The notes under the pieces: model-generated | The model's input: only the letters and a program-made list of their open reading frames with translations | Databases searched by the model: none | What the model was told of the DNA's origin: nothing | Part shown: positions 1 to 64,000 of the stretch, in pieces | How positions within the stretch are numbered: the stretch's first letter is position 1 | How the letters are laid out: every line of letters starts with the position of its first letter | Made by a program: the position numbers and the translations under genes | Origin: Candidatus Omnitrophota bacterium | GTDB taxonomy: Bacteria; Omnitrophota; Gorgyraeia; Gygaellales; Profunditerraquicolaceae | Reading direction: 5' to 3' | Length of the DNA: 64,000 bases | NCBI GenBank assembly: GCA_043823435.1 | Contig: JBDRAV010000014.1 | Coordinates: 10,765 to 74,764 of the forward strand

Positions 1-263
1 GACCCTAATATCAACCCGATGCTGGTAGCAATGCCAACAGCAATAAGTCCGATACTTAAAGATATCCTTGCACCGTAAATCATGCGGCTTAAAATATCCC
101 TTCCTAAGCTGTCAGTCCCTAAAAGGTGTTTGCCGGATGGCGGCATAAGGAGGCTCGCTCCATCTATCTGCGAAGGGTCATAAGGGCTTAATATCGGCGC
201 AAAGATAGCAATAATGCTAAAGACGGCAATAATCAGAATTCCGGTTAATAATGTTTTATTCAT
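1..263 (-). CDS. ABC transporter permease, DppC/OppC-like (5' portion only; gene continues past window start)
   Basis: Reverse translation from ATG at 263..261 gives MNKTLLTGILIIAVFSIIAIFAPILSPYDPSQIDGASLLMPPSGKHLLGTDSLGRDILSRMIYGARISL..., the OppC/DppC N-terminal segment (GTDxLGRD). It lies directly downstream of the DppB-like gene and the frame is open to the window edge. Confidence 0.8.
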   Translation of the reverse strand, partial: MNKTLLTGILIIAVFSIIAIFAPILSPYDPSQIDGASLLMPPSGKHLLGTDSLGRDILSRMIYGARISLSIGLIAVGIATSIGLILG

Positions 264-282
264 CCTAAAACCTAGCTACTAG

Positions 283-1260
283 CTACTGCTTCTTATACCT
301 TATCCTCGGGTCAACATAGGCATAACTTATATCCGCGATCAGGTTCCCGAGCATGGTCAAGACCCCGCCTAAAACCACCTCTGCCATGATCAACGGGTAA
401 TCGCGCATCATCACTGACTCGTAGAATAACCTGCCGATACCAGGGAGCGCAAATATGGATTCAAAGATTACGCTTCCACCCAAGAGGCCGGGTATGGCTA
501 AGCCGATGATAGTAACAATGGGTAAAATTGCATTACGCAGGGCGTGCTTTTTAATGACCTGATTCTCGGTTAGGCCCTTAGCGCGGGCAGTATAGATATA
601 CGGCTGATTCAATGCCTCCATCATACTTGAGCGCATATAACGGGAGAGGCCTGCCAGGCCTGCGATACTTGAAACAAATACAGGCAATATCAGATGATGC
701 GCCAGGTCAAGAAGCTTATGAGAAAATGTAAAGTACTCAAAGTCCAATGATTTGATGCCCGATATCGGCAGCCACCCTAATTTTATACCGAAGAGGTTCA
801 TCAATAAGAGCGCAAGCCAGAATGTGGGAGCGGCAAAAAAGAGGAATACGAATATGGTGGTGAACTTATCAAAGGCGCGGTTCGGGTTTACCGCGCTCTT
901 TATGCCGATAGGTATGGCGATAAGGAAGATAAAAAATAACGAAAGGATATTTATGGTCAGGGTAACCGGGAGCCTCTCTATTATCTTTTCAACTACCGGC
1001 CGGTTATCTCCGTATGAGCGTCCAAAATCCAGGCGGATTATCTTATTCAGCCAGTTTATATATTGAACGTGCAGTGGTTTATCCAGGCCATAGAGCTTAT
1101 CCAGGCGCTCCCTAACTTCAAGAGAAACCTTAGGATTAAGGGATTGCTCAATAGTGGTGGGTTTGCCGGGCGCAAGATGGATAATAGCAAAGCTGATTAT
1201 AGTGATACCCAATAGCAGCGGAATAATTCCCAGTAATCTACGCGCAATATAATTAACCAT
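283..1260 (-). CDS. ABC transporter permease, DppB/OppB-like (peptide/nickel family)
   Basis: 325-aa polytopic ORF. The N-terminus [32 protein letters not shown] and C-terminus [14 protein letters not shown] are typical of DppB/OppB permeases. It is flanked by the binding-protein and DppC-like genes. Confidence 0.85.
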
Positions 1261-1270
1261 CTCTCTTTTT

Positions 1271-1368
1271 AAGGGTCACTTCTTAAGCCAAAGCTAGAAG
1301 TGTCCCCTAATTACAATAATTACATACACCTAGGGACACTTCTCCGATTAGGTCAAGAAGTGTCCCTA
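1271..1368. repeat. two tandem REP-like hairpins built from four copies of an 11-13-nt GGGACACTTCT unit
   Basis: Plus-strand copies: gggtcacttct 1273-1283, agaagtgtccc 1296-1306, gggacacttct 1333-1343, agaagtgtccc 1356-1366. The 1331-1343 / 1356-1368 arms form a perfect 13-bp stem with a 12-nt loop. The 1273-1283 / 1296-1306 arms form an 11-bp stem with one mismatch, also with a 12-nt loop. Confidence 0.8.
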
Positions 1369-2979
1369 ATGGGTGGTGTATTTTTGCTCCTTATTGGGAA
1401 CCCACCAATCTATAAAATTATAACTTATGCCGATAGGGGCTGGCTTTATGCCCTGAAAACGGCTATTCAATATTGTCAGGCTGTCGGCAATATAAAGAAA
1501 CATATACGGCTGCTCATCATAAAGTATCTCGTGTATCCTGTGGTAGCGCGCCTCCCTCTCCTTCTGGTCAAATGTCCGCCGCGCCTCAACGAGCAGTTTA
1601 TCCACCTCTTTATTCTTATAACTGATGAAGTTGAATTCACCCGGCTTGATCTTGGATGAATGCCAAATATCAAAATTATCCGGGTCGCGGCCAAGCGACC
1701 ACCCCAAAAGCACTGCATCAAAAGTCTTCTTCTCTATGAATTCAGTCAAGAATACCGACCACTCCACTACCTTTATCTTTACTTTAATCCCGATATCCTT
1801 AAGCCGCCTCTGGATTATCTGGGCGACCTTGGCCCGCTCATCATTCCCCTGGTTGGTGATAATGGTAAATTCAAAGTTTTCTCCCCTCTTATCCAGCACT
1901 CCGTCGCCATTCGTATCCTGCCAACCCGCCTCCTTTAATAACTCCTTTGCTCTCGCAGGGTCAAATGGCATAGGTATGACCTTGCTGTTATAACCCCAGG
2001 AATCAGGTATAAACGGCCCGGTGGATTTCCTGCCTAACCCTAAAAGAACTATGCTGATTATCTCATCCTTATCCACGGCATAATTCAATGCCTGCCTTAC
2101 GCGTTTATCCTTAAATTTAGGATTATTTAGATTATAACCGAGATATGTATATCCAAAACTCGGCAACCTGAACTTTTGATAATATTTCTTAAAGAACGAA
2201 CTATCAGTCTGACGGGTATATTGTAAAGGAGATAAACCGGTATAATCTACCCCCTGGGTCTGCAACTCAAGGAATATAGTCGCACTATCGGGTATTATGC
2301 GGTAAATGTAGCGGTCGATGTACGGCCGGTGTTCAAAGTATTCGTGGTTTGATATAAGTTCAATTTTTTCCTGCGGCAACCAGCTCTTGAATTTATACGG
2401 GCCTGTGCCTATCGGGTTCCTTGAAAATTTAGTATTATGCAAGTCCTCATCCTTTAAGATGTGCCTGGGGATGATCGGCATACCCCAACTGCTTAATCCC
2501 GGGGCAAACGGCTCTTTGTAAGTAACCTTGAGCGTATATTTATTCAGGGCCTTAAGTGACTTTACGCGCTCAAAATCTCCGCTGTACGGGGTCCTGACAT
2601 CAGGGTCAATGAGTTTCTGATAAGTAAACTCTACGTCTTCCGCCGTAAAAGGAGCGCCGTCATGCCAGGAGACATCCTTTCTTAAATGGAATACTATTGT
2701 TAATCCCTCATCCTCTATATCCCAGCTTTCAGCCAGATCGCCAGTAAGGTTCAAGTCCTTGTCGTATTTGACCAGCCCGTTAAATACCATAGCGCATATC
2801 TCGGCTGATGCCGAATCCGATGCCAATATAGGCACGAGGGTCCTGGCATCACCGATTGCGCCTATTACAATTGCGTCGCCGTAATCTTCGGCTAAGGCCG
2901 GATTAAAAGAGCAAAATAAAAAAGCTACCAGCAAAACCGGTAGCTTTATGATTATATTTGATTTACAGCCAGTAAACAC
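1366..2979 (-). CDS. ABC transporter substrate-binding protein, family 5 (OppA/DppA/NikA-like)
   Basis: 537 aa with a signal peptide (LLVAFLFCSFNPALA/EDYG). Family-5 SBP-like sequence runs throughout (e.g. NPIGTGPYKFKSW). It is the first gene of the SBP-permease-permease order. Confidence 0.85.
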   Translation of the reverse strand: MFTGCKSNIIIKLPVLLVAFLFCSFNPALAEDYGDAIVIGAIGDARTLVPILASDSASAEICAMVFNGLVKYDKDLNLTGDLAESWDIEDEGLTIVFHLRKDVSWHDGAPFTAEDVEFTYQKLIDPDVRTPYSGDFERVKSLKALNKYTLKVTYKEPFAPGLSSWGMPIIPRHILKDEDLHNTKFSRNPIGTGPYKFKSWLPQEKIELISNHEYFEHRPYIDRYIYRIIPDSATIFLELQTQGVDYTGLSPLQYTRQTDSSFFKKYYQKFRLPSFGYTYLGYNLNNPKFKDKRVRQALNYAVDKDEIISIVLLGLGRKSTGPFIPDSWGYNSKVIPMPFDPARAKELLKEAGWQDTNGDGVLDKRGENFEFTIITNQGNDERAKVAQIIQRRLKDIGIKVKIKVVEWSVFLTEFIEKKTFDAVLLGWSLGRDPDNFDIWHSSKIKPGEFNFISYKNKEVDKLLVEARRTFDQKEREARYHRIHEILYDEQPYMFLYIADSLTILNSRFQGIKPAPIGISYNFIDWWVPNKEQKYTTH

Positions 2980-2984
2980 TCTGA

Positions 2985-3380
2985 TTATTCAGTCTTAGCG
3001 GCCGCTCCTTGCGTTTTCTCTGCGGTTGGCTTTTCTTCCGCCTTAGGTGTAGGCACCTCTTGCGTGGCCTGCTTAGGCAATTCAGCCGATGCTGCCGAAG
3101 CCGCTTGCTGCGTATCCGAAGCAGCCTGCGACTTAGTACCTCTCATCAAAGACCTGCTCTGTTTAATTGACAGAAGCGCCAGGCTAAGACAGGTAATGAA
3201 AAACAATACGGATAATATGGTAGTAGTGCGGGTAAGAAAGGTGTTCGTCTTTGTCCCCAGCATCGACTCCACGTCCGAGAAACTCTCGGTCAGGCCGCCG
3301 CCCCTGCCCCTTTGTATCAGGATAAGTACAATCAATAAAGCACAAACAACTACATGTATTGCAATTATAAAAGCCATCAT
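2985..3380 (-). CDS. secG: preprotein translocase subunit SecG (with long low-complexity C-terminal tail)
   Basis: MMAFIIAIHVVVCALLIVLILIQRGRGGGL plus a second TM helix is the SecG signature. The pgk-tpiA-secG order is conserved in bacteria. There is a 4-nt ATGA overlap with tpiA. Confidence 0.8.
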   Translation of the reverse strand: MMAFIIAIHVVVCALLIVLILIQRGRGGGLTESFSDVESMLGTKTNTFLTRTTTILSVLFFITCLSLALLSIKQSRSLMRGTKSQAASDTQQAASAASAELPKQATQEVPTPKAEEKPTAEKTQGAAAKTE

Positions 3381-4150
3381 TTTTTAACCGCCGCTCCTTT
3401 TCTTACGATCTCTACGAATGTTTCTACTTTAAGGCTCGCGCCTCCTACCAGCGCTCCGTCAACATCGGGCTGGCCCATTAATTCCTCGATATTCTCGGGC
3501 TTTACGCTGCCTCCGTACTGGATCCTTATCTTATCGGCGAAACCCTTATTATACATCTTAACCAGCAGATCGCGAATATATTTATGCGCCTCCTGCGCCT
3601 GGTCAGAGGTCGCGGTCCTGCCTGTGCCTATCGCCCAGACCGGCTCATAGGCTATGACTATCTTCAGCATATTCTCTTCGGCGATATCCTTAAGGCCATT
3701 ACCTATATGGTCATCCAGGACTTTGAAGGTCTCTCCTGCTTCCCGCTGCTTCAATGTCTCTCCTACACAGACGATCGGCGTCAACCCATGTTCTAGCGCC
3801 GCCTTTATCTTGCTGTTCACGGATTCATTGCTCTCGCCGAAATACTGCCTGCGTTCAGAGTGGCCGATGATCACGAATTTACAACCTATATCCTTAAGCA
3901 TTACGGGTGAGACCTCTCCGGTGAATGCGCCCTCCTCCTTAAAATACATGTTCTGCGCTCCAAGAGAAATATTGGAATTTAATACCACCTCAAAGACCTC
4001 GCTTAAAGCGGTAAACGCGGGGCATACCACAATGTCTATATCCTGGTTATCAAGTTTATAAAGCTCCCTCTTTAAGCCATTGGCTAACTCTATGGCTTCA
4101 CCTATAGTCTTGTACATCTTCCAGTTTCCCGCGATGATCGTCTTTCGCAT
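3377..4150 (-). CDS. tpiA: triose-phosphate isomerase
   Basis: Motifs IIAGNWKMYKT, AYEPVWAIGTGRTAT and IQYGGSVKPEN. Start placed at MRKTIIAGNWKM (4150); the longest-ORF ATG at 4162 would add MCSF. Confidence 0.9.
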   Translation of the reverse strand: MRKTIIAGNWKMYKTIGEAIELANGLKRELYKLDNQDIDIVVCPAFTALSEVFEVVLNSNISLGAQNMYFKEEGAFTGEVSPVMLKDIGCKFVIIGHSERRQYFGESNESVNSKIKAALEHGLTPIVCVGETLKQREAGETFKVLDDHIGNGLKDIAEENMLKIVIAYEPVWAIGTGRTATSDQAQEAHKYIRDLLVKMYNKGFADKIRIQYGGSVKPENIEELMGQPDVDGALVGGASLKVETFVEIVRKGAAVKK

Positions 4151-4248
4151 AAATGAGCACATAACTTACGAACGCAATAGCGTGAGTAAGTTATTGTGCG
4201 AATTTACCTCGCTTGCTGTCAAGCATTTTGGATGCGAGGATAAGTTAT

Positions 4249-5439
4249 TCATTGTGAATTTTTATCAGTTAAAGCTGCGATCCCCGGAAGTACTTTACCC
4301 TCTAAAAACTCAAGGCTTGCGCCTCCGCCTGTGGAGATATGAGTCATCCTATCTTCAAGCTTGAATTTAGCTATGGCTGCAGCCGTATCCCCTCCTCCTA
4401 TTATAGTGGTCACGCCAAGCGTACTCAAGAACTTTGCAACTTCTTCTGTGCCGTGGCTGAAGGCATCCATCTCGAATATGCCCAGGGGCCCGTTCCAGAC
4501 TATGGTCTGCGCGGACTTAAGTTCTTCTTCAAATAACGCGACCGTCTTAGGCCCGATATCAACCGCGATCTTACCCTCGGGTATATCTTCGCCTACGGTT
4601 TCAGCCTTGGCGTCCGGGGCTATATTATCTACCACTACGTTATCTACGGGTAACAATATATTCTTTTTAAGGGATGAGGCTTTATCTAAAATATTCTTTG
4701 CCAGCTCCAGTTTATCCGCCTCTAATTTGGAATTACCGATCTGCCTGCCCTGTGCCTTCAAGAAGGTATACGCCATCCCTCCGCCGATGATTATGGCATC
4801 GGACTTAGGAAGGAAGTTTTCGATCACCCCTATCTTGTCAGAGACCTTGGCACCACCTAAGATGACCATAAATGGCCTCTTGGGGTTTTCTACGGCTCTG
4901 CCTAAATACTGAATCTCTTTCTCCAAAAGAAAGCCCGCTCCTGACCTGAGGTAGCAGGTCACCCCTTCTGTAGATGCATGCGCGCGGTGGGCAGTGCCAA
5001 AGGCATCATTCACGTATATATCTCCCAAAGCTGCCAAACCCTTGGCAAAGGCCGGATCGTTGGCCTCCTCTTCGGCATGGAACCTTAAATTCTCAAGGAG
5101 TACCACCTTCTCTTTAGCAGCGTCAATATCCTTTTTGATATTATCGCCTACGCAGTCATTCAGGAACTTTACCGGCACACCCAGCAACTCAGATAGCCTA
5201 ACCGCTACGGGCTTCAGGCTGTATTTATCTACCGCCTTCCCTTTAGGCCTTCCTAAATGGCTCATTAAGATTACTTTTTTTGGCTCATTCTGTAATATAT
5301 ATTTCAAGGTAGGGACGGTCGCCCTAATACGCGAGTCATCGGTAATATTCAGATTATCGTCCTGGGGCACGTTAAAATCAGCGCGCACAAGCACGCCCTT
5401 GCCCTTAAGTTCCATATCCTTTAATGTCAGCTTCTCCAT
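4249..5439 (-). CDS. pgk: phosphoglycerate kinase
   Basis: Motifs [42 protein letters not shown] and [14 protein letters not shown]. Start placed at [18 protein letters not shown] (5439, preceded by AAAAGGAAGAG). The 44 extra codons of the listed ORF read through a repeat-filled spacer. Confidence 0.9.
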
Positions 5440-5454
5440 CTCTTCCTTTTTGAC

Positions 5455-5568
5455 GGGACTGTCCCTACGCTCGCGAAGGGCATCATGACAGGGACTGACC
5501 CCCCACAGGAGGTGGGGCACCAAACCATCAGATAGGTTTGGGTGCCTACGCAGTGTCCCTACTGTCAT
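5455..5568. repeat. GGGAC-core palindrome plus an ~84-nt three-stem inverted-repeat element in the pgk upstream spacer
   Basis: gggactgtccc at 5455-5465. The outer arms are 5485-5495 (atgacagggac) and 5555-5568 (gtccctactgtcat). The inner hairpins are 5516-5526/5535-5546 and 5501-5506/5512-5517. TAGGGACAC is shared with the 1271-1368 element. Confidence 0.65.
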
Positions 5569-5591
5569 CATTTAAGAAATCATAATATATC

Positions 5592-7937
5592 TTAAATCGT
5601 TGCCCTTGTCAATCCTTTCCGAAAAATTACTAAAAGCAGTAGGCTGCTTAATTTCATGAATATGATTACCATACAGGTATTAAATAGGCCCAGTACCGGT
5701 AAAAGCAAGACACCCCCCACAATGCCTGCGAGCCACCCTCCCATCAGGTCAGAGAAATAAAATAATCCCGAAGTAAGCCCTACGCCGCGATTCTCTTTAA
5801 GATATACTCCGGTAGCGAGCGGGAACTCCAGGCCGATGAATACCCCTGAGACAAAGAATAGCGCGATAAATATGGGCGCGATATATCTCGCTTCGGCGGC
5901 CAGGCCCGTGATCACGGCCGAAGCCAAATATGAAAATATGATCATCGCTATTTCTAATTTGATCAGCAGGTTTATGCTGTTCTTTATATTTCTTAGGCTG
6001 CGCGTCATAAAGAGGCTCCCCACGGCAGTCCCTGCCATGAAGATACTGATGAGGATACCTATCTTATGGTACAGGTAGCCGTAGACCACCTGAAAACTGA
6101 ATATCAGCACAAGGTTAATCATCATGCCGAAGAAACCGGTAGTAGCCACGGCATAAGGAACGCTTAATTTAGCTAAATTGCGCTTACAAGATAAAAACAT
6201 TATCAGGGCAAAAGTCAATACGAGAACTAATACCAATGGAACGACCAAATCAAGGTTCTTCATGGCTCCCAGGACCCCGGCAAAACCCGAAGAGAACTGC
6301 TTATTCCAAATGATGAGCATCTCGTAAACCGCAAAAGGCATAAAGTCGCGGTTCATCTTAGTGGTAGCGCCAAGTGAAGAGCGGTTGAACCATTCCAGGT
6401 GGCTCTTGTTCAACCTGTATTCCAGGTATGCAGGAACGAGTATGCCTGGTTTGATATTCTCACCGCGCATCCTCTGCGTGAGCAATCCGGGGGTAACACT
6501 CATAATCCCCGCTGAGTCAGATGCCAGGAAGATATTATAATCACCCGGGATGACGCGCACATAATTATATGCGCTCTTAAGGCCGTTTAATACGCACGCG
6601 TTTAAATCGCGCAGATCGCAGCTTAAATAAGTCATTGAACCCGGCAGGTAAAGCGCAAGGACGCCGGCCGGATTCATCCTTCCTTTAGCCAAGTCAAAGA
6701 ACTCTTCGGTAAATAGACGGTTACTGGAGAGGTCAGAAGGTTTGGATAGGCCGACCATCATAACGTCATATCTATTCTGCGTACGCTTAAGAAAGAATCT
6801 CCCGTCTTTATTTATTACGTTTACCCTCTTATCGCCAAGTTCCCTCGCGGTCAAGCTGGAAGGGTACTCTTGCAGCATCCTGATAATCAAAGGGTCAAGT
6901 TCCGCGTAATCGAGCCTTTTGACGGGATATTTGAGCATCTCATTTATTAGGCCGCCTGCACCTGCGCCGATAATTAAAACATCCTTTGGCGCGGGATGGA
7001 ATAATAAAGGAAGGTTACCGAACTCCTGCACAAAGACCATATCCGGATAAGGCGTAGTGATCACGGGCAGGCCGTTGTAGAAGAATGTGCGCTCCCCCTC
7101 CTTCTGGACCACGGCGATATTCCCATAAATAGAATTGCGGTAATCAAGGACCTCTTCACCCTTCCATTGTTTTTGGATGGCGTAAGCGCTTATCTTGGAC
7201 GCAGCGCCACTTAAAAACAGGTATGCCGCAAGCAGGAGCACAAAGAATACAAGATATCTGAATACCGTAGATATACGCCTGTAAAAAGGCAGGCATACAA
7301 AGATAATCAATGCGGATATAATGAATGCTATCTGAAAAGAATCCAGGCGCGGTATCAAAAGATAAGTAAGGAGCACTCCGCCTGCGATCGTGCCGATAGT
7401 CTCCCAGGCATAGATCCTTCCTACGCAGTCCGCGGAATCTTTTGCATATGAGGAATATATCTTACAGGAAGCACTGAATAGTGCGCCGTGGCAGAACGCT
7501 ACCGGCAACATTATGAATAAAGAAGAATAGAATATCAATGACAGGGACATCCCCTCTACAAAAGGCACCCCTGCTATAGATTTGACGCACCTGGCCAGGT
7601 AAACGGATAAAGGAAGCACCAAGGCGAATATCACCTGCAGGATAATAAAAATATTTATTTTATTTTTTACCCTGTCAATAACCCTGCCGATGATAAAGAC
7701 TCCGGCGGCCTCTGACATAATCCAGTTGGCAAGGATCAACCCTAGCGAGAGTTCGTTGCCGTAAAAACTCACCAGTAGCTCGCGCAGCAGCACTACCTGC
7801 GCCACTATACCGCTTAAGCCTACCAACAGAACCGTAAAAACAAGAAGAGACTGTCCATGCAAGGTAAAAACAAAAAGGGACTGTCCCCGAAGGGGACTGT
7901 CCCTTTTTATAACGCTCCTCATCCTAAAAAACATCAT
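5592..7937 (-). CDS. fused MFS-like membrane domain / spermidine-synthase-like (class-I Rossmann) protein
   Basis: About 8 N-terminal TM helices, then VLIIGAGAGGLINEMLKYPVKRLDYAELDP (aminopropyltransferase/MTase fold), then further TM helices. Start is uncertain because the first ~25 codons overlap a hairpin/terminator repeat. An in-frame TTG at 7862 is an alternative start. Confidence 0.7.
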   Translation of the reverse strand: MMFFRMRSVIKRDSPLRGQSLFVFTLHGQSLLVFTVLLVGLSGIVAQVVLLRELLVSFYGNELSLGLILANWIMSEAAGVFIIGRVIDRVKNKINIFIILQVIFALVLPLSVYLARCVKSIAGVPFVEGMSLSLIFYSSLFIMLPVAFCHGALFSASCKIYSSYAKDSADCVGRIYAWETIGTIAGGVLLTYLLIPRLDSFQIAFIISALIIFVCLPFYRRISTVFRYLVFFVLLLAAYLFLSGAASKISAYAIQKQWKGEEVLDYRNSIYGNIAVVQKEGERTFFYNGLPVITTPYPDMVFVQEFGNLPLLFHPAPKDVLIIGAGAGGLINEMLKYPVKRLDYAELDPLIIRMLQEYPSSLTARELGDKRVNVINKDGRFFLKRTQNRYDVMMVGLSKPSDLSSNRLFTEEFFDLAKGRMNPAGVLALYLPGSMTYLSCDLRDLNACVLNGLKSAYNYVRVIPGDYNIFLASDSAGIMSVTPGLLTQRMRGENIKPGILVPAYLEYRLNKSHLEWFNRSSLGATTKMNRDFMPFAVYEMLIIWNKQFSSGFAGVLGAMKNLDLVVPLVLVLVLTFALIMFLSCKRNLAKLSVPYAVATTGFFGMMINLVLIFSFQVVYGYLYHKIGILISIFMAGTAVGSLFMTRSLRNIKNSINLLIKLEIAMIIFSYLASAVITGLAAEARYIAPIFIALFFVSGVFIGLEFPLATGVYLKENRGVGLTSGLFYFSDLMGGWLAGIVGGVLLLPVLGLFNTCMVIIFMKLSSLLLLVIFRKGLTRATI
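7834..7886. repeat. 23-bp direct repeat (2 mismatches, 30-bp period) containing the GGACAGTC core
   Basis: gtaaaaacaagaagagactgtcc (7834-7856) versus gtaaaaacaaaaagggactgtcc (7864-7886). Confidence 0.7.
7863..7908 (-). terminator. candidate intrinsic terminator downstream of the Wzy_C gene
   Basis: The minus-strand RNA would be AAAAAGGGACAGUCCCC-UUC-GGGGACAGUCCCUUUUUGUUUUUACC. That is a 17-nt stem with one central mismatch, a 3-nt loop and a U-rich tail. It begins 26 nt after the stop codon at 7934-7936. Confidence 0.5.
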
Positions 7938-9178
7938 TTAGGCGTAACTACTTCTGACTTGATATTGCTCATCGCTGAAACACCCAGGCCGAGCAATATC
8001 CAAAATAAGAGCCCGAGGTCCAGGGAATAGAATATCGTATCCACCCCCATCTGCACACAATAACCCAGCAATGCGGCAAGGCTCGCCAGCAATATATACC
8101 AAGAGAAACTCCTGTTGTTCTTACTGATTATTCTGATACCGCTGTAAAAAAAGAGAGCCGGTATAACTAAAAACGATACCAGGCCTACTGCCCCCATCTC
8201 CGCAAGCATCTGCAGGTAACAATTATGGGCATAGGATGGCCCATATTGGTAAGCCTCTGGCACAAAATCCTTAAAGTTAAACATGAACGTCCCCAGACCC
8301 AGCCCTATCCATGGTCTTACGATAAACATCTTCCACCCTGCCTCCCAGAATATCTTTCTCTCCACGCTTCCGGGGTCTTTGAAGCAAGAGACGTCAAATC
8401 CGACAAAGAAATTGTTTAACCGTTCCTTTATTAGTGCAGGATAAAACGGATGGGTAACCGTTATAAAAAACGCAAGCAGCAAAAAGAATAGACCAAGATG
8501 ATATATCCATAACCCCAAAAATAACGCGGATGCCGCAAATCCATACCACGCCCCCCTTGAAACCGTCATCATCAGGCAGGTAAAAAGAAGAAAAAAAAGC
8601 CCCCCTAACAGTAACCTACCAGTCCTGGAGCGCAATTTAGTAACAAGAAAGGTCACTAAGAATGGCATTACGGCTATAAGATAACAGCCAAAATCATTAG
8701 GCGTAAGGAATGATGCGTAAATGCGCTTGACGAATATGGCTGGGCGGTGACGCAGGAAATCCTTGTGCGTAAAATACTGGTATATTCCGTCTATTCCGAC
8801 TACAGCCGAAGAAAAAAACATGATATAAAGAAAATTCCGGATCTTCTTTTCGCTGTTAAGCGCGTCTATCAGGACGAAAAAGAATAATACATTCTGCACT
8901 ATCTTGCCGTAAAATGTCCTAGCGCTGATCCCGTAATTAACGCTTGTAAAAACCGAGACGAAACATATGCCTAAATAAACAAGTATCGCGGAATTAAGGT
9001 ATGACCTCGGGAGACTTTCTTTGCGCAGGAACATTTTTAACACGTAACATACGATGGCCAAGGTACTGCATATTTCGATAGCGGCCTTGGAAATTGGAAA
9101 AAGAAGCGCCATGCTGTAAAGCGAGAATATAATTATCCTGTCTAAGGTATTAATTAATCTCGTCTTGTCCCAAACCAT
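7934..9178 (-). CDS. O-antigen ligase/polymerase family (Wzy_C domain) polytopic membrane protein
   Basis: 414 aa with at least 10 TM helices. It carries the characteristic loop MMTVSRGAWYGFAASALFLGL. The SD-like GAAGAGGA lies 8 nt before the ATG at 9178. Confidence 0.7.
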   Translation of the reverse strand: MVWDKTRLINTLDRIIIFSLYSMALLFPISKAAIEICSTLAIVCYVLKMFLRKESLPRSYLNSAILVYLGICFVSVFTSVNYGISARTFYGKIVQNVLFFFVLIDALNSEKKIRNFLYIMFFSSAVVGIDGIYQYFTHKDFLRHRPAIFVKRIYASFLTPNDFGCYLIAVMPFLVTFLVTKLRSRTGRLLLGGLFFLLFTCLMMTVSRGAWYGFAASALFLGLWIYHLGLFFLLLAFFITVTHPFYPALIKERLNNFFVGFDVSCFKDPGSVERKIFWEAGWKMFIVRPWIGLGLGTFMFNFKDFVPEAYQYGPSYAHNCYLQMLAEMGAVGLVSFLVIPALFFYSGIRIISKNNRSFSWYILLASLAALLGYCVQMGVDTIFYSLDLGLLFWILLGLGVSAMSNIKSEVVTPK

Positions 9179-10988
9179 CTATTATATCCTCTTCGTCCAA
9201 AATGCCCTTTATTTTTCTGTAAGAGACGCCACAATCGCGGCATATCCTAGTGATATCGTGAAATATCTGCATGCTAATAGAAGGAACTGCGATGATCACC
9301 TCTTCTATATTATGCTCGCGAACAAGCTCCCTGATCGAATCCCTCGCGCCGAGAACAGGTATGCCCTGTATCTTATAGCCTGTCTTTGAAGGGTTATCAT
9401 CTATGAAACCGACCAGATTGTAGTTAAGCGTCTTGTTTCTCTTTATCTCCCTTACCGCCAGTTCACCAGCATCCCCTGCCCCAAATATCAATATGTTCTT
9501 CCCCTCTTTGCGCACGCGGCTGAACAGTTCGCCCAGCACCCTGAACAATATCCTTGAGCCGGCAACGAGAAAAAGCAGAAGAAGCCAGTCTATGAAAAAG
9601 ACCACCCTCGAAAAGCCCTTGAACCTGAATAAGAAGGTGAAGATTATCACGGAAAAAGCAGAAGCCAGAGTAACCGCCTTGAATACGGTGATCAGGTCCG
9701 ATACGCTTATATATTTCCATACCCCGCGGTAAAGCCCCAGCATATAAAAAACTGATATTTTTATCAAGATGAGCCATACGATGGACCTCTCCGCCAACTG
9801 CAGGTTAACCGCTAATATCGGGCTTTCAAAACGCAAGAAATAAGCCGAGTAATACGCAACGCAGATAAACACCAAGTCAAACAAAACCTCCATTATCCTG
9901 CGTTTATATAATAACATATTGTTCAGGATGGTCTTGCTGTTCCTTAACTCCTGCCATTTCTTATAGTCTATAAGTTCATTGTTATAGGAGACCGAATCGG
10001 ATAGAAAAAACCCGAAAAATAACAATATTACGATGGCTAGGAACGCGATGACCGAGATGACAAAGAGGTCTATTCGGGAATACGAAAGCGCGATAATTCC
10101 GAAAGCTATGCTTATGACATAGAGGAGGAATACGGTCTTGCGCGGCGACAACCCCAGGGCTATAAGCCGGTGCGAAGTATGGTCGGTGCCTCCTTCAAAG
10201 ATCTTTTTACCGCTAAGCCTCCTCATGATCATTACGAATATAGTATCGAAGATGGGGACACTCAGGATAAATACGGGGATAAGGATAGTAGCAAAGAGGT
10301 TGGATATATGGCGTCCCGTACCGCTTATTGAGATAACGGCAAGGGAATACCCCAAGAACATACTCCCTGAATCGCCCATAAAGATCTTGGCGGGGTTTAA
10401 ATTATAGGGCAGGAACCCTAATGCGGCTGCGGCCAAAACCAGGCTGAATACCCCAAGCAGATTATTATTGGCGAAAATCAGTGATGAGAAGAATATCATC
10501 AGAGAAGATATGGCGGCGATGCCTGCCGCCAAGCCGTCGATATTGTCGAGGAGATTGAAGGAGTTCGTCACCCCCACTATCCATATCAAAGTCAGTGGTA
10601 TGGTTATACTGTTGCTGACCGGCAGCCCGATTATGGCTCCGAAAGATACGGCGATACAAGCAGCAATGATCTGCAGGAACAATTTAGTGTAAGGCTTGAT
10701 ATGCTTTTTATCATCGATAAGGCCGACGAGGAACAGAAAGGTTGCGCCGAAAAAGAGACCTAGAGTGCTTTTGTTTACGCTACCAATTAAGAAAGCGGAG
10801 ATTATAGAAGCCAAGTATATGCTTATGCCGCCAAGGACTGCAGTAGGGTGCTTATGCCAGCGGTCGGCGCGTGGATATGATACTAGCCCCCTTTTTACCG
10901 CGAACAGCCGCACGGCAGGGGTAAAAATAAGGCTTAAGGTAAAAGATATCAGAAAAATAACTAGATTGTGTATGGTTTGATTTTCCAT
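9150..10988 (-). CDS. polyprenyl-phosphate N-acetylhexosamine-1-phosphate transferase (WecA/MraY family) fused to a WbaP/CapD-type N-terminal membrane + Rossmann module
   Basis: aa 1-~330 carry the PNPT motifs FNLLDNIDGLAAG, FMGDSGSMFLGY and DHTSHRL. aa ~370-612 have 4 TM helices, YRGVWKYISVSDL and ILIFGAGDAGELAVREI..LVGFIDDNP..IQGIPVLG. No dehydratase or PHPT catalytic domain follows. Confidence 0.8.
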   Translation of the reverse strand: MENQTIHNLVIFLISFTLSLIFTPAVRLFAVKRGLVSYPRADRWHKHPTAVLGGISIYLASIISAFLIGSVNKSTLGLFFGATFLFLVGLIDDKKHIKPYTKLFLQIIAACIAVSFGAIIGLPVSNSITIPLTLIWIVGVTNSFNLLDNIDGLAAGIAAISSLMIFFSSLIFANNNLLGVFSLVLAAAALGFLPYNLNPAKIFMGDSGSMFLGYSLAVISISGTGRHISNLFATILIPVFILSVPIFDTIFVMIMRRLSGKKIFEGGTDHTSHRLIALGLSPRKTVFLLYVISIAFGIIALSYSRIDLFVISVIAFLAIVILLFFGFFLSDSVSYNNELIDYKKWQELRNSKTILNNMLLYKRRIMEVLFDLVFICVAYYSAYFLRFESPILAVNLQLAERSIVWLILIKISVFYMLGLYRGVWKYISVSDLITVFKAVTLASAFSVIIFTFLFRFKGFSRVVFFIDWLLLLFLVAGSRILFRVLGELFSRVRKEGKNILIFGAGDAGELAVREIKRNKTLNYNLVGFIDDNPSKTGYKIQGIPVLGARDSIRELVREHNIEEVIIAVPSISMQIFHDITRICRDCGVSYRKIKGILDEEDIIDGLGQDEIN

Positions 10989-11058
10989 AACTTAATATTA
11001 TAGCACAAAGCTTAAATTTTCTATTATAGTTTTTTCGCCGGATGACTTGTGCGGTTTC

Positions 11059-12258
11059 TTATGGAAGGTTGAGGATGCGGGTGTATAGATCTTCGATATC
11101 CCGGATCAATCTTTCTTTACTAAATCCATCTTTCACAAAATCCCTTGCAGCTTCCCCCATGCTTTTACGCAACGCACTATCCCGCGCTACAAACCCCAGC
11201 GCAGCGGCAAAGGCCTTGGCATCATCAGGCCTGACCATTATTCCCCTTTCCATGATACTGAACCCATAAGAGATACCTTCTTCCCTGCCCGTATCCTGCC
11301 CTAGTAGGTCCCTTACTCCTCCGACATCAGTGGCTACTACGGCTCTTGCCGAAGCCATCGCCTCTATCAATGATACCGGCGTCCCCTCATTCCTAGAGGT
11401 AAGTGCGACTATATCCAGGTCAGAATAGATAACGGGAAGGTCCCTCTGCCATCCTGCCAGCTCCACGTATTTGTCGATACCCAGTTTTCGCGCGCGTTCT
11501 TCCAAATCCCCCCTTAACTCCCCATCACCAATAATCTTGAACCTTGCTCTGATATCCTTGTTGACGGCCATAAATCCGGAGACGGCCTCAAGGAATAACC
11601 GGTGGTTCTTAATCGGCACAATCCTGCCTACGATGCCGACATTCAAGCCAATGTTATCCTTAGGTGGTATCTTTAAGAATCTGTCCAACTCAAAGCCTAA
11701 AGGGATAACCTCTATCTTCCCCTCACCGGCAATGCCAAGTTCCATAAGCTCTTCCCTTACTGAGTCGCTCACGGTTATGATCTTATGGGTGAAACGCGCC
11801 AACAACTTCTCAACAAAGATAAAGATTCTGGTCTGGATCTTATTAAAATATCCTCCAAAGACATGCCCATGAAAGGTGTGTATAATGATAACGCGCTTAC
11901 GCGAAAAACGCCGGAGATTGTAGAATATGGCGGCAAGCCTCCCTAAAGTTCCCGCTTTGGCTGTGTGCGTATGGATTATATCGGGTTCCTGTGAGCGAAT
12001 GATCTTATATATCTTTATGAACGCGGTTATGTCGTTAAAAAGATTAAGTTTGCGCGTAAGTTCCGGGATAAAAACTGGTTTTACCTCCTTGTCGAGCGCG
12101 TAATAAGACATATCCCCTTCATCTTTGGCGACTCTTCCGCAGACGAGGAGTGATTGGAACCCGGATCTGTTCAGTCCTTCGGTAAGAAGGACCGTATGTA
12201 TCGCCGGGCCTCCAATATTGAGGCGGGCGATAACCCTTAATATTTTTATCTTTTTCAT
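11059..12258 (-). CDS. glycosyltransferase, GT-B fold (GT4-like)
   Basis: N-terminus KILRVIARLNIGGPAIH and C-terminal E-x7-E block SRNEGTPVSLIEAMASARAVVATDVGG. Confidence 0.85.
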   Translation of the reverse strand: MKKIKILRVIARLNIGGPAIHTVLLTEGLNRSGFQSLLVCGRVAKDEGDMSYYALDKEVKPVFIPELTRKLNLFNDITAFIKIYKIIRSQEPDIIHTHTAKAGTLGRLAAIFYNLRRFSRKRVIIIHTFHGHVFGGYFNKIQTRIFIFVEKLLARFTHKIITVSDSVREELMELGIAGEGKIEVIPLGFELDRFLKIPPKDNIGLNVGIVGRIVPIKNHRLFLEAVSGFMAVNKDIRARFKIIGDGELRGDLEERARKLGIDKYVELAGWQRDLPVIYSDLDIVALTSRNEGTPVSLIEAMASARAVVATDVGGVRDLLGQDTGREEGISYGFSIMERGIMVRPDDAKAFAAALGFVARDSALRKSMGEAARDFVKDGFSKERLIRDIEDLYTRILNLP

Positions 12259-12295
12259 TTGATAAGGGAAAAATGGTAAGGCCTTACGGGAAGTT

Positions 12296-13264
12296 TCAGG
12301 ATTTTGCGCTTTTTAAATATGCTACAATATCCTTAATAATCTCCTTCAGAGTGGAAGTTGGCTTAAAGCCGATCAACCTATTAATCTTGCAGATATCAGG
12401 AACCCTACGCTGCATATCTTCAAAGCCTTCTTCGTAAGCTTTCTCATAGGGAATATACTCTATTGTGGAATTACTTTTGGTGCTCTTGATTATCTCCTCC
12501 GCCAGCTGCTGGATAGTGATCTCTTCCTGGCTACCGATATTGAATACTTCGCCTAAGGCCTTGGGCTCCTTAATGATTTTGGTCAGCGCCGAGACCGCGT
12601 CTTTGACGTGCAAAAAACACCGGGATTGCTTGCCGGTTCCGTATACGGTAATCGGTTCGCTTCTTAATGCCTGTGAAATAAAACGCGGCATAACCATACC
12701 GTAAGAACCTGTCTGGCGCGGCCCTACGGTATTAAAAAGGCGTACTATGATAGCGGGTAATTTCTTTTCCTTCCAGTAAATATAGGCGAGCATCTCGTCA
12801 ACTGCCTTGGCCGTCGAATAACTCCAGCGGCTCTTTAAAGGAGATCCGAGGATCCTGTCGTCGTCTTCTTTAAGCGGTCCGTTGACATTCTTACCGTATA
12901 TTTCGGAGGTAGAGGCAATCAATATCTTGCGCCTGTACCTAAGGGATGATTCCAGGACTATCTCGCTTCCTTTTATATTGGTAGTAAGGGACTCAAGCGG
13001 CTTCTTGACGATCAGGTCCACGCCTACTGCGGCTGCCAGATGAAAAATAGAATCGACCTTTTCAACGAGTTTATCTACGAGGTTGGCATCCAGGATATCC
13101 CCTTCAACGAATGTAAAACTTTTGTCATTTATCAGGTGTTCGACATTCTCGTATCTGCCCGTGGAAAGATTATCCAGGATGATTACCTCGTTATTGGCGG
13201 CAACCAACGCCTCTGTCAAATGCGAACCGATAAAACCTGCGCCTCCGGTGATCAAAAACTTCAT
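12296..13264 (-). CDS. NAD-dependent sugar-nucleotide epimerase/dehydratase (extended SDR; UXS/ArnA-C-like)
   Basis: MKFLITGGAGFIGSHL, STSEIYG, and the catalytic YSTAKAVDE (YxxxK). Confidence 0.85.
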   Translation of the reverse strand: MKFLITGGAGFIGSHLTEALVAANNEVIILDNLSTGRYENVEHLINDKSFTFVEGDILDANLVDKLVEKVDSIFHLAAAVGVDLIVKKPLESLTTNIKGSEIVLESSLRYRRKILIASTSEIYGKNVNGPLKEDDDRILGSPLKSRWSYSTAKAVDEMLAYIYWKEKKLPAIIVRLFNTVGPRQTGSYGMVMPRFISQALRSEPITVYGTGKQSRCFLHVKDAVSALTKIIKEPKALGEVFNIGSQEEITIQQLAEEIIKSTKSNSTIEYIPYEKAYEEGFEDMQRRVPDICKINRLIGFKPTSTLKEIIKDIVAYLKSAKS

Positions 13265-13299
13265 CTAATCTTCCTTTCTTAGAAATTTATCCTATTGTA

Positions 13300-14265
13300 T
13301 CAATTCTTTCCGGCAATTACAATAATATTAGAAGCGAAATATCCCACACGGCCAAACCTCAATAAGAATTCTATTTTAGATGTCCAGTAGAATAATACCC
13401 TCAAGATGTAGTTTTTCGGATCCATTGTCCATGGGCTCGGATACTGATAGTATTGTCCGACGTGTTTATGCCACGCCGGAAGCTGAATAGGCTCTCCGAT
13501 AGTAAGCTTCTTTATCCTGAACCCGCATTCACGCAAGATCCGTACCAAGGTCTCCTGCGTATAATGAGTGAGGTGCTCGTAAGAATCAAAGATATCGTAT
13601 TTATTCAGCTTGCCTGTGTCTCTTGCCATCCATAACTTCAACAGGTTGTATCTGCCGTTAGGGACCTTGATGAGCATTATGCCGTCATCTTTCATTAGTT
13701 TACGTATGCGGGAAAGCATCTTTTTCGGCTCCGCTATATGCTCAAAGACATCTATAAGCGTGACGACATCAAATGATTTATCTCTGAAATCAATATCATC
13801 CAAATAGCCCGTCTTTATATTCAGGCCGTAATATTTACGCGCCATCTCCGAAAGAACCGGAGAAGGCTCAACCCCCGTAACATTCCATCTCCTGCCGCGG
13901 GTATGCCGCAAGAAGGAACCCATATTCGTTCCGATATCAAGAAGATCCCCTGACGGCTTGATCCTTTCTATGCGTTTGAGGTCTTTCAGGTAATTATAGT
14001 CCCGGTGGTGCTTTGCTGCCCCATGGAATATCAGCCTCGCCTCTTCGTAGTATTTATCCGCGTCCCCACAATAATTCTTGTTGGGGTCCTTTACCATGGG
14101 ATTAGTGTATAGCAGGGAGCAATTACTGCAACGCACTACCCCGAGCGCTCCCCTTTCGGTATAAACGAGGTAATATTCTTTTCCCGCGCATAACGGACAA
14201 TCGCGCAAGACAACTTCCTCTTTCCCGTAATGCTCTTTCTGTAAACCACCCCTCTTATATTCCAT
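13300..14265 (-). CDS. class I SAM-dependent methyltransferase with N-terminal Cys4 zinc ribbon
   Basis: CPLCAGK..(17)..CSNCSLLY, then LLDIGTNMGSF (motif I) and FDVVTLIDVFEHI. Paralogous architecture to 56612..57532. Confidence 0.75.
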   Translation of the reverse strand: MEYKRGGLQKEHYGKEEVVLRDCPLCAGKEYYLVYTERGALGVVRCSNCSLLYTNPMVKDPNKNYCGDADKYYEEARLIFHGAAKHHRDYNYLKDLKRIERIKPSGDLLDIGTNMGSFLRHTRGRRWNVTGVEPSPVLSEMARKYYGLNIKTGYLDDIDFRDKSFDVVTLIDVFEHIAEPKKMLSRIRKLMKDDGIMLIKVPNGRYNLLKLWMARDTGKLNKYDIFDSYEHLTHYTQETLVRILRECGFRIKKLTIGEPIQLPAWHKHVGQYYQYPSPWTMDPKNYILRVLFYWTSKIEFLLRFGRVGYFASNIIVIAGKN

Positions 14266-14284
14266 AAACTTCTTCCTGTTAATG

Positions 14285-14848
14285 CTACAATCCCGCTAAA
14301 TATCCGGCAGCACGTAAAATAACGCTTCTTTTAATCGCCTCCCCCCATTCAGACATATGGCGCGGTATGAGTAAAGCGAGGAGAAATATCATCCCACATA
14401 TCCCGCAAAGGAAAACGCGGTATTTAACCTGAAAGCCCAATGCCAATGCCGCACAGGTAAAAGCAGAAACAGCGATAACTATACCCAATGTTCCGGGGTC
14501 GGAGAAATAATCCGCGCTATCAGTTGTTTTTAGTATTAGTTTACGGCTCAGGCTTGCTCTAAGCGATTGGAATAGATACGAATATACCTTTACGACAAAC
14601 AAAGCTATTCCCCGCAGTAACGCGCTGTTAATGATAGTTATTCTTAATCTCTGTATGTCGGGGACGATTACCTTTCTTAAATATGAAGCGGCGCATGCCG
14701 CTCCCAACGACCTGCCCATATCCAGGATAAATCTTCCTATCATGCTCTCCCTGAATGCCCCAAGGACAAATACGCAGATATCCCCCGAAACCTTATTCAA
14801 GGCGCGCAAAGACCAAAAAACCAAGCTCGTTTGAGAGTATCCGCTCAT
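14285..14848 (-). CDS. hypothetical membrane protein
   Basis: 187-aa ORF, coupled to the upstream gene by a TAATG overlap. It has hydrophobic helices near the C-terminus (IVIAVSAFTCAALALGF, LCGICGMIFLLALLI). No family recognised. Confidence 0.4.
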   Translation of the reverse strand: MSGYSQTSLVFWSLRALNKVSGDICVFVLGAFRESMIGRFILDMGRSLGAACAASYLRKVIVPDIQRLRITIINSALLRGIALFVVKVYSYLFQSLRASLSRKLILKTTDSADYFSDPGTLGIVIAVSAFTCAALALGFQVKYRVFLCGICGMIFLLALLIPRHMSEWGEAIKRSVILRAAGYLAGL

Positions 14849-15711
14849 TATCTCTCTTTAAGAGTGATTATCTTACCGGAAAAGGCATAGGTTTTCGTAA
14901 TGAATGAAAAGGTGTTTCCTATCTTTACCGCGCTATTATTGAAATAAAGGTCCCCACCTTTCTCCTGGCATAATATGGAAAATAATACCACCATCTCCAT
15001 CAAAAATGGGTGATCTATGGCTTTAAGCATCCCGCTGCTGGGCATGAAAGCCAGGAACTCCGAAGGGCTCGTTTCTACGATTCGATCCACCACCGCGATA
15101 GTATGCCCTGATAGGTCATTCTCCACATCGCCCTCCTTAATTATTCTTATCAATTCGGAGTTTATTGAATCGAATTTTACCTCTATCTGCGCCCATTTTT
15201 CTTTTGGCTTTTCTCTGGTCGGTTCCGGGACGAACTCCACGCAATAACCATTCGCCGCGAATAATAGCGGGATAGCAAGGAAGACCTGCTGGTCATTATA
15301 GAGAAGATCACGCCCCCTTATCTCTACCTTAAGCTTGAGTTTCGCCGGTATCATCTTCGAAGTGTTCTCTATGCTCTTTATCTGCGCTTCGCCTCCTATA
15401 TTAAAAGAGGGTACGTATGCTGCCGGCTCTCCCAGCCAGGTTATTTCTCCAACCACCTCTCCTGTTTTATTTTTCTCCTTATCTCCGACCGTTATCTCTG
15501 ACATCAGTTCGGGATCTATCTTGACGAAATAACCCGGCAACTCTATTGCCGTAAATTCCCTCTCTTCCACATCGATCTTATCAGGCACCATTAAAGATGC
15601 CATGCACGAGACCAATACCGCAGGGATCAACAGCAGCAAAAAGATAAAGACCGCAAAATCAATAATATTGATCTTTCCGAATAACCTACCTCTATCATCC
15701 ACTATTTTCAT
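14848..15711 (-). CDS. hypothetical N-terminally anchored protein (N-terminus resembles DUF4330)
   Basis: MKIVDDRGRLFGKINIIDFAVFIFLLLLIP resembles, from memory, the DUF4330 N-terminus; the rest is beta-rich and unassigned. SD GGGAGGT lies 6 nt upstream of the start. Confidence 0.45.
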   Translation of the reverse strand: MKIVDDRGRLFGKINIIDFAVFIFLLLLIPAVLVSCMASLMVPDKIDVEEREFTAIELPGYFVKIDPELMSEITVGDKEKNKTGEVVGEITWLGEPAAYVPSFNIGGEAQIKSIENTSKMIPAKLKLKVEIRGRDLLYNDQQVFLAIPLLFAANGYCVEFVPEPTREKPKEKWAQIEVKFDSINSELIRIIKEGDVENDLSGHTIAVVDRIVETSPSEFLAFMPSSGMLKAIDHPFLMEMVVLFSILCQEKGGDLYFNNSAVKIGNTFSFITKTYAFSGKIITLKER

Positions 15712-15744
15712 GGCATTACCTCCCGCTATTATCCTGTATGGATT

Positions 15745-17619
15745 TTAGATATAACCTTTCCATTTATAATATATGATACTGAGATATTCATGCAATATGC
15801 CCTTGATCTGCTCTAGATTCACGTCTCGCCACCATTTTATTCCGGAAACATTGGTATCATTACCCGCATAGAAGATGCTTTTTCGCGGGGGGACACGGAT
15901 GACCCGCAGGTCACGCGCGTTCTTCTCAAAGACCAGAGAAGCGCGGCGCATATGATAGGGCGAAGTCACCAGGATTATCTTCTGCCAGCCATTCTGCCTG
16001 AGTATCCTCTCGCTGAAGAGTACGTTCTCATAGGTGTTTTTGGCCTTGTCTTCGATCAGTATTGCCTCAGCCGGCACTCCCAGCGATACTGCCAGGGCTT
16101 TCATCAATAAAGGCTCTTCATATACGTACATATAACCCGAGGAAAAGATGATATGCCTTGCGTACCCTTTTTTATATAATTCTACCGCTCGCTGGACCCG
16201 CTCTTCATAGCCCTGGCCCGCCTTCCCTGATTCTCCCACCCCTCCGGCAAAAACCACTATGCAGTCCGAGCTTTCGGGCGGCTCTGAGATCTTTAAAGGC
16301 CCGGCCGCGACCCAGGCCAAAGGAGTATAAAAAACAATGAAGTAAACAAGTAATACTCCCGCGACGATACGCATTGCCTTTCTTCTCGCGACACGGTAGA
16401 ATTTAAGGAACCGACGCTGCCAGTCAGAGGACTTATTAAACCTCTCCTTCATTGCCTTCACCATAAGTCCGCTCATATCTTCTATGCGCCTCTCCCAATC
16501 ATGCTCTCCGGCTGATATCCTACGCTGCATTATCAATCCTTGATCGCGGTCACCCAGGGCGCTATTGATATGCGCTTCAAACTCCTGATATGTCATCGCT
16601 ATGCGCACCAGGTCATTGTTGATTTTGTTATATTTTATCACCTCCGGCAGATCGATAGAAACAACGGGCTTGCCTAAGGCGTGGTATTCATTTAATTTCG
16701 TAGGGAAGACCGTAGTCGTATATTCGTTTATCTCGTAAGGTATTGTCGCGACGTCAAAATATTTAATGTAGGATGGTAACTCCGAGAACTCCTTCTTTCC
16801 CAGGGAAAATATATTATTCAAACCGCTTATCTTTGAAAGTTCTTCCTGCGCCGGGCCGATCAGCACAAATGACCATTCCGGGTGGTTCTTGGCCAGGTAC
16901 CGGATAAGACCTAGGTCAACGTGCCTATGGATGCCCCCTACATATCCGATTATCGGCTTCTTTATCTTCCTGATATCGGCGGGAGGATCAAGAGAGCTGT
17001 CTTCTTTTTCATCAAAAACCTGGGTATTCACGCCGAAAGGAAAAATATGCACATTATCATTCAAGCGGGAGCACCTCTCCTTCAAGAACTCTCCCTGCGC
17101 GAATATCAGGTCGCACTTCTTTAGCAGCTCATTCTCTGTCTTCTTTATCTTTCTGGGATTATCCGCCAGCACGTAAAAATCGGCGATACAGTAATAAACA
17201 AGCAACCTATGGTCTATATTCGCGATGATATCCAGCGCCGTCCCGGTCGGAAGAAAGGTCCAGATTATCGGCTCATGGAAATCCATCGCCTTCATCCACC
17301 TCTTTAATCCGCCAAGCAACAGGTGGCTGTTTATCCAGCGGGCAATCCGGCTGTAGGGAAAAGGGAGCACAACGGGAGAATAAACATAGAGGTTCTCCAT
17401 CTCTTGCTTGAAGCCCTTTACGCTCCCAAGCCACGCCATAAAACGCTTCTTAAGACGCGGGATATCCTTTAAATGTGGGACCCTTACGCCGGTATTCTCT
17501 ATGAAAAGTACCCTGTTGCCGTTCCTGGCGAATTCAGACATCACCTCCTGATGCCCCTGCCAGTTGAAATCCCAGTCAATGGAAGAGATGCAGATTATAT
17601 TCTGGTTTCGTATGGTCAT
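15745..17619 (-). CDS. GT-B glycosyltransferase (TuaH-like) - TM - DUF218 (YdcF/ElyC/SanA-like) fusion protein
   Basis: N-terminal IICISSIDWDFNWQGHQEVM..NRVLFIEN and a C-terminal GT-B half. A TM helix follows (IVAGVLLVYFIVFYTPLAWVAAG). The DUF218 block is CIVVFAGGVGESG..YARHIIFSSG..NTYENV..ILVTSPYHMRRA. Confidence 0.75.
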   Translation of the reverse strand: MTIRNQNIICISSIDWDFNWQGHQEVMSEFARNGNRVLFIENTGVRVPHLKDIPRLKKRFMAWLGSVKGFKQEMENLYVYSPVVLPFPYSRIARWINSHLLLGGLKRWMKAMDFHEPIIWTFLPTGTALDIIANIDHRLLVYYCIADFYVLADNPRKIKKTENELLKKCDLIFAQGEFLKERCSRLNDNVHIFPFGVNTQVFDEKEDSSLDPPADIRKIKKPIIGYVGGIHRHVDLGLIRYLAKNHPEWSFVLIGPAQEELSKISGLNNIFSLGKKEFSELPSYIKYFDVATIPYEINEYTTTVFPTKLNEYHALGKPVVSIDLPEVIKYNKINNDLVRIAMTYQEFEAHINSALGDRDQGLIMQRRISAGEHDWERRIEDMSGLMVKAMKERFNKSSDWQRRFLKFYRVARRKAMRIVAGVLLVYFIVFYTPLAWVAAGPLKISEPPESSDCIVVFAGGVGESGKAGQGYEERVQRAVELYKKGYARHIIFSSGYMYVYEEPLLMKALAVSLGVPAEAILIEDKAKNTYENVLFSERILRQNGWQKIILVTSPYHMRRASLVFEKNARDLRVIRVPPRKSIFYAGNDTNVSGIKWWRDVNLEQIKGILHEYLSIIYYKWKGYI

Positions 17620-17623
17620 CTTT

Positions 17624-18652
17624 CTATTCTTTCTGTCCTGCCTTATGACTGATCAATCCTTTATCCGAAAGAAAACCTGAGATGGATTCTACGATCCTGC
17701 CGTTCGCGTCCCTATTCGGATGGCTGTCAGAACTGTTGACCCAAAGGTCTTCCGCATTATTCCTCTTAAAAACAGGCAAGAGGTCAAACACGTATGGCTC
17801 TCTTTTAAGCGCCTCTTCTACACGTTCGTGATAAAACCCATAAGGATAACCGCTCTTCAGCTTCTCAAACTTTGGGTAGATCACATAGACTATCGGGATA
17901 CTCTTCTCTTTCGAAAGCGCTTCCAGCTCAGAAAAAGCCTCCTTATTCTTGAGCCAGCCGATATAGCGGTCGGAATAAACATACTGCAGGTTCTCCCTTC
18001 TGATGCCCGGATCATTCGCCGCTAAACCCCTTAAAATATAATTCAATTTATAGAGTTTATCAAGGATAAATTCGTAACTGTATAGCCACCGTAAGATATC
18101 TTTCGCTAAATTAACAAAAGGAGACTTTGAAGTGGTCAAGGGATAATTATATACGCTGTCATTATATACATAACCTATGATAACAAGATCGGGGTCAAGC
18201 TTCAACCCCTCTTCTTTAAGGAATAGGTATTCGCATGCAGTATTATAGCTTGGTATTCCACAATTTATCACTTCTATTGAGTTGCCGAGATACCTTTTCC
18301 GCAAAGATCTCTCCAGTTGTTTCGGATAGGTATCTTCCAGGTCCAGCCCGATATCGAATGTGCAGGAATCCCCAACGGCTAAGATCCTAAAAGTCCCTTT
18401 GGGCTTTAATAGAGAATATTCGTGATCGCGCAAGCCGAATGAATTTATGCGGTATGGACGACCGTATGTCTTCCCGCGAAAACCGGGGCGAAAAGCATAG
18501 CGGCGCGTCTCATGCGAGATATATGTGCCCGGGGTCAAGGGGTGATTTGCATAAAATAGCCTCAAGAAGGCCTCAAGTGCGGCAAAAACAAAGACAGTGC
18601 TTATCGCAATCAGGGTCGTATTCTGCAATAATTTCTTGATTTTTGGCGTCAT
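17624..18652 (-). CDS. membrane-anchored SGNH/GDSL-family hydrolase (paralogue A)
   Basis: N-terminal TM helix, block I FRILAVGDSCTF, block III NCGIPSYN, block V SDSHPN. Confidence 0.7.
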   Translation of the reverse strand: MTPKIKKLLQNTTLIAISTVFVFAALEAFLRLFYANHPLTPGTYISHETRRYAFRPGFRGKTYGRPYRINSFGLRDHEYSLLKPKGTFRILAVGDSCTFDIGLDLEDTYPKQLERSLRKRYLGNSIEVINCGIPSYNTACEYLFLKEEGLKLDPDLVIIGYVYNDSVYNYPLTTSKSPFVNLAKDILRWLYSYEFILDKLYKLNYILRGLAANDPGIRRENLQYVYSDRYIGWLKNKEAFSELEALSKEKSIPIVYVIYPKFEKLKSGYPYGFYHERVEEALKREPYVFDLLPVFKRNNAEDLWVNSSDSHPNRDANGRIVESISGFLSDKGLISHKAGQKE

Positions 18653-19476
18653 TTCTTATAGCCCCTGGCAAGCCAGCCGGCGCGGTCCCTCATCTTTATA
18701 ATGCAGACCTTCTCGAAACCACAAGAGCTAAACAACTCCTGGATCTCTATTTTGTTAAACCTTAATTCTACCGGTGCGCTTAAACGGTCATAAAGGTCCC
18801 CTCTAAGTGAAAAAGGGCCTCTAGCGAAATTAAAAGGGAACTTCTGCGCAACCGGGCGCGTTACCTTAAAAGCCCCCAAGGCCTTCGCGGGAAGCGAGAA
18901 TAGCAGAAAAACAAAGGGCGACAAGACGAATGAAAGGAAATATATCGCCCGCGGAGGCAACTTTACGGTAAAAAAGCGCACTCCCCGCACTATATTCACC
19001 GCGGCGTATTTAAGAATATTGTCGGAATGGTCCTCGTAGAGATAAATGAATGCGGGGGCGCCATTCTTCAGGATACGCCCGATCTCAGAGAGGCCACGCT
19101 CGGGGCTTAAGGTATGATGCAACACGCCATAGGAATACGCAAAGTCATAAACCCTATCCTTAAACGGCATATCAATGAGCGAACCTTTTATTATCTCGAC
19201 GTTTTCCAGCTGCGAGGTTAGTTCACGGGTCCTGAATACGCCGTCGCTTAAGTCGATACTGGTGATCCTGGTACCCGGGTTCTTCGCCGCCATTATAAAA
19301 GTATCGTATCCGCACCCCGAACCGGCGTCAATACCGCGTTTTCCCATTACAATCGGTTCGCTGAATGCCTCCTGGACAAAATCAAAGTGCCATTTGGGTA
19401 CCGCAGTTGCCTCCCTACACTTTCCCCAAAGGAATCCGTATGACTCTTCTGTCGCCTGCTGGCGGTCGCTCTTCAT
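18649..19476 (-). CDS. class I SAM-dependent methyltransferase with C-terminal TM segment
   Basis: GIDAGSGCGYDT (motif I) and YGVLHHT. Start placed at MKSDRQQ (19476), which forms an ATGA overlap with the upstream stop; the listed longer ORF overlaps that gene by 97 nt. Confidence 0.75.
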   Translation of the reverse strand: MKSDRQQATEESYGFLWGKCREATAVPKWHFDFVQEAFSEPIVMGKRGIDAGSGCGYDTFIMAAKNPGTRITSIDLSDGVFRTRELTSQLENVEIIKGSLIDMPFKDRVYDFAYSYGVLHHTLSPERGLSEIGRILKNGAPAFIYLYEDHSDNILKYAAVNIVRGVRFFTVKLPPRAIYFLSFVLSPFVFLLFSLPAKALGAFKVTRPVAQKFPFNFARGPFSLRGDLYDRLSAPVELRFNKIEIQELFSSCGFEKVCIIKMRDRAGWLARGYKK

Positions 19477-20117
19477 CTTTTTTTTATCAGTTGGCGCAAT
19501 CTCCTGAATATATAAAATGAAAGGAGAAACCTTTTTACCTTTGCTACGCGCAAGGCCTTCTCTACGCAAGCGACCTTATCGCGCTTACCGAGATAGACGA
19601 TATGGCTTGAGGAGTTATTAAGATAGATCACGCTCCCCAATTTACATAATTGCCTCTTTGTCCAGCCGGTCTTATGCCTCTCGTGGGGATTATTAAAAGA
19701 GCTTCCCTGAATTCCGATATCCTTCGGGACGGCGAGCAATACCCCCTCATTCCTCTGCATCAGGTCATTGACCAGTTTCCTGCCGGCTGCCTTATCCAGA
19801 TGCTCCAGAATATCTATCAAGAGCACAAGGTCGTATCTAAAGTCGCTCTTCGTGGCTAATTCTACGATATCACCGATATACAGGTTATCGTAGGCGAACT
19901 TATGAAGAGGGGTCAGGTAATCTTCAAATATCTCCACCCCGTCTATACGCCTGGTGAAGCCGCGGTAATTATCGCTTCGGTTCCATAACTCAAGGTATTC
20001 ACGGCATAAGACCCCGTACTTCCCGAATCCGACCCCGACATCCAGTATAGAGTGGGGATTCAATATGGTGATCATGTCCATTATTCCCGATATCTGACAA
20101 TAGTGGCTGGTTGGCAT
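19473..20117 (-). CDS. class I SAM-dependent methyltransferase
   Basis: ILDVGVGFGKYG (motif I) and YDLVLLIDILEHL. Confidence 0.7.
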   Translation of the reverse strand: MPTSHYCQISGIMDMITILNPHSILDVGVGFGKYGVLCREYLELWNRSDNYRGFTRRIDGVEIFEDYLTPLHKFAYDNLYIGDIVELATKSDFRYDLVLLIDILEHLDKAAGRKLVNDLMQRNEGVLLAVPKDIGIQGSSFNNPHERHKTGWTKRQLCKLGSVIYLNNSSSHIVYLGKRDKVACVEKALRVAKVKRFLLSFYIFRRLRQLIKKR

Positions 20118-20124
20118 TTTGATA

Positions 20125-21180
20125 TTACCTCCGCGTTGTGTTCAGGTACCCTTTCTGATCCAATAAACCGGATAGCGCATACGCTGCAACAGAGAATCCT
20201 TTTTTATTCGGATGTATGATATCGCGTTCTAAATATAAAGATATACCCTGGGAAATATATGGCTTATAAGCTCCACTTAAGTCTATGAAAGGAATATTCT
20301 CCTGCGCGAAAACCCTGCCAAGCCTCTCCTGTATAGAGTAATCGCCCTGTACCAGCTGGCTGTAGAGCGGAAAGACGACAAATACTCCGCACGAGTCATT
20401 CTGCCGCAATAGCTCGTGCGTTTCTTTAAGACACGTTATCCATCTTCCCCACTGGGGCTCTGATATCTCAAACCTGTAGTTCTTAAGATAGTTCTTATAA
20501 CCGTCTCCGATAAAATTCATGCGGTAATAGCTGTTCAGCGCATCGTAAGTAAGCTTATATAACTCGCTCTTCTGGTAGAGCCAGTTGATGAACCTCGCTT
20601 TAGAGCCGTCGCGCATAATAAGATAGACCCGTCCGAGAAAAGTATATACTCTCGGCCTCGTATCTACGAAATCATTCAGGCATATCCCGACTATGACCAG
20701 GTCGGGGCGATACTCGGCTATATTCTCCTTAATAAGCTCATAGACCTGCCGGGAATTATAACCTCCTACTCCGGCATTCCAGACTACAGTTTCCATGCCG
20801 GATTTAGAATAAATCTCTTTTTCCAGCAGGGCTGGAAGTCGCTCCCGCATCGGTAAATAGCTACCTTCAATGATCGAGTCGCCGAAGAAAATTATGCGCA
20901 ATGCCCCTTTATCGACCGTTGATAATTCCGGACCCTCAAAACCTTCGGGATTCAACTTTCTCCTGACCCCAAACTTATTTACGTATTCTATGCCCGGTTT
21001 ATATTCCATGCCCAGCTCTTTATTTGAGCTTGCCCGCATATAGCCGGATGAATTCTTAAATAGAACAAACACCCGACAGGCAAATTCGCCAAAGAGCAAG
21101 AAGACGACGGCGCTTAAGGCAATAAGGATGACAACACGTATATTATTTCTCTTATAATTGCTCTTCAAGAAAGCCTTCAT
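20125..21180 (-). CDS. membrane-anchored SGNH/GDSL-family hydrolase (paralogue B)
   Basis: N-terminal TM helix, LRIIFFGDSIIEG, NAGVGGYN, ERDIIHPN. Confidence 0.7.
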   Translation of the reverse strand: MKAFLKSNYKRNNIRVVILIALSAVVFLLFGEFACRVFVLFKNSSGYMRASSNKELGMEYKPGIEYVNKFGVRRKLNPEGFEGPELSTVDKGALRIIFFGDSIIEGSYLPMRERLPALLEKEIYSKSGMETVVWNAGVGGYNSRQVYELIKENIAEYRPDLVIVGICLNDFVDTRPRVYTFLGRVYLIMRDGSKARFINWLYQKSELYKLTYDALNSYYRMNFIGDGYKNYLKNYRFEISEPQWGRWITCLKETHELLRQNDSCGVFVVFPLYSQLVQGDYSIQERLGRVFAQENIPFIDLSGAYKPYISQGISLYLERDIIHPNKKGFSVAAYALSGLLDQKGYLNTTRR

Positions 21181-22177
21181 CTTTGATCTTCTGGGCGAAA
21201 ATATCGCTTAGCCACTCGTTTCCGGTACTATTAAAGTGCACTTCGTCATTTAAAAGCGTGTTCATCCCTTCCCCTGAAATCAATGTCTGGGTATCGACTA
21301 ACGTAAGGCGGTATTTAGCGGATACCTCTCTTATTATAGCTGTATAATCTTCGACCACCGGCACGAGCCAGGGCGGACACTTTGCCCCGTCTATCAGCTG
21401 CGTTGCCAATATCAACCTCACATTCCCCTCTTGCGAGGCACTGACGAATAATGATAAGTTACGTTTGAACGCGCGGCGCGAAAAAGAAAGATCCGCGTCT
21501 TTTGGAACAGTCTCCCTGCAGCGCGAAAGATATCTCTGTTGCGCCAGAGAATATACCAGCGAGTATAACCTCGAATGCAACAGGAAACGGTTCAGCGGGT
21601 TATGGAGCCTATGAAAATTACGCACTTTCTCAACCGGCTTATCAGCCCTGATTTTCCCCGAAAGATAGGCATCATTTATCGTATGATATACTATGATAAG
21701 ATCCGGAGAAAAGTTTACCGCCTCGTTGATATAACGCGATAGGCTTTCAAAGGTAGTATATCCAGGCCCTGCGGCGTTGATCACTTCTATTTTTTTCTTA
21801 CTGCCTGCCCCCCGCAGCCTTCTTTCCAATAATGCTGGCCAGGTAGAGGAATTATCCTTTTCATATACCCCGAAGGTAGATGATCCGCCGAAACAGATTA
21901 TCCGGAATGTACCTTCGGGCTTTACGGGACCGAAATCATCCCCCCTGTACCCGAGAGAATTTATCCTTATCTCTTTATGGTCCTTGCGGTCTATCCTCGC
22001 CACTGCCCCGGGGCGGAATGAATAATTATAATAGGAATTGGGGATATAGATGAATTCAAGGTTATTATGGGAATAACCGTTGATACCGGCGTAAAGATCG
22101 TATATCCTGACAAATAGTTCGCCACAGATAAAAGTAAAGAGCAAAATAAGGACGGTGTATTTTAACCTTTTAGCCAT
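21152..22177 (-). CDS. membrane-anchored SGNH-family protein (paralogue C; GGS instead of GDS)
   Basis: N-terminal TM helix, FRIICFGGSSTFG, NAAGPGYT, NDEVHFN. Confidence 0.65.
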   Translation of the reverse strand: MAKRLKYTVLILLFTFICGELFVRIYDLYAGINGYSHNNLEFIYIPNSYYNYSFRPGAVARIDRKDHKEIRINSLGYRGDDFGPVKPEGTFRIICFGGSSTFGVYEKDNSSTWPALLERRLRGAGSKKKIEVINAAGPGYTTFESLSRYINEAVNFSPDLIIVYHTINDAYLSGKIRADKPVEKVRNFHRLHNPLNRFLLHSRLYSLVYSLAQQRYLSRCRETVPKDADLSFSRRAFKRNLSLFVSASQEGNVRLILATQLIDGAKCPPWLVPVVEDYTAIIREVSAKYRLTLVDTQTLISGEGMNTLLNDEVHFNSTGNEWLSDIFAQKIKDEGFLEEQL

Positions 22178-23309
22178 TACAGACCCTCCGGTATATCCTT
22201 TCCAACTTACGGATCAACATAGCGCGGTCAAACTTCTCTCCGGTTATTTCTTTTGCATTCTGACCCAGCCGCGTTGCCGCGTTATGGTCAGCGAGGAGCC
22301 CGCTGATCGCGCGTGCAAGGCTCACGTGGTCTCCAACAGGGACTAAAATCCCTGTTTTTTTGTCCTCTATTATCTCCGATACGCCCCCTGCATCTGCGGC
22401 GATCACTGGTTTCCCGTAACTTAATGCTTCGAGAATGGTCAAGCCGAACCCCTCGCAATACGAAGGGGACACCACGATATCGGCAACCTTCATGAATGCG
22501 GGCACAGAGCTGGAATATCCGGCAAAGTGAACTGCTTCAGATACGCCCAGCTCTTTTGCGAGCGTTTCAAGATTGCTGCGCTCAGGGCCGTCTCCGACAA
22601 AAACAAATCTTACGTCCCGTAACGATCCCAGCACAAGAGGGATAGCTTTCAATAATACTGCGTGTCCCTTATTCTTAAAGAAGCTTGCTACGGTAAGTAC
22701 TATCTTATCACCAGCCGGTAAGGAGTTTAATCCCTGCAGTGATCTTTCCTGGCCATCACCGTAACCTGGAGTATTTACACTTAAAGGGTATACCTGCTCG
22801 ATCCGGTTTCCGCTGATACGGATGCCATGCCGCTCTGCAAGGTCTCTCTTTACCGCCTCTGAATTTGCGGTAACACAATCAAAAAAAAGATAGACGAAAC
22901 GGTATAAAAGTGAGAAAAGCTTCTTTTTCGCCTTTATCAGCTTATTTTCATATTCTTCGGATGTAAAATTAAAGCCGTGTATCGTAGATATCAATTTTAC
23001 ATTACCTGCACTTTTCGCGGCGATACACCCTAATATATCCGCGGTAAAGCAATTTGTATGGACTATATCTATCTTATTTTCTTTAATGAACCTACGTATA
23101 GCCGATATACTGCGAAGGTTAAAGATATTCTGCAGGTCCAGGCAGATAGTTTCCGTAGAGAACCTGCGGAAATCATCTATCAATTCCCCTCCCGGCTGCG
23201 CGATAACATATCTTTTGAATTCATCGCGGTCAAGGAGCTTTAACAAGGCGAGCAGGTTGCTCTCGGTTCCGCCGTAGCGGGAAGTGCTTATCAGGTAAAG
23301 TATATTCAT
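22170..23309 (-). CDS. glycosyltransferase, GT-B fold (GT4-like)
   Basis: MNILYLISTSRYGGTE and EGFGLTILEALSYGKPVIAADAGG. Start placed at MNILYL (23309), just after the upstream stop at 23306. Confidence 0.85.
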   Translation of the reverse strand: MNILYLISTSRYGGTESNLLALLKLLDRDEFKRYVIAQPGGELIDDFRRFSTETICLDLQNIFNLRSISAIRRFIKENKIDIVHTNCFTADILGCIAAKSAGNVKLISTIHGFNFTSEEYENKLIKAKKKLFSLLYRFVYLFFDCVTANSEAVKRDLAERHGIRISGNRIEQVYPLSVNTPGYGDGQERSLQGLNSLPAGDKIVLTVASFFKNKGHAVLLKAIPLVLGSLRDVRFVFVGDGPERSNLETLAKELGVSEAVHFAGYSSSVPAFMKVADIVVSPSYCEGFGLTILEALSYGKPVIAADAGGVSEIIEDKKTGILVPVGDHVSLARAISGLLADHNAATRLGQNAKEITGEKFDRAMLIRKLERIYRRVCNG

Positions 23310-24172
23310 CTTTCTTCGCGCATACAAAAGAGGTCGGTGTGCCTGCCGTTTGCGATAGTATAATTTTTCAGCAGGCGGGACTCATCGATAAGTCCGAACT
23401 CCTCCTCTTCGTTAGCAAGGTGCATCAGCCTGAATCCCAGCCCTTTAAGCGTATTGAGATAATCTTCGGGCCTCGCCCCAGAATTATTCAACCCTATCGG
23501 CCAGAACTCCGTAACCATCTTGATATCCTTGTTTTTCTCAAGGAGAGAAGGCATGCCGCGCACGGCCAAGAGTTCTGCGCCCTGGATATCCATCTTTATA
23601 AAATCTATCTTGCCTTCAAAATCGCGGAAATAATCGTCAAGCCGCACCGAACCGACCTCTATTACCCTGCGGCGCTCCCCGTAGTCGTATATCCGGTGGT
23701 CTCCGCAATTACGCTTGGAGATATAAAGCTTTATTGGACCGGTCATATCCGATACCGCCTTATTGACAAGCACCACATTCTCAAAACCATTAGCTGAGAC
23801 ATTCTTGCTTAGTAGCGAGAAATTATCCGGGTTAGGCTCGAAAGCAAATACCTTCCCTCCCTTCCCGACCAGCTCCGCAAAAAGCAGGGTATAGTACCCG
23901 ATATTGGCGCCGATATCGACGACCACCTGACCCTCCTTGACGCTGCTCTTCACCAGTTCCGTCTCAAGTGGTTCGCAGGTATCGCTTATGGAGAGGCAAA
24001 GGTTATCTTTCGGGTCAAGGAACATCTTACGCCCCTGCACGATAGCGAAATCCGACTTCAACAGAGAAATTAGCGCGTTATTAATCAGGCGAAAGGGATA
24101 AAACCATGCCAACCCGTAACGGCTCACTGCTTTGGCTATATTCCTGCGTAATGAAAGAAAGTTCCTTCTCAT
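23306..24172 (-). CDS. FkbM-family SAM-dependent methyltransferase
   Basis: VVDIGANIGYYT, VFAFEPNPDNF and KMDIQGAELLAV. Start placed at MRRNFL (24172), which forms an ATGA overlap with the upstream stop. Confidence 0.8.
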   Translation of the reverse strand: MRRNFLSLRRNIAKAVSRYGLAWFYPFRLINNALISLLKSDFAIVQGRKMFLDPKDNLCLSISDTCEPLETELVKSSVKEGQVVVDIGANIGYYTLLFAELVGKGGKVFAFEPNPDNFSLLSKNVSANGFENVVLVNKAVSDMTGPIKLYISKRNCGDHRIYDYGERRRVIEVGSVRLDDYFRDFEGKIDFIKMDIQGAELLAVRGMPSLLEKNKDIKMVTEFWPIGLNNSGARPEDYLNTLKGLGFRLMHLANEEEEFGLIDESRLLKNYTIANGRHTDLFCMREER

Positions 24173-25242
24173 TCTCTTCTGCTTAAACACTCCAGCAGCC
24201 CTGACTCCTTCAGCTCCTTATATATCGCTCTTGCGGCTATCTTGTTACCCAGCGGGTTTGGATGGCAATAATCCATGGGGAAGAACAATCTTTTTTGCTC
24301 CCGAGCGAAATAGGCGGTGAGATCGAGGAACGCTATATTATTATCCGTGCAGTATGTATTTATGATTTCCTGCGGGTCAATAGTGAGCTTGGAAAGGTGG
24401 ATATTAAAATAATTATCCGCGACCTGGAATTCGAAGGGGAATACCACGATAAAAAACTTTATCCCTTTTAAATCAAGGAACCTTTTTATCTTCCCAAGGT
24501 AATCCAGCGTCTCTTCCCACGCTGCCCGAGATTCGGGAGAGATACCGAAGGAAATCATCTCTTCCTTTTCGTTATAGCGGCTGAAGTCATATTTTTTAAA
24601 ACCGTATTTATAAAGAAAACGAGTGGTCTTCACGTCAAAAAAAGATACCAGGGCGCTTTTACGCAATACCCAGCGCATAATGTTGAGCTTATCGCTCAGG
24701 GTCTTATTAAAGGGTATGACCATCCCGGAATAAGAACGGTTGCTGACCTGCGAATGTTTCAGGTCAACCCCCTTACTTTTCGCGTAGTATACGTTGCCTA
24801 CGTCATTAAGGCAGAACCCCAGTATCACCAAGTCCGGGTTTATCCCGTTTATGCTGTTCAGGAGGCCGTAATATTCTATGCTGGTGCCTACCCCGGAAGT
24901 CATGATCAGCCCGCAGTTTATCACCTGATAGACCTTATTCTCGTCCTTATTGAGCATCTTCTCTAGTTGTTTCGAATAGGTATCGCTAAGCTTGTTCTGG
25001 CATCCGAAGGTGACCGAATCACCCAGGGCCATTATCCTTATCGCTCCTTGTTCCTTGCGGCTCTCGAACTCGTAGTCACGTAAGCCCCTTGAATTAAGCG
25101 TAAAAGGTATCCCACCCGTAATCCCCTTGCCGTGGTCAAGGGATTTATAGGCGGGAAGGAAAACTCGGACCATCATCTCAAGCGCCAGGAAAATTATTGC
25201 AAAAACCGCGATATCCTTTAAAACGCGCATAATCTTCATCAT
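24169..25242 (-). CDS. membrane-anchored SGNH/GDSL-family hydrolase (paralogue D)
   Basis: N-terminal TM helix, IRIMALGDSVTFG, NCGLIMTSG, MDYCHPN. Confidence 0.7.
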   Translation of the reverse strand: MMKIMRVLKDIAVFAIIFLALEMMVRVFLPAYKSLDHGKGITGGIPFTLNSRGLRDYEFESRKEQGAIRIMALGDSVTFGCQNKLSDTYSKQLEKMLNKDENKVYQVINCGLIMTSGVGTSIEYYGLLNSINGINPDLVILGFCLNDVGNVYYAKSKGVDLKHSQVSNRSYSGMVIPFNKTLSDKLNIMRWVLRKSALVSFFDVKTTRFLYKYGFKKYDFSRYNEKEEMISFGISPESRAAWEETLDYLGKIKRFLDLKGIKFFIVVFPFEFQVADNYFNIHLSKLTIDPQEIINTYCTDNNIAFLDLTAYFAREQKRLFFPMDYCHPNPLGNKIAARAIYKELKESGLLECLSRRE

Positions 25243-26738
25243 TTGTTTTTCAATAGTCGTTCTTTTACCATATTAAACACGAGTTTATCCTCCGGACGGC
25301 AACCCAGGGTGATAAAATAGAGTGCAATGAATATGACAGATTTTACCGCGGCATTTACCGCGGGGATACCGGCAATAAGATAAACGGCGGCGCCCGAGGC
25401 CGCCAATGCTAATAAAGGACGTAACAGATCCAGGCTATAAGGGTGTATCCGATAAAGGCGGTGGACCTGTAATATCGTAAGCAGCGATAATAAAAGGAAA
25501 CACGCCAGGCTTATGGAGGCCGCTGCAAACATTCCGTATGCCGGCACAAAGATCAGGTTAAGGATGATGTTTAGGGCGGCGAAAAAGAGTATATTGAACG
25601 AAAAGAGACGCACCTTCCCGGTCATAGTCAGTAAGGATACGTTGAAAGCCCCTGTGAAGGAAGTCAGGAGAAAGATGCAGCTAAGGATTATCAGTATGCT
25701 GCTCCCATCCTTAAATTCCGGCCCGAAGACACCCATTATCGCTCTTGCGTTAAAAGCGATAAGCGCGAATAGCGGCAGGATTATCGAAAAGAGCCACCGC
25801 GAAACCGTCTTTAAAAGCTTCTCTATCTCGTCATTCTTCCCTTGGTCATAAAGATGGGAAACGACCGGACCGAAGATCAGGGCGATAGGGGTAAAGAAGA
25901 GCTCGAATACCGCCGATACGCGTACGGCGACACCATATATCCCCACTTCATGGTAATTGCGGAAGATGCTTAAGGCTACCGTATCGCTCCAACGCATCAT
26001 AAGGTTGGCGATCAATATTACCCATATCCAGAATGACTGGTGCATAAAACCCTTACGGTCATACCCCCAATCGGCCTCTCCTGAGAATATCCCGAATCCC
26101 CTTTTCAGGAAGAATAGCGCGGCGAAATCAGCTAATATTACCGCCATAACGAATGACCAGATTGCCGCCGAGAGCTGACATCCCATCCTAAGTAGAAAAA
26201 GAAAGATGATAAGGTTAAGGAGGGGCCGTATCAGGCTCTGGGTATAGACTTGATACTGGATCTTCTTATACCCCTGGAAGAGGGATATTATAACGGAGAA
26301 GACTATCAAGAACGGTATCGCGCCGTAGAATACGCGTATCTCTTTCAGTACCGGAAGGCGCGAAAGGAACCCAATCTTATCAAGCGTAAAAAATAAGATC
26401 GCAAGGCCGATGCCTACCGATACTGCGAATTTCAATCCGTTGTAGAAGATCGCCTTGGCTTTATTCGTTTCATTCCTTCCCAGGTATTGCGATACATAAC
26501 GGATGATCCCTCCGTCTACTCCGAAACACCCCAGGGTCGCGATGAATGTAACTACCGTCAACCCGAGGAAATATCTGCCTAATATCTCCGCTCCCAGGGT
26601 ATGGCCAAGCAGGATATTATATCCATACTTGATAATGGTCTCAATGAAGAGGCCACATAAGAGGAATATCGCCTGCCGGGATACAAGGAGCGTCTGTTCC
26701 CGCAAGAAACTATTTTCGTTATCTACGATATCGTTCAT
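25239..26738 (-). CDS. MOP-superfamily oligosaccharide flippase (Wzx-like) #1
   Basis: About 12-14 TM helices in a polysaccharide-biosynthesis-protein layout. Start placed at MNDIVDN (26738) because AGGAG lies 10 nt upstream, overlapping the AsnB-like stop. The listed ATG at 26783 lies inside the upstream gene. Confidence 0.75.
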   Translation of the reverse strand: MNDIVDNENSFLREQTLLVSRQAIFLLCGLFIETIIKYGYNILLGHTLGAEILGRYFLGLTVVTFIATLGCFGVDGGIIRYVSQYLGRNETNKAKAIFYNGLKFAVSVGIGLAILFFTLDKIGFLSRLPVLKEIRVFYGAIPFLIVFSVIISLFQGYKKIQYQVYTQSLIRPLLNLIIFLFLLRMGCQLSAAIWSFVMAVILADFAALFFLKRGFGIFSGEADWGYDRKGFMHQSFWIWVILIANLMMRWSDTVALSIFRNYHEVGIYGVAVRVSAVFELFFTPIALIFGPVVSHLYDQGKNDEIEKLLKTVSRWLFSIILPLFALIAFNARAIMGVFGPEFKDGSSILIILSCIFLLTSFTGAFNVSLLTMTGKVRLFSFNILFFAALNIILNLIFVPAYGMFAAASISLACFLLLSLLTILQVHRLYRIHPYSLDLLRPLLALAASGAAVYLIAGIPAVNAAVKSVIFIALYFITLGCRPEDKLVFNMVKERLLKNK

Positions 26739-26751
26739 TATTCGGGCACTC

Positions 26752-28632
26752 CTAATCCATGAATTTACGGTGCCATAGCTCAAACATCAACAGGGACCAG
26801 AGCCTGTAAGAATGTTCCTGCTTTGAATCAATATGGTTCTTTATCATATCCTCCACAAAGGCCTGGTTAAAATACCCTCTTCTGCACGACTCAGGGGAAA
26901 GTAGTATATCGCACACGAATTCGCGTAGCCCCCCCCTTAACCATCCGGATACGGGGACGCCGAACCCCATCTTCCTGCGGTTTATATTCTCAGGAGGCAA
27001 TATCCCTTTAAGGGCTTTTTTGAGGATATATTTAAGCGTTGAGCCTTTTATCTTGTATTCCGCAGGCAGGCGCGCAACGAACTCCGCGAGCTTATAATCC
27101 AAGAATGGTGAACGCAGCTCCAGCGAATTAGCCATACTGGCGATATCGGCTTTTACCAAAAGGTCGTTCGGAAGATATGCCGATATATCCATGCTGAGCA
27201 GCGTATCCAGCGTAAGCCCGTATGGCCCGGGCTGGATGCCGCGGCCCCGGCCTAAAGCGCCTTCCTCTTTCATCCTCTCGGAGAATAATGCACTTTTCTG
27301 AACATCTGTAAATATACTCATCCAGTTAAGGTAGCGCTCTATAAAAGGAAGCTCTATCCCGGATACGAACTTCTTAAGGCGCTTCAAAGGATTTTTCGGC
27401 TCTTCTTCGGCCGGAAGCATATTAGTCAGAAAACCGAGCGACTTTCTGGCCAAAGCAGGGATACTTTTTAATTTCTCGGCGAGGAGCATAGCCGCGTATC
27501 TTTCATAGCCACCGAACGATTCATCCCCCCCGTCTCCGTTCAGGGCAACCGTCACGTACTGCCTGCTTAGCCTGGAAACATAATATGTAGGTATGCACGA
27601 AGAGTCGGCGTAAGGCTCACCGTAATGCTCCGCTAACTTCGGGAGTAATTCAACCTCGTCAGGTTTCACGGTAAACTCGGTATGCTCTGTCCGGTAGCGC
27701 GCGGCAACTATTCTTGCGTGCGATAATTCGTTATAAACGGATTCTTCAAACCCGATGCTGAAGGTCTTTACTTTGCCAGTGTTAAGTTCCGACATTAGGG
27801 CAACGATGGCACTTGAGTCTATCCCGCCGCTCAGGAAAGCGCCGAGCGGCACGTCGCTGTACAAACGCTTACGCACCGCATCTTTCAATAACCTTAACAC
27901 CTCCTCTTTCGCCTCTTCTTCCGTAATACGGTTCTTCGGTGCATAATCAAGGCACCAGTATGGTTCATGCTTCAGGTTCCCGCCCTTAAGCACGCAAAGA
28001 TGCGCAGGCATGACTTTAAAAACATGCTTATATATGGTAAGGGGCGCTGAGATATAACCAAAAGTAAAATATTCCCTTAAAGCCCCGTAATCTATCTCTT
28101 TCTTAATAAAACCACATTCCAATAGCGCGCTGAATTCGGACGCAAAACAGAACCTTCCTCCCTGATGATAATAGAGGAGCGGCTTCTTACCGAAACGGTC
28201 CCGCGCAAGGAGTAGCATCTTCTTCCTTTCGTCCCATATGGCAAAGGCGAACATCCCGTCCAGCTCTTTCACGCAATCAATGCCGTGATCTTCGTAAAGA
28301 TGCAGGATGGTTTCCGTATCGGTATTCGACTTGAACCTGTGGCCTTTTTCTTCAAGCCCTATCCGCAACTCCTTATAGTTATATATCTCTCCGTTGAGGA
28401 TCACCTGTATCGTGCCATCCTCATTTGACATAGGTTGATGTCCGGCGTCCGACAGGTCTATGATACTCAGGCGCCTGTGCCCTAAACCGGCATATGGCGC
28501 CGCGGAGTCACTTAAATATATGCCTTCATCGTCAGGACCCCTGTGTTTTAAACGGGAGCACATCCGCCGCAAGGCCTCATCGCCTATCTTCCCTTGTGAA
28601 TTATAATCGATTATTCCGCAGATTCCGCACAT
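26752..28632 (-). CDS. asparagine synthase (glutamine-hydrolysing) family amidotransferase
   Basis: N-terminal nucleophile MCGICGI, a GATase-II domain and the PP-loop LSGGIDSSAIVALM. 626 aa. Confidence 0.9.
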   Translation of the reverse strand: MCGICGIIDYNSQGKIGDEALRRMCSRLKHRGPDDEGIYLSDSAAPYAGLGHRRLSIIDLSDAGHQPMSNEDGTIQVILNGEIYNYKELRIGLEEKGHRFKSNTDTETILHLYEDHGIDCVKELDGMFAFAIWDERKKMLLLARDRFGKKPLLYYHQGGRFCFASEFSALLECGFIKKEIDYGALREYFTFGYISAPLTIYKHVFKVMPAHLCVLKGGNLKHEPYWCLDYAPKNRITEEEAKEEVLRLLKDAVRKRLYSDVPLGAFLSGGIDSSAIVALMSELNTGKVKTFSIGFEESVYNELSHARIVAARYRTEHTEFTVKPDEVELLPKLAEHYGEPYADSSCIPTYYVSRLSRQYVTVALNGDGGDESFGGYERYAAMLLAEKLKSIPALARKSLGFLTNMLPAEEEPKNPLKRLKKFVSGIELPFIERYLNWMSIFTDVQKSALFSERMKEEGALGRGRGIQPGPYGLTLDTLLSMDISAYLPNDLLVKADIASMANSLELRSPFLDYKLAEFVARLPAEYKIKGSTLKYILKKALKGILPPENINRRKMGFGVPVSGWLRGGLREFVCDILLSPESCRRGYFNQAFVEDMIKNHIDSKQEHSYRLWSLLMFELWHRKFMD

Positions 28633-28635
28633 ATC

Positions 28636-30216
28636 TTATTTATTCGCAGGGACTATTCTTTCTTTAAGGGCTCTATATTTCATCCCGCAACCTGAACATT
28701 TAGCGGCCTTGCTCCTGAATAAAAGTTTCATCCCGCATTTACATACCCACCCTTTTATTCTGGCAGGGCTGCCGTATACCAAGGCATATGCCGGGACATC
28801 CTTCGTAACAACCGCACCCGCACCTACAAAAGCGTATTCACCTATGGTATTCCCGCAGATTATCGTGGAATTAGCTCCGAGCGTCGCCCCTCTCTTGATA
28901 ATGGTCGCCTTATACTCCTTCTTCCTCTCCACGAAACTCCTCGGGTTGAATACGTTGGTAAAGACCATTGAAGGGCCGCAGAAGACGTCATCCTCTATAT
29001 GAACGCAGTCATATATGGAAATATTATTCTGTATCTTTACGTTATTCCCTATGCGGGCTTTTGAGCCGATAAAAACATTCTGCCCTATATTGCATCCGCG
29101 TCCCACCACTGCGCCTTTCATGATATGGGAGTAGTGCCATACCTTTGTACCCTCGCCTATCTGTGAAAGCTCTTCAACTATGCTCGTCGGGTGGACAAAA
29201 CACCTCTTCTTCCTTCCCGAAGCGAATACTGAACTTTCCAGGCTGATAAGTGCTCCATTATTCTCTAATGATTCCTGGCACGCCTCAAGGACCGAAAGTA
29301 CGCGCAGGGCGCTTTTGGCGTCGGTCATCGGCTTCCTGCGGTTCTTCAGGCATTCAATAAAATGACTACATTCAAGTAGCAACGGCTCCTCCATCTTGAA
29401 CTCTATATTCTCCGCATCCTCTTTGCGCGGGACAGGAACCCTACCTATCCAGTTGATCTTATGGCTGAAGAGCCTGAGTTTATACTTCTCTGCCACATCG
29501 TCAAATACCGCCATCTTCTTATCCCCCACCACCACCAGCTTCTGCTCCTTATACGGATGGAGCCAGCTTACGAATATATGCCCCTTTACCCCGCTTGAGA
29601 AGTTCATGCTGCTTAAGGTCACATCCGCTATATCACGGTGGAGATAGTTCCCTCCAAAAGAGGAAACGCTCTCTGGCATCTCATTAAGGAGGAGGAGTAT
29701 CGCGGATATATCGTGGGGGGCGAAACTCCATAATATATTCTCTTCCCTGCGGATCTTCCCGAGGTTAAGCCGGTTGGAATATATGTACTGTATGCGGCCT
29801 AATTCTCCCGCCTCCATGAATTCCTTCAGTTTCTTTATCGCCGGGTGATATTCGAGCACATGGCCGACCATAATTATCGCCTTCTTCTTCTCCGCCAATT
29901 CTTCCAACTCAACGGCATCATTCACCGTAAGCGATAGCGGCTTCTCCACAAAAACATCCTTCCCCGCCAAGAGAAGTTCCTTAGTGAGCCGGTAGTGCGA
30001 TTCTGCCGGCGTTGCCACGACCGCAGCCTTTATATCCTTGTTTTTCAGGATATCCGTATATGAGGCGGTAACATTGACCTCGGGATAATCTTTCTTCACC
30101 GCCTCCAGCCTCTCAGGGGCGGTATCGCATACCGTATGCAGAACACCCGACTGAGAGAAGACCCTCACTAAATTCTTGCCCCAATAACCGGAGCCTATTA
30201 CGGCGACCTTTATCAT
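28636..30216 (-). CDS. fusion: Gfo/Idh/MocA sugar-nucleotide dehydrogenase (WbpB-like) + hexapeptide N-acetyltransferase (WbpD-like) + C-terminal Cys4 ribbon
   Basis: N-terminal half has [14 protein letters not shown] and VFVEKPL. C-terminal half has left-handed beta-helix repeats ([27 protein letters not shown]...). It ends in GWVCKCG..(13)..CSGCG. Confidence 0.8.
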
Positions 30217-31301
30217 AAATTCCTCCTCTTACCATAAACTTGCGTCACTATATCTATGAATTTCGGCGCATTAGCGCTGACCGAGAACTTCTCCTCTACC
30301 GTCCTCCTGCCCGCCAGGCCGATATCGCGGCGCAGTTGGGCGTTTTCTATCAAAATAGAAAGCTTATCTATCCACTCCTTTTCGTTAGAAGCGAAGAACC
30401 CGTTCTTACCTTCCTCGATAATATCTATATTCCCCCCTACTTTAGATACGATGGGAGGTACCCCTACGGACATATACTGTATCGTCTTAAAGGGGGTTTT
30501 TGCCACCGCGCGCTCGTCGTTCGGAAGCGGGTAAACGCCGATATCCAGGGACTGAAAGTCTTTCACGTCCGTCTCAAGGGACCATCTTTTATTTACGACA
30601 TTGACGCCCGGAACAGCGAAATCCTCCCCTCCCCCTATCACCCTTAATTCAAAATCATACCTCTTTGCCAGCTCCGTGAAAACGCCTACCAATGACTTTA
30701 AACAATAAAGCGTAGTGTGGCTGCCTATCCATCCGATAACCGGACGCTTCGCTTGGACAGCGTAATCCTTCGCCTTGAATTTCTCGGTGTCAATAGAAGT
30801 AGGTATCACAGTAACGTTATTATTGAACTCACTTACCATATCTTTCATATAACGGTTGCAGACGATCACATGACTACTTAATCCCAGTATCTGGTAGAAT
30901 TTTCTTTGATAGCGCAGCAGGTTTATGAGTCTGCTTTGGCCTTTGAAATTATCGAGGTAGACCGCATCCTCAAAATCGTAAACGATCGGTTTCTTGAGGA
31001 GAGAAAACGCCAGCTCCATTATCGCCGGCCCGAATGGGAATGATTCTATATGTATGAATATCAGGTCGTATTTTGAAGCACTCAGCAGGTCGACCATACG
31101 GTTGCAGGTAGCGGATAGGAAGAACCTTATCTTTCTTAAGGTATTCCCTTTCTTATATATTATCCTGAAGAATTCGGAAGAGACAAAAGGGCGCACGGTA
31201 TATTCTATCCCCTTCTCTTTAAGGTAAGGGAGGAATTGCTCTACCCTATAGCGGTTGCTCGGCCCTTCTGTCGGATAAGGTATTATGAATAGTGCCTTCA
31301 T
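30213..31301 (-). CDS. glycosyltransferase, GT-B fold
   Basis: [32 protein letters not shown] and C-terminal [28 protein letters not shown]. Paralogue of 55495..56619. Confidence 0.75.
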
Positions 31302-32611
31302 CTGCTCATCTTCCCTGCTTCCATAGCTGCCTGCCTGCCGCTGAGTATCGCCTCATCCATCCAGAGGTACTTCCATTCCCCGTAACGGCCGGCAGTATAA
31401 ATATCATTTTCGCGCAGGAACTTCCGTATCTCCTCTGCGTTAGAACGGCGCTTATGGTCATATATAACGTAGGCGTACTTGATATCATCGGTACCCACGG
31501 ACTTTATCTTCTCCGCCCCTTTGAGTATCCCGGCGGCAATAAGACCTTTGATGACCTTATCCACGATAGAGCCGCGAGCAAGCGGTCTCTCGCGAGAATA
31601 GGATATCTCCGCCTGTATCGAACTCCAACCTTTGGGAACGGTCAAGGAGGAGAAATTCCTGGGAAAGCTGATGCGAAACGGCGCGAACTTCTCTTCCGGG
31701 AAATATATCCAGTGCGTCGCGTTCAAGCGTTCATCCTTGACCGCCAGGTTTATGCATAAAACCGAATTATGCCTGAGTTCTCCCGCCGCTCTACTGACCC
31801 GCGCGGGGACATTATCAACGATCTTTACTATCTCGGGAAGAGGCATAGTTGAGATCAGTTTCCTGTAATATACCCTGCTTCCGTCTGAAAATAATACCGA
31901 TTTATTAACCGTATCTATCTTTACCGCTTCTTTGCGGAAGACGATATCCTTTTTCTGGCCCAACAGCGCTTCCGGTATACTCTGTATACCGCCGCGGCGC
32001 GGATAACGGAATAATGTATTGGGCCCGAACTCCTCTTTCTGTAAAGAGAATGCCCCGACGATCACCTGTTCCGTTTTCGGCCGGGGGACCCGTACATCCA
32101 GCCAGTCGGTCGTCAGCTCCTTGGCTCCGACCGTCCAGAACTTCTCGCTGTAAGGAAGATAAAAATTATCCGCTATCCCTTTACCAAAAGCCCCATATAT
32201 CCACTCTTCGTAATTGCCATACCTCTTGCGCGGCTTATCAAAGGTATCGATGAACCCTGCCAGGCATTCAAAGATTATCCTGCTCGGCAGGCCGAACGTA
32301 TTCGCCTGGAAGGGGTATTTTGTCAGCGCACCGTGCGAATATATCCAAGCCGACCTCTTCTTGCGGGTGAAACCGAGCCCTTTCTTTGCCGATAAGAGCC
32401 TCAGGACATATTTATTCCTGGTATGCAAAACGTGTATCCCCTGGTCAAAGGCATACCCTGCCTTACGCTGCGAACGGCAGGTCCCGCCGACCTCGCGTTC
32501 CTTTTCGTATATTACGCCGCCGCATTGCGCTGCGCTCAATCCGGCCAATCCCGCCCCTAAGATTACGATATCTTCCTTTACGAGATGCTCATTCTTCATT
32601 ATTGAATTCAT
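31298..32611 (-). CDS. FAD-dependent flavoprotein, UDP-galactopyranose-mutase/amine-oxidase-like
   Basis: Dinucleotide fold DIVILGAGLAGLSAA, FRYPRRGGIQSIPEAL, and C-terminal GRYGEWKYLWMDEAILSG (Glf-like GR.g.yKY..MD). Confidence 0.65.
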   Translation of the reverse strand: MNSIMKNEHLVKEDIVILGAGLAGLSAAQCGGVIYEKEREVGGTCRSQRKAGYAFDQGIHVLHTRNKYVLRLLSAKKGLGFTRKKRSAWIYSHGALTKYPFQANTFGLPSRIIFECLAGFIDTFDKPRKRYGNYEEWIYGAFGKGIADNFYLPYSEKFWTVGAKELTTDWLDVRVPRPKTEQVIVGAFSLQKEEFGPNTLFRYPRRGGIQSIPEALLGQKKDIVFRKEAVKIDTVNKSVLFSDGSRVYYRKLISTMPLPEIVKIVDNVPARVSRAAGELRHNSVLCINLAVKDERLNATHWIYFPEEKFAPFRISFPRNFSSLTVPKGWSSIQAEISYSRERPLARGSIVDKVIKGLIAAGILKGAEKIKSVGTDDIKYAYVIYDHKRRSNAEEIRKFLRENDIYTAGRYGEWKYLWMDEAILSGRQAAMEAGKMSR

Positions 32612-33470
32612 CCAAGTATTCTTTTAAGGCCTCTTCCCACGGCCGCATCCTTATCCCAAGCAGCTTTAACTTGTAATTATCCACTACTTCCGAGCGCGGG
32701 CGCGGAGCCGGAAGAAGGAACTCTGCCGAGGATATCGGCTTGATGGTCACGTTATCCTTCTTTAAGTGCTCGACTATCTTACAGGCGATATCATAACGCG
32801 ATGCCCGTCCTTCATTGGTAATGTGATATAATCCGTAGCGCGATAACCCCACCACCTTAAGGAGGCCTTGTGAGAAATCCTTAGTATAAGTGGGGCAACC
32901 GAACTTATCGTTGACTACCGTCAAAGTATTCTTTGTTTTAAGGAGTCTCAGTATCTTGGCGACGAACTTCTTGTCTTTCTTGCCTCCCCCTATCATCCAT
33001 CCTGCCCTGAATATGAAATACCTGTTGAGCAGCCCGCGTACCGTCTTCTCCCCTTCGTATTTTGACTTCGTATAAATACTAATAGGGGCGGGCTCGTCGA
33101 ATTCGTTATAGGGCCCTTCTTTCATCCCGTCAAATACCCCGCAGGTGCTTATATAAGCCATGGTGATCCCGCGCCCCTGACAGGCGAGGGCGATATTCTC
33201 GGTACCCAGAGTATTCACTTTATAGGCGTAGTCTTTTTCTCTCTCGCATTTATCCACGTCGGTCTCAGCACCCGCATGGAATATTATACCCGGATTGATA
33301 TCCTTTATACAATCCGTCACGGCCTTCATATCCGTAATATCCAAAGGCCTCATATCCACCCCGCCCGGGATGACATCTGTCGGGAAGACCTCATAACCAT
33401 TATTCTTCAGTTCCCCGCAAAGCATTACCCCCAACATCCCTCCTGCCCCCGTGACCAAAGCTTTCATCAA
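32589..33470 (-). CDS. RmlD-like NAD(P)H-dependent sugar-nucleotide 4-reductase (SDR)
   Basis: MKALVTGAGGMLG and YTKSKYEGE (YxxxK). Length and layout match dTDP-4-dehydrorhamnose reductase family members. Confidence 0.75.
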   Translation of the reverse strand: MMKALVTGAGGMLGVMLCGELKNNGYEVFPTDVIPGGVDMRPLDITDMKAVTDCIKDINPGIIFHAGAETDVDKCEREKDYAYKVNTLGTENIALACQGRGITMAYISTCGVFDGMKEGPYNEFDEPAPISIYTKSKYEGEKTVRGLLNRYFIFRAGWMIGGGKKDKKFVAKILRLLKTKNTLTVVNDKFGCPTYTKDFSQGLLKVVGLSRYGLYHITNEGRASRYDIACKIVEHLKKDNVTIKPISSAEFLLPAPRPRSEVVDNYKLKLLGIRMRPWEEALKEYLDEFNNEE

Positions 33471-33480
33471 GACCTCCTCT

Positions 33481-34701
33481 TCATGATAATTCGCGGTAAA
33501 TCTGACGGTATTCGTTTATACCGTCGCTTAAGGAAAAATATTTTCGCGCCGTTTCTACGCAGCGTTCGCGCAAAACATCCTCTTCTTTTAACAGGCGCAC
33601 CAGCTCCTGCGTGCAGTTATCGTATGCTCCTTGCGTAAAATCGTCCACCACCACGCCCGATCTCTCGTCCTCCAGCATCCTGTCGCTGTCGCCTATACCT
33701 CTGTTTATGACCACAGGTATCCCGCTCGCCAGGAACTCCGCCAGTTTTGTGGGTGATGAGGCGTATTTAGAAACGACCGGCTTGATAAAACATATGGCGC
33801 AGTCAGCGCACTGCAGGAACCTGGGGACCTGAGAGAAATCAGCCCTTTCAAGCGTAAAATCCTCCTGAGGCGCTCCTTTCTGCGAGATAACCTTTCTTGC
33901 TATATCGTGGTCGCTCATCGTCAGAATAATGAAATGGGCGTTGGGAATAAGTTTTTTCGCGGAATTAAAGAAATCTATCATCTCATTCAGAAGATACCAT
34001 GTGCCGAGAGAACCGGAATATATAAAAACGAACTTACCCGCGAATCCCAGCGCGGATTTCGCCTCCTCTTTACCCTCATAACTGAAACGCGACGCGTCAA
34101 CGCAACAGGGTATGATCCGTATCTTGTCCCGCAGTCCCAATGAGGGGCGGTTATCGACAAGCCACTCTTTCATCTTGTTAGTCAGGACCACGACGCGGTC
34201 GGAAGATACGAGAAGCTTATTATCCGCCCAGATCATCGCCCTGTATAAAAAAGACTCCCGACTCTTCCACATCCCGCCCTCAACGTAATCTTCGGCCATA
34301 AAACCCCTGCGGTCATAGATCATCTTCTTCCCGAACAGGCGGCTGACAATGCAACCAATCACCGAGGCGACCTCAGAACGGCAGTGCACAACGGCTATAT
34401 CCTCTTTAAGGATATAAAAAACGGCGACAACTATCCCGCAGATTATATTAAAGGCCTTTGCCGGCAGGTACGGCCAGCGGTAATAATCTAAAGAGAGCCA
34501 TGTAATCCCGTCTTTAAGCAGTTCAAGACGCAACTCCTCCCTGCGGTTCTCCCGACGGAAAAGGTGCGGCTTATCAAAGGATAACCAGTGGAAGATATAT
34601 CCGTCCCTGGATAATTCCCTGAGGTACGGTATCACCTGCGATTGCGGGATCGGCTCAAGCGCGCTGTCGTACGAAATATATAATACCTTTACAGAATTCA
34701 T
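33481..34701 (-). CDS. glycosyltransferase, GT-B fold (GT4-like)
   Basis: VKVLYISYDSALEPIPQSQVIPYL and C-terminal SPTKLAEFLASGIPVVINRGIGD. Confidence 0.75.
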   Translation of the reverse strand: MNSVKVLYISYDSALEPIPQSQVIPYLRELSRDGYIFHWLSFDKPHLFRRENRREELRLELLKDGITWLSLDYYRWPYLPAKAFNIICGIVVAVFYILKEDIAVVHCRSEVASVIGCIVSRLFGKKMIYDRRGFMAEDYVEGGMWKSRESFLYRAMIWADNKLLVSSDRVVVLTNKMKEWLVDNRPSLGLRDKIRIIPCCVDASRFSYEGKEEAKSALGFAGKFVFIYSGSLGTWYLLNEMIDFFNSAKKLIPNAHFIILTMSDHDIARKVISQKGAPQEDFTLERADFSQVPRFLQCADCAICFIKPVVSKYASSPTKLAEFLASGIPVVINRGIGDSDRMLEDERSGVVVDDFTQGAYDNCTQELVRLLKEEDVLRERCVETARKYFSLSDGINEYRQIYRELS

Positions 34702-36158
34702 TTATAGAATAACATCCTGACCTTATTGCGTATCTTATCCATTATCCTGCGGTAAAGGAGAGAACGCAGCATCTGGTTCTCTATCTCCTGCACCACCGGC
34801 ATCATATATAGCCACGCCACCAGGTGATTGAACGGGCGTATCTTATGGAACGTCTTAGCTATGGTACGGCGCTTAACGAAGCGCTCGATGGACTTACCTT
34901 TCTTAAGCGCCTTAATGCGTTCTCTCTTATTGAAATAAGGGGTCTCAAATACCGGGTTACAGGACATCTGTACAGAAGAGCCGGCATTCAGGTACACCTC
35001 GGGCTCTACGAGGAAATATCCGTTATCTTTTACCCAGTCGTAGAGTTCGGTTGACGGCAAAGGTATAAGGTTGAAGAAATTCACGTGCGAGATCGGATAA
35101 GAGAGCGCGATATTGACGGAATCCTGAAAATCATCGGGGGTCTCGGTAGGAGACCCGACTATAAAAAAGATACTGACAAAAAATCCCAGCTCACAGGCTT
35201 CCTGCACCGCCTTACTAATCACCTCAATAGTCTCCCCCTTCTTTATGCTCTCGAGCACCTTATTATTGCCCGCTTCAACCCCGAATCCCAGGCGCTTGAA
35301 TCCGACCTCTTTCATGCGCTTCAGTATCTCGCGGTCCACCTTATCCGCCCTTACGCCGTTACCGCACATGATCACCAGGTCCTTCAGACCCCTGCGCTCT
35401 ATTTCATCGCATAATTCAAATATACGGACCCGGTTAAAGGTTGGATTATCCTCCTGCATATCGAATTCGCGGTATCCGCGCTTATACCAATGCTCGATCT
35501 CATCGGCTATATGAACGGCACCCCTAGCCCTGAATTTCCTCCTGGTAACGGAAGCCATGCAATAAATGCAGGCGTAGGGGCATCCACGCGAAGAAACTAT
35601 GCATATCCCGTAACCGTACTTACCAAGCTCAAAACCTTCATATCTTGGGAAAGGCAGCATATCCAGCCCGGCTTCCTGGTTCGGGAGGACCGAATTTACT
35701 ATGATCTTCCCGGAATCCCTGTATATCAAGCTGGGTATCCTTGACAGCTCATCCCCCAAGCAGAGCGATAATGCCGGCACCTCACCCTCCTGCATGATCC
35801 CGTAATCAATGGCGGGGCACTCTTCCAAAGCCTTTGATTTCATCGTGGATATATGCGGACCCCCTACCAGGATAGGTATATCCGGAAAATCGCGCTTTAG
35901 CGAACTGATAAGACTATAGTGCCTGTTATACATGAAGCTCATCATAGATATGCCGATAATGTCGGGCCTCTCCTTGCGGATACGTTTTCTTAATTCGGCC
36001 CCGTTATGACCGAGCGTCATGTCAAAGATGAAATAACGGATGCCATTCTTCTTCAGGAACTCCGCGATATAACCTATACCTACGGGTATGACCGGCATAG
36101 TGAACTTTGTCGATGGGTACGCGAGATTGATCAATAAAACCTTATTGAACCGTGCCAT
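34698..36158 (-). CDS. B12-binding-domain radical SAM protein (class B, methylase-like)
   Basis: N-terminal Rossmann-like cobalamin-binding region (KVLLINLAYP..PDIIGISMMSF) followed by the radical SAM cluster motif SSRGCPYACIYC. Confidence 0.8.
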   Translation of the reverse strand: MARFNKVLLINLAYPSTKFTMPVIPVGIGYIAEFLKKNGIRYFIFDMTLGHNGAELRKRIRKERPDIIGISMMSFMYNRHYSLISSLKRDFPDIPILVGGPHISTMKSKALEECPAIDYGIMQEGEVPALSLCLGDELSRIPSLIYRDSGKIIVNSVLPNQEAGLDMLPFPRYEGFELGKYGYGICIVSSRGCPYACIYCMASVTRRKFRARGAVHIADEIEHWYKRGYREFDMQEDNPTFNRVRIFELCDEIERRGLKDLVIMCGNGVRADKVDREILKRMKEVGFKRLGFGVEAGNNKVLESIKKGETIEVISKAVQEACELGFFVSIFFIVGSPTETPDDFQDSVNIALSYPISHVNFFNLIPLPSTELYDWVKDNGYFLVEPEVYLNAGSSVQMSCNPVFETPYFNKRERIKALKKGKSIERFVKRRTIAKTFHKIRPFNHLVAWLYMMPVVQEIENQMLRSLLYRRIMDKIRNKVRMLFYK

Positions 36159-37527
36159 AGTTATGCACTCCTAAATGATCGAGCGCCGAAGCGACAAATA
36201 GGAAATAAAGCGGCAGGATTATCGACCTGTGCCTGAAGGTAGTCCCGACGTTCGCCTCAGCCAAAGAATATACAAAGGTTACAAAGACCAGGAATACGGC
36301 CAGAAGCCCCAATTCCCTGTTCCTCAGTTTTACATTCAAAAGGATGCCGAAGAAGAAAAACGGCATCATAATATACCAAAGCAACATCTCTATTTTACCC
36401 GCACTCTTCAAAAGAGATCCGCCCATCCACGGGAAAGGCGCAAAAAGAAAATAAAAGAGCCCTTTCAAGACGGCAAGCATCCAGTTGAACGGCGCAATCT
36501 TATCCGTAAAGCTGCCTGTCCTGAAAACCTCATTCGTGTATAAGCTGTCTGGAAAGATTTTGTATACGCTCCCTCCGGTAAGAAAGCTGCCTATGTTCCT
36601 TGAAACGGTGGCGTTTAACAGGTTAGTCGATTTTACGCGGATAATTCCCGAAAGAGGCATAACCAGGTTCAGCAGCAATATGCAGATGACGCAGATAAGA
36701 ATAATACCGCGTAGATTCGCTTTGACCTCCGGATAACGAAAAATCTTTATTATAAAAATCAGGGCTAACCAGAACAAAAAAAAGACCGCGAGCTGGGGCT
36801 GGTAAATAAAAAATACCGATACGCCGGCTGCGAAAAGAGCCAGAAAACGCAATGAGATCTTCCTGTAAAGGATCATTCCTGCCAATAGGGCGGCCTGCAT
36901 AGAAAGCATGCTTATGGGCTCTTTGCTGTTATTAACGGACCATAAGAATATCGACGGCCAAAAGGCCGTCAGTATAGCGGTTATCCTGGCCGCGGAAAGG
37001 CCGCAGCATCTATGCGCGATAAAAAAGATGATAACAGCGCTTAAGGCCCCGGCAATGGAATTAAGTATTATACCCAATAAAGGCATACATCCGAAGAGAT
37101 AGTATAAAATAGCCAACAGGTAAGTCTGCGCCGTGAAGAAATACCGCCCCAGCGCCACCTGTTCATCCTTTGAAAATACGCTCCTGTCCCCTTTCCAGTA
37201 CTCCGAAAGGAGCCATCCGTAAGCGGAATAACCCGAAGCGTCTCCCGCGATTATCGTCTCTCCCGGGTTCACGTTAACGGAAGAAGGGCGCAGGATATCG
37301 CTGCCGTAAGAGACTATGAATAACATCAAAGCCACAATCACGCGTAAGGCGAGCGCCGAAACAAAGAGCGCAAGCAGGAACTTACGGCTTTCGTGCGGGA
37401 GAAACGAGTATAATGAAACCATTATCCCCCCGACCGCAAACAAGACCAAAGCCAACCAGGGCAGGAAGAAGATAACGGAACCGAGTATGAGCCCTGAAAT
37501 CACCGCAAGTATTATCTTAACGCGCAT
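36142..37527 (-). CDS. polytopic membrane protein (GT-C/Wzy-like candidate)
   Basis: 461 aa with at least 10 TM helices. The first large loop carries ETIIAGDASGYSAYGW. No family assigned by eye. Confidence 0.45.
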   Translation of the reverse strand: MRVKIILAVISGLILGSVIFFLPWLALVLFAVGGIMVSLYSFLPHESRKFLLALFVSALALRVIVALMLFIVSYGSDILRPSSVNVNPGETIIAGDASGYSAYGWLLSEYWKGDRSVFSKDEQVALGRYFFTAQTYLLAILYYLFGCMPLLGIILNSIAGALSAVIIFFIAHRCCGLSAARITAILTAFWPSIFLWSVNNSKEPISMLSMQAALLAGMILYRKISLRFLALFAAGVSVFFIYQPQLAVFFLFWLALIFIIKIFRYPEVKANLRGIILICVICILLLNLVMPLSGIIRVKSTNLLNATVSRNIGSFLTGGSVYKIFPDSLYTNEVFRTGSFTDKIAPFNWMLAVLKGLFYFLFAPFPWMGGSLLKSAGKIEMLLWYIMMPFFFFGILLNVKLRNRELGLLAVFLVFVTFVYSLAEANVGTTFRHRSIILPLYFLFVASALDHLGVHNYGTVQ

Positions 37528-38431
37528 CTTCTTTTTTACCTACATAGTAGACTGCAGCGCACATCAGGTGAGCGTATTTCTTTCTGTGTAAAAATAAATC
37601 GAGGTATTTCAACCAGAAGAATAACCATCCGAATATATAAAATGCTGCTCTTCTGAGGAGCTGGTTGTCGGATAGGCTCATTGCGAAGACTACGATCAAT
37701 CTCGCCATCGCAGAACCAGGTCCCGAAGCCACGCCGCTGGCTATCCTGCGGTAACTCTTCATCCTGGACTCAAGGCCGGTGAGCGTAAAACGCCTGAAAT
37801 CGCAGGGAGAACTATGGTAAGGCTGGATAAAGGGTATACTCACATAAGCTAACCCTCCGTGCTTGAGCACCCGGTAGATCTCCTGCAATACCTCCTCGTC
37901 GTCTATGACGTGTTCAAGGACCGCCTGGCATATCAATATGTCAAAGCTCTGCGCTACGAACGGAAGTTTGTGTGCATCCGCGATCATATCTACGGTGGGA
38001 GAATCGTTGATATCTATCACAACCCTTTCTGCAAAATCAAAATATTTAAGATCCGACTTCCTCATCCCTCCGATAAATAAGACGCGCGGAGATCCCGTGC
38101 CGGTATTCTCAAATAAAGCCTCCCTTACCTGCGGAAAGCTCGTATTCAGAGAAAAAGACGGCGGCTTTAAGAATCCCAGTAAACGGGACAGCCGACGGCT
38201 TCTGACCAAGCTCCCTGCTCCCGTCCGCTCCTTCTCCTCTTTCATTAGTCTTTCTTTAAATTCCGAAGTCTCAGGGTCATCAGGGTCAATCAATACAGGT
38301 TTCCCCTCACCAGTTACGGCAAAGGTACAGCCGCATTCCGGGCAATATAACCCCTTCTTTTCATTAAGCTGCACCTTACATTTCGGGCAGGCAAGTATAT
38401 CATAGAATTCCGATCCGCGCATATTAATCAT
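37517..38431 (-). CDS. class I SAM-dependent methyltransferase with Trm112-like zinc ribbon
   Basis: ILACPKCKVQL..YCPECGCTF, then FDILICQAVLEHV. Start placed at MINMRGSEF (38431), immediately after the upstream stop at 38434. Confidence 0.7.
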   Translation of the reverse strand: MINMRGSEFYDILACPKCKVQLNEKKGLYCPECGCTFAVTGEGKPVLIDPDDPETSEFKERLMKEEKERTGAGSLVRSRRLSRLLGFLKPPSFSLNTSFPQVREALFENTGTGSPRVLFIGGMRKSDLKYFDFAERVVIDINDSPTVDMIADAHKLPFVAQSFDILICQAVLEHVIDDEEVLQEIYRVLKHGGLAYVSIPFIQPYHSSPCDFRRFTLTGLESRMKSYRRIASGVASGPGSAMARLIVVFAMSLSDNQLLRRAAFYIFGWLFFWLKYLDLFLHRKKYAHLMCAAVYYVGKKEDAR

Positions 38432-38433
38432 CC

Positions 38434-39555
38434 TCAATTTTTGCCGAAGGAGGATTCGTAAAGCCTCCTGAATCCGGCGCATATCTCATTTAAAGAAAAC
38501 TCTTCCCGCGCGCGCTTCTTCCCCTCATCCCCCATCTTTTCCGCCAATCCGGGGGTGCGTAGGAACTTTTCTACTGCTTCGGCTAATACATCCGCATCTC
38601 TTGGTTCAACGATATAACCGTTCACTCCGTCAATGACTGCCTCGCCGTTACCCCCGACATCGGTAGCCACTACCGGAAGACCCGCCGCCATCGCCTCAAG
38701 TATCGCGTTAGACATCCCTTCCCTGATAGAAGAATTCACGAATATAGAAACGCAGGAAAGGATCTCTATCGCATCCCTGCGTAAACCAGTGAATATAACT
38801 TTGCCCGATATCCCCAGGCTCCGCGCGTGTTCCTTCAAGTGCGACTCAAGCGGTCCCTGCCCAACCACCAAAAGCCTTATATCCTCTTTAGGGCGCCTCT
38901 TCACTATTATCACCATCGCTTCCAACAGATATTCAATACCCTTTGCCGGCTTCATGTTGGCGACTGCTACGAGAACGGTCGCCTCCCGGCTGATGCTGAA
39001 TTCCTTACGTATAGATAGCGGGTCAGCTGATGAGAACCTCCTCTGAAAGCGTTCGATATCTATACCGTTATGTATCAACTTCACCTTTGCTGGAAAGACT
39101 CTCTCGCGCTCTATCACGAACCGCATTACCTTTTCGGAATTAACGGTTATCAGGTCTGCAAAGCGGTTGCAAAACTTCTGCAGGGCAAAATGCGGCCAAC
39201 GCATCCAATCATCGTAGTTCCTCCTCCCGGAGATCACCAGCTTAACCTTACATAGCCTGGCTATGACCGGCCCCCAGGTATTCGCGTCAAAAAGAAAGGT
39301 ATGCACTATATCATAACCACCCTCCCTAATCAATTTGCCGAGCCTAGAGGCTATGGAGAGGTCAAATGGCCCCCGCGCGTTAAGGCAGAAGAGATCTATC
39401 TCCTCCTGTCTGGCGCGATCAGCCATCTCGCCCGACCTGTACATACAACATATCGCTGGCATATACCCAAAAACTTTTAAGGAGCGTGCTAATTCTAAGA
39501 CCTGATTCTCAGTCCCTCCCGTATCCAGCGTAGGCAAAAGATATAGTATCTTCAT
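38434..39555 (-). CDS. glycosyltransferase, GT-B fold (GT4-like)
   Basis: MKILYLLPTLDTGGTENQV and REGMSNAILEAMAAGLPVVATDVGG. Confidence 0.85.
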   Translation of the reverse strand: MKILYLLPTLDTGGTENQVLELARSLKVFGYMPAICCMYRSGEMADRARQEEIDLFCLNARGPFDLSIASRLGKLIREGGYDIVHTFLFDANTWGPVIARLCKVKLVISGRRNYDDWMRWPHFALQKFCNRFADLITVNSEKVMRFVIERERVFPAKVKLIHNGIDIERFQRRFSSADPLSIRKEFSISREATVLVAVANMKPAKGIEYLLEAMVIIVKRRPKEDIRLLVVGQGPLESHLKEHARSLGISGKVIFTGLRRDAIEILSCVSIFVNSSIREGMSNAILEAMAAGLPVVATDVGGNGEAVIDGVNGYIVEPRDADVLAEAVEKFLRTPGLAEKMGDEGKKRAREEFSLNEICAGFRRLYESSFGKN

Positions 39556-40991
39556 TTATTCCTGATGGTGATGAACGGGACCTTGAGCGCGAACCTCAAC
39601 TCTCTTAATAATACGAGTGTAGCGATATAGATCGCCGCCAGGACGGCCAACTTTACTATCAGCAATATCCCGGATACGTTGACCGATTTTGAAAGAATGT
39701 ACATAATAATGCATGCGGAGGTTATCTTTAATAAGCTCACCGCAGGCAAAAAGGCCTTGTGGCGCTTTAACAGATACGCCGCTGTTACCAGTAAACCTAT
39801 CCCCATCGCAATGGTAGTGGCAAGAGCGGCGCCAACCATATTCAGCCTGGGTATAAGAAGATAATTCAGTATCGAATCAATGATAAGGATGAAGCCTGCT
39901 ATCTTTATGGAATCTCTCGGCAGCCCTCCTCCGGAGATAATGGTCGTAGATACAAGTATCATCGCAAGAAATACCTCTCCAAAGATGACTATGGATAAAG
40001 GGAGTGCGCCCGGAGCGTAGACCTCTGAATAAAGCAGCGTTATGATCCCCCTGGCATTAGCGGAAACCAGGACTGCCGCCAATGCCAGGAATGCCCCGCA
40101 ATACCTAAGGCTCCCGTTTATATATCTTTTAGTATTGGCGTGGTCCTTGGCATAAGTGAACTCGGAGATGAACGGAAAAACAACGTAGCTTATCGGTATG
40201 ATCACAAGGTAAGGTATCCTCGCTATCGTAAGGGCCGCGTTATAAAAACCGGCGTAAACGTTCGCCACCATCTTATCGGATAAAGCCTTTAAAATAAAGA
40301 GGTCTACGTTCAGAAGGAGATTTATGATGGAAGTATAGATGATTATCCATACCTCGAACCTGAATATCTTAAGCAGAGGATATCTTTCCCCTTTAAGGTC
40401 TATACCGAAGATAAAAAGCGCGACTAAAAGGACCAGGAACGTAGATGAAACGAACCCCGCGATCACACCCGTAAGCGAGAACCCCATCAAGACCAAAGCG
40501 ATTATTAATGATGCCTTTAACGTGCAGTATATTATCTCCAGCATAGCCTGCTTCCTGAACTGCTTTAGGCCGTTAGCGTAGCCGATGAACACCCCGTATA
40601 AGGAATAAAAGAGGATCATCGGGGATGCCACAAGAAAATAATATTTGAGGCCTGAGTCGTTAAAAAGGTTAGATAACAGCTTCACACTGACGAGAAAGAG
40701 CAGAAAAGTAAAGCTTCCAATAAGAAACTGCAGGCGAAATGAGCTATTCTTTATCCCCGGGGCAAGCGACGGCTGTTCGGAAATATATTTTGAAGTTGTC
40801 TGGTTTATACCTCCTATCAATACCAGGCTGATAGCCGAGGCAACGCCGATAACTATGCTGTATAGCCCGAATAGCTCCGGCCCAAGTGAACGCGTAAGGA
40901 CCATGTAGATAGCATAGCCGCTGACCATAAAATAGACTTTAGAAAAAAGCAAGAAGATGGCCCCTTTGGTTATCGTAGTCGTCTTAGACAT
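39552..40991 (-). CDS. MOP-superfamily oligosaccharide flippase (Wzx-like) #2
   Basis: 479 aa with about 12-14 TM helices. The N-terminus KGAIFLLFSKVYFMVSGYAIYMVLTRSLGPELFGLY is typical of polysaccharide-biosynthesis flippases. Confidence 0.75.
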   Translation of the reverse strand: MSKTTTITKGAIFLLFSKVYFMVSGYAIYMVLTRSLGPELFGLYSIVIGVASAISLVLIGGINQTTSKYISEQPSLAPGIKNSSFRLQFLIGSFTFLLFLVSVKLLSNLFNDSGLKYYFLVASPMILFYSLYGVFIGYANGLKQFRKQAMLEIIYCTLKASLIIALVLMGFSLTGVIAGFVSSTFLVLLVALFIFGIDLKGERYPLLKIFRFEVWIIIYTSIINLLLNVDLFILKALSDKMVANVYAGFYNAALTIARIPYLVIIPISYVVFPFISEFTYAKDHANTKRYINGSLRYCGAFLALAAVLVSANARGIITLLYSEVYAPGALPLSIVIFGEVFLAMILVSTTIISGGGLPRDSIKIAGFILIIDSILNYLLIPRLNMVGAALATTIAMGIGLLVTAAYLLKRHKAFLPAVSLLKITSACIIMYILSKSVNVSGILLIVKLAVLAAIYIATLVLLRELRFALKVPFITIRNK

Positions 40992-41006
40992 CCTGTATCC
41001 TCTCTT

Positions 41007-41303
41007 TTATCTCCAGAAAATATGCTTTGATCGCGACTCTTTAAGAAGAGACCTGAAAACCTCAGGCCTCATTAATCTTTCCGGTGGCATCCTGCCTTCC
41101 GCCAGAAACTTCCTGATCAGCGTTCCGTTGATATGCTGATAAAAATCCTCCGGATGGGGGCAGATCTTTTCCGTTACCACTTCGCCGCACCTACTGCAAT
41201 AGTACGGGCCGCTGAACCACAAGATAGTAATGCCAAGTTCCCCCACCATGTCATATATGTCGTGCGCGGCATAATCTTCGCCTGTGATATAACTCTCATT
41301 ATA
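41007..41303 (-). pseudogene. sat: truncated sulfate adenylyltransferase (ATP sulfurylase) relic: C-terminal ~95 codons only
   Basis: Codons directly after the upstream TGA read YNESYITGEDYAAHDIYDMVGELGITILWFSGPYYCSRCGEVVTEKICPHPEDFYQHINGTLIRKFLAEGRMPPERLMRPEVFRSLL. This fits the Sat C-terminal pattern ..YDAxxIF..ELGI..F..YCxxC..CPH..GTxxRxxLxxGxxPPxxxxRPEV. The ~300 N-terminal residues are absent. An ATG at 41249 could still give an 80-aa product. Confidence 0.75.
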
Positions 41304-42998
41304 TCATTCCCTGACATAACCCAGCTTCTTAAGCATCTCGCGCGTCGCCGCAATCTCTTCTTCACTCAAGCCTGCGGACCCGGAGCTCACCGCTTTCTTT
41401 CTTGGATTCGCGTTCCTGTATTCCGCTTTATTCCCATTTAAATATTCCGCAGTATAGATCCCTTCTATTATCTTTCCGTCAAGATCCGAAGGGATAGGTA
41501 TCTTCATCATATAAAGGATATTCGCGGCAATATCAAATATCCTGATCCTCTCCGTGATCGCGCCCGAACTCTTCACCGCAGGACCGCAGGCGATAAAGAT
41601 ACCGTCGATCCTATGCGTGGCGCTATTCCCGTAGGAGCGCTCGATGACCTTATTGGATATAAAAGCCGCGCCTCCGAGTATATGGTAATGATCGCGCGCG
41701 ACTTTAAGATAAAGGTCGGCGGCCTGATCAACGTATGGCCCCTGAAAAAGCTTATCCTTAGTGAACGCCCCTGCTATAAGCTTATCAGCGGTACTATTAT
41801 CTGCGCCTGCCTTAAGAAGGTCATCGCGCAACACTCTTATCATATCGCCGTAATCCTCAGGCGCTACCATACCTCGCGGCTCACGGCCTTTCAGGTTGAT
41901 ATTCACCTGCCCCATATGAGATAAACTGTATGCCCTGGTTCTCTCCCATTCTATATCCTCCTCATTCAGGAACAAACGCTCCAGGAAGCGCTTGCCTGTC
42001 GCGAGCTTTCCGCCCTTTTTCCCTTTATTCTTCGTCAACCGCAGCATCATCCGGTATGCGTTCGCCGGCGTAAAACCCATTAAGAAGGCGATATATTTAA
42101 GCCGCGAACGGAGCGACTTCTTTATGCGAATATATCCTTTCTTTAACAGCCAGGTATTCAAGTTTATCCATTTGTATACCGGACCGAGCCCGTGGTCGGA
42201 CATGATTATGATATTCGTGTTCTCAGTATCTATATCCTCCAGCATCCGGGCTATGCCTTCGTCAATCCTACGGTAAACTCTAAGGAATAGATCGCGGTAT
42301 TTTTCGGATTCCCGCGCGTCAAAATCAGGGTGATCCGGGTCTAATAGATGCCAGAGCTGATGCTGTATATGGTCCGTTTCGTTAATCACCATCATCAACA
42401 GGTCCCACGGTTTTGACCTCATAAGATACAATGTTGTCTCAACCCGCTGGTCTATAAGTTCACAATAATCGCGCACCAGTTCATCTATATTGCCCTTGGC
42501 ATAAAAGTAGCGCGGATGGATACGGTATCTTCCTATATTGGAGCGTATCTCATCCTTTAAGGCTTCGGGATAAGTAAAATTAGTCTTATCCAGGTCGCTC
42601 AGATTAGGAGTAAAAAGGCCGGTGATCATGAAGCCGTTCACCTCTTGCGCAGGATAGGTCATCGGCACATTGATCACCCCTACCTTCTTACCATAAGTTC
42701 CCAGAATCTTCCATAAGGAATCGCTCCTTACTCTCCCGGAATCAACGGGGAGCATCTCGTAAGTGCCTTCGCGGCGATACTGGTAATCAAAGAGCCCGTG
42801 TTTACCGGGATTCTTGCCGGTATAAAATGAGGTCCAGGCAGCGGGTGTAAGTGGAGGATATACGCTCTCAAGGTCACAATAACACCCCTTCTCCATCAGC
42901 GACTTTAAAGTCGGAAGATGGTTATCGGATATCCAGCGCCTGATCAACCGGAAACTTACCCCGTCGAGGCCGATTATGAATGTCTTTGTCTTGTTCAT
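41304..42998 (-). CDS. alkaline-phosphatase-superfamily type I phosphodiesterase/nucleotide pyrophosphatase (NPP-like)
   Basis: FIIGLDGVSF, the Thr-nucleophile block YPPLTPAAWTSFYTGKNPGKHG, and NIIIMSDHG. Start placed at MNKTKTF (42998), which forms an ATGA overlap with the upstream stop. Confidence 0.75.
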   Translation of the reverse strand: MNKTKTFIIGLDGVSFRLIRRWISDNHLPTLKSLMEKGCYCDLESVYPPLTPAAWTSFYTGKNPGKHGLFDYQYRREGTYEMLPVDSGRVRSDSLWKILGTYGKKVGVINVPMTYPAQEVNGFMITGLFTPNLSDLDKTNFTYPEALKDEIRSNIGRYRIHPRYFYAKGNIDELVRDYCELIDQRVETTLYLMRSKPWDLLMMVINETDHIQHQLWHLLDPDHPDFDARESEKYRDLFLRVYRRIDEGIARMLEDIDTENTNIIIMSDHGLGPVYKWINLNTWLLKKGYIRIKKSLRSRLKYIAFLMGFTPANAYRMMLRLTKNKGKKGGKLATGKRFLERLFLNEEDIEWERTRAYSLSHMGQVNINLKGREPRGMVAPEDYGDMIRVLRDDLLKAGADNSTADKLIAGAFTKDKLFQGPYVDQAADLYLKVARDHYHILGGAAFISNKVIERSYGNSATHRIDGIFIACGPAVKSSGAITERIRIFDIAANILYMMKIPIPSDLDGKIIEGIYTAEYLNGNKAEYRNANPRKKAVSSGSAGLSEEEIAATREMLKKLGYVRE

Positions 42999-44833
42999 CT
43001 CCTCTTTGATCTCCTGAGAATACGGCTGATATTGACCAACAGGTATATGATGACCGCCCATCCGGTCCATGAAAACCACTGCAATAAATTCAAACTCCTG
43101 AAATAATAAAACGAACTGAAAAGCGGGTCAATGAGTGGGCGCAACAATCCGTGGTATTCTTTCCCGCCGTCAAGCGTAATTACCTTTATCCTATCCTGTT
43201 TTCGTCCCCGAAGAATATCCATAAGTTGCTCTTTATTGCTACCCCCCCCTTCCCCATCAAGAGCGAAAATATTCCATACGTAGGTAGCGGAGCGTAAGCC
43301 GTGATTATCTGTGCCACCGACCATCAAGAGGCCCTTTGACACCGAGAGACCATATATATCTTTGGCCAACTTCTTCTGATGGGGGCTGCGAAGTTTAGAC
43401 CTGTTCGCGATTTCGAAACCATCCACCCCCATATCCATTAAATCACGGAGCGAATAATTCCTGTACGTAATCGCCCAATAATGCGGGACTATTACCACTC
43501 CTCCCAGCATATGAGTGCGGTATATCGCCTCCTGCGGGCTGTATCTTCCCGCTGGGATATCTTCCTCGAGACCAAGAAACAATAGATGTATCTTTGCTCC
43601 CCTGTATTCCTGACCCGGCATCAGCATAAAATCAAGCTTCTCTTCTTCTATTATCTTCTGGCCGGCACTGAAATTCCTGACCGTGTTATAATCCGTCAGA
43701 AAAGAACCTTGGAATCCGGAACGGATATGCTGATATATCATAGCCTTCGGGCCCCATTGCCAGGAGTAACTCGCGTTCGTATGGGTATGCAGATCGGCTA
43801 TAAAATCACCTTTTCTGCTGCTTACCAATTTATAAGCCGGCAGCCTCCCCGAAAAGAATGAAAGCTGCAGAAGAATTATTGATACCGCGACCGCAATAAG
43901 GATAGCTGCCTTCCTCCTCAGCCCACACTCTTTAAATCCTCTCTTACGCGAGAGCACCGCAAAAGATATCGTGCATCCCCATATGAACCAGGAAAGTTGC
44001 TGAACGGTTATATACCCTGAAAGGTTAAAATATGCCACTAACCCCAGGTATGGTTCAAAGAACAACCTGATGAACGGATAATGCAGGGCATATCCCGAAC
44101 CAAAACCCTCTCCCGTGACAGGATGAACGAGCATTAAAGGCCTGTGCATAATGACCGCTGCGAAAAGAAAGATAATGACCCATACGGATATTTCAGGGAA
44201 CGGCATCCTCAACTCTGCGTCACCTTTAACAAATAAGCGATAACAAAGAGTGGCTATCCCTGCTCCCAGGGCTGCTCCAACAACGACATCGCTTAAAAAA
44301 TGCGCCCCTAAATATACCCGCGAATATGCCATCAAAGCGCCTAAAACAAACAGCAGCGCCCTGGAGCGGAGCCTTCGCGAATAAAGAATAAATGGAAAGA
44401 GCAACGCGAAAGCTCCTGCCGTATGCCCCGAAGGGAAAGAATCTGCGGTCGACTGCGCGGAGGTGAGCCTGCACAGGTCGAGGTTATACATCTGCTCGAA
44501 TGGCCGCGGCCTGTGGATATTCCCTTTAATTATGCCGACCGAATAAACGGTCAATATATAGCTTGCGATGGCGACCATGGCTATGACCCTTAACCGCTTA
44601 AAGCGCTTCCAGAGGATCCCCAATAAAACAACGGCGAATACTGCAGAGAGGAATAAAAAGTTCCCCGGATATTCTAATAAAGCGAAGAACCTCTTCACTA
44701 AAGGCCCGCACCAAATGCTGTTTACCGCTTTTATAAAACACCTGTCGAAGAAAAAGGAGAATATAAGAAGTGCCGCCAGCAGCAAAAACGTATAAAGGAC
44801 TATCTTATAAGGAAACTTATATTCTTCTTTCAT
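42995..44833 (-). CDS. PAP2 lipid phosphatase - TM - PHP-domain phosphoesterase fusion protein
   Basis: PAP2 motifs KGNIHRPRPF, PSGHTAG and SRVYLGAHFLSDVVVG. Additional TM helices follow. PHP-like motifs are ADLHTHTNAS and GGTDNHG. Confidence 0.75.
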   Translation of the reverse strand: MKEEYKFPYKIVLYTFLLLAALLIFSFFFDRCFIKAVNSIWCGPLVKRFFALLEYPGNFLFLSAVFAVVLLGILWKRFKRLRVIAMVAIASYILTVYSVGIIKGNIHRPRPFEQMYNLDLCRLTSAQSTADSFPSGHTAGAFALLFPFILYSRRLRSRALLFVLGALMAYSRVYLGAHFLSDVVVGAALGAGIATLCYRLFVKGDAELRMPFPEISVWVIIFLFAAVIMHRPLMLVHPVTGEGFGSGYALHYPFIRLFFEPYLGLVAYFNLSGYITVQQLSWFIWGCTISFAVLSRKRGFKECGLRRKAAILIAVAVSIILLQLSFFSGRLPAYKLVSSRKGDFIADLHTHTNASYSWQWGPKAMIYQHIRSGFQGSFLTDYNTVRNFSAGQKIIEEEKLDFMLMPGQEYRGAKIHLLFLGLEEDIPAGRYSPQEAIYRTHMLGGVVIVPHYWAITYRNYSLRDLMDMGVDGFEIANRSKLRSPHQKKLAKDIYGLSVSKGLLMVGGTDNHGLRSATYVWNIFALDGEGGGSNKEQLMDILRGRKQDRIKVITLDGGKEYHGLLRPLIDPLFSSFYYFRSLNLLQWFSWTGWAVIIYLLVNISRILRRSKRR

Positions 44834-44845
44834 TCAGATGATCCG

Positions 44846-45979
44846 CTAAAGCCCGCGCTGCCTGATGCGCCCGAACAACTCTTCCTCTATATCGGGATAT
44901 CTCCCGCTTAGGTTGTTCTTCTCCTCTTTGTCGTTCTGGAGGTCGTATAACTCGCGTTTTTCGGTAGCCGAGTTGTAGATCAGTTTCCATTTCTTCGTCC
45001 TTACGCAGAATATATTCGGCTCGTAAGGAGAAGGGTACGGCCCGTCAAGGCCAGCAGTCTCCGTATACGCTTCCCTGTCAGCTTTCTCTACGCCGTCTAT
45101 CACCGGGAGGAGGCTTTTTCCGATCATGCATTTTTTCCCTTCATTAGGGTTTATCTTCAACATATCTATGATCGTAGGGGCGATATCTACCGTCCGCGCC
45201 TGGGTCTTCACCTCTAATCCGGCGGGGAGGCGCGCCGGATATACGAAATAACACCAGACCTTAAGCGTGTAATCATAGGCGTATATGCCATATGCCTTCT
45301 CCCCAGGTTTCTCCCCTACGCTGCATCCATGGTCGGTGAGTATCACGAAGAGGTCATTACCATAGAACCCGAGCTTCTTCGCCTCCGAGATGATCGCCGT
45401 AAGGTAATCACCGGCTATCCTGACGTATTGCTCGTAATTCTCCTCGTTCGCCTTCAGGTTATTGAAATATTTCTCGTCAAAATCTTCGTATTTCCTGATC
45501 ACGTTCTTGACGATCTCGCGATGGATATAGCTGTAATGAAGATAGGCGAAGAAGGGTTTATCGCGGCGCTCATTCTTAAGGCGCGCCAGTATGGACTTAT
45601 GGCGCTCTAACAGGTCATCCTTATACTCATCGTGTATCAGGACCTCGTCAAACCCCTGCGAAGGGGCGGTAAGCGGGCTCATCAGGTCGGCCAGGGTATA
45701 ATACCCGTTATCTTTCAGGTGCGCCGGCAGGGTACGGCAATTCTCGTTGTCGAATTTGACACTCTTGTAATACGCGTCCACTCCGGTCTGGCTTCCGAGC
45801 ATACCGGAAAATATCGCGTGTAATGACGCTATAGTGTATGGCGCATGGGTGATCATCTCCGAGAATAGCACGCCGTCGCCTCCGAGTTGCGCGAATATCG
45901 GAGAACACCCGCGCTTGTCACAACGCACCATATCTACCGTAATCATAACTATGTTTGGCTTCCCGTGCTCCGAAGACAT
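44846..45979 (-). CDS. sulfatase-fold (alkaline phosphatase superfamily) protein with Thr at the nucleophile position
   Basis: PNIVMITVDMVR and FVILTDHG. HAPYTIASLHAIFSG aligns to the sulfatase CxPSRxxxxTG block with C->T and R->L. Confidence 0.7.
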   Translation of the reverse strand: MSSEHGKPNIVMITVDMVRCDKRGCSPIFAQLGGDGVLFSEMITHAPYTIASLHAIFSGMLGSQTGVDAYYKSVKFDNENCRTLPAHLKDNGYYTLADLMSPLTAPSQGFDEVLIHDEYKDDLLERHKSILARLKNERRDKPFFAYLHYSYIHREIVKNVIRKYEDFDEKYFNNLKANEENYEQYVRIAGDYLTAIISEAKKLGFYGNDLFVILTDHGCSVGEKPGEKAYGIYAYDYTLKVWCYFVYPARLPAGLEVKTQARTVDIAPTIIDMLKINPNEGKKCMIGKSLLPVIDGVEKADREAYTETAGLDGPYPSPYEPNIFCVRTKKWKLIYNSATEKRELYDLQNDKEEKNNLSGRYPDIEEELFGRIRQRGL

Positions 45980-45990
45980 TATTTTCCTTT

Positions 45991-46746
45991 CTATTTTATT
46001 ATTAGGCTATTTATAAAAAGCCTTTCTCTCAACTGCTGCGCGCAACCTTTTAATAGGATCAATAAAAACACGGGGGCAGCATTAAGAAATTCCACATTCA
46101 AACCTGCGCTACAATGATATATAGGTATTACGGGAAGATCCTTTACCCTACCTTTAATGCTGCTTAATTTTATTAGGAGGTCGTTAGGGTAACCGTATCT
46201 TTTGTATATCTTCGATATGTCGATTTTTTTAAGCATTTCATTGCTTATGGCCGTATAACCGCATTGAGAATCGGTAATATGCCAATACCCCGATGCCATT
46301 TTTGTAAAGAATGATAGAATGATACTTGCCAGAAAGCGCACCTTTGTCGCCTGCCACCATATTTTCGAAAAGGCAAAACGGTTTCCTTTTACATAATCGA
46401 CACTGCCGAAGACTATGGGCTTAACTAAAGATTCCAATTCTCTTGGGTCCATCTGAGCATCGCCTGCGATAACGCATGAAATATCACAGTCCATCCGGAT
46501 AGATTCTTTATATCCCGAAGTTATCGCTGCGCCAACCCCTTCATTTTTGCGGTGGTTAATCAAAACTAATCTATTATCCACATAGGTGCCTATGTTCGCG
46601 ATTGCAGAAATCGTACCGTCAGTACTCCCGTCATTTACTATGATAATCTTATCGACAAAATCAGGAACGTATAGAAGTACCTCTCTGATATATTCTTCTT
46701 CGTTATAAACCGGGATAATTACGGCGACCCTCTTAGAAAAATACAT
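45991..46746 (-). CDS. glycosyltransferase family 2 (Dpm1-like, short)
   Basis: VAVIIPVYNEEEYI, IVNDGSTDGT and VIAGDAQMD (DxD-type), with a single C-terminal hydrophobic segment. Confidence 0.8.
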   Translation of the reverse strand: MYFSKRVAVIIPVYNEEEYIREVLLYVPDFVDKIIIVNDGSTDGTISAIANIGTYVDNRLVLINHRKNEGVGAAITSGYKESIRMDCDISCVIAGDAQMDPRELESLVKPIVFGSVDYVKGNRFAFSKIWWQATKVRFLASIILSFFTKMASGYWHITDSQCGYTAISNEMLKKIDISKIYKRYGYPNDLLIKLSSIKGRVKDLPVIPIYHCSAGLNVEFLNAAPVFLLILLKGCAQQLRERLFINSLIIK

Positions 46747-46755
46747 TATAAATTA

Positions 46756-48207
46756 TCACTCCCCCCTATTACATATAAAGTCGAACACCTGGGTGCCTGC
46801 CAAAATAATCCGCTTTAATTCACCGATATTGTTTATTCTCCTGAGCCATTTCAGGATATACTTAGGGCGCATATAGAATTCTCTATATACTTTCCTGATG
46901 TATGCAGATAACTCCTTCTGATCCAGGTCCGTAAAGTATTCATTGTAAAAACTGTTCGTATGCAGCTTGCCTAAATCTGCCTGCGTGCCGTCTCCTATCC
47001 CAGGGTGACCTCTCTTTATCTTGCTGAACAACGGAGTGCCCGGATAGGCCGTCAAAATACCAAAGGTAACAACGGTAGGTTCTATTTTCTTAACAAATTT
47101 AATTGTAGTCTCCAGACTCTCTTTATTCTCCCCCGGCAAACCAATCATCATATGGGCATGCGTATCTATATTAAGCTCATGCGTCCAGTTAAACGTCTGA
47201 TATATCTGCTCCAATGTTGTCCCTTTCTTGATGTTGTCGAGGAGCTTCTGCGCTCCCGATTCGACCCCGAACCTTACCATATGGCATCCTGCGAGCTTCA
47301 TCATCTTAAGCATTTCTAAATCAACGCTTCCGATACGCGCACTGCAAACCCACGTTAAATCCAATCCGCGCCCTATTATCCCTTTACAGATATCCAATAC
47401 CCGTTTCTTGGAAACGGTAAATATTTCATCCCTGAAAAAGACTTCTTTATATCCTGCCCGAGAAACCATCTCCATTTCTTCCAACACTCTATTCGCGCTC
47501 CTAAATCGTATTTTTCTTCCATAAAAATAGGGGGAAGAACAAAATATGCACTCACCCGGACACCCCCTAGAAGTAAACATAGTAGTATAAGGGATCCTTT
47601 TGATCACGGGATTGAAATAGTCTATATCGGCAGAAAGCATGCTTCTATCGGGAATAGGCAGATCATCCAGGTTATCAATTAACGGGTAGGGCGGGTTATT
47701 AACGCATTGTCCGTTCATTATGAAAGATATCCCTCTTATTTCACGCCATGAATCAACCCCCGCAGACATAGCCTTTATTACATCCCGGATAATGTATTCG
47801 GCCTCACCTCTCACAACTATATCCACCCCCTTCCTCTGAAGCGTGCTCTCCGGTTCCGCAGTAACGTGTCCGCCGAAAACAATAGTGCATAAAGCCGGAT
47901 TCGTCTTCTTCAGTTGCAGTAGCAATTCCGCGTCTTCATTTAAAGTCATCGTGGAAGTAAGAATTATCAACGCGTTGTAATCGGATATCCTTTTCTGCAA
48001 ATCCGGAAGGGACAGCTGTAAGGCTGCGGCATCGACAAAATCTATCGTGAATTTTTCGTTGCGAAGCACTGTCGCTACCGAAAGAAGCGAAAGGGGCGGA
48101 AATTTTATCCCCGCAATCCTTTTCCCCTTACACCAGCAGCCGTAAACAAGATCGCGGGCTACATTCTTGCTGAATTTGCTTCCCGGTACTAACGCTAATA
48201 TACGCAT
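46756..48207 (-). CDS. B12-binding-domain radical SAM protein (class B, methylase-like)
   Basis: N-terminal cobalamin-binding-like region (MRILALVPG..ALIILTSTMT) and the cluster motif TSRGCPGECIFC. Confidence 0.8.
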   Translation of the reverse strand: MRILALVPGSKFSKNVARDLVYGCWCKGKRIAGIKFPPLSLLSVATVLRNEKFTIDFVDAAALQLSLPDLQKRISDYNALIILTSTMTLNEDAELLLQLKKTNPALCTIVFGGHVTAEPESTLQRKGVDIVVRGEAEYIIRDVIKAMSAGVDSWREIRGISFIMNGQCVNNPPYPLIDNLDDLPIPDRSMLSADIDYFNPVIKRIPYTTMFTSRGCPGECIFCSSPYFYGRKIRFRSANRVLEEMEMVSRAGYKEVFFRDEIFTVSKKRVLDICKGIIGRGLDLTWVCSARIGSVDLEMLKMMKLAGCHMVRFGVESGAQKLLDNIKKGTTLEQIYQTFNWTHELNIDTHAHMMIGLPGENKESLETTIKFVKKIEPTVVTFGILTAYPGTPLFSKIKRGHPGIGDGTQADLGKLHTNSFYNEYFTDLDQKELSAYIRKVYREFYMRPKYILKWLRRINNIGELKRIILAGTQVFDFICNRGE

Positions 48208-48212
48208 AAAGT

Positions 48213-49895
48213 CTACTCCTTGATCATATCTCTGGATACCTGCGTTTCTCCCTGAAGCGCTATCTTCGTCGAGAAACGCACCTCCCCCGAACTATTCAGA
48301 CTGTTGATTGCCTCGGTATCCACGAGATCATCTCCGGCATCCAGCTGCGAATGAAGAAAATATCTTGCCGAAGGGGTGGAGGGTATATTCATGCTTCTTT
48401 GAATCCCCATCCGGGAAATATCGGCCCGCCCCTTCTTTATTATAGAATCATTCACCTCAACCGAAGCGTCTGACAAAGTTACCTCTCTTGTTAATAATAA
48501 GCCCTCGCTTTTAGAGAAGCATATCCTTTTTGATATCAACCACCCCTTGAACATCCTGGCTATAAAATCATTCTTTAATATGAAACCCGTAAAGAGCTTG
48601 AACGGAACAATGTATTTTATTAAAGGCAGACTGTCTTTAACGTGAACGAAATCCCCCTTGACGCAAACCACACATTTCCCTTTATGAAAAGTTGAAATAT
48701 CAAAATGGCGGTTCCTGGTATATGCATAACTGTATATTTGCCTGCCGTTATTCATTTCGGCCAAATATCCTAAATCAGAATACACAAGGCGGCCTTTATG
48801 GTATATCCTGACAACGCCATTCCTAAAAAAGCTTATATTAATATGGTACGTCCCGTTCTTAAACGCCAGGAACCCGGCATTCTTGAATATTCTTAGATAT
48901 TCCCTGTCCTCATCACAATCCTGAAAGGATGTAAATGAATCGCTGCACAACGCCTTAGCAAATGAGTTTATGTAAAAATAAGCCAGGTATTTGTCGTCTA
49001 TGGAATAAGGGTTGAGTCCAGCATCTCTTTCTAGGCCATCCAGAAACCTCTTCAGAATAACCCTCGCCTTATTATTATGGAATGCCGCCGTCTCTAATCC
49101 GTTAGGCTGGAGATACTGTCCGCTCCTGCTGCCGCATTCATCGGAGATTGAACCGTCAGGGAGAATAAAAGGATAAATAAAATCAATCAACTTGTCTATC
49201 GCGGCAAGAATTCCCGCGTCTTTAGTCTTATTGTAAAAACTGGCCAATATTTCCAATTGCACCAGAGAATACCCTATGTCTGCCCCTTCGTATTCCGGGA
49301 ACCATCCCTCTTCATCCTGGGTGTCTAAAATAGCTGTTTTCTTCCTTTCAGCGCCTTTCAGGAAATCTTCGTTTTTACAAATTTCCCCGATATTATGCAA
49401 ACTATGCATTGCCGCAATCCTCTGGTTTGCCACCAGAGGATGATCGTTATGTATCATCCAGACACCTGACCTAAAAAGAGCGGCGGCGACCTTTGTTTTA
49501 ACCTCTTGCGGCAATTCATCCTCGAGTAACATATATGTTTCCGATATAGCCCAGGATGTAAAAGCGGTGGCGCAAAAACTGTGTTCGTTGATATACCATT
49601 CATCAAAAGACCCGTCTGATTTCTGGCTGTTGCACCAAAACAGCATACCCGCTATCACCCAATTCAATACCGGGATCTTCCGGTAATAAAGATTACCTTC
49701 AAAGTTATTCTTGTATAAAAGCCCCAGGGTCAAGACCGGCTGCTGGTAAGTGGATGAAGGGAACTCCTGAAAGGTCTTGTAATGCCAGTATTGCCGGTCA
49801 AGGCAGCCGTAAGTACGGGACAGATTATTACGGTCCTCAAGCGACAATATCCTTGGAATTTGCGATAAAACTACTTTCTTATAGATTCCCCTCAT
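48213..49895 (-). CDS. hypothetical protein (560 aa, no signal peptide or TM helix seen)
   Basis: Long uninterrupted ORF packed between the radical SAM and MTase genes. The N-terminal two-thirds look helix-rich (DGSFDEWYINEHSFCATAFTSWAISETY, EEGWFPEYEGADIGYSLVQLEILA) and the C-terminal third looks beta-rich. No family recognised by eye. Confidence 0.4.
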   Translation of the reverse strand: MRGIYKKVVLSQIPRILSLEDRNNLSRTYGCLDRQYWHYKTFQEFPSSTYQQPVLTLGLLYKNNFEGNLYYRKIPVLNWVIAGMLFWCNSQKSDGSFDEWYINEHSFCATAFTSWAISETYMLLEDELPQEVKTKVAAALFRSGVWMIHNDHPLVANQRIAAMHSLHNIGEICKNEDFLKGAERKKTAILDTQDEEGWFPEYEGADIGYSLVQLEILASFYNKTKDAGILAAIDKLIDFIYPFILPDGSISDECGSRSGQYLQPNGLETAAFHNNKARVILKRFLDGLERDAGLNPYSIDDKYLAYFYINSFAKALCSDSFTSFQDCDEDREYLRIFKNAGFLAFKNGTYHINISFFRNGVVRIYHKGRLVYSDLGYLAEMNNGRQIYSYAYTRNRHFDISTFHKGKCVVCVKGDFVHVKDSLPLIKYIVPFKLFTGFILKNDFIARMFKGWLISKRICFSKSEGLLLTREVTLSDASVEVNDSIIKKGRADISRMGIQRSMNIPSTPSARYFLHSQLDAGDDLVDTEAINSLNSSGEVRFSTKIALQGETQVSRDMIKE

Positions 49896-49902
49896 GGCTT
49901 CT

Positions 49903-50508
49903 TTAGGCCTCTCCGGTCCCGACTAGGGATAAATAGCCGGTTTCCCACATATACCTTATTTTTACATCTGCAAGAATAGAGCTCATTAAAGAGAACAGCT
50001 CGCGCTTACTAAAAAAATGTTTCTGTGGATCATCTCCTATCGGGTCATAGATTCTAAAAATAGAAAGTTTAGAAGGCACGATAATAACAATTTTACGGGC
50101 GATCCTCTTCATTTCGCAAAGTATGTTCATAAAATCCTCTTTATTGAAGTGCTCCATTACTCCCTGGTTATAGACCAGCTCAAACTCCTTATTGCCAAAA
50201 GGCAATTTCTTTATATCGCCGATAACTAGCCGCCTTCCCTCTATTTCCTGTCTTGTCTTTATTATCGCATTAAGCGAATAATCCATCCCCCAGCATTCAA
50301 AACCTTTTTTTTTCAGGTAACCCAGGTACTTGCCAGATCCGCATCCGGCTTCCAGAATTCTCGCATTTTTCCCTGCTATAAAAGCTACCTCTCTGGCAAA
50401 AACTCTTGTAAAGTACACCCGCCGCAATGTTTCTATTATATTTCTCTTTAATGAAGGGCGGCCCCAGTATTCTTCCCACGTATTAAGGTCTGACATCACT
50501 ATGAACAC
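49903..50508 (-). CDS. class I SAM-dependent methyltransferase
   Basis: ARILEAGCGSGKYLGYL (motif I) and FELVYNQGVMEHF. Confidence 0.75.
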   Translation of the reverse strand: MFIVMSDLNTWEEYWGRPSLKRNIIETLRRVYFTRVFAREVAFIAGKNARILEAGCGSGKYLGYLKKKGFECWGMDYSLNAIIKTRQEIEGRRLVIGDIKKLPFGNKEFELVYNQGVMEHFNKEDFMNILCEMKRIARKIVIIVPSKLSIFRIYDPIGDDPQKHFFSKRELFSLMSSILADVKIRYMWETGYLSLVGTGEA

Positions 50509-51268
50509 CGCTTTTGTTGACTATTCCTTTTACCATTACCACATGGCCTTTTAGATGCATAGAGAGCAACAGGCCCTCCAGTTTTGAGATGCCGAATAAA
50601 ACAGGGAAAATGAGTTTCCTGTATATCGTAAATAAAAAAGATTTCTCTTCTCCCGAAGCATCCGCCTGGGTATGGAAATCTTTTTTTAGGCGTGAATAAA
50701 ACAGTTTAAGCATTTCAATGAATATCTCCCCCAATAATACGGTTGTATACTTTACGTCGGTACAGGCGATATTATGTTTTTCCATCAACTTTATCAAATC
50801 TTCTGTTTTATATCCCGGCCTGAAATGGTACTCTGGGCTTCCCGGTTTATCGTGGAAGAGCAGGTTTAACCTGGAACCAGCAAAAATACCCTCCATGCAG
50901 ACAGTGCTGATTACTACCAGCGCGCCGTCTTTGGCCACTCTCGATATCTCGGTAAAAGCCTGCCCGTCGTTCTCCAGATGCTCTATTACATCCGTAAAAA
51001 GTATTTTATTAAATGTGTCGTCTTTTATGGGGATAGAGCCAGCATCAGCCAAAAGATAATCCCCGGGGACCTCCTTTTTTGCCAGAGAAAGGGATTTAAA
51101 ATTAAAATCCAGACCGAACGACTTTGCCCCGCTGGATAATATAATGCCCATAAAATAGCCCAGCCCGCAGCCAAGGTCAAGGATCGTATCGTGAGCCCCA
51201 GGGGCCATAAGCTTGATCAGGAAATCTTCCTTTAAACGCGTTGTCAATGAATATCTATACGGGTTCAT
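50483..51268 (-). CDS. class I SAM-dependent methyltransferase
   Basis: DTILDLGCGLGYFMG (motif I) and FNKILFTDVIEHL. Confidence 0.75.
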   Translation of the reverse strand: MNPYRYSLTTRLKEDFLIKLMAPGAHDTILDLGCGLGYFMGIILSSGAKSFGLDFNFKSLSLAKKEVPGDYLLADAGSIPIKDDTFNKILFTDVIEHLENDGQAFTEISRVAKDGALVVISTVCMEGIFAGSRLNLLFHDKPGSPEYHFRPGYKTEDLIKLMEKHNIACTDVKYTTVLLGEIFIEMLKLFYSRLKKDFHTQADASGEEKSFLFTIYRKLIFPVLFGISKLEGLLLSMHLKGHVVMVKGIVNKSGVHSDVRP

Positions 51269-52148
51269 CCCTTGTTTCTTTTTTATGCTGTATAACTATG
51301 CTATCGGCCAACAGCCCGATAGCTCCTATCATAACGGCGAATAATATAATTATTACGTCCATCTGCTGCAGTCCGCCTGAACTGAATATGTTAATCACTG
51401 CCGAGACAATGCCCACGGAGAACAAAAATAAGCTTATCGGCAGGAAAACTCTCAACGGGCTGAAATAAGTAATCATTCTTATGACCTGTATGAAATAGGC
51501 GTAGGTATCCCTGACGGGATGGAACTTTGATTTGCCTATGCGTTTGCGGTAATCTATAGGCATGTAGCCTACATCGTAGCCATTGCAGAGGAATGCCAGG
51601 GTAACCGTGCTTACGCAAGAAAAGCCTTCCGGCAATAAATAGAGGTATTTAGAGACAATTTCTCGTTTAAAAGCCCTTAAACCGGAGTTCAGATCCGGTA
51701 TATATGTCTTGGAAAGAAAACACGCGAGCTTGCGGATAATATATTTTGCGGGCGCCCTTAACAGTTTAAGCGTACCCTTTTCGCTTTTCCGCGCCCCAAT
51801 AACCTGGTCATACCCTTTCTCCGTCAGCATCTTAACCAGATTAGGTATTTCTTGATTAGGATAACTCATATCTACATCAGACCAGACTATAATGTTCCCC
51901 TTTGCGGCCAAGGTACCCGTTTTCCGCGCGCCTCCCGCCCCCCTATTCCTGTGGTTTTGAATTAATTTAACCCAGCTGAACCCCTTGACTATCTGGGCGG
52001 TCCTGTCCGTAGAGGCGTCGTCAACAACAATGACTTCATAGGTGAAGGATGAATTATCCATTGCTTGTTTGATTATATTAAGTTCGTCGGCTATGCACGC
52101 CTCTTCGTTGTAAGCGGCCAAAATTATTGAAACATCGCATCCACTCAT
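51255..52148 (-). CDS. GT2 polyprenyl-phosphate glycosyltransferase (ArnC/GtrB/DPM-synthase-like, two C-terminal TM helices)
   Basis: VSIILAAYNEEACI, VVDDASTDRT and SDVDMSYP, plus C-terminal helices VFLPISLFLFSVGIVSAVINIF and VIIILFAVMIGAIGLLADSIVI. A strong SD AGAGGTG lies 5 nt before the ATG. Confidence 0.8.
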   Translation of the reverse strand: MSGCDVSIILAAYNEEACIADELNIIKQAMDNSSFTYEVIVVDDASTDRTAQIVKGFSWVKLIQNHRNRGAGGARKTGTLAAKGNIIVWSDVDMSYPNQEIPNLVKMLTEKGYDQVIGARKSEKGTLKLLRAPAKYIIRKLACFLSKTYIPDLNSGLRAFKREIVSKYLYLLPEGFSCVSTVTLAFLCNGYDVGYMPIDYRKRIGKSKFHPVRDTYAYFIQVIRMITYFSPLRVFLPISLFLFSVGIVSAVINIFSSGGLQQMDVIIILFAVMIGAIGLLADSIVIQHKKETRDEPV

Positions 52149-52209
52149 AATCGCACCTCTTGTCTTAGGACGGTTTATTTTTCCGGTTTAAAGCGCTTGC
52201 ATAATTTAC

Positions 52210-53451
52210 TCAATTCCGTATAACAACATCGATCTGTCTCCCTAATCTTTCTATATCGAACCTGGATGATTCAGCCAAGGCATTCTGTGAAATCATGCGA
52301 TAAAGAGAAGGGTCATTTAAAAGAAGAAGAATTTTATCTTTAAGGCTACCTGCCAGCCGCCTTTCGGCAATCAAGCCGTTAAAGCTGTCCTTTATCACTT
52401 CTTTGATGCCCCCCAGGCCCGTAGATACTATCGGGATACTGCTCGCCATCGCCTCCAGCATTACCACGGGCAAACCTTCGGATTCTCCATCTTCATTTCC
52501 TAATGAAGGGATAACAACTATATCTGCAAGCCTGAAGAGCTCCAGTTTCTTATTCCCGGATACGGCTCCGAAAAATCTTATGTCGCATTTAGCAGCCTCC
52601 GCCATATCGCGTAAAATCCGCTCCTGACTGCCGCAACCTGCGATCATCAGAGTCAAATTAGAAACGTCTTTCAGCGATTCTATTAAATAGCCGGCTCCTT
52701 TAGAAGCGGTTAACCTGCCTATAAAAAGTACTGTTTTTTCGGAATTGATATGGTATTTTTCCCTGCAGTAACTGCGGGGGATCTTGCTTGATTCAAAGAA
52801 ATCCTTAACGGATATCCCCATCGGTAGGAGAAAGATCCGCTCGCTTAACTTCCTGCGCAGCGCTCCGGAATAAATATTGAGGGCCTCTTCTCTTATGCCG
52901 TTGCTTACTGCCGTTATCCGGTCGCTGTTATTAATGATAAAGCGGGCAATCTGCCTCCCTATTGCCCCTTTCTTCAGCAAAAATGACCATCCGGAGTGAA
53001 GGCTAAGGATATGCTTTTTGCCGGAAAACCGACGCAGCACTGCCCCTACCAACCCTGAAGGCAATCCCCAATGTGACCAGATGATATTACATCTTCTTAA
53101 GGCTAATGCCGAATACACGAACGCCGAGGATATATAGAAAACTAGCTGTATTTTAGCAAGGATATGTCTCTGGAAATTATTCAATATCCCATCCCCGTAG
53201 CAAAGCTTCTCCCATCGGCGAAGGAAGAAATACCCTATCCTGTTTACTCTGATATTGCCTCCGAGATTCTGCTCTCCTTCGGTAAACCCGCTGCCGTTAG
53301 AGCGCGGGGTGACCACTTCAAAGAGATAACCTTGTTTACATAATTCCTCAAGAAGTTCGTAAATAAATACGCCGGCGTAATCGGATGATGAGCGCGGGAA
53401 TGAGCTGGTAATGACGCAGACCCTCTTTTTATTATCGCTGTTAGGCCTCAT
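52210..53451 (-). CDS. glycosyltransferase, GT-B fold (GT4-like)
   Basis: RVCVITSSFPRSSSDYAGVF and ESEGLPVVMLEAMASSIPIVSTGLGG. Confidence 0.85.
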   Translation of the reverse strand: MRPNSDNKKRVCVITSSFPRSSSDYAGVFIYELLEELCKQGYLFEVVTPRSNGSGFTEGEQNLGGNIRVNRIGYFFLRRWEKLCYGDGILNNFQRHILAKIQLVFYISSAFVYSALALRRCNIIWSHWGLPSGLVGAVLRRFSGKKHILSLHSGWSFLLKKGAIGRQIARFIINNSDRITAVSNGIREEALNIYSGALRRKLSERIFLLPMGISVKDFFESSKIPRSYCREKYHINSEKTVLFIGRLTASKGAGYLIESLKDVSNLTLMIAGCGSQERILRDMAEAAKCDIRFFGAVSGNKKLELFRLADIVVIPSLGNEDGESEGLPVVMLEAMASSIPIVSTGLGGIKEVIKDSFNGLIAERRLAGSLKDKILLLLNDPSLYRMISQNALAESSRFDIERLGRQIDVVIRN

Positions 53452-55505
53452 TTTCTCCTGTCCTGTTTAGCTAAATTATTCTCTTCTATCGCCGCATGCA
53501 GATACCCGAGCAGATCCTTCCCGCGAGAATCCCTGTACCGCGCGATATCCATCAAATTATGCTGTTCATACTGGTCGCGCTCGAGGTCGTAAAGCTCGTA
53601 GGAGTTATTGCGCATATTGTAGATGACCTTCCATCCTCCCTCTATTGCAGCAAATCTCTGGAATGAACCTATAGGCCCGCTTATAACGCGGTTATCCCAT
53701 CCTTCTTTTTTGCCATCAAGTAGGCCAGCGAAGCTCTTGCCCAGGTAATAACCGGGCTTCTCTATCCCCGAAAGGTCAAGAAGGGTTGCATTTAAATCTA
53801 TGAGTTGCACGTTTCGTGCGATATGCAACCCCCTTTTTCTCCCCGGTATAAGAATGATCAGGGGGACATGTATCTGTTCGTTGTATGCGGTACTATTGTG
53901 ATATTCTCCTCCATGTTCTCCGAACTCCTCCCCATGGTCAGCCATAATCACGAAGATCGTCTTATCGGCGAGGCCGCGCTTGCTTAATCCCTCGTAGAAG
54001 TCGCTTATCAGCCTGTCCGTGTAAAGTATCTCATTATCGTACCTGTCCAGGTTAGAATTACCAAAATCGTCTATGTCTGGATGCCGCGAATACGGATGAT
54101 GCGGATACGGAAGGTGCATCCAGAGAAAAAACTTCTTCTCCTTCGCCCTATCAATCTTCTCCAACGCCGCAGGTATAAAAGGGTCTTTCCGATTCCATCC
54201 TGCGGGAGGGGTATCCGGTGAGTAAAATTCATCGTAGCCCCTTACAAAGATATCCCCCAGTTTGTAGAAGATAACGGAGACGGTATAATAACCTTTCTCT
54301 TTGAACAGCTCGGCGATCGTCTTGCCGTGATACCTCCATTTCTTCCCGGCAAAAGGCTGATATTGCGAAAGCATAAAAGAAGGCAAGGATGTGCGCGTAT
54401 GGCAGGCCTGCGCATAAGCGTGGTCAAAGATAAAAGCGTCCTTTGCCAGCTCATCGATAAAGGGAGTCGTCTTGCGGGCATACCCGTAAGAACCCATATG
54501 GTCAGGCCGCATAGCGTCAACTATGATCAGGGCGACATTATAATTACCGAACCCCGCCGGCTTAACCGAACGCGTTCCTGCGATTGCCGATAAGGTATGA
54601 TCACCGCTCTTATAATCCCCGCAAAATCCGTTTTCATCAATGCCGTTATCGGGGATCTCCTGGGCTTCTGGGCTCACTCTTTTATTAAAGCCGTCCATGT
54701 CTGCGCCGCCGAACAGAACAGTGTATTTATCCCCGTCAAAATCAAAGGCCCGTTTTAAGGTATAAAGCATAAAGCGCTCTATTGATGTCTGATCAAAGCT
54801 CAGGCGTTTTACGTTCTGGCTAAGGTTGAATCCGAATACCGAAAAGAGCGCCGCGCATACCAGAATGACTGCTGCGACCCTTACGGAAGTACCGGCCATA
54901 AAACCCGTAGTGGAGACCCGACTCCGGATAATATATGCCAGGATTAGCTGGGCAAGGAAGAATATCATAAAGGCCATTATCAGATGGAGGAAGAAATTCT
55001 GGTTAAAGAAGAGGCACGAATTTATCCAAGATAAGACGAGCAGTGCCACCGCGTAAATGAATATCTTCGGTTTTCTTCTGGTTACACGCTCTCTTTTATT
55101 TATCGCGCGTAAATCGCGCAGGATGACCCTGATCATGGGATATGCGGATAAAGTGGCGATGGTCAATATGACGATAACCCTGGGTTTATGAAAGAATGTT
55201 CCGTATTCCAGGCCCGCATACAAGAAGACCACCCATCCCAGGGTAAGAATGGATTCCGCCAGGATAGCCGTCTTATCTTCTGTGAAAGAAACAAATAGGC
55301 TCTCCACGATACCTATGCCCGATGAAAAGATAACGGCTACCCCCGAAGAAAGGATGAGAAAGAGGCCCATCTCTGCTGCCGAATTAAAGAAACGGCCTTT
55401 GAACAAAAATAGGCCAAGCGCGTCGGCTAAAACAAGTGCCAGACCGGCGATAAGGCTGAGGATAATAGAATAGCGTATATTCTCCTTTAATCTTTTAATT
55501 TGCAT
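53448..55505 (-). CDS. polytopic membrane protein with extracytoplasmic sulfatase-fold domain (LtaS/EptA-like phosphotransferase architecture)
   Basis: About 7 N-terminal TM helices, then VALIIVDAMRPDHMGSYGY, ACHTRTSLPSF (Thr at the nucleophile position) and FVIMADHGEEFGEHG. Confidence 0.75.
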   Translation of the reverse strand: MQIKRLKENIRYSIILSLIAGLALVLADALGLFLFKGRFFNSAAEMGLFLILSSGVAVIFSSGIGIVESLFVSFTEDKTAILAESILTLGWVVFLYAGLEYGTFFHKPRVIVILTIATLSAYPMIRVILRDLRAINKRERVTRRKPKIFIYAVALLVLSWINSCLFFNQNFFLHLIMAFMIFFLAQLILAYIIRSRVSTTGFMAGTSVRVAAVILVCAALFSVFGFNLSQNVKRLSFDQTSIERFMLYTLKRAFDFDGDKYTVLFGGADMDGFNKRVSPEAQEIPDNGIDENGFCGDYKSGDHTLSAIAGTRSVKPAGFGNYNVALIIVDAMRPDHMGSYGYARKTTPFIDELAKDAFIFDHAYAQACHTRTSLPSFMLSQYQPFAGKKWRYHGKTIAELFKEKGYYTVSVIFYKLGDIFVRGYDEFYSPDTPPAGWNRKDPFIPAALEKIDRAKEKKFFLWMHLPYPHHPYSRHPDIDDFGNSNLDRYDNEILYTDRLISDFYEGLSKRGLADKTIFVIMADHGEEFGEHGGEYHNSTAYNEQIHVPLIILIPGRKRGLHIARNVQLIDLNATLLDLSGIEKPGYYLGKSFAGLLDGKKEGWDNRVISGPIGSFQRFAAIEGGWKVIYNMRNNSYELYDLERDQYEQHNLMDIARYRDSRGKDLLGYLHAAIEENNLAKQDRRK

Positions 55506-56619
55506 GGCCCCCTTCTTCTAACGTGTGGATGAATATTCTTGCCCACTTCTGCAGGGAATACTCATTTTCAATGGTATCCCTGGCGTTCTTACCCATCTTA
55601 TCGCGTAGATCCCTATCCCCGGCCAGGCGCGCTATCTTATCTATCCACTCATCCTGCGTGGAGGCCAGAAAGCCGTTCATCCCGTCGCGGATTATATCCG
55701 CGTTAATACCCACGGGAGATGAAACCGTGGGTATGCCCAGCGCCATATACTGAAGGAGCTTGCAGCCGCCCTTTCCTCTTGACCAGTCATCGTCGGCGAG
55801 CGGCATCAGGCCAATATCTATATTTGAAAGGTCTTCAATCTCGGACTGATAACTCCAGTCCAAAGAACGCACAGGCACCCCATCCATATTTATCTTTTTC
55901 TCATCCACCCCGATCACCAGAAGCTGAAAATCCAGGGAGAGCCCAAGTAGTTTTCTGAATACTCCTCCCAACTCTTCAAGATATGATATATTCCGTTCCC
56001 TTCCTATCCACCCTAATACGATCTTTTCACCGCGCTCTTTGCGGCTATACCCGTACCTATGCGTATCTATCGCCACCGGTATCTTCACGACCACAGGGCA
56101 GAACCCTTTCGCGTAAGAACCGATAACTTCGTTCCCGACCACCACCTTCCGGGAACGCGAAAGCACCCGGTCTATCCTCCCCTTTGTCCCCTTTAACATG
56201 ACCCTGCCGAATATCTTACGCTGCTCTTCGTCAGAAAGGTATATCGCGTCATCAAAATCAAAGATGATATCGGGATTACGGCAGGTCAATAATCCCAGCA
56301 GGAACGCCGGCATCAGTTCTTTTTGAATAAATACCCTGTCGTACCTTCCGGCGCCGAGGATCTGAAAGAAACGGCGCAGATACCCCCAGCATAGATAGGC
56401 CCTGTTGAATAGGCGACTTAAATAGGACCCGCATCTCTTAAGCACGGCCGAAATGCGTTCAAAATCATCCGTATATAAAGGACAAATCGCGTAATCTATC
56501 CCTTCCTCTTTAAGAAAAGGCAGATATTGATAGACTCTGTAGCGGCTGCTTGCCCCGCCAAAACCGTAGAGGGTAAAAAATAGAACCCTGAGCCTTTTTC
56601 TATTCTCCGGTTTATCCAT
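55495..56619 (-). CDS. glycosyltransferase, GT-B fold
   Basis: LRVLFFTLYGFGGASSRYRVYQYLPFLKEEGIDY and KLLQYMALGIPTVSSPVGIN..GMNGFLAS. Paralogue of 30213..31301. Confidence 0.75.
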   Translation of the reverse strand: MDKPENRKRLRVLFFTLYGFGGASSRYRVYQYLPFLKEEGIDYAICPLYTDDFERISAVLKRCGSYLSRLFNRAYLCWGYLRRFFQILGAGRYDRVFIQKELMPAFLLGLLTCRNPDIIFDFDDAIYLSDEEQRKIFGRVMLKGTKGRIDRVLSRSRKVVVGNEVIGSYAKGFCPVVVKIPVAIDTHRYGYSRKERGEKIVLGWIGRERNISYLEELGGVFRKLLGLSLDFQLLVIGVDEKKINMDGVPVRSLDWSYQSEIEDLSNIDIGLMPLADDDWSRGKGGCKLLQYMALGIPTVSSPVGINADIIRDGMNGFLASTQDEWIDKIARLAGDRDLRDKMGKNARDTIENEYSLQKWARIFIHTLEEGGHAN

Positions 56620-57532
56620 TATTCTTCAGTACGATCCTTATCTGCTCTCCCATAAGCATCCGCTCATCAATAACGGAGAATACGGACCTATACAGGAATT
56701 TCAAGGGCTTCTTAAGGGCCCCTATCTTATCCTTGAAATTAACGCTCCCCTTTACCATACGCCCGCAGATATGCCCGCTCACAGGATTCACATAATTGCT
56801 GAAATGACGGTACGTAGAGAGGCTGGCTACCTTAAAACCGTGATTATCCGCCAAATGCCTCACCGAGACAGGCGAAAAAATATAAAGATGGTAGGGGAAG
56901 GAAAGCTGGTGCCACCTGGCGCCGAATATCCTGGATTCAACACAACGATAGTTCGGAATCTTTATGATCATTATCCCGTCCGGCTTCAACGACTCTTTGG
57001 CCGTCTTTAATATGCGCACGGGATCAGGCAAATGTTCTAAGACCATAAACATCACTATCGCGTCAAAATATCCTTTAGGTAATTTAGCGTCTTCAAGGCG
57101 TGAATTCATCACCTTAAGGCCTAACCGCTTGGAGGCGAATGAAGAAGCGAACTCCGAGACCTCTATACCCGTTACTTCCCATCCCAGGCGTTCGGCAGCC
57201 TTCAAGAAGAAACCCGAGGCGCATCCGACCTCAAGGAGCTTCCCTCCTTTTTTAAAAGGGTGTATCTCATACCTGACGCTTTCTTCGGCAAGGCGTATCC
57301 TTGACTCAACCGCAGCGTCATCCAGGCCTTTCAAATACTGGATATTATGATTGCGGAAATATTCCTCCGAGTAGAATTCCTCTATCGTGCGGCTATCGGG
57401 TACGGGTTCAAGGAAGATAACACCGCAGCCTCCGCATTTATACATCTTATGCGGCTCTTTAAAGCTGAAGGCCACCCTGTCCGTAAGGGCGCTACATATC
57501 CCGCATCTCTTCAACTTATGGTTATCTTTCAT
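56612..57532 (-). CDS. class I SAM-dependent methyltransferase with N-terminal Cys4 zinc ribbon
   Basis: CGICSAL..(17)..CGGCGVIF, LLEVGCASGFF and FDAIVMFMVLEHL. Same architecture as 13300..14265. Confidence 0.75.
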   Translation of the reverse strand: MKDNHKLKRCGICSALTDRVAFSFKEPHKMYKCGGCGVIFLEPVPDSRTIEEFYSEEYFRNHNIQYLKGLDDAAVESRIRLAEESVRYEIHPFKKGGKLLEVGCASGFFLKAAERLGWEVTGIEVSEFASSFASKRLGLKVMNSRLEDAKLPKGYFDAIVMFMVLEHLPDPVRILKTAKESLKPDGIMIIKIPNYRCVESRIFGARWHQLSFPYHLYIFSPVSVRHLADNHGFKVASLSTYRHFSNYVNPVSGHICGRMVKGSVNFKDKIGALKKPLKFLYRSVFSVIDERMLMGEQIRIVLKNNG

Positions 57533-57538
57533 ATCTTT

Positions 57539-58051
57539 CTAATCCTTATTCTTTAATCTCTCTTTTATCACCCTTGCCGGCACTCCTGTGGCTACGGTAT
57601 AAGGGGGTATATCCGTCGTTACCACGCTTCCTGCCCCTATCACCGCGCCTTCGCCAATGACCACGCCGGGAAGGAGCGTGACATTCGCGCCCAGCCAGGC
57701 ATTCTTACCTATGGAAACCGGCGCGGTCTTATGGGCATTATAGGAGGCCCTGCCTACTTTTTCGTAATCATGGTTTACCGTGATTATAGAAACATTGGTC
57801 GCGATCATTGTGGAATCTCCGATAGATACCTTATCGTGCGCCAGGACCGTCAGCCCGGAATTTATGCAGACGTCGCTGCCTATGCTGACATTCTCCGGAT
57901 GAAATACATTAAGAGGGGCGCGGATATATACGTTCTTGCCGAGTTGCATATCTTTTGTAAGATGCCATATTCTCCCTCTCAGCAACGCTTCATAAAAGCC
58001 GTTGCAGAGCGTACCGAAGACGGCTTTAACCGCTTTTTTCAGTCTTTGCAT
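57539..58051 (-). CDS. hexapeptide-repeat (left-handed beta-helix) acetyltransferase
   Basis: IATNVSIITVNHDY..VSIGKNAWLGANVTLLPGVVIGEGAVIGAGSVVTTDIPPYTVATGVPARVI. Confidence 0.8.
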   Translation of the reverse strand: MQRLKKAVKAVFGTLCNGFYEALLRGRIWHLTKDMQLGKNVYIRAPLNVFHPENVSIGSDVCINSGLTVLAHDKVSIGDSTMIATNVSIITVNHDYEKVGRASYNAHKTAPVSIGKNAWLGANVTLLPGVVIGEGAVIGAGSVVTTDIPPYTVATGVPARVIKERLKNKD

Positions 58052-59027
58052 CTTTCCTGCCTTTTTTAGATTTTAACTCCAGATAATCGCTATCCGACCA
58101 GATCAAATTGCAGCTCTTGCATAATGAAGGTAACTCCCCCAACTTCTTCTCAGCCATCAGGCGGCGCATCCTCTGCATAGCCTCCCCATTCCAGATATCC
58201 ATAAGGCTCTGAGAAACTGCATCGCCGACTTGCAGCTCTCCATTGGAATCGATACAACAGGCGAATGCCTTCCCGTCCCATCCTATCGCAAAACGGCTCC
58301 ACAACTGCCTGCAGGGCTGATAAAATTTCCCTTCCGGATACTTGAACCCGGAATCAACCAGATGGCCCCCAAACGAAAGGAACCATATCGCGTTAAACCT
58401 GTCTACCGGCAACCCAGAAAAAAGCCTCTTGAAATCTTCGCTTACGACAGGCTTCTCCTGGCGGCTGTCATAATCCTTTATCACCTGGACCTGCACATAC
58501 GGTGCCTTCCTACTCAGGGTAAGCTTCTCCTTCAGAAAGGAACGTATGCGCTCCAGCACATCATTGTAATCGGCTTTCTGCCTCATCTCCTCGTATTTCT
58601 CTTTGGTCTCACCGTCAAAGCTAAAAGAGATACTGTCCAAGCCGGAAAAGATGATCTCTTTATTCAGCTTTTTGTCAAGGAGCGTGCCGTTCGTGTGCAG
58701 CCTCACGTTAAGCCCGGCTTTCTTGGCGATCTTTATCATCTCTGGTATCCTGGGATGGAGAAACGACTCCCCTCCCATAAAAAGATTGACCCTCCTCAGT
58801 TCAAGGCCCCTTATATCTTTGATTATCTTTTTATATAGCTCCATATCCATATACCCCTTGGGCCTCTTTAAACCCTTTGACTGAGGGCACATCAGGCAGC
58901 GCAAATTACAATTATTCGTCGGCTCTATGAAGAGTTCGCTCGGCGGATATCCCAGAAAGCACACACCCCCCGTCCAGCTCTTTAAATACCTCCGTTGATA
59001 AAGTTTTGATCTTAGGTATCTAAACAT
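58026..59027 (-). CDS. radical SAM / SPASM(Twitch)-domain protein
   Basis: Cluster motif NNCNLRCLMC. Auxiliary-cluster region CRQLWSRFAIGWDGKAFACC ... LCKSC. Confidence 0.8.
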   Translation of the reverse strand: MFRYLRSKLYQRRYLKSWTGGVCFLGYPPSELFIEPTNNCNLRCLMCPQSKGLKRPKGYMDMELYKKIIKDIRGLELRRVNLFMGGESFLHPRIPEMIKIAKKAGLNVRLHTNGTLLDKKLNKEIIFSGLDSISFSFDGETKEKYEEMRQKADYNDVLERIRSFLKEKLTLSRKAPYVQVQVIKDYDSRQEKPVVSEDFKRLFSGLPVDRFNAIWFLSFGGHLVDSGFKYPEGKFYQPCRQLWSRFAIGWDGKAFACCIDSNGELQVGDAVSQSLMDIWNGEAMQRMRRLMAEKKLGELPSLCKSCNLIWSDSDYLELKSKKGRKDAKTEKSG

Positions 59028-59029
59028 CT

Positions 59030-60598
59030 CTAACTTTCCGAAAATACAGGTGCCTGCACTTTTTCTCTTTTGAATTTAGAGAGGATTATATCCTTCACCT
59101 CTCCTACTTCCTCTATCTTCAGATAATACATCGCCACAAGATACAGGCTCACGCATAAAACGCAGCTTACCGATAAAAATGCCAGGTGCGCCAGAACGCC
59201 CCGCAGCAGCGGCCGCAAAGATGAATTGAGGTAATAAAGCAGGAGCCCCGAGGATAAAGCCGTTACGAATATCTTGCAGGGGGCGTAAAAGATCTCTTTT
59301 ATGGAAAGCTTCTTGATCCTAAGATACAGGAAGATATAGTTGATGGAGAACGCTATCATATAATAGACCGCGAAGGCTATGGCGATACCCTGTAACCTTA
59401 GGGTTCTTGAAAGGAATGAGCAATAGAATGAATACGCGATTATCTCGAATATCCCTACAGGTATAAGGACCCTCGTATCCTGGGTAATCACGTATATCTG
59501 GCTCGGCAAGGTAGACAGCGCCATAAAAAATAGCGCTATCAGGTAATATACGAAGACTGAAGCGGTATTTATCGTATCCTGCTGCGTGAATTGGCCCCTT
59601 TCGTACAGGAGGCGTATCACGTCAAATTTCAGGATGATAAGATATATCACCATAGGGCTGACCATGATCATCAAGCTGTTTATCCCTTTGAGGTAAGTCC
59701 TCTTGACGTTCTCCCAGTCGTTCGTGCTGGCAAACTTGGATAATAACGGGAAGAATGCCGTTGAGATACCGTTCGTCGTAAGCGCAAGAAGTATCGGGAT
59801 AATGCGGTAGGCGTAACCGAGGTAAGATATGGTTCCGGTAGATATGCCGGAGGCAAAATTCTTTTCGATCAGGGTCGCGGATTTATAGAAGACCGCGCCT
59901 ATTATCACCGGCACTATCAGCCTCGTCAGCTTCCTTAATTCACTATCCCCTATCCTAATCAGGAAGCGGTACTTCCCTGAGAGGACCGGCAAAAGGAATA
60001 TAGACTGTATGGCCGCCCCCAGCAGGAGCCCGTAAGCTACGCTATATATCCCCAGTGCCTTAGCTGATAAGAATACCGTCATGCAGACCGTAGCGCTGTT
60101 TAAAAGAAGCGCGATCGAAGGCTTAAGGAAACGGTTATCGGCATAATAGAGACTAGTAAAGAGCGTACTTAATCCGTTAAAGAATATGGCGAGGAACAAT
60201 ATCCGGCTCAATCCGACTGCCAGCTCATAAGAAACCGGGGGCAACCCCGGAGCGAGCCATTTTATATATAAACGTATCAAAAAGAGGCTGGTAACGACCA
60301 ATAAGGCGAGGAATACAGAAAGGGTATTTACGAAATTAGACGCGAACTCCCACGCGCGAGCCTCACCGCCCTTGACCTTGGAATCAATGAAGAGAGGTAT
60401 GAATACCCTAGATATGCTGGCGCTCAATATGAGGATAGCGAATGTAGGTATGGTAAATGCGACAAAATAGGAATCCATCTCTATCCCCACCCCGAAACGG
60501 CTGGCGAGTATGATCTGGACCGCCATATTTATAAGGAGTGAAAGGAAGTAAAATACGGTTATGATGAACACGGATTTGACGACTCTCGTCTTTGTCAT
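59030..60598 (-). CDS. MurJ/MviN-family (MOP superfamily) lipid-linked glycan flippase #3
   Basis: 522 aa with about 14 TM helices. The N-terminus INMAVQIILASRFGVGIEMDSYFVAFTIPTF matches the MurJ pattern (..G.....DaF..AF.IPn). Confidence 0.75.
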   Translation of the reverse strand: MTKTRVVKSVFIITVFYFLSLLINMAVQIILASRFGVGIEMDSYFVAFTIPTFAILILSASISRVFIPLFIDSKVKGGEARAWEFASNFVNTLSVFLALLVVTSLFLIRLYIKWLAPGLPPVSYELAVGLSRILFLAIFFNGLSTLFTSLYYADNRFLKPSIALLLNSATVCMTVFLSAKALGIYSVAYGLLLGAAIQSIFLLPVLSGKYRFLIRIGDSELRKLTRLIVPVIIGAVFYKSATLIEKNFASGISTGTISYLGYAYRIIPILLALTTNGISTAFFPLLSKFASTNDWENVKRTYLKGINSLMIMVSPMVIYLIILKFDVIRLLYERGQFTQQDTINTASVFVYYLIALFFMALSTLPSQIYVITQDTRVLIPVGIFEIIAYSFYCSFLSRTLRLQGIAIAFAVYYMIAFSINYIFLYLRIKKLSIKEIFYAPCKIFVTALSSGLLLYYLNSSLRPLLRGVLAHLAFLSVSCVLCVSLYLVAMYYLKIEEVGEVKDIILSKFKREKVQAPVFSES

Positions 60599-61336
60599 CT
60601 ACTTTATCTCCTCTATCACCTTTGCCGGTACCCCCGCGGCTATGGAATAAGCGGGCACATCTTTATTCACTACTGCTCCTGCCGCTACTACGCTATGCTC
60701 TCCTATCTTTACCCCTCCCAGGATAACGCTATTCGCCCCCAGCCAGCAATCCTTACCTATGCTGATCGGTTCCTGTTCATAGGACTGCTCCATTATCAAT
60801 TTACCTGATTCAAATTTGTGGTTGCCGGTTGCAATAGTGACATTGGGCCCGATAAGGGTATTATCCCCTATTTCCACTCTTGCATCTCCTGCGGCGATGA
60901 CGCAATTTATCCCTACCCAACAGCTCTCCCCTATATAAATACCTTCATTCTCTTTGAGGTGGCCTGAGAAGGCGCAAACGTAACTTGCGAACATTATCCG
61001 GGTGTTCCTGCCGATACGTATACCGGCAGGCGATGAATGTATCCGGCAATTCCTGTCGATAAAGACGTTCCTCCCGCACCATAAACGGTTGAAATACTTG
61101 ATATCCACGTTCTGCTCGCTGAAGAAGGCTGCCGAGCCTGCCGGTAGGAGCGGCTTATAGAGGATCGCGCGTATAACCATCCCGGCGGGCGTCGGGATCC
61201 ATCCGGCCAGGGCGGTTACCAGCTGTTCGACGATGAAACGGAGTGCCCCTGAGGCGTTGGAGCGAACATAGAGCCCGATAAGGTTCCCGCGAGAATCATT
61301 CTTCAGGAAATCTTTGGTATTCATCTCTTTATCCAT
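60599..61336 (-). CDS. hexapeptide-repeat (left-handed beta-helix) acetyltransferase
   Basis: IGPNVTIATGNHKF..ISIGKDCWLGANSVILGGVKIGEHSVVAAGAVVNKDVPAYSIAAGVPAKVI. Confidence 0.8.
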   Translation of the reverse strand: MDKEMNTKDFLKNDSRGNLIGLYVRSNASGALRFIVEQLVTALAGWIPTPAGMVIRAILYKPLLPAGSAAFFSEQNVDIKYFNRLWCGRNVFIDRNCRIHSSPAGIRIGRNTRIMFASYVCAFSGHLKENEGIYIGESCWVGINCVIAAGDARVEIGDNTLIGPNVTIATGNHKFESGKLIMEQSYEQEPISIGKDCWLGANSVILGGVKIGEHSVVAAGAVVNKDVPAYSIAAGVPAKVIEEIK

Positions 61337-61339
61337 AGC

Positions 61340-62410
61340 TCACCAGTAATACTTTTTATGTTTCTTATAATATGCTATGGTCTTCCTGACCCCCTCCTCA
61401 AGCTCCGTCTTCGGCTCCCAACCGACGATCTTTTTAATCTTGGATATATCGGAATAAAAATCTCCCGGCTCCTGCGCCTTGCGTTCCGCGGAGAAAGGAG
61501 CGAACTCCCACTTCCCTCCCCCGGCGACACCAATTATGGACTCGACCAGCTCTATGAAATTGGTCGGCTTGTCGATACCCACGTTGAATATCTCTCCGTA
61601 TGCATCAGGCACTGCCGCGGACATAATGATCGCGTCCACGCAGTCTTCCACATAGAGAAAATCCCTGAGTATTTTCCCGTCTCCGAATATCTTTACCGTC
61701 TCCCCTGCCATGACTTGGCGGATGAACCAGTTTGCCACGCCGAAACGGTGGTGTTTCATCTGGGCGCGCGGTCCGTAAATATTCGTAAGGCGCAACATCA
61801 CCGATCTTATGCCGTGGATATCGTTGTAAACCTTAATGATCTGCTCGGCGGCAAGGTTCGATATTTCATAGATACCCTTTGGCTTGGTAGGCGCTTCTTC
61901 GTTCACCGGAAGATGCACGCTCGATCCGTATTGCCCGCGGGTCCCGGTATATAACACTCTTACGCCGGGATTATTCCTTTTGCATGCCTCCATAAGGACC
62001 GCGGCTCCCTTTATATTGATATCTATATCCGGGAACGGATTTGTCAGGCTCATTACGTGGCAAACCTGGCCTGCCAAATGAAAGATATAGTCCTTATCCT
62101 TTACCAAGTAATTCATCGTATTGTGATTACGTATATCCCCGAAATTAACGGTAACCGTATCCTCGACAGGTTTTATATTGAAGAGGTTCCCTCCGTAATC
62201 GGGTATCATCGCATCAAGGAGGGCTACGTTCGCCCCCATGGAAACGAGCCTGAGCGCAAGATTACTGCCTATGAATCCCAGCCCTCCGGTAATAAGTACG
62301 TTCTTATTTTCAAAAGCCTCCCTGCAATTAAGGAGCCTTTCTTTCTCAGCTAAACTACACCCTATTCTTCTTTTCAACCTATCCCCTCTCGATGGTCCTA
62401 ACAACTTCAT
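61340..62410 (-). CDS. NAD-dependent sugar-nucleotide epimerase/dehydratase (extended SDR)
   Basis: VLITGGLGFIGSNL and YEISNLAAE (YxxxA/K region). The start could instead be the TTG at 62377, preceded by GAGAGGGGA. Confidence 0.85.
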   Translation of the reverse strand: MKLLGPSRGDRLKRRIGCSLAEKERLLNCREAFENKNVLITGGLGFIGSNLALRLVSMGANVALLDAMIPDYGGNLFNIKPVEDTVTVNFGDIRNHNTMNYLVKDKDYIFHLAGQVCHVMSLTNPFPDIDINIKGAAVLMEACKRNNPGVRVLYTGTRGQYGSSVHLPVNEEAPTKPKGIYEISNLAAEQIIKVYNDIHGIRSVMLRLTNIYGPRAQMKHHRFGVANWFIRQVMAGETVKIFGDGKILRDFLYVEDCVDAIIMSAAVPDAYGEIFNVGIDKPTNFIELVESIIGVAGGGKWEFAPFSAERKAQEPGDFYSDISKIKKIVGWEPKTELEEGVRKTIAYYKKHKKYYW

Positions 62411-64000
62411 TTAAATCATAGATATCTATCGTTTGATCGGACTCCAGGATGCTCTTCTGTTGTGATTCTTTGTTATCATATAAAAAGTTAAAAGTTGAGT
62501 GCTTTTCGGAAAATAGCGGCTTTAATTTCGTAGAAGCCCTTAAAATCTCATTTGGATAATTGAAGCGGTATTGATCCAGAAGTAAATAGTGAACATCATT
62601 AGCCACGGCAAAATCCTTCAGCTTTTTGATATCTATGTGAGTCTTTCCTGATGGGTCAATATCTTTATCGCGATAAGAAAAACTCATATCAAACGCTTGA
62701 TCTCTATCAACATAAACGCGGGAGATCAGGTAATTCGAACTCAAATGCTTAACCCCTTTATTATTGTGCATAAAATCTATTGCGTCTTTAAAGCCACTGG
62801 AGGAGCGCAAAATCGGCAGAGAACTCGAAAGTTGAACCGCTAAAACAGCCGTAGTTAAGAATATGCCCGGCAATAAGTTCCTTTTTGAGAAAATAATACT
62901 TAAAGGATAAGCTGCTATTATACACATAGCCGGTATGGCGATATAAAATGTCCGCGTAGTAGGAAAATGCGAATAGAGCCCGAGGCTGACATAAGTTATA
63001 AGGAAGTAAGAGGTAAGAATCAAAATATTTACATTTGCGCCCGGCTTCCTTATGGTTCGCCATAGCATAATGTCCAAACCTGTTACAAAAGCCAGCAAGA
63101 AAGGCAATCCTTCCTTTAGAAAAATTATCCTTGGATAAAACCACAGATTTCCTTGATAACCGGTCTGCCGGTTTGATGCCGACACCTGCGAATAAAGCTG
63201 CTCAAAATAGCTGACAAATCCACCCTCGCCCGACATCCCTTTTGATAGCCTTAAATAATCGGGGTGTAAATCAATCCATGACTTTATAATAAACGTTACT
63301 GCCTGCCAGAATAATATAGGGAGCAATAAACCGAATGACCATATCAAAAAACGCCCGAAAGGACTCTCTTTATTGATTGCGCCGCGCACGAAATTAATAA
63401 GTTCCAGCATCCCGAATAAGAATATCAGCCAATAGAAGTAATAATGTGTCGTAACCGCAAGCCCTATAGAAACGCCGTACAAAAAGATAATCATATTTTT
63501 TTTGCGGTTTGTATTTCCTGAGTCTTGAGCCATTAAATATAAAAGAAATGCAAGGTATGCAAAAAAAGTTCCGGTGACATGCGGAAACGCGGAACGCGAA
63601 TATGTAAGGTGAAACCAGGATACTGCTAATAATAAAACCGAGATCACGCCCAATCCGGTATCCTTCAGCCTGCGGGATATAAAGAAAACCAATATCAAAA
63701 TAAGCACCCCGGCTAAAGCAGAAACAATGGGCAGCGTATAGTCTTTAAGGCCTATCAGCAAAGATGCCAGGAATGCCACGCCTAAATAAGTCGGTTTTCC
63801 TGCCATATAAATAATACCGCCCTTTTGCTGCAGATACTGGACAAAGCTGAGGTTGGCTAATTTATTGTTGAATCTAGAAATTGTAAAGTCTACGGGCACC
63901 CGCATTGTTTTGACGAAATTAAAATAAAGCCCTTCGTCTACCGCAACCATCGCGCTCTTGTTTAAACGATAGAGAGTCAGGAATAAGCTTAAGATTACAA
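62379..64000 (-). CDS. GT-C fold glycosyltransferase, ArnT/PMT (GT39/GT83)-like; 5' end beyond window
   Basis: At least 10 TM helices. The frame stays open upstream of the listed ATG to the window edge (..VILSLFLTLYRLNKSAMVAVDEGLYFNFVKTM), which includes the first-loop D-E pair typical of this family. Confidence 0.7.
   Translation of the reverse strand, partial: VILSLFLTLYRLNKSAMVAVDEGLYFNFVKTMRVPVDFTISRFNNKLANLSFVQYLQQKGGIIYMAGKPTYLGVAFLASLLIGLKDYTLPIVSALAGVLILILVFFISRRLKDTGLGVISVLLLAVSWFHLTYSRSAFPHVTGTFFAYLAFLLYLMAQDSGNTNRKKNMIIFLYGVSIGLAVTTHYYFYWLIFLFGMLELINFVRGAINKESPFGRFLIWSFGLLLPILFWQAVTFIIKSWIDLHPDYLRLSKGMSGEGGFVSYFEQLYSQVSASNRQTGYQGNLWFYPRIIFLKEGLPFLLAFVTGLDIMLWRTIRKPGANVNILILTSYFLITYVSLGLYSHFPTTRTFYIAIPAMCIIAAYPLSIIFSKRNLLPGIFLTTAVLAVQLSSSLPILRSSSGFKDAIDFMHNNKGVKHLSSNYLISRVYVDRDQAFDMSFSYRDKDIDPSGKTHIDIKKLKDFAVANDVHYLLLDQYRFNYPNEILRASTKLKPLFSEKHSTFNFLYDNKESQQKSILESDQTIDIYDLNEVVRTIERG

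Follow-up and report, generated by a model that had tools for sequence, protein, structure and literature searches.

The 64,000-nucleotide stretch of DNA analysed here (the window), part of an 84-kb contig (NCBI) of a Candidatus Omnitrophota MAG, carries at positions 7934–63950 a run of 47 ORFs (g07–g53), all on the minus strand, which we consider rather probably to be a surface-glycan biosynthesis cluster of this uncultured organism, operating by an undecaprenyl-diphosphate (Wzx/Wzy-type) route. Six parts make up the locus, a mosaic in which g53–g44, g39–g35, g34–g25, and g14–g07 are conserved in relatives, g43–g40 are swapped, and g24–g15 are specific to the source genome.

The minus strand carries all 53 of the window-tiling ORFs of at least 100 aa, and 98.8% of the region 7934–64000 is coding. 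Junctions, measured from the in-frame start closest to each upstream stop, are no longer than 19 bp in 40 of 46 cases, including 11 four-bp ATGA-type overlaps, while the six that exceed 30 bp measure 33, 35, 37, 61, 70, and 312 bp. The preliminary description of about 47 co-directional, tightly packed genes is thus accurate, although its view of them as one apparent transcription unit is not borne out. The same strand and packing continue past 7934 through g06, pgk, tpi, secG, and a SBP_bac_5/BPD_transp pair (an opp-type transporter) to position 283, so that a run beginning at 7934 was rejected, and an extended −10-like site is found 5′ of g08. Since pgk–tpi–secG share both the strand and the tight packing, co-directionality says little about predicted operon limits, and the same-strand run is no evidence for a single operon. 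Gaps between genes of the locus contain no terminator-like hairpins, and IS elements, tRNA genes, and long repeats are likewise absent.

Pfam and NCBIfam HMM searches were run on g07–g53, with PDB profile matches for individual proteins, and the glycosyltransferase, methyltransferase, and flippase calls made earlier kept their families. These searches reproduced one PNPT (g08), one Wzy_C protein (g07), eight GT-B (g09, g14, g20, g26, g29, g33, g44, and g46) and two GT2 (g38 and g43) transferases, three radical SAM enzymes (g30, B12-binding g39, and SPASM-type g49), three hexapeptide domains (g25, g48, and g51), and, at exactly the coordinates first reported, three MOP flippases (g23, g34, and g50). 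Seven of the eight class-I methyltransferases are clear (g11, g16, g21, g32, g41, g42, and g47), with g17 giving a weak match only; three of the four SGNH proteins pass (g18, g19, and g22), with g15 slightly under the Pfam cutoff; and of the two additional GT-C/Wzy-like polytopic proteins, g53 scores above the PMT/PMT_2 cutoff and g31 is weak. The reported absence of Wza/Wzc/Wzz, of an ABC exporter, and of an NDP-sugar pyrophosphorylase among g07–g53 was upheld. The first inventory had passed over an AsnB-type amidotransferase (g24), a PAP2 protein (g36), alkaline-phosphatase-superfamily proteins (g35, g37, and g45), two epimerases, an RmlD-like reductase, and a FAD amine-oxidase-like protein.

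The nearest homologs are found in Omnitrophota MAGs. Loci L081 and L083 (one 40.7-kb Logan contig) are collinear with g53 to g26, spanning the MurJ-like and Wzx2 blocks. The same holds for L084 (JAQUPI010000010) and g39 to g25, at 50–85% identity, and for L001, from the same MAG as L084, and g14 to secG, at 34–79%. Because these independent assemblies agree, an assembly error is excluded and the arrangement is real for g53–g25 and g14–secG; no relative confirms contiguity of the g25–g14 stretch. PGK and TIM of the L001 locus are 78% and 75% identical, respectively, and the glycan modules are therefore about as conserved as glycolytic enzymes. Of the three flippase-centred blocks proposed at the outset, the MurJ-like and Wzx2 blocks are conserved, whereas the Wzx1 block has no counterpart (best match 28%). 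As a whole, the locus appears to be vertically inherited, modular, and chromosomal.

The conserved MurJ-like module is opened by g53 and closed by g44:

62379–63950, minus: g53, polytopic GT-C glycosyltransferase (PMT/PMT_2, ArnT-like; PF02366 31.5 bits, cutoff 22.7), ~8 or more TM, 49% ortholog at the matching position in L081
61340–62410, minus: g52, NAD-dependent sugar-nucleotide epimerase/dehydratase (PF01370 162.8 bits; L081 ortholog 75%)
60599–61336, minus: g51, hexapeptide acyltransferase (PF00132 76.4 bits; L081/L082 orthologs 62–89%)
59030–60598, minus: g50, MurJ-family MOP flippase without R18/R24 (flippase 3; PF03023 208 bits)
58026–59027, minus: g49, radical SAM/SPASM enzyme (PF04055 and PF13186), no specific NCBIfam family at cutoff
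57539–58051, minus: g48, hexapeptide acyltransferase, g51 paralog (44%)
56612–57532, minus: g47, class-I SAM methyltransferase (PF13489 96.6 bits)
55495–56619, minus: g46, GT-B glycosyltransferase, g26 paralog (34%)
53448–55505, minus: g45, polytopic alkaline-phosphatase-superfamily enzyme (EptA/LtaS-like phospho-group transferase; PF00884 152.8 bits), N-terminal TM block, weak EptA/LtaS matches, Thr-type 'CHTRTSLPSFM' in place of a CxPxR formylglycine motif
52210–53451, minus: g44, GT4 glycosyltransferase (orthologs 52–61%)

MurJ depends on its cavity arginine triad, which presumably binds lipid II (PMC9973255; bioRxiv 10.64898/2026.06.21.733627). In g50 the three positions are occupied in the alignment by L, V, and R, with no compensating Arg at the M171 position, and E57 and R352 are also missing. 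The replacements R18 to L and R24 to V are shared by g50 and all six of its orthologs, which are 54–75% identical and lie in matching gene context, and both arginines are likewise absent in most of the 150 nearest representatives; we assign g50 to a broad, triad-less MurJ-like subfamily. Elsewhere, P0007, MurJ-like and without R18/R24, sits next to a Wzx in another glycan locus, and P0010, a MurJ with the triad, adjoins rpsT, holA, and lptE. NCBI names g50 "lipid II flippase MurJ", and its score of 232.4 bits against TIGR01695 is just 3 bits under the MurJ equivalog cutoff of 235.55; an alignment at 21–25% identity could also have misplaced TM1. However, no cationic residue occurs at any nearby position of TM1, and of the essential triad in the cavity g50 keeps one arginine only. 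Lacking the lipid-II-binding R18 and R24 and placed in such a module, g50 is probably a glycan flippase, and all three flippases plausibly handle glycans.

The swapped cassette (g43–g40) is specific to the source genome, with other genes in its place in relatives, and is followed by the phospho-enzyme module (g39–g35):

51255–52148, minus: g43, polyprenyl-phosphate glycosyltransferase (ArnC/GtrB/DPMS-type GT2; PF00535 98.7 bits), two C-terminal TM, matching ArnC, DPMS, and GtrB along its full length (top PDB match ArnC 9hwj, E 1.4e-15, residues 6–278), not found in the compared relatives
50483–51268, minus: g42, class-I methyltransferase (Pfam), only 27–31% identical to the methyltransferase at the same position in relatives
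49903–50508, minus: g41, class-I methyltransferase (Pfam)
48213–49895, minus: g40, 560-aa protein of no recognised family (no Pfam, NCBIfam, or PDB match), N-terminal ~320 aa 33% identical to a 304-aa uncharacterised protein in relatives; a polytopic protein was rejected
46756–48207, minus: g39, B12-binding radical SAM enzyme (PF02310 and PF04055), nearest HpnJ (TIGR03471 283 bits, under cutoff)
45991–46746, minus: g38, GT2 glycosyltransferase, DPMS/ArnC-like (orthologs 49%)
44846–45979, minus: g37, soluble member of the alkaline-phosphatase superfamily ('sulfatase'), no CxPxR motif (orthologs 72–81%)
42995–44833, minus: g36, PAP2 phosphatase (7 TM; PF01569 88.4 bits) with C-terminal CehA/McbA-like metallohydrolase region (NCBIfam)
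41304–43079, minus: g35, type I phosphodiesterase/nucleotide pyrophosphatase family (PF01663 158.4 bits), the real start probably being the ATG in 4-bp overlap with the g36 stop
41007–41249, minus: ATP-sulfurylase gene relic comprising the final 80 codons (tblastn and PF01747)

The relic lies in the 312-bp gap, which was rejected as empty intergenic sequence. It is 65% identical to residues 301–388 of the L084 gene (tblastn, E 5e-33) and covers positions 144–211 of the 212 in PF01747 (63 bits). Both the ATP-sulfurylase and a PK+NTP_transf_3 gene are intact in L083, L084, and L085, and the gap is the scar of a ~2.6-kb deletion that also removed the latter.

The conserved Wzx2 module is headed by g34, whose orthologs (53–72%) lie in matching context:

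39552–40991, minus: g34, Wzx-type MOP flippase (flippase 2; PF01943 69.3 bits, PF13440 62.4 bits)
38434–39555, minus: g33, GT4 glycosyltransferase (Pfam)
37517–38482, minus: g32, class-I methyltransferase bearing a Trm112p-like zinc ribbon (Pfam)
36142–37527, minus: g31, polytopic (~11 TM) protein with weak GT-C signal (PMT_2 E 0.005, also weak in the L083 ortholog; no PDB match), candidate periplasmic transferase or polymerase
34698–36158, minus: g30, B12-binding radical SAM enzyme, g39 paralog (29%)
33481–34701, minus: g29, GT4 glycosyltransferase (Pfam)
32589–33470, minus: g28, RmlD-like NDP-4-keto-sugar reductase (PF04321 275 bits)
31298–32611, minus: g27, FAD amine-oxidase-like/UDP-galactopyranose-mutase-like oxidoreductase (Pfam, NCBIfam)
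30213–31301, minus: g26, GT4 glycosyltransferase (Pfam)
28636–30216, minus: g25, fusion of sugar 3-dehydrogenase (GFO/IDH/MocA) and hexapeptide N-acetyltransferase (WbpB/WbpD-like; Pfam, NCBIfam), L084 ortholog 85%, 56–72% homologs widespread

In the Wzx1 block, flippase 1 is specific to the source genome, its top database match other than itself reaching 28% identity:

26752–28632, minus: g24, AsnB-type glutamine amidotransferase (PF00733 347.7 bits; TIGR03108 631 bits, cutoff of 817 not reached), likely to amidate a sugar acid; L092 carries a 59% homolog in another gene order
25239–26738, minus: g23, Wzx-type MOP flippase (flippase 1; PF01943 59.9 bits)
24169–25242, minus: g22, SGNH/AlgX-like protein, N-terminal anchor (Pfam)
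23306–24190, minus: g21, FkbM-family methyltransferase (Pfam)
22170–23327, minus: g20, GT4 glycosyltransferase (Pfam)
21152–22177, minus: g19, SGNH protein, N-terminal anchor (Pfam)
20125–21180, minus: g18, SGNH protein, N-terminal anchor (Pfam)
19473–20117, minus: g17, uncharacterised, very weak methyltransferase signal (PF08242 E 0.044)
18649–19569, minus: g16, class-I methyltransferase (Pfam)
17624–18652, minus: g15, SGNH-like protein, N-terminal anchor (PF13472 32.2 bits, cutoff 32.9), 35–38% identical to g19/g22

The conserved 3′ core opens with g14 and ends with g07, the final glycan gene before the housekeeping genes:

15745–17619, minus: g14, TuaH-like GT-B glycosyltransferase fused to DUF218 (ElyC/SanA-like; L001 ortholog 68%)
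14848–15711, minus: g13, DUF4330 protein (L001 ortholog 59%)
14285–14848, minus: g12, small membrane protein of no recognised family, no Pfam match (L001 ortholog 34%)
13300–14265, minus: g11, class-I methyltransferase (L001 ortholog 74%)
12296–13264, minus: g10, sugar-nucleotide epimerase/dehydratase (L001 ortholog 79%)
11059–12258, minus: g09, GT4 glycosyltransferase (L001 ortholog 59%)
9150–10988, minus: g08, initiating polyprenyl-phosphate HexNAc-1-P transferase (WecA/MraY superfamily; PF00953 124.9 bits; NCBIfam matches; PDB matches MraY/GPT and 3nkl), fused to a WbaP-N-terminal-like TM and Rossmann region (PF13727 72.2 bits), Omnitrophota orthologs 73–79%
7934–9178, minus: g07, Wzy_C family protein (O-antigen ligase or polymerase; PF04932 75.6 bits; WaaL 7tpg, E 2.8e-6), orthologs (55–69%) adjoining pgk in L001–L003

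The substrates and the order of steps can be predicted from family membership. The WecA-like g08 would transfer HexNAc-1-phosphate onto the lipid carrier, and the ten cytoplasmic glycosyltransferases would lengthen the lipid-linked oligosaccharides, using building blocks tailored by the sugar-nucleotide enzymes, namely both epimerases, the RmlD-like reductase, g25 with its fused 3-dehydrogenase and N-acetyltransferase, and the AsnB-type g24. The sugars may be decorated by methyltransferases, B12-radical-SAM enzymes, and hexapeptide acyltransferases, and the lipid-linked intermediates would be exported by the two Wzx-type flippases and the triad-less MurJ-like one. Outside the membrane, the glycan would be branched, substituted, and then polymerised or ligated, with GT-C proteins (g53, perhaps g31) fed by the ArnC/GtrB-type polyprenyl-P-sugar synthases g43 and g38; further candidates acting there are the EptA/LtaS-like phosphotransferase g45, the SGNH proteins with their N-terminal anchors, and the sole Wzy_C protein, g07. 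Counting against the Wzx/Wzy reading, the window has no Wzz, no outer-membrane export component, and no nucleotide-sugar pyrophosphorylase, nor an MBOAT or AT3 partner for the four SGNH proteins.

As to the number of products, two or more distinct lipid-linked substrates with a shared initiator are most likely divided among the three flippases, much as WecA of E. coli serves both O-antigen and ECA. The presence of just one recognisable initiator and a lone Wzy_C protein alongside three flippases would agree equally well with a single, heavily decorated glycan.

The 56-kb cluster is real and a broadly ordinary kind of feature, assembled largely from modules also present in relatives. It had been described as well beyond a typical O-antigen locus, but its size is not exceptional, since rfb loci of Leptospira extend up to 121 kb, with a median of ~99.5 kb in pathogens (PMC4758666). 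Those loci likewise lack Wzz and have a conserved 3′ block that carries the initiator (PMC4758666).

All 53 ORFs that tile the window (g01–g53, numbered by rising coordinate, from 283 to 63950) lie on the minus strand. The 47 glycan genes counted in the preliminary description are borne out as g07 (7934–9178) to g53 (62379–63950), with a coding density of 98.8% (7934–64000). Their packing is as tight as had been described: with junction lengths taken from the in-frame start nearest to each upstream stop, 40 of the 46 junctions do not exceed 19 bp, 11 of them being 4-bp overlaps of the ATGA type, and just six gaps are longer than 30 bp. Pfam searches with every ORF reproduce the inventory that had been read from the sequence and confirm that observation. 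They identify one PNPT initiator (g08), one Wzy_C protein (g07), eight GT-B (g09, g14, g20, g26, g29, g33, g44, and g46) and two GT2 glycosyltransferases (g38 and g43), three radical SAM enzymes (g30 and g39, which are B12-binding, and g49, of the SPASM type), four SGNH proteins (g15, g18, g19, and g22), and three hexapeptide domains (g25, g48, and g51). The three MOP flippases, g23 (Wzx1, 25239–26738), g34 (Wzx2, 39552–40991), and g50 (MurJ-like, 59030–60598), have exactly the coordinates originally assigned to them; Wzx1 and Wzx2 match PF01943 at 59.9 and 69.3 bits, respectively (cutoff 28.2). Two of the earlier counts are less sharp. Seven of the eight class I methyltransferases are clear and the eighth, g17, is marginal, and of the two further GT-C/Wzy-like polytopic proteins, g53 is a GT-C of the PMT type, with g31 (~11 TM helices) giving a weak PMT_2 signal. 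The reported absence of Wza, Wzc, and Wzz, of a polysaccharide ABC exporter, and of an NDP-sugar pyrophosphorylase holds by Pfam for all 53 proteins of the window, none of which is a nucleotidyltransferase or belongs to the Wzz/PCP family; components of the Wzz/Wza/Wzc type may be encoded elsewhere in the genome.

Several genes had not been listed before, namely those of an AsnB-type amidotransferase (g24), a PAP2 protein (g36), members of the alkaline phosphatase superfamily (g35, g37, and g45), two epimerases, an RmlD-like reductase, an FAD amine-oxidase-like protein, a DUF4330 protein (g13), and a DUF218 fusion (g14). The 560-residue g40 is not polytopic and has no family assignment. No Rfam family, tRNA gene, or repeat was detected in scans that covered the entire window. 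The longest-ORF starts of two genes are probably too far upstream. In g05 (pgk, 4249–5571), residue 50 is the first to match the PGK family of Pfam and alignments with relatives set in at residue 37–39, and in g35 (41304–43079) a likelier start is the ATG that overlaps the stop of g36 by 4 bp. Adjoining the locus, g06 (5592–7937) encodes a 781-residue polytopic protein with ~18 TM helices and a central spermidine-synthase-like domain, which scores above the NCBIfam cutoff for fused MFS/spermidine synthase and whose start overlaps the stop of g07 by 4 bp; it is present in two related loci (L001 and L003) and absent from a third (L002), where pgk directly follows the Wzy_C gene.

Read from its high-coordinate end, the locus consists of a MurJ-like module (g53–g44), a cassette (g43–g40), a phospho-enzyme module (g39–g35), a Wzx2 module (g34–g25), a Wzx1 block (g24–g15), and a core with the initiator and Wzy_C genes (g14–g07). 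Among 185,579 species genomes searched, the closest homologs of g08 were found in four Candidatus Omnitrophota MAGs (48–79% identity). Exact NCBI matches to g07, g08, g23, g31, g34, g40, g45, and g50 fall within MFH1888949 to MFH1888993, encoded on an 84,229-bp Candidatus Omnitrophota MAG contig (locus tags ABH806_025xx–027xx). Orthologs of g53 through g26 follow in the same order on one strand of a 40.7-kb Logan contig (L081 and L083), those of g51–g39 are collinear in an ENA contig (L082), and two contigs of a single MAG are collinear with g39–g25 (L084, NCBI JAQUPI010000010, 50–85% identity) and with g14–g07, g06, pgk, tpi, and secG (L001, JAQUPI010000034, 34–79% identity). The products of g25, g30, g37, g26, and g28 are 77–85% identical between L084 and the window, compared with 78% for PGK and 75% for TIM encoded on L001, so that the conserved glycan modules diverge no faster than glycolytic enzymes. 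As to whether the flippase-centered blocks occur independently of each other, a question raised in the preliminary description, the MurJ-like and Wzx2 blocks co-occur in relatives and thus travel together in this lineage, and the Wzx1 block is without a close counterpart in the fetched loci.

It is extremely unlikely that errors of metagenome assembly or binning placed these blocks side by side. The window does come from a MAG contig, related MAG assemblies break within the region (the L001 contig ends inside the g14 ortholog), and the g24–g15 block has no counterpart in relatives. However, the order from g53 to g25 and from g14 to secG is repeated in independent Logan, ENA, and NCBI assemblies, which excludes assembly error, an early reservation about the locus, for most of its length. 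Moreover, the junctions at the ends of the unique block are tight (3 bp between g25 and g24, 4 bp between g15 and g14), g23 and g22 overlap, the module borders carry no repeats, IS elements, or tRNA genes, and the GC skew is monotonic over the window.

In place of g41–g43 (two methyltransferases and a GT2), relatives have a methyltransferase and a GNAT protein, and the counterpart of g40 is only 33% identical to it over half of its length; the g40–g43 segment has the lowest G+C content among the genes of soluble proteins (0.42–0.44). A further gene of ~350 residues, weakly deacetylase-like, is present in relatives between g39 and g38. The best homolog of Wzx1 among 5.8 billion clustered proteins is at most 28% identical, no close counterpart of g15–g23 was found in any of the fetched loci, and g24 has a 59% identical homolog in a locus (L092) of different gene order; the block g15–g24 therefore appears to be specific to this genome. 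A metagenome scan with g25 returned 80 loci, in which this gene is widespread, at 56–72% identity throughout, and partial synteny was seen in L092 alone, in another order. At a greater evolutionary distance the modules recombine, as indicated by L086 (ENA ERZ24794679 NODE_2141), where a 49% identical homolog of Wzx2 lies in a differently organized locus that also includes another Wzx. In that locus, positions 12650–17894 encode a PEP mutase, a TPP enzyme (TPP decarboxylase) split between genes, an aldehyde dehydrogenase, and an ATP-grasp enzyme, a set characteristic of phosphonate pathways, which hints that a related organism decorates its glycans with phosphonates.

Between g35 and g34, relatives carry two genes, one for a ~575-residue fusion of a pyruvate-kinase barrel with NTP_transf_3 and the other for a ~390-residue PUA_2/ATP-sulfurylase, both present in full in L083, L084, and L085. 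In their place, the window has a gap of 312 bp (40992–41303), the sole large intergenic gap of the locus, which contains the following feature:

41007–41249, minus strand: ORF encoding the last 80–88 residues of an ATP-sulfurylase (relic)

The relic is 65% identical to the ATP-sulfurylase of L084 (E 5e-33) and covers positions 144–211 of the 212 of PF01747 (63 bits). Since the gap encodes the C-terminal end of an enzyme for which full genes exist in relatives, it is the scar of a ~2.6-kb deletion and not a regulatory region. The deletion is recent and removed the putative activation genes, and with them one activation step; as a result of this loss, the neighboring Phosphodiest/PAP2/sulfatase-like genes g35–g37 may be orphaned. 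NCBI accession numbering implies one additional annotated CDS between g34 and g40. That the gap marks the limit of an operon, with a promoter or terminator in it, was ruled out, as it holds a truncated gene and its coding strand has no terminator-like site.

The flippase g50 shares with MurJ (PDB 5t77, 6cc4, and 7waw) a full-length 14-TM sequence and has its best Pfam and PDB matches there (PF03023, 208 bits; the best PDB matches are all MurJ). In NCBI it carries the name lipid II flippase MurJ. Its score against the TIGR01695 equivalog, 232.4 bits over profile positions 2–504 of 506, is just below the cutoff of 235.55. The function of MurJ requires three cavity arginines, R18, R24, and R270 in the E. 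coli enzyme, to which lipid II presumably binds (PMC9973255); the triad of S. aureus MurJ is formed by K22, R176, and K302, where R176 takes the place of E. coli M171 (bioRxiv 10.64898/2026.06.21.733627). In g50 and six orthologs (54–75% identical), R18 is replaced by leucine and R24 by valine, R270 is kept, and the position equivalent to M171/R176 is occupied by Val, Ile, or Met. The glutamate of the G/A-E-G-A motif in TM2 (E57) is replaced by Ser, Asn, or Gly and R352 by Ser, so that the diderm TM2 motif and its partner arginine (the thin gate) are both missing. Of the key MurJ positions checked, these proteins keep D39 and R270 alone. A small shift of the alignment would not rescue the triad, because TM1 of g50 (VFIITVFYFLSLLINMAVQIIL) lacks cationic residues altogether.

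An exhaustive profile search yielded 23,259 representatives of the MurJ family. Among the 150 closest to the g50 clade (range P0050–P0198), only about 20 have R/K-R-R at the triad positions, and the first two are hydrophobic or polar in most; lipid II flippase may accordingly be the wrong function for many of the database proteins that carry the MurJ name. A representative without the triad (P0007, L167) is found in another co-directional glycan locus, adjoining Wzx, GT2, GT1, and GT9 genes, and one that bears it (P0010) lies in the classical rpsT/holA/lptE/leuS neighborhood. Around g50 itself, the order epimerase, acyltransferase, g50, radical SAM/SPASM protein, acyltransferase, methyltransferase, and GT is kept in three independent contigs. 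From these comparisons g50 can be assigned, with moderate confidence, to a broad MurJ-like subfamily that lacks the triad and serves glycan loci.

It is quite unlikely that g50 is instead the peptidoglycan lipid II flippase of the cell, placed by chance in a glycan region, which would leave two glycan flippases. The family scores, structural matches, and NCBI name, as well as the retained D39 and R270, speak for such a role; the peptidoglycan pathway of Omnitrophota is complete and needs a flippase (bioRxiv 10.64898/2026.06.07.730766); and pgk, tpi, and secG are packed equally tightly on the same strand. Against it stand the loss of R18 and R24 in all seven proteins with no compensating arginine at the S. 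aureus position, the additional loss of the TM2 glutamate and R352, the conserved gene order around g50, and the abundance of relatives without the triad, one of them in another glycan locus, with a triad-bearing MurJ located next to rpsT. With g50 counted as a flippase of the glycan locus, by its missing arginines and its conserved context, the three glycan flippases described initially stand. A match to the MurJ family near the equivalog cutoff is thus insufficient to call a lipid II flippase, and the question of this subfamily, for which literature searches returned no description in Omnitrophota, is somewhat more interesting than the locus as such.

The pathway outlined here is inferred from established knowledge of Wzx/Wzy systems and draws on family membership, topology, and synteny. 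Undecaprenyl phosphate would be primed by g08 (9150–10988), an unusual fusion in which residues 9–328 form a PNPT domain of the WecA/MraY type (PF00953, 124.9 bits, cutoff 27; MraY/GPT matches in the PDB) and residues 369–594 resemble the non-catalytic N-terminal part of WbaP/WcaJ, with its TM and CoA_binding_3/Rossmann regions. Its score against the WecA model TIGR02380 (108 bits) is below the cutoff. The fusion is kept in Omnitrophota relatives, and Clostridia homologs match the PNPT half only. The lipid-linked glycan would then be lengthened by the GT-B enzymes, with unusual sugars presumably provided by g25 (a WbpB/WbpD-like fusion), the amidotransferase g24, the epimerases g10 and g52, the reductase g28, and g27, and decorated by methyltransferases, B12-dependent radical SAM enzymes, and acyltransferases before the MOP flippases export the intermediates. 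The B12-binding radical SAM protein g39 (46756–48207) is nearest to HpnJ (283 bits, below the cutoff), with further matches to diol dehydratases of the AprD4 type and to P-methyltransferases. A second such enzyme in the locus is g30 (34698–36158). Their families suggest carbon-skeleton or C/P-methyl chemistry on a sugar.

On the outer side of the membrane, several enzymes could act on the exported glycan. The GT2 enzyme g43 matches ArnC (9hwj, E 1.4e-15, residues 6–278), DPMS, and GtrB (with 5mlz and 5ekp also among its matches) over its full length, including two C-terminal TM helices, and g38 matches them more weakly; the two could supply polyprenyl-phosphate sugars to the GT-C enzymes g53 (PF02366, 31.5 bits, cutoff 22.7; PF13231, 27.7 bits, cutoff 26.1) and perhaps g31. 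The latter has a weak PMT_2 match, as does its ortholog. Neither g31 nor g40 had a meaningful match in profile searches of PDB sequences, hhalign of g31 gave a match of 35 columns with g53 and none with g07, and its single-sequence AlphaFold model (pLDDT 52, pTM 0.27) is too poor for a fold search. With an N-terminal TM block, no CxPxR motif, and a Thr-type motif like that of EptA/LtaS, g45 could add a phospho-alcohol. A role of g49 as an anaerobic sulfatase-maturating enzyme for g45 and g37 is unsupported, as neither of these “sulfatases” carries the CxPxR formylglycine motif; the anSME model is absent among the 25 best NCBIfam matches listed for g49, none of which reached its cutoff. The SGNH proteins g15, g18, g19, and g22 (17624–25242, in the genome-specific block) are paralogs, 26–38% identical, each with an N-terminal anchor, and could add or remove O-acyl groups. 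Periplasmic O-acetylation usually needs an MBOAT or acyltransferase-3 partner, and none is encoded in the window. Finally, g07 would polymerize or ligate the product. It is the only Wzy_C protein (75.6 bits), its profile matches the structure of the WaaL ligase (7tpg), and its activity could be that of a ligase, polymerase, or O-oligosaccharyltransferase; the polytopic, unclassified g31 is an alternative candidate for the polymerase. In the same core, g14 (15745–17619) is a TuaH-like glycosyltransferase fused to DUF218 (ElyC/SanA family, tied to envelope biogenesis), a fusion kept in L001.

The presence of three flippases had been taken to indicate either several lipid-linked glycans or a single, heavily decorated repeat unit. 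We favor at least two distinct Und-PP-linked substrates with one shared initiator; in enterobacteria one initiator, WecA, can prime more than one glycan, each with its own Wzx. The main alternative is a single repeat unit exported by one Wzx, with the other two MOP proteins flipping polyprenyl-monophosphate sugars made by g43 and g38, and with the GT-C enzymes g53 and g31 adding side branches outside the membrane, so that two three-component systems of periplasmic glycosylation would be nested in an O-antigen-type locus. Known systems of this kind (GtrA/GtrB/GtrC, ArnC/ArnEF/ArnT, and AglD/AglR/AglS) share with the locus a GT2 of the ArnC/GtrB type with C-terminal TM helices (g43, less clearly g38) and a GT-C (g53, perhaps g31), and there is one initiator and one Wzy_C protein. 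Flippases of the GtrA or ArnE/F type, which are small, are absent from the 53 proteins, where only the MOP type is found, and a precedent is offered by Haloferax volcanii, in which the Wzx-like AglR was proposed to flip DolP-mannose together with a GT2 and a periplasmic transferase (PMC3871713). Unlike in the known systems, however, the components are not adjacent, and g43 is absent from relatives that keep g50 and g53, so that these three do not form a conserved unit. In addition, each flippase module has two or three cytoplasmic GT-B enzymes, as suits the assembly of an oligosaccharide and not a monosaccharide donor, and the GT-C assignment of g31 is weak. The single repeat unit is weakened by these points and is doubtful, although it retains appreciable weight.

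We can speculate further, while considering it unlikely, that g50 represents a large, uncharacterized class of flippases which lost the triad, are routinely given the wrong name, lipid II flippase MurJ, and export lipid-linked glycans other than peptidoglycan precursors, and that the three flippases deliver separate blocks to be joined outside the membrane by the GT-C and Wzy_C enzymes into one composite, heavily modified surface glycan, conserved because a nanobacterium needs contact with its host or prey. Omnitrophota are uncultured, ultra-small, and probably host-dependent, and their surface chemistry probably plays a part in attachment and in evading phages. In this lineage more than 56 kb are given to a predicted surface glycan that, by gene content, would be methylated, acetylated, amidated, and phospho-substituted.

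Judged by its gene families, the region is built like an O-antigen or surface-polysaccharide locus of the Wzx/Wzy type. The rfb loci of Leptospira are likewise large, and their genes are largely co-directional. They span 3.8–121 kb (median ~99.5 kb in pathogens), are of the Wzx/Wzy type without Wzz, and have a conserved 3′ block with the initiator and Wzx/Wzy genes and a more variable upstream part (PMC4758666), so that the size of the Omnitrophota locus, whose gene density and tailoring load had been placed well beyond those of a typical O-antigen or capsule locus, is not unprecedented. Great size, the Wzx/Wzy type, the lack of Wzz, and a conserved 3′ block with the initiator are common to both, whereas the initiator is a PGT of the WcaJ/WbaP type in Leptospira, and here a PNPT of the WecA type with a fused region that resembles the N-terminal part of WbaP. 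The MurJ-like flippase, the two B12-dependent radical SAM enzymes, and the alkaline phosphatase superfamily enzymes set the present locus apart from rfb, of whose rhamnose genes rfbABCD only an RmlD-like gene is seen. From genome to genome, the majority of the modules in the present locus are as well conserved as housekeeping genes, in contrast to the serovar-variable rfb.

Enterobacterial O-antigen and ECA systems share with the locus a PNPT initiator, MOP flippases, a Wzy_C-family enzyme, and nucleotide-sugar tailoring genes. In E. coli, however, these form separate loci of ~10–15 kb and include Wzz, whereas here 47 genes with three flippases are contiguous and Wzz is absent. A hypervariable polysaccharide cassette of ~26 kb described in Omnitrophota comprises Wzc/Etk, AlgI/AlgJ, an LPS exporter, and a heptosyltransferase (bioRxiv 10.64898/2026.05.20.726742), none of which is encoded in the window. 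The two have in common the phylum, an O-antigen ligase (a candidate one here), many glycosyltransferases, and cassette-like replacement (here at g40–g43 and g15–g24), but the present locus is mostly conserved. Compared with all these precedents, it is distinguished by the MurJ-like flippase module without the triad, the pair of B12-dependent radical SAM enzymes, the cluster of alkaline phosphatase superfamily and PAP2 genes, the housekeeping-level conservation of its modules, and the recent deletion of putative activation genes; literature searches returned no description of it. Most of the locus is as strongly conserved as glycolytic genes, with two cassettes swapped and one activation step lost by deletion, a pattern that differs from the usual hypervariable O-antigen loci and offers concrete targets for glycan chemistry in enrichments.

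The common strand, the tight junctions, and the monotonic GC skew continue beyond the locus through g06, pgk, tpi, secG, and two transporter genes, so that co-directionality is a property of the whole 64 kb. Consensus scans found no terminator-like hairpins in the gaps of the locus; strong hairpins are confined to the housekeeping part, in the pgk/tpi and g02/g01 gaps. An extended -10-like element, TGCTATAAT, is located on the coding strand in the 70-bp gap 10989–11058, ~20 nt upstream of the start of g08, and might serve the conserved initiator and Wzy_C genes as an internal promoter. It is plausible, though unproven, that long polycistronic transcripts are made and that internal promoters add to them. 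Of the hairpin regions, the g02/g01 gap (1261–1365), between the SBP_bac_5 and permease genes, has two strong hairpins with similar arms (GGGACACTTCT...) and a predicted energy of −52 kcal/mol, and looks REP-like or terminator/attenuator-like; the other strong hairpin lies in the pgk/tpi gap at 4163–4248.

Follow-up and report, generated by a model that had tools for sequence, protein, structure and literature searches.

The fusion gene and its surroundings

The gene described here lies on the minus strand at 9150..10988 of the window, which is the whole stretch of 64,000 nucleotides that was analysed. It is a single uninterrupted frame, stop codon included, for a bi-domain protein of 612 residues in which a polytopic PGT is followed by a module of four transmembrane helices (4TMH) and a Rossmann-like domain. 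All features given below are on this same strand. The identical protein has been deposited at NCBI from a Candidatus Omnitrophota MAG (ABH806_02535), where it is labelled 'hypothetical protein'. An earlier note on this DNA had read the product as a WecA/MraY-type PNPT domain followed by a four-helix and Rossmann accessory module, and Pfam, NCBIfam, AlphaFold2 (AF2) and Foldseek all uphold this reading. The motifs that it quoted were all recovered, with NLLDNIDGLAAG at residues 145-156, MGDSGSMFLGY at 204-214 and HTSHRL at 270-275 in the first half, and YRGVWKYISVSDL at 420-432, GAGDAG at 503-508, LVGFIDDNP at 525-533 and IQGIPVLG at 540-547 in the second.

The PNPT (polyPGT) catalytic domain takes up residues 1-330 (9999..10988) and is placed there, with its 11 transmembrane helices, by Pfam, NCBIfam, Foldseek, hydropathy and the AF2 model. 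The fusion joint is a variable basic cytoplasmic linker, residues 331-362 (9903..9998), recognized by its identity and its pLDDT, which is below 50 for residues 330-356. The four-helix bundle of the accessory module then covers residues 363-485 (9534..9902) and carries YRGVWKY at 420-426, and it leads into a cytosolic Rossmann-like 'DUF' (CoA_binding_3 / PglD_N-like) at residues 486-598 (9195..9533). A variable tail, residues 599-612 plus the stop codon (9150..9194), was set by identity and sequence, and the next gene begins inside it. Pfam finds Glycos_transf_4 (PF00953) at residues 76-223 (E 3.9e-36, 124.9 bits, cut-off 27) and CoA_binding_3 (PF13727) at residues 430-590 (E 7e-20, 72.2 bits, cut-off 25), the latter being the match that the earlier note had looked to for the C-terminal half. 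The same scan of the fusion protein gave no match to Bac_transf or Polysacc_synt_2, so the module does stand C-terminal and without either of its usual catalytic partners. Hydropathy and the AF2 model agree on 11 + 4 helices, those of the module being at 363-386, 390-416, 429-454 and 461-491, followed by a beta/alpha domain. With this topology the active-site loops of the PNPT and the Rossmann domain are both predicted to be cytoplasmic.

Invariance of residues was scored over 72 family representatives. In the PNPT half the cytoplasmic Asp-Asp motif, D92-D93 (10710..10715), is invariant, as are N142, N145, D148, D151 and G152 of the NxxNxxDxxDG signature (NSFNLLDNIDG, N142-G152, 10533..10565). 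The MGDSGS motif, M204-S209 (10362..10379), has G205 and G208 invariant and D206 conserved in at least 90%, and D269, H270, H273 and R274 are invariant in DHTSHR, D269-R274 (10167..10184). This last motif forms the His-rich cytoplasmic loop, which is the sugar-nucleotide recognition region in WecA-type enzymes. Residues 9-328 align to the WecA model TIGR02380 at 108.5 bits against an equivalog cut-off of 326, and the MraY equivalog is matched at 63 bits, far below its cut-off of 192; the domain is a PNPT, yet scores so far under these cut-offs do not assign it to WecA proper or to a given sugar. Foldseek matches MraY (E 2.7e-11, target TM 0.72) and DPAGT1 (TM about 0.6-0.66), with target-normalised TM values for the two ranging over 0.6-0.76. 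This half is closer to stand-alone WecA/TagO-like enzymes of Bacillota and Chloroflexota, at up to 226 bits, than to the proteobacterial PNPTs that adjoin dehydratases, which score 63-111 bits; WbpL is 30% identical. With its catalytic motifs intact, the PNPT half is best explained as a presumably functional polytopic phosphoglycosyl transferase of the WecA/WbpL-like kind. It would transfer a sugar-1-phosphate from a UDP-sugar to polyprenyl phosphate and release UMP, and this step would start the Wzx/Wzy-type glycan built by the surrounding cluster.

The fusion protein is the sole initiating transferase found in the window, and elsewhere in its 64,000 nt there is no second copy of the module, no other PNPT and no PglF-type SDR. 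Downstream lies a Wzy_C (O-antigen ligase/polymerase-like) gene (7934..9178), which is found repeatedly beside the fusion in other phyla. Its first 29 nt, from the ATG on, lie within the fusion gene, and the Shine-Dalgarno-like site GAAGAGGA precedes this ATG. Upstream is a GT4 glycosyltransferase (11059..12258), also a recurrent neighbour, and beyond it a soluble extended SDR of 322 aa with STSEIYG...YSTAK (12296..13264). This SDR is a conserved companion, being 49-56% identical to the SDR that adjoins the fusion gene in other phyla, and its STSE...YxxxK motif fits GMD-like dehydratases and UXS/ArnA-like decarboxylases alike.

The family and its conserved module

The fusion is a large family that spans many phyla. 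At 90% clustering, 119 further clusters with 60-81% identity carry both Pfam domains, and at 50% clustering there are at least 150 representatives with 33-60% identity, nearly all of which align as one full-length stretch. Relatives occur in Omnitrophota, Acidobacteriota, Desulfobacterota, Actinomycetota, Bacillota, Fibrobacterota and others, with the reading frame unbroken in every one. The architecture is thus neither a one-off hybrid nor an assembly or frameshift artefact, and the possibility of two genes split by a stop, which the earlier note had raised, falls to the continuous frame, the identical NCBI entry and the full-length relatives. A literature search, with most subscription journals outside its reach, turned up no description of a polyPGT fused to PF13727 or to a PglF-type dehydratase, so that this widespread combination apparently has so far gone undescribed.

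Within the close family the mean identity is 0.69 for the PNPT domain, 0.66 for the 4TMH part and 0.64 for the Rossmann part, and it falls to 0.38 in the linker and 0.20 in the tail. Conservation of the module at nearly the level of the catalytic domain suggests that the module now serves the transferase. Its glycine-rich nucleotide-binding loop, GAGDAG at G503-G508 (9465..9482), has G503 invariant, while A504 and G508 are kept in 90% or more of the 72 representatives. The acidic residues that end beta-2, in GFIDD at G527-D531 (9396..9410), include D530 and D531, which 90% or more of them retain, and the end of beta-2 is the ribose-binding position of Rossmann folds. These observations bear on whether the module could be a functionless remnant of a dehydratase fusion that has decayed, or the frame an artefact of joining two genes. 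The dehydratase domains of relatives are clearly decaying, as described below, and decay of the module might follow; however, over more than 150 representatives from many phyla the module holds about as well as the catalytic domain while linker and tail drift, and the frame is continuous throughout, so we give this explanation almost no credence.

The Rossmann domain is modelled with a pLDDT of 82-90 and its closest structure is 3nkl (TM 0.73, rmsd 1.6 A), with Rex NADH sensors and WbaP also among the Foldseek matches. When the module was modelled by itself the helical bundle had a pLDDT of only 50-60, poorer than in the full-length model, and in that run only the Rossmann part is trustworthy. 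The module as a whole matches WbaP (8t53) over 201-247 columns, and residues 369-594 align to the first 222 of the 445 positions in the large-PGT model TIGR03025 (E 6e-29). This bears out the earlier identification of the module with the N-terminal module of WbaP-type PGTs and CapD/PglF/WbpM dehydratases.

Origin of the module

The module most likely derives from PglF/CapD/WbpM-type dehydratases and not from WbaP-type transferases. When it was searched by tblastn against 72,556 plasmids, dehydratase-type proteins reached 76-122 bits, with E-values as low as 3e-29, and large monotopic PGTs (Lg-PGTs) 53-71 bits. An HMM of the family module scores dehydratase N-modules at 119-226 bits against 83-109 bits for Lg-PGTs, and a profile search of the PDB gives an E-value of 2.9e-9 for 3nkl, from a dehydratase-type protein, against about 9e-4 for WbaP. 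The competing view is that the module came from a large monotopic PGT of the WbaP/WcaJ type, which would make the protein a chimera of two initiating-transferase superfamilies. The NCBIfam models TIGR03025, TIGR03023 and TIGR03022, which match residues 369-594 at 65-102 bits, could be read in this way, as could the Foldseek match to WbaP 8t53. However, genuine WbpM/PglF-like dehydratases, taken as a control, reach 73-84 bits against these same positions of the Lg-PGT models, so the NCBIfam match does not discriminate and we dropped it as a sign of PHPT origin. Additionally, what follows the module in relatives is Polysacc_synt_2 or its remnant and never Bac_transf. With the score comparisons all on the dehydratase side as well, an Lg-PGT origin is very improbable. 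The statement of the earlier note that two normally separate initiation systems are joined here was thus right about a real fusion of a PNPT with this module, but the module is markedly nearer to the dehydratase type than to the PHPT type. Its place C-terminal to the PNPT would follow from its having once been the N-terminus of a downstream dehydratase.

The module tree contains only two Lg-PGT outgroups and has low bootstrap at its deep nodes (numpy bootstrap), and a tblastn search with the Thermomicrobium Lg-PGT N-module for a wider outgroup recovered only itself. Phylogeny alone is no proof that the fused modules are monophyletic with those of dehydratases, and given the weak deep support and the two outgroups we have built the argument for origin on the scores, the intermediates and the decay series.

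Adjacent and co-directional genes for a PNPT and for a module + SDR protein are found at L023 (Ampullimonas aquatilis), L030, L041, L080 and L085, the last of these being wbpL-wbpM of P. aeruginosa, in which the PNPT gene is followed by the dehydratase gene. Rare relatives have PNPT, module and SDR in one protein (P0122, P0124, P0128, P0223 and P0271-P0275). The diagnostic signature of PglF/CapD/WbpM-type dehydratases is TDK...Mx3K (PMC8987622), and STDK and MGx[ST]K are present in every one of our reference dehydratases. The SDR domains of the three-domain proteins are colinear with PglF/WbpM and have the TDK triad and Mx3K residues mutated; in forms of ~930 aa the NAD glycine motif is gone too and there are deletions, and some relatives keep only an eroded remnant of the dehydratase. 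In the tree the three-domain forms are interspersed among the bi-domain ones (P0223 with P0191 at 96% bootstrap, P0122 with P0124 at 81%). At 27 bi-domain loci, no PglF-type SDR that might have split off was found within 6 kb of the fusion.

The direction of evolution that we infer from this, fusion followed by decay and loss of the dehydratase, is well supported. A PNPT gene would have lain directly upstream of the gene for a membrane-anchored dehydratase, and the two would have fused to give a three-domain protein. The dehydratase active site would then have been inactivated and the domain eroded, until its loss left the PNPT and the module. Direct descent from the proteobacterial wbpL-wbpM pairs was considered but is not supported, since the PNPT half is nearer to stand-alone Bacillota-type enzymes, and for this reason the sampled adjacent pairs are taken as analogues and not ancestors. 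Nor is there support for the companion SDR of ~320 aa as a replacement for the lost dehydratase: three-domain loci carry one too, though at only 31-33% identity, and its motif does not tell dehydratases from decarboxylases.

Role of the module and relation to known systems

Experimental evidence on this module family comes only from WbaP, where the module provides the dimer interface and binds UMP, UDP and UTP, where UMP is inhibitory with an IC50 of 4.1 uM, and where these three nucleotides, from a panel of 20, stabilise the DUF (PMC10942596). The same accessory module was noted there in PglF-like dehydratases, and Dodge et al. (2024, eLife) called it "puzzling" that these and the WbaP-type transferases should share it, proposing that it is a general UMP-sensing, dimerising regulator (PMC10942596). 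By analogy with WbaP, dimerisation and UMP sensing are probably the tasks of the module here as well. It would hold the transferase as a dimer and would bind a uridine nucleotide, UMP, which is the product common to both PGT superfamilies, so that the first committed step would be under feedback control. Dimers may form through a different contact, because WbaP uses a beta-hairpin after its DUF and the fusion protein, in its AF2 model, ends ~15 residues past the last strand. The regulatory, nucleotide-binding or scaffold role that the earlier note had suggested is reasonable in this light.

The ligand could be another nucleotide, since the Rossmann domain also resembles NADH-sensing Rex. If it sensed NAD(H) as Rex does, or some other metabolite, glycan initiation would be coupled to the redox or energy state. 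Rex-family sensors are among the top matches by both sequence and structure, and proteins that bind NAD(H)/adenosine typically have a canonical GxGxxG loop and an acidic residue following beta-2. However, the closest structure is the dehydratase-type 3nkl and not Rex, and it was UMP, UDP and UTP among 20 nucleotides that stabilised the DUF of WbaP (PMC10942596), which leaves NAD(H) sensing quite improbable in our judgment. The module might otherwise be mainly a membrane scaffold that docks the Wzy_C, SDR and GT4 proteins, or an organiser of a metabolon, with no nucleotide sensing. The GT4 and ~320-aa SDR genes upstream and Wzy_C downstream do recur as a conserved cassette at many of the 25 loci compared, which come from several phyla, the start of Wzy_C overlaps the end of the fusion gene behind its Shine-Dalgarno-like site, conservation is as high in the 4TMH part as in the Rossmann part, and for WbpM the N-region has been described as an anchor that targets the protein to the membrane and that catalysis does not require (PMC8987622). 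Set against this, Wzy_C is downstream in only 6 of the 45 flanking ORFs scanned, and the near-invariant GxGxxG and acidic pair point to a retained ligand site that a pure scaffold does not need, so a purely scaffolding module seems unlikely. Our preferred reading, a functional PNPT with a dehydratase-derived module that came by fusion and decay and now regulates the transferase, is one in which we place moderate confidence as a whole.

The family adds a third and mechanistically unrelated host for the module, a polytopic PGT that is also UMP-releasing. It amounts to a natural deletion experiment in which the dehydratase domain decayed and the module was kept under selection, which argues against a role bound up with dehydratase chemistry, or one limited to the anchoring of a soluble enzyme. 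A WecA-type enzyme with the module is a direct test bed for what the module does. More tentatively, 4TMH + Rossmann may be an autonomous, portable control cassette for the early committed steps of glycan assembly in bacteria, carried by three unrelated catalytic scaffolds (monotopic PGTs, SDR dehydratases and polytopic PGTs), and in this lineage it may have outlived the dehydratase through UMP feedback and/or dimer-dependent regulation. If this were so, one regulatory logic would extend across both PGT superfamilies and this family would be the cleanest natural system in which to dissect it. The annotation of thousands of environmental proteins labelled "hypothetical" or plain "GlcNAc-1-P transferase" is also corrected, and the pseudo-dehydratase domains, which risk being mis-annotated as active enzymes, are flagged.

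Residues 1-330 share with characterised PNPTs the fold, the 11-helix WecA-like topology and the DD, NxxNxxDxxDG, MGDxGS and DHxxHR motifs. What sets the protein apart from the E. coli WecA model, P. aeruginosa WbpL, MraY and DPAGT1 is the extra 280-residue C-terminal 4TMH + Rossmann module. By sequence and structure, residues 363-598 are closest to the UDP-GlcNAc 4,6-dehydratases PglF, CapD (Cap5D) and WbpM, whose layout of 4TMH, CoA_binding_3 and Polysacc_synt_2 is contained whole in the three-domain relatives. Unlike these enzymes the fusion protein has no SDR domain, and its module follows a different catalytic domain, one embedded in the membrane. The large monotopic PGTs (WbaP, WcaJ, CpsE; cryo-EM 8T53) have the same kind of 4TMH + DUF (PF13727) module, but there it is N-terminal, its sequence likeness is below that of dehydratase-type modules, and the fusion protein shows no obvious equivalent of the beta-hairpin that follows the DUF in WbaP. 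WbaP-type PGTs and PNPTs carry out the same reaction, with UMP released, on unrelated catalytic folds, the one monotopic with a re-entrant helix and the other polytopic. The nearest parallel in design is with the Bi-PGTs, in which initiating PGTs of the monotopic superfamily are fused to pathway enzymes or accessory domains (PMC10942596). The principle of PGT fusion is shared, but Bi-PGTs are built on a monoPGT and the fusion protein on a polyPGT.

The fusion protein and its two parts

The fusion protein is read from an unbroken frame of 612 codons (9150..10988, minus strand), and each of the peptides quoted in the earlier note is found in it where that note had placed it. The note had described a PNPT catalytic domain followed by a C-terminal module, with the catalytic domain of neither a PHPT nor a dehydratase. 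Pfam bears this out: Glycos_transf_4 covers residues 76-223 (E 3.9e-36, 124.9 bits against a cut-off of 27) and CoA_binding_3 covers residues 430-590 with a significant match (E 7e-20, 72.2 bits against 25), weaker matches to PglD_N and CoA_binding lie at residues 497-573, and neither Bac_transf nor Polysacc_synt_2 matches the protein. Among the NCBIfam models, residues 9-328 align to WecA and residues 369-594 to positions 1-222 of the 445-position large-PGT model TIGR03025 (E 6e-29).

An identical NCBI MAG entry (Candidatus Omnitrophota, ABH806_02535) is labelled "hypothetical protein". The same two Pfam domains are shared by 119 further clusters at 60-81% identity (90% clustering), which excludes an assembly artefact or a frameshift as the source of the fusion. 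Among 1.84 billion representatives (50% clustering), HMMER found at least 150 relatives at 33-60% identity, in several phyla, nearly all of them aligned full-length in one stretch. With the continuous frame, this speaks for one gene and not for two split near the domain border. That the PNPT domain and the module belong to one protein is practically certain.

Hydropathy and an AlphaFold2 model (mean pLDDT 73) are concordant on 11 TM helices in residues 1-330, which is the WecA-type count and leaves the C-terminus cytoplasmic. A basic, poorly conserved linker (residues 331-362, pLDDT below 50) leads to the four TM helices of the module (residues 363-491, by both methods), a beta/alpha Rossmann-like domain (residues ~497-592) and a variable tail of 14 residues. 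Lys/Arg-rich loops mark the predicted cytoplasmic side, so that the PNPT active-site loops and the Rossmann domain would both be cytoplasmic, in agreement with the topologies known for both parts. In Foldseek the N-terminal half matches MraY (E 2.7e-11, target TM ~0.7) and DPAGT1. The C-terminal half matches S. enterica WbaP (8t53, over 247 columns) and 3nkl, the isolated N-domain of a Vibrio WbpM-type protein, and this is the kinship that the note had proposed.

Origin of the module

The protein had been seen as a join of the PNPT and PHPT initiation systems. The kinship of the module with PHPTs stands, but several independent results favour its origin from a PglF/CapD/WbpM-type dehydratase. 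When residues 355-612 were searched by tblastn against 72,556 annotated plasmids, the top matches were labelled "nucleoside-diphosphate sugar epimerase/dehydratase" (76-122 bits, E down to 3e-29), and annotated large PGTs reached only 53-71 bits. An HMM of the family's modules gives dehydratase N-modules 119-226 bits, within the range of divergent family members left out of HMM building, against 83-109 bits for large PGTs. A PDB profile search likewise found 3nkl at E 2.9e-9 over 87 residues, compared with ~9e-4 over 169 residues for WbaP. The NCBIfam "EPS_sugtrans" match is uninformative here, since genuine WbpM/PglF-like dehydratases, used as a control, also match TIGR03025 (positions 2-245, 73-84 bits). 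The neighbour-joining tree of the module is weakly supported at its deep nodes and includes large PGTs only as two outgroups.

Gene order points the same way. In at least four GTDB species genomes (cultured Ampullimonas aquatilis, two other Pseudomonadota and one Desulfobulbaceae MAG) a separate PNPT gene of 340-359 aa is directly followed by a gene for a dehydratase with module and SDR, and wbpL-wbpM of P. aeruginosa has this order too. No PglF-type SDR lies within 6 kb at any of 27 bi-domain loci scanned. Stand-alone Bacillota/Chloroflexota enzymes (up to 226 bits) are nearer relatives of the PNPT half than are the dehydratase-adjacent PNPTs of Proteobacteria (63-111 bits; 30% identity to WbpL), so that these pairs illustrate the ancestral state and are not themselves the ancestors.

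Rare relatives (P0122, P0124, P0128, P0223 and P0271-P0275, including those at loci L087, L088 and L089) carry Glycos_transf_4, CoA_binding_3 and a strongly matching Polysacc_synt_2 domain. The S-T-D-K and M-G-x-[ST]-K residues diagnostic of PglF/WbpM (PMC8987622) are present in 7 of 7 reference dehydratases. The three-domain relatives are colinear with these references and have a mutated triad (STSK, SSIK, SIEK, SSMK, SSTK, SSRR and others), the Met being lost in all nine and the Lys changed to Arg in seven. They are probably pseudo-dehydratases, which would be labelled as active enzymes by automatic annotation. In the ~930-aa relatives P0158, P0277, P0278 and P0319 the NAD-binding glycine motif is also lost, deletions run across the SDR-like region, and Pfam finds no SDR match. 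Three-domain forms occupy at least two separate places in a tree of 586 PNPT and module columns, where P0223 pairs with the bi-domain P0191 (96% bootstrap) and P0122 with P0124 (81%). Secondary SDR gains also occur in the family, as shown by P0280 (816 aa), which is fused instead to a different, Epimerase/GDP_Man_Dehyd-type SDR. Among other variants, P0223 (1110 aa) has two CoA_binding_3 stretches and P0167 an unrelated helical C-terminal extension of ~330 aa.

These forms can be ordered into a series, in which a PNPT gene adjoining a dehydratase gene would have fused with it, the dehydratase domain being inactivated and then eroded to a remnant, until the bi-domain protein was left. Such a derivation would account for the position of the module behind a catalytic domain. 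We consider the dehydratase origin, and this direction of evolution, likely.

Conservation, gene neighbourhood and possible role

With the window protein as reference, mean identity in the close family (60-81% identity) and in the deep set is 0.69 and 0.40 for the PNPT domain, 0.66 and 0.36 for the four-helix bundle and 0.64 and 0.34 for the Rossmann domain, compared with 0.38 and 0.14 for the linker and 0.20 and 0.06 for the tail. Residues D92, D93, N142, N145, D148, D151, G152, G205, G208, D269, H270, H273 and R274 are invariant in 72 deep representatives, and D206 is kept in at least 90% of them. The PNPT catalytic signature is thus intact, and the fusion protein is by its sequence an intact polytopic PGT; no other initiating transferase was found in the window. 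The top-conserved positions of the module are a glycine loop (G503-A504-x-x-x-G508) and an acidic pair after beta-2 (D530-D531), which we take to be classic nucleotide-ribose contacts; Y420, W424 and R479 in its membrane part are also highly conserved. Conservation close to that of the PNPT domain, unlike that of the linker and tail, argues that the module is still functional. We therefore disfavour a mere anchor or remnant, as a functionless remnant would not be expected to show this pattern, least of all beside a decaying dehydratase domain.

The module would dimerise the PGT and sense a uridine nucleotide, throttling initiation, since polytopic PGTs release UMP as WbaP does. In WbaP most of the dimer interface is made up of this module, UMP, UDP and UTP stabilise the DUF on its own, and UMP inhibits the enzyme with an IC50 of 4.1 uM; a general product-feedback role has been proposed for the module, which was also noted in PglF-like dehydratases (PMC10942596). 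Drawn by analogy, this role is tentative, falling a little short of probable. A model of the module only is matched best by 3nkl (TM 0.73, rmsd 1.6 A, 28% identity), with NADH-sensing Rex repressors second and WbaP third, and the Rossmann domain could accordingly be a Rex-like NAD(H) sensor instead. The best explanation of the combined findings, and a reasonably probable one, is that a dehydratase-derived module has been kept as the nucleotide-sensing, dimerising part of a PGT.

Another alternative, a scaffold for pathway partners, draws on the immediate neighbours of the fusion gene. The fusion gene stands at the downstream edge of a run of co-directional glycan genes that extends over more than 20 kb; they encode, among others, a Wzx-like flippase, several proteins of type GT4, methyltransferases and GDSL-type enzymes, together with an AsnB-like amidotransferase and a GFO/hexapeptide fusion. 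The first 29 nt of a Wzy_C gene (O-antigen ligase/polymerase-like, also IctB-like; 7934-9178, minus strand) overlap the 3' end of the fusion gene, and its start is preceded by a Shine-Dalgarno-like GAAGAGGA site, which suggests translational coupling. Several other loci likewise have Wzy_C as the next gene downstream (6 of 45 flanking ORFs, 25 loci). A soluble extended SDR of ~320 aa with STSE[IV]YG...YxxxK (12296-13264, minus strand) is a conserved companion (L001:1599-2567, L009:4791-5819, L004:171-1214, L065:4861-5844 and others), being 49-56% identical between Omnitrophota, Bacillota, Acidobacteriota and Desulfobacterota, and the fusion protein lower at 35-44%. This cassette, in which GT4 and SDR precede the fusion gene and Wzy_C follows it, is met with repeatedly in different phyla. 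The SDR motif fits GMD-like 4,6-dehydratases and UXS/ArnA-like decarboxylases alike, and so allows more than one substrate for the SDR and hence more than one sugar for transfer by the PGT.

Across the window (1-64000) nearly all ORFs of at least 150 aa are encoded by the minus strand, and every 2-kb bin shows negative GC skew. The 64 kb is effectively one co-directional array, in which GC content drops sharply at 46-52 kb and at 62-64 kb. Directly downstream of the Wzy_C gene, and overlapping it, is a 781-aa protein (5592-7937, minus) with a spermine/spermidine-synthase-like domain at residues 307-430 and no Pfam match in the remainder. A 624-aa protein (15745-17619, minus) joins a GT4-type Glycos_transf_1 to a C-terminal DUF218. 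Four paralogous GDSL-like lipase/acylhydrolase ORFs of ~340-357 aa (17624-18652, 20125-21180, 21152-22177 and 24169-25242, minus) are scattered among the methyltransferase genes of the glycan cluster and may encode sugar O-acyl-modifying enzymes. The AsnB-like gene (26752-28632) adjoins a 526-aa fusion of a GFO/IDH/MocA oxidoreductase to a hexapeptide-repeat acyltransferase (28636-30216, minus), which is reminiscent of a WbpB-WbpD-type pair that forms 3-amino sugars, here joined in one protein. A 591-aa type I phosphodiesterase overlapping a 612-aa PAP2 phosphatase-domain protein (41304-44833, minus) and a 685-aa sulfatase/LTA-synthase-like protein (53448-55505, minus) are large enzymes of the membrane or secreted ones, with phosphate or sulfate esters as substrates, and may be part of lipid-linked glycan or polyprenyl-phosphate recycling.

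Distribution and relation to known systems

From at most 600 pattern matches, and so as a lower bound, the genome scan places the family in Omnitrophota, Acidobacteriota, Desulfobacterota, Actinomycetota (Gaiellaceae), Bacillota (Heliomicrobium), Salinivenus and Fibrobacterales; named database matches add Nitrospirae and one Patescibacteria-labelled genome. The source labels are "hypothetical" or plain "GlcNAc-1-P transferase". Domain shuffling is common. A full-text literature search, short of many subscription-journal papers, found no account of a polyPGT with PF13727, and the PGT papers closest to the subject are silent on it. The parts are known; their arrangement, which is widespread and for which that search gave no published description, has an informative evolutionary history. 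The family is directly relevant to a question that the 4TMH-DUF module poses and lends itself well to experiment. The fusion protein belongs neither to the large monotopic PGTs nor to the dehydratases, both of whose catalytic domains were looked for and are absent. Its PF13727 module is bona fide, and it has every testable defining feature of the PNPT superfamily except WecA equivalog status.
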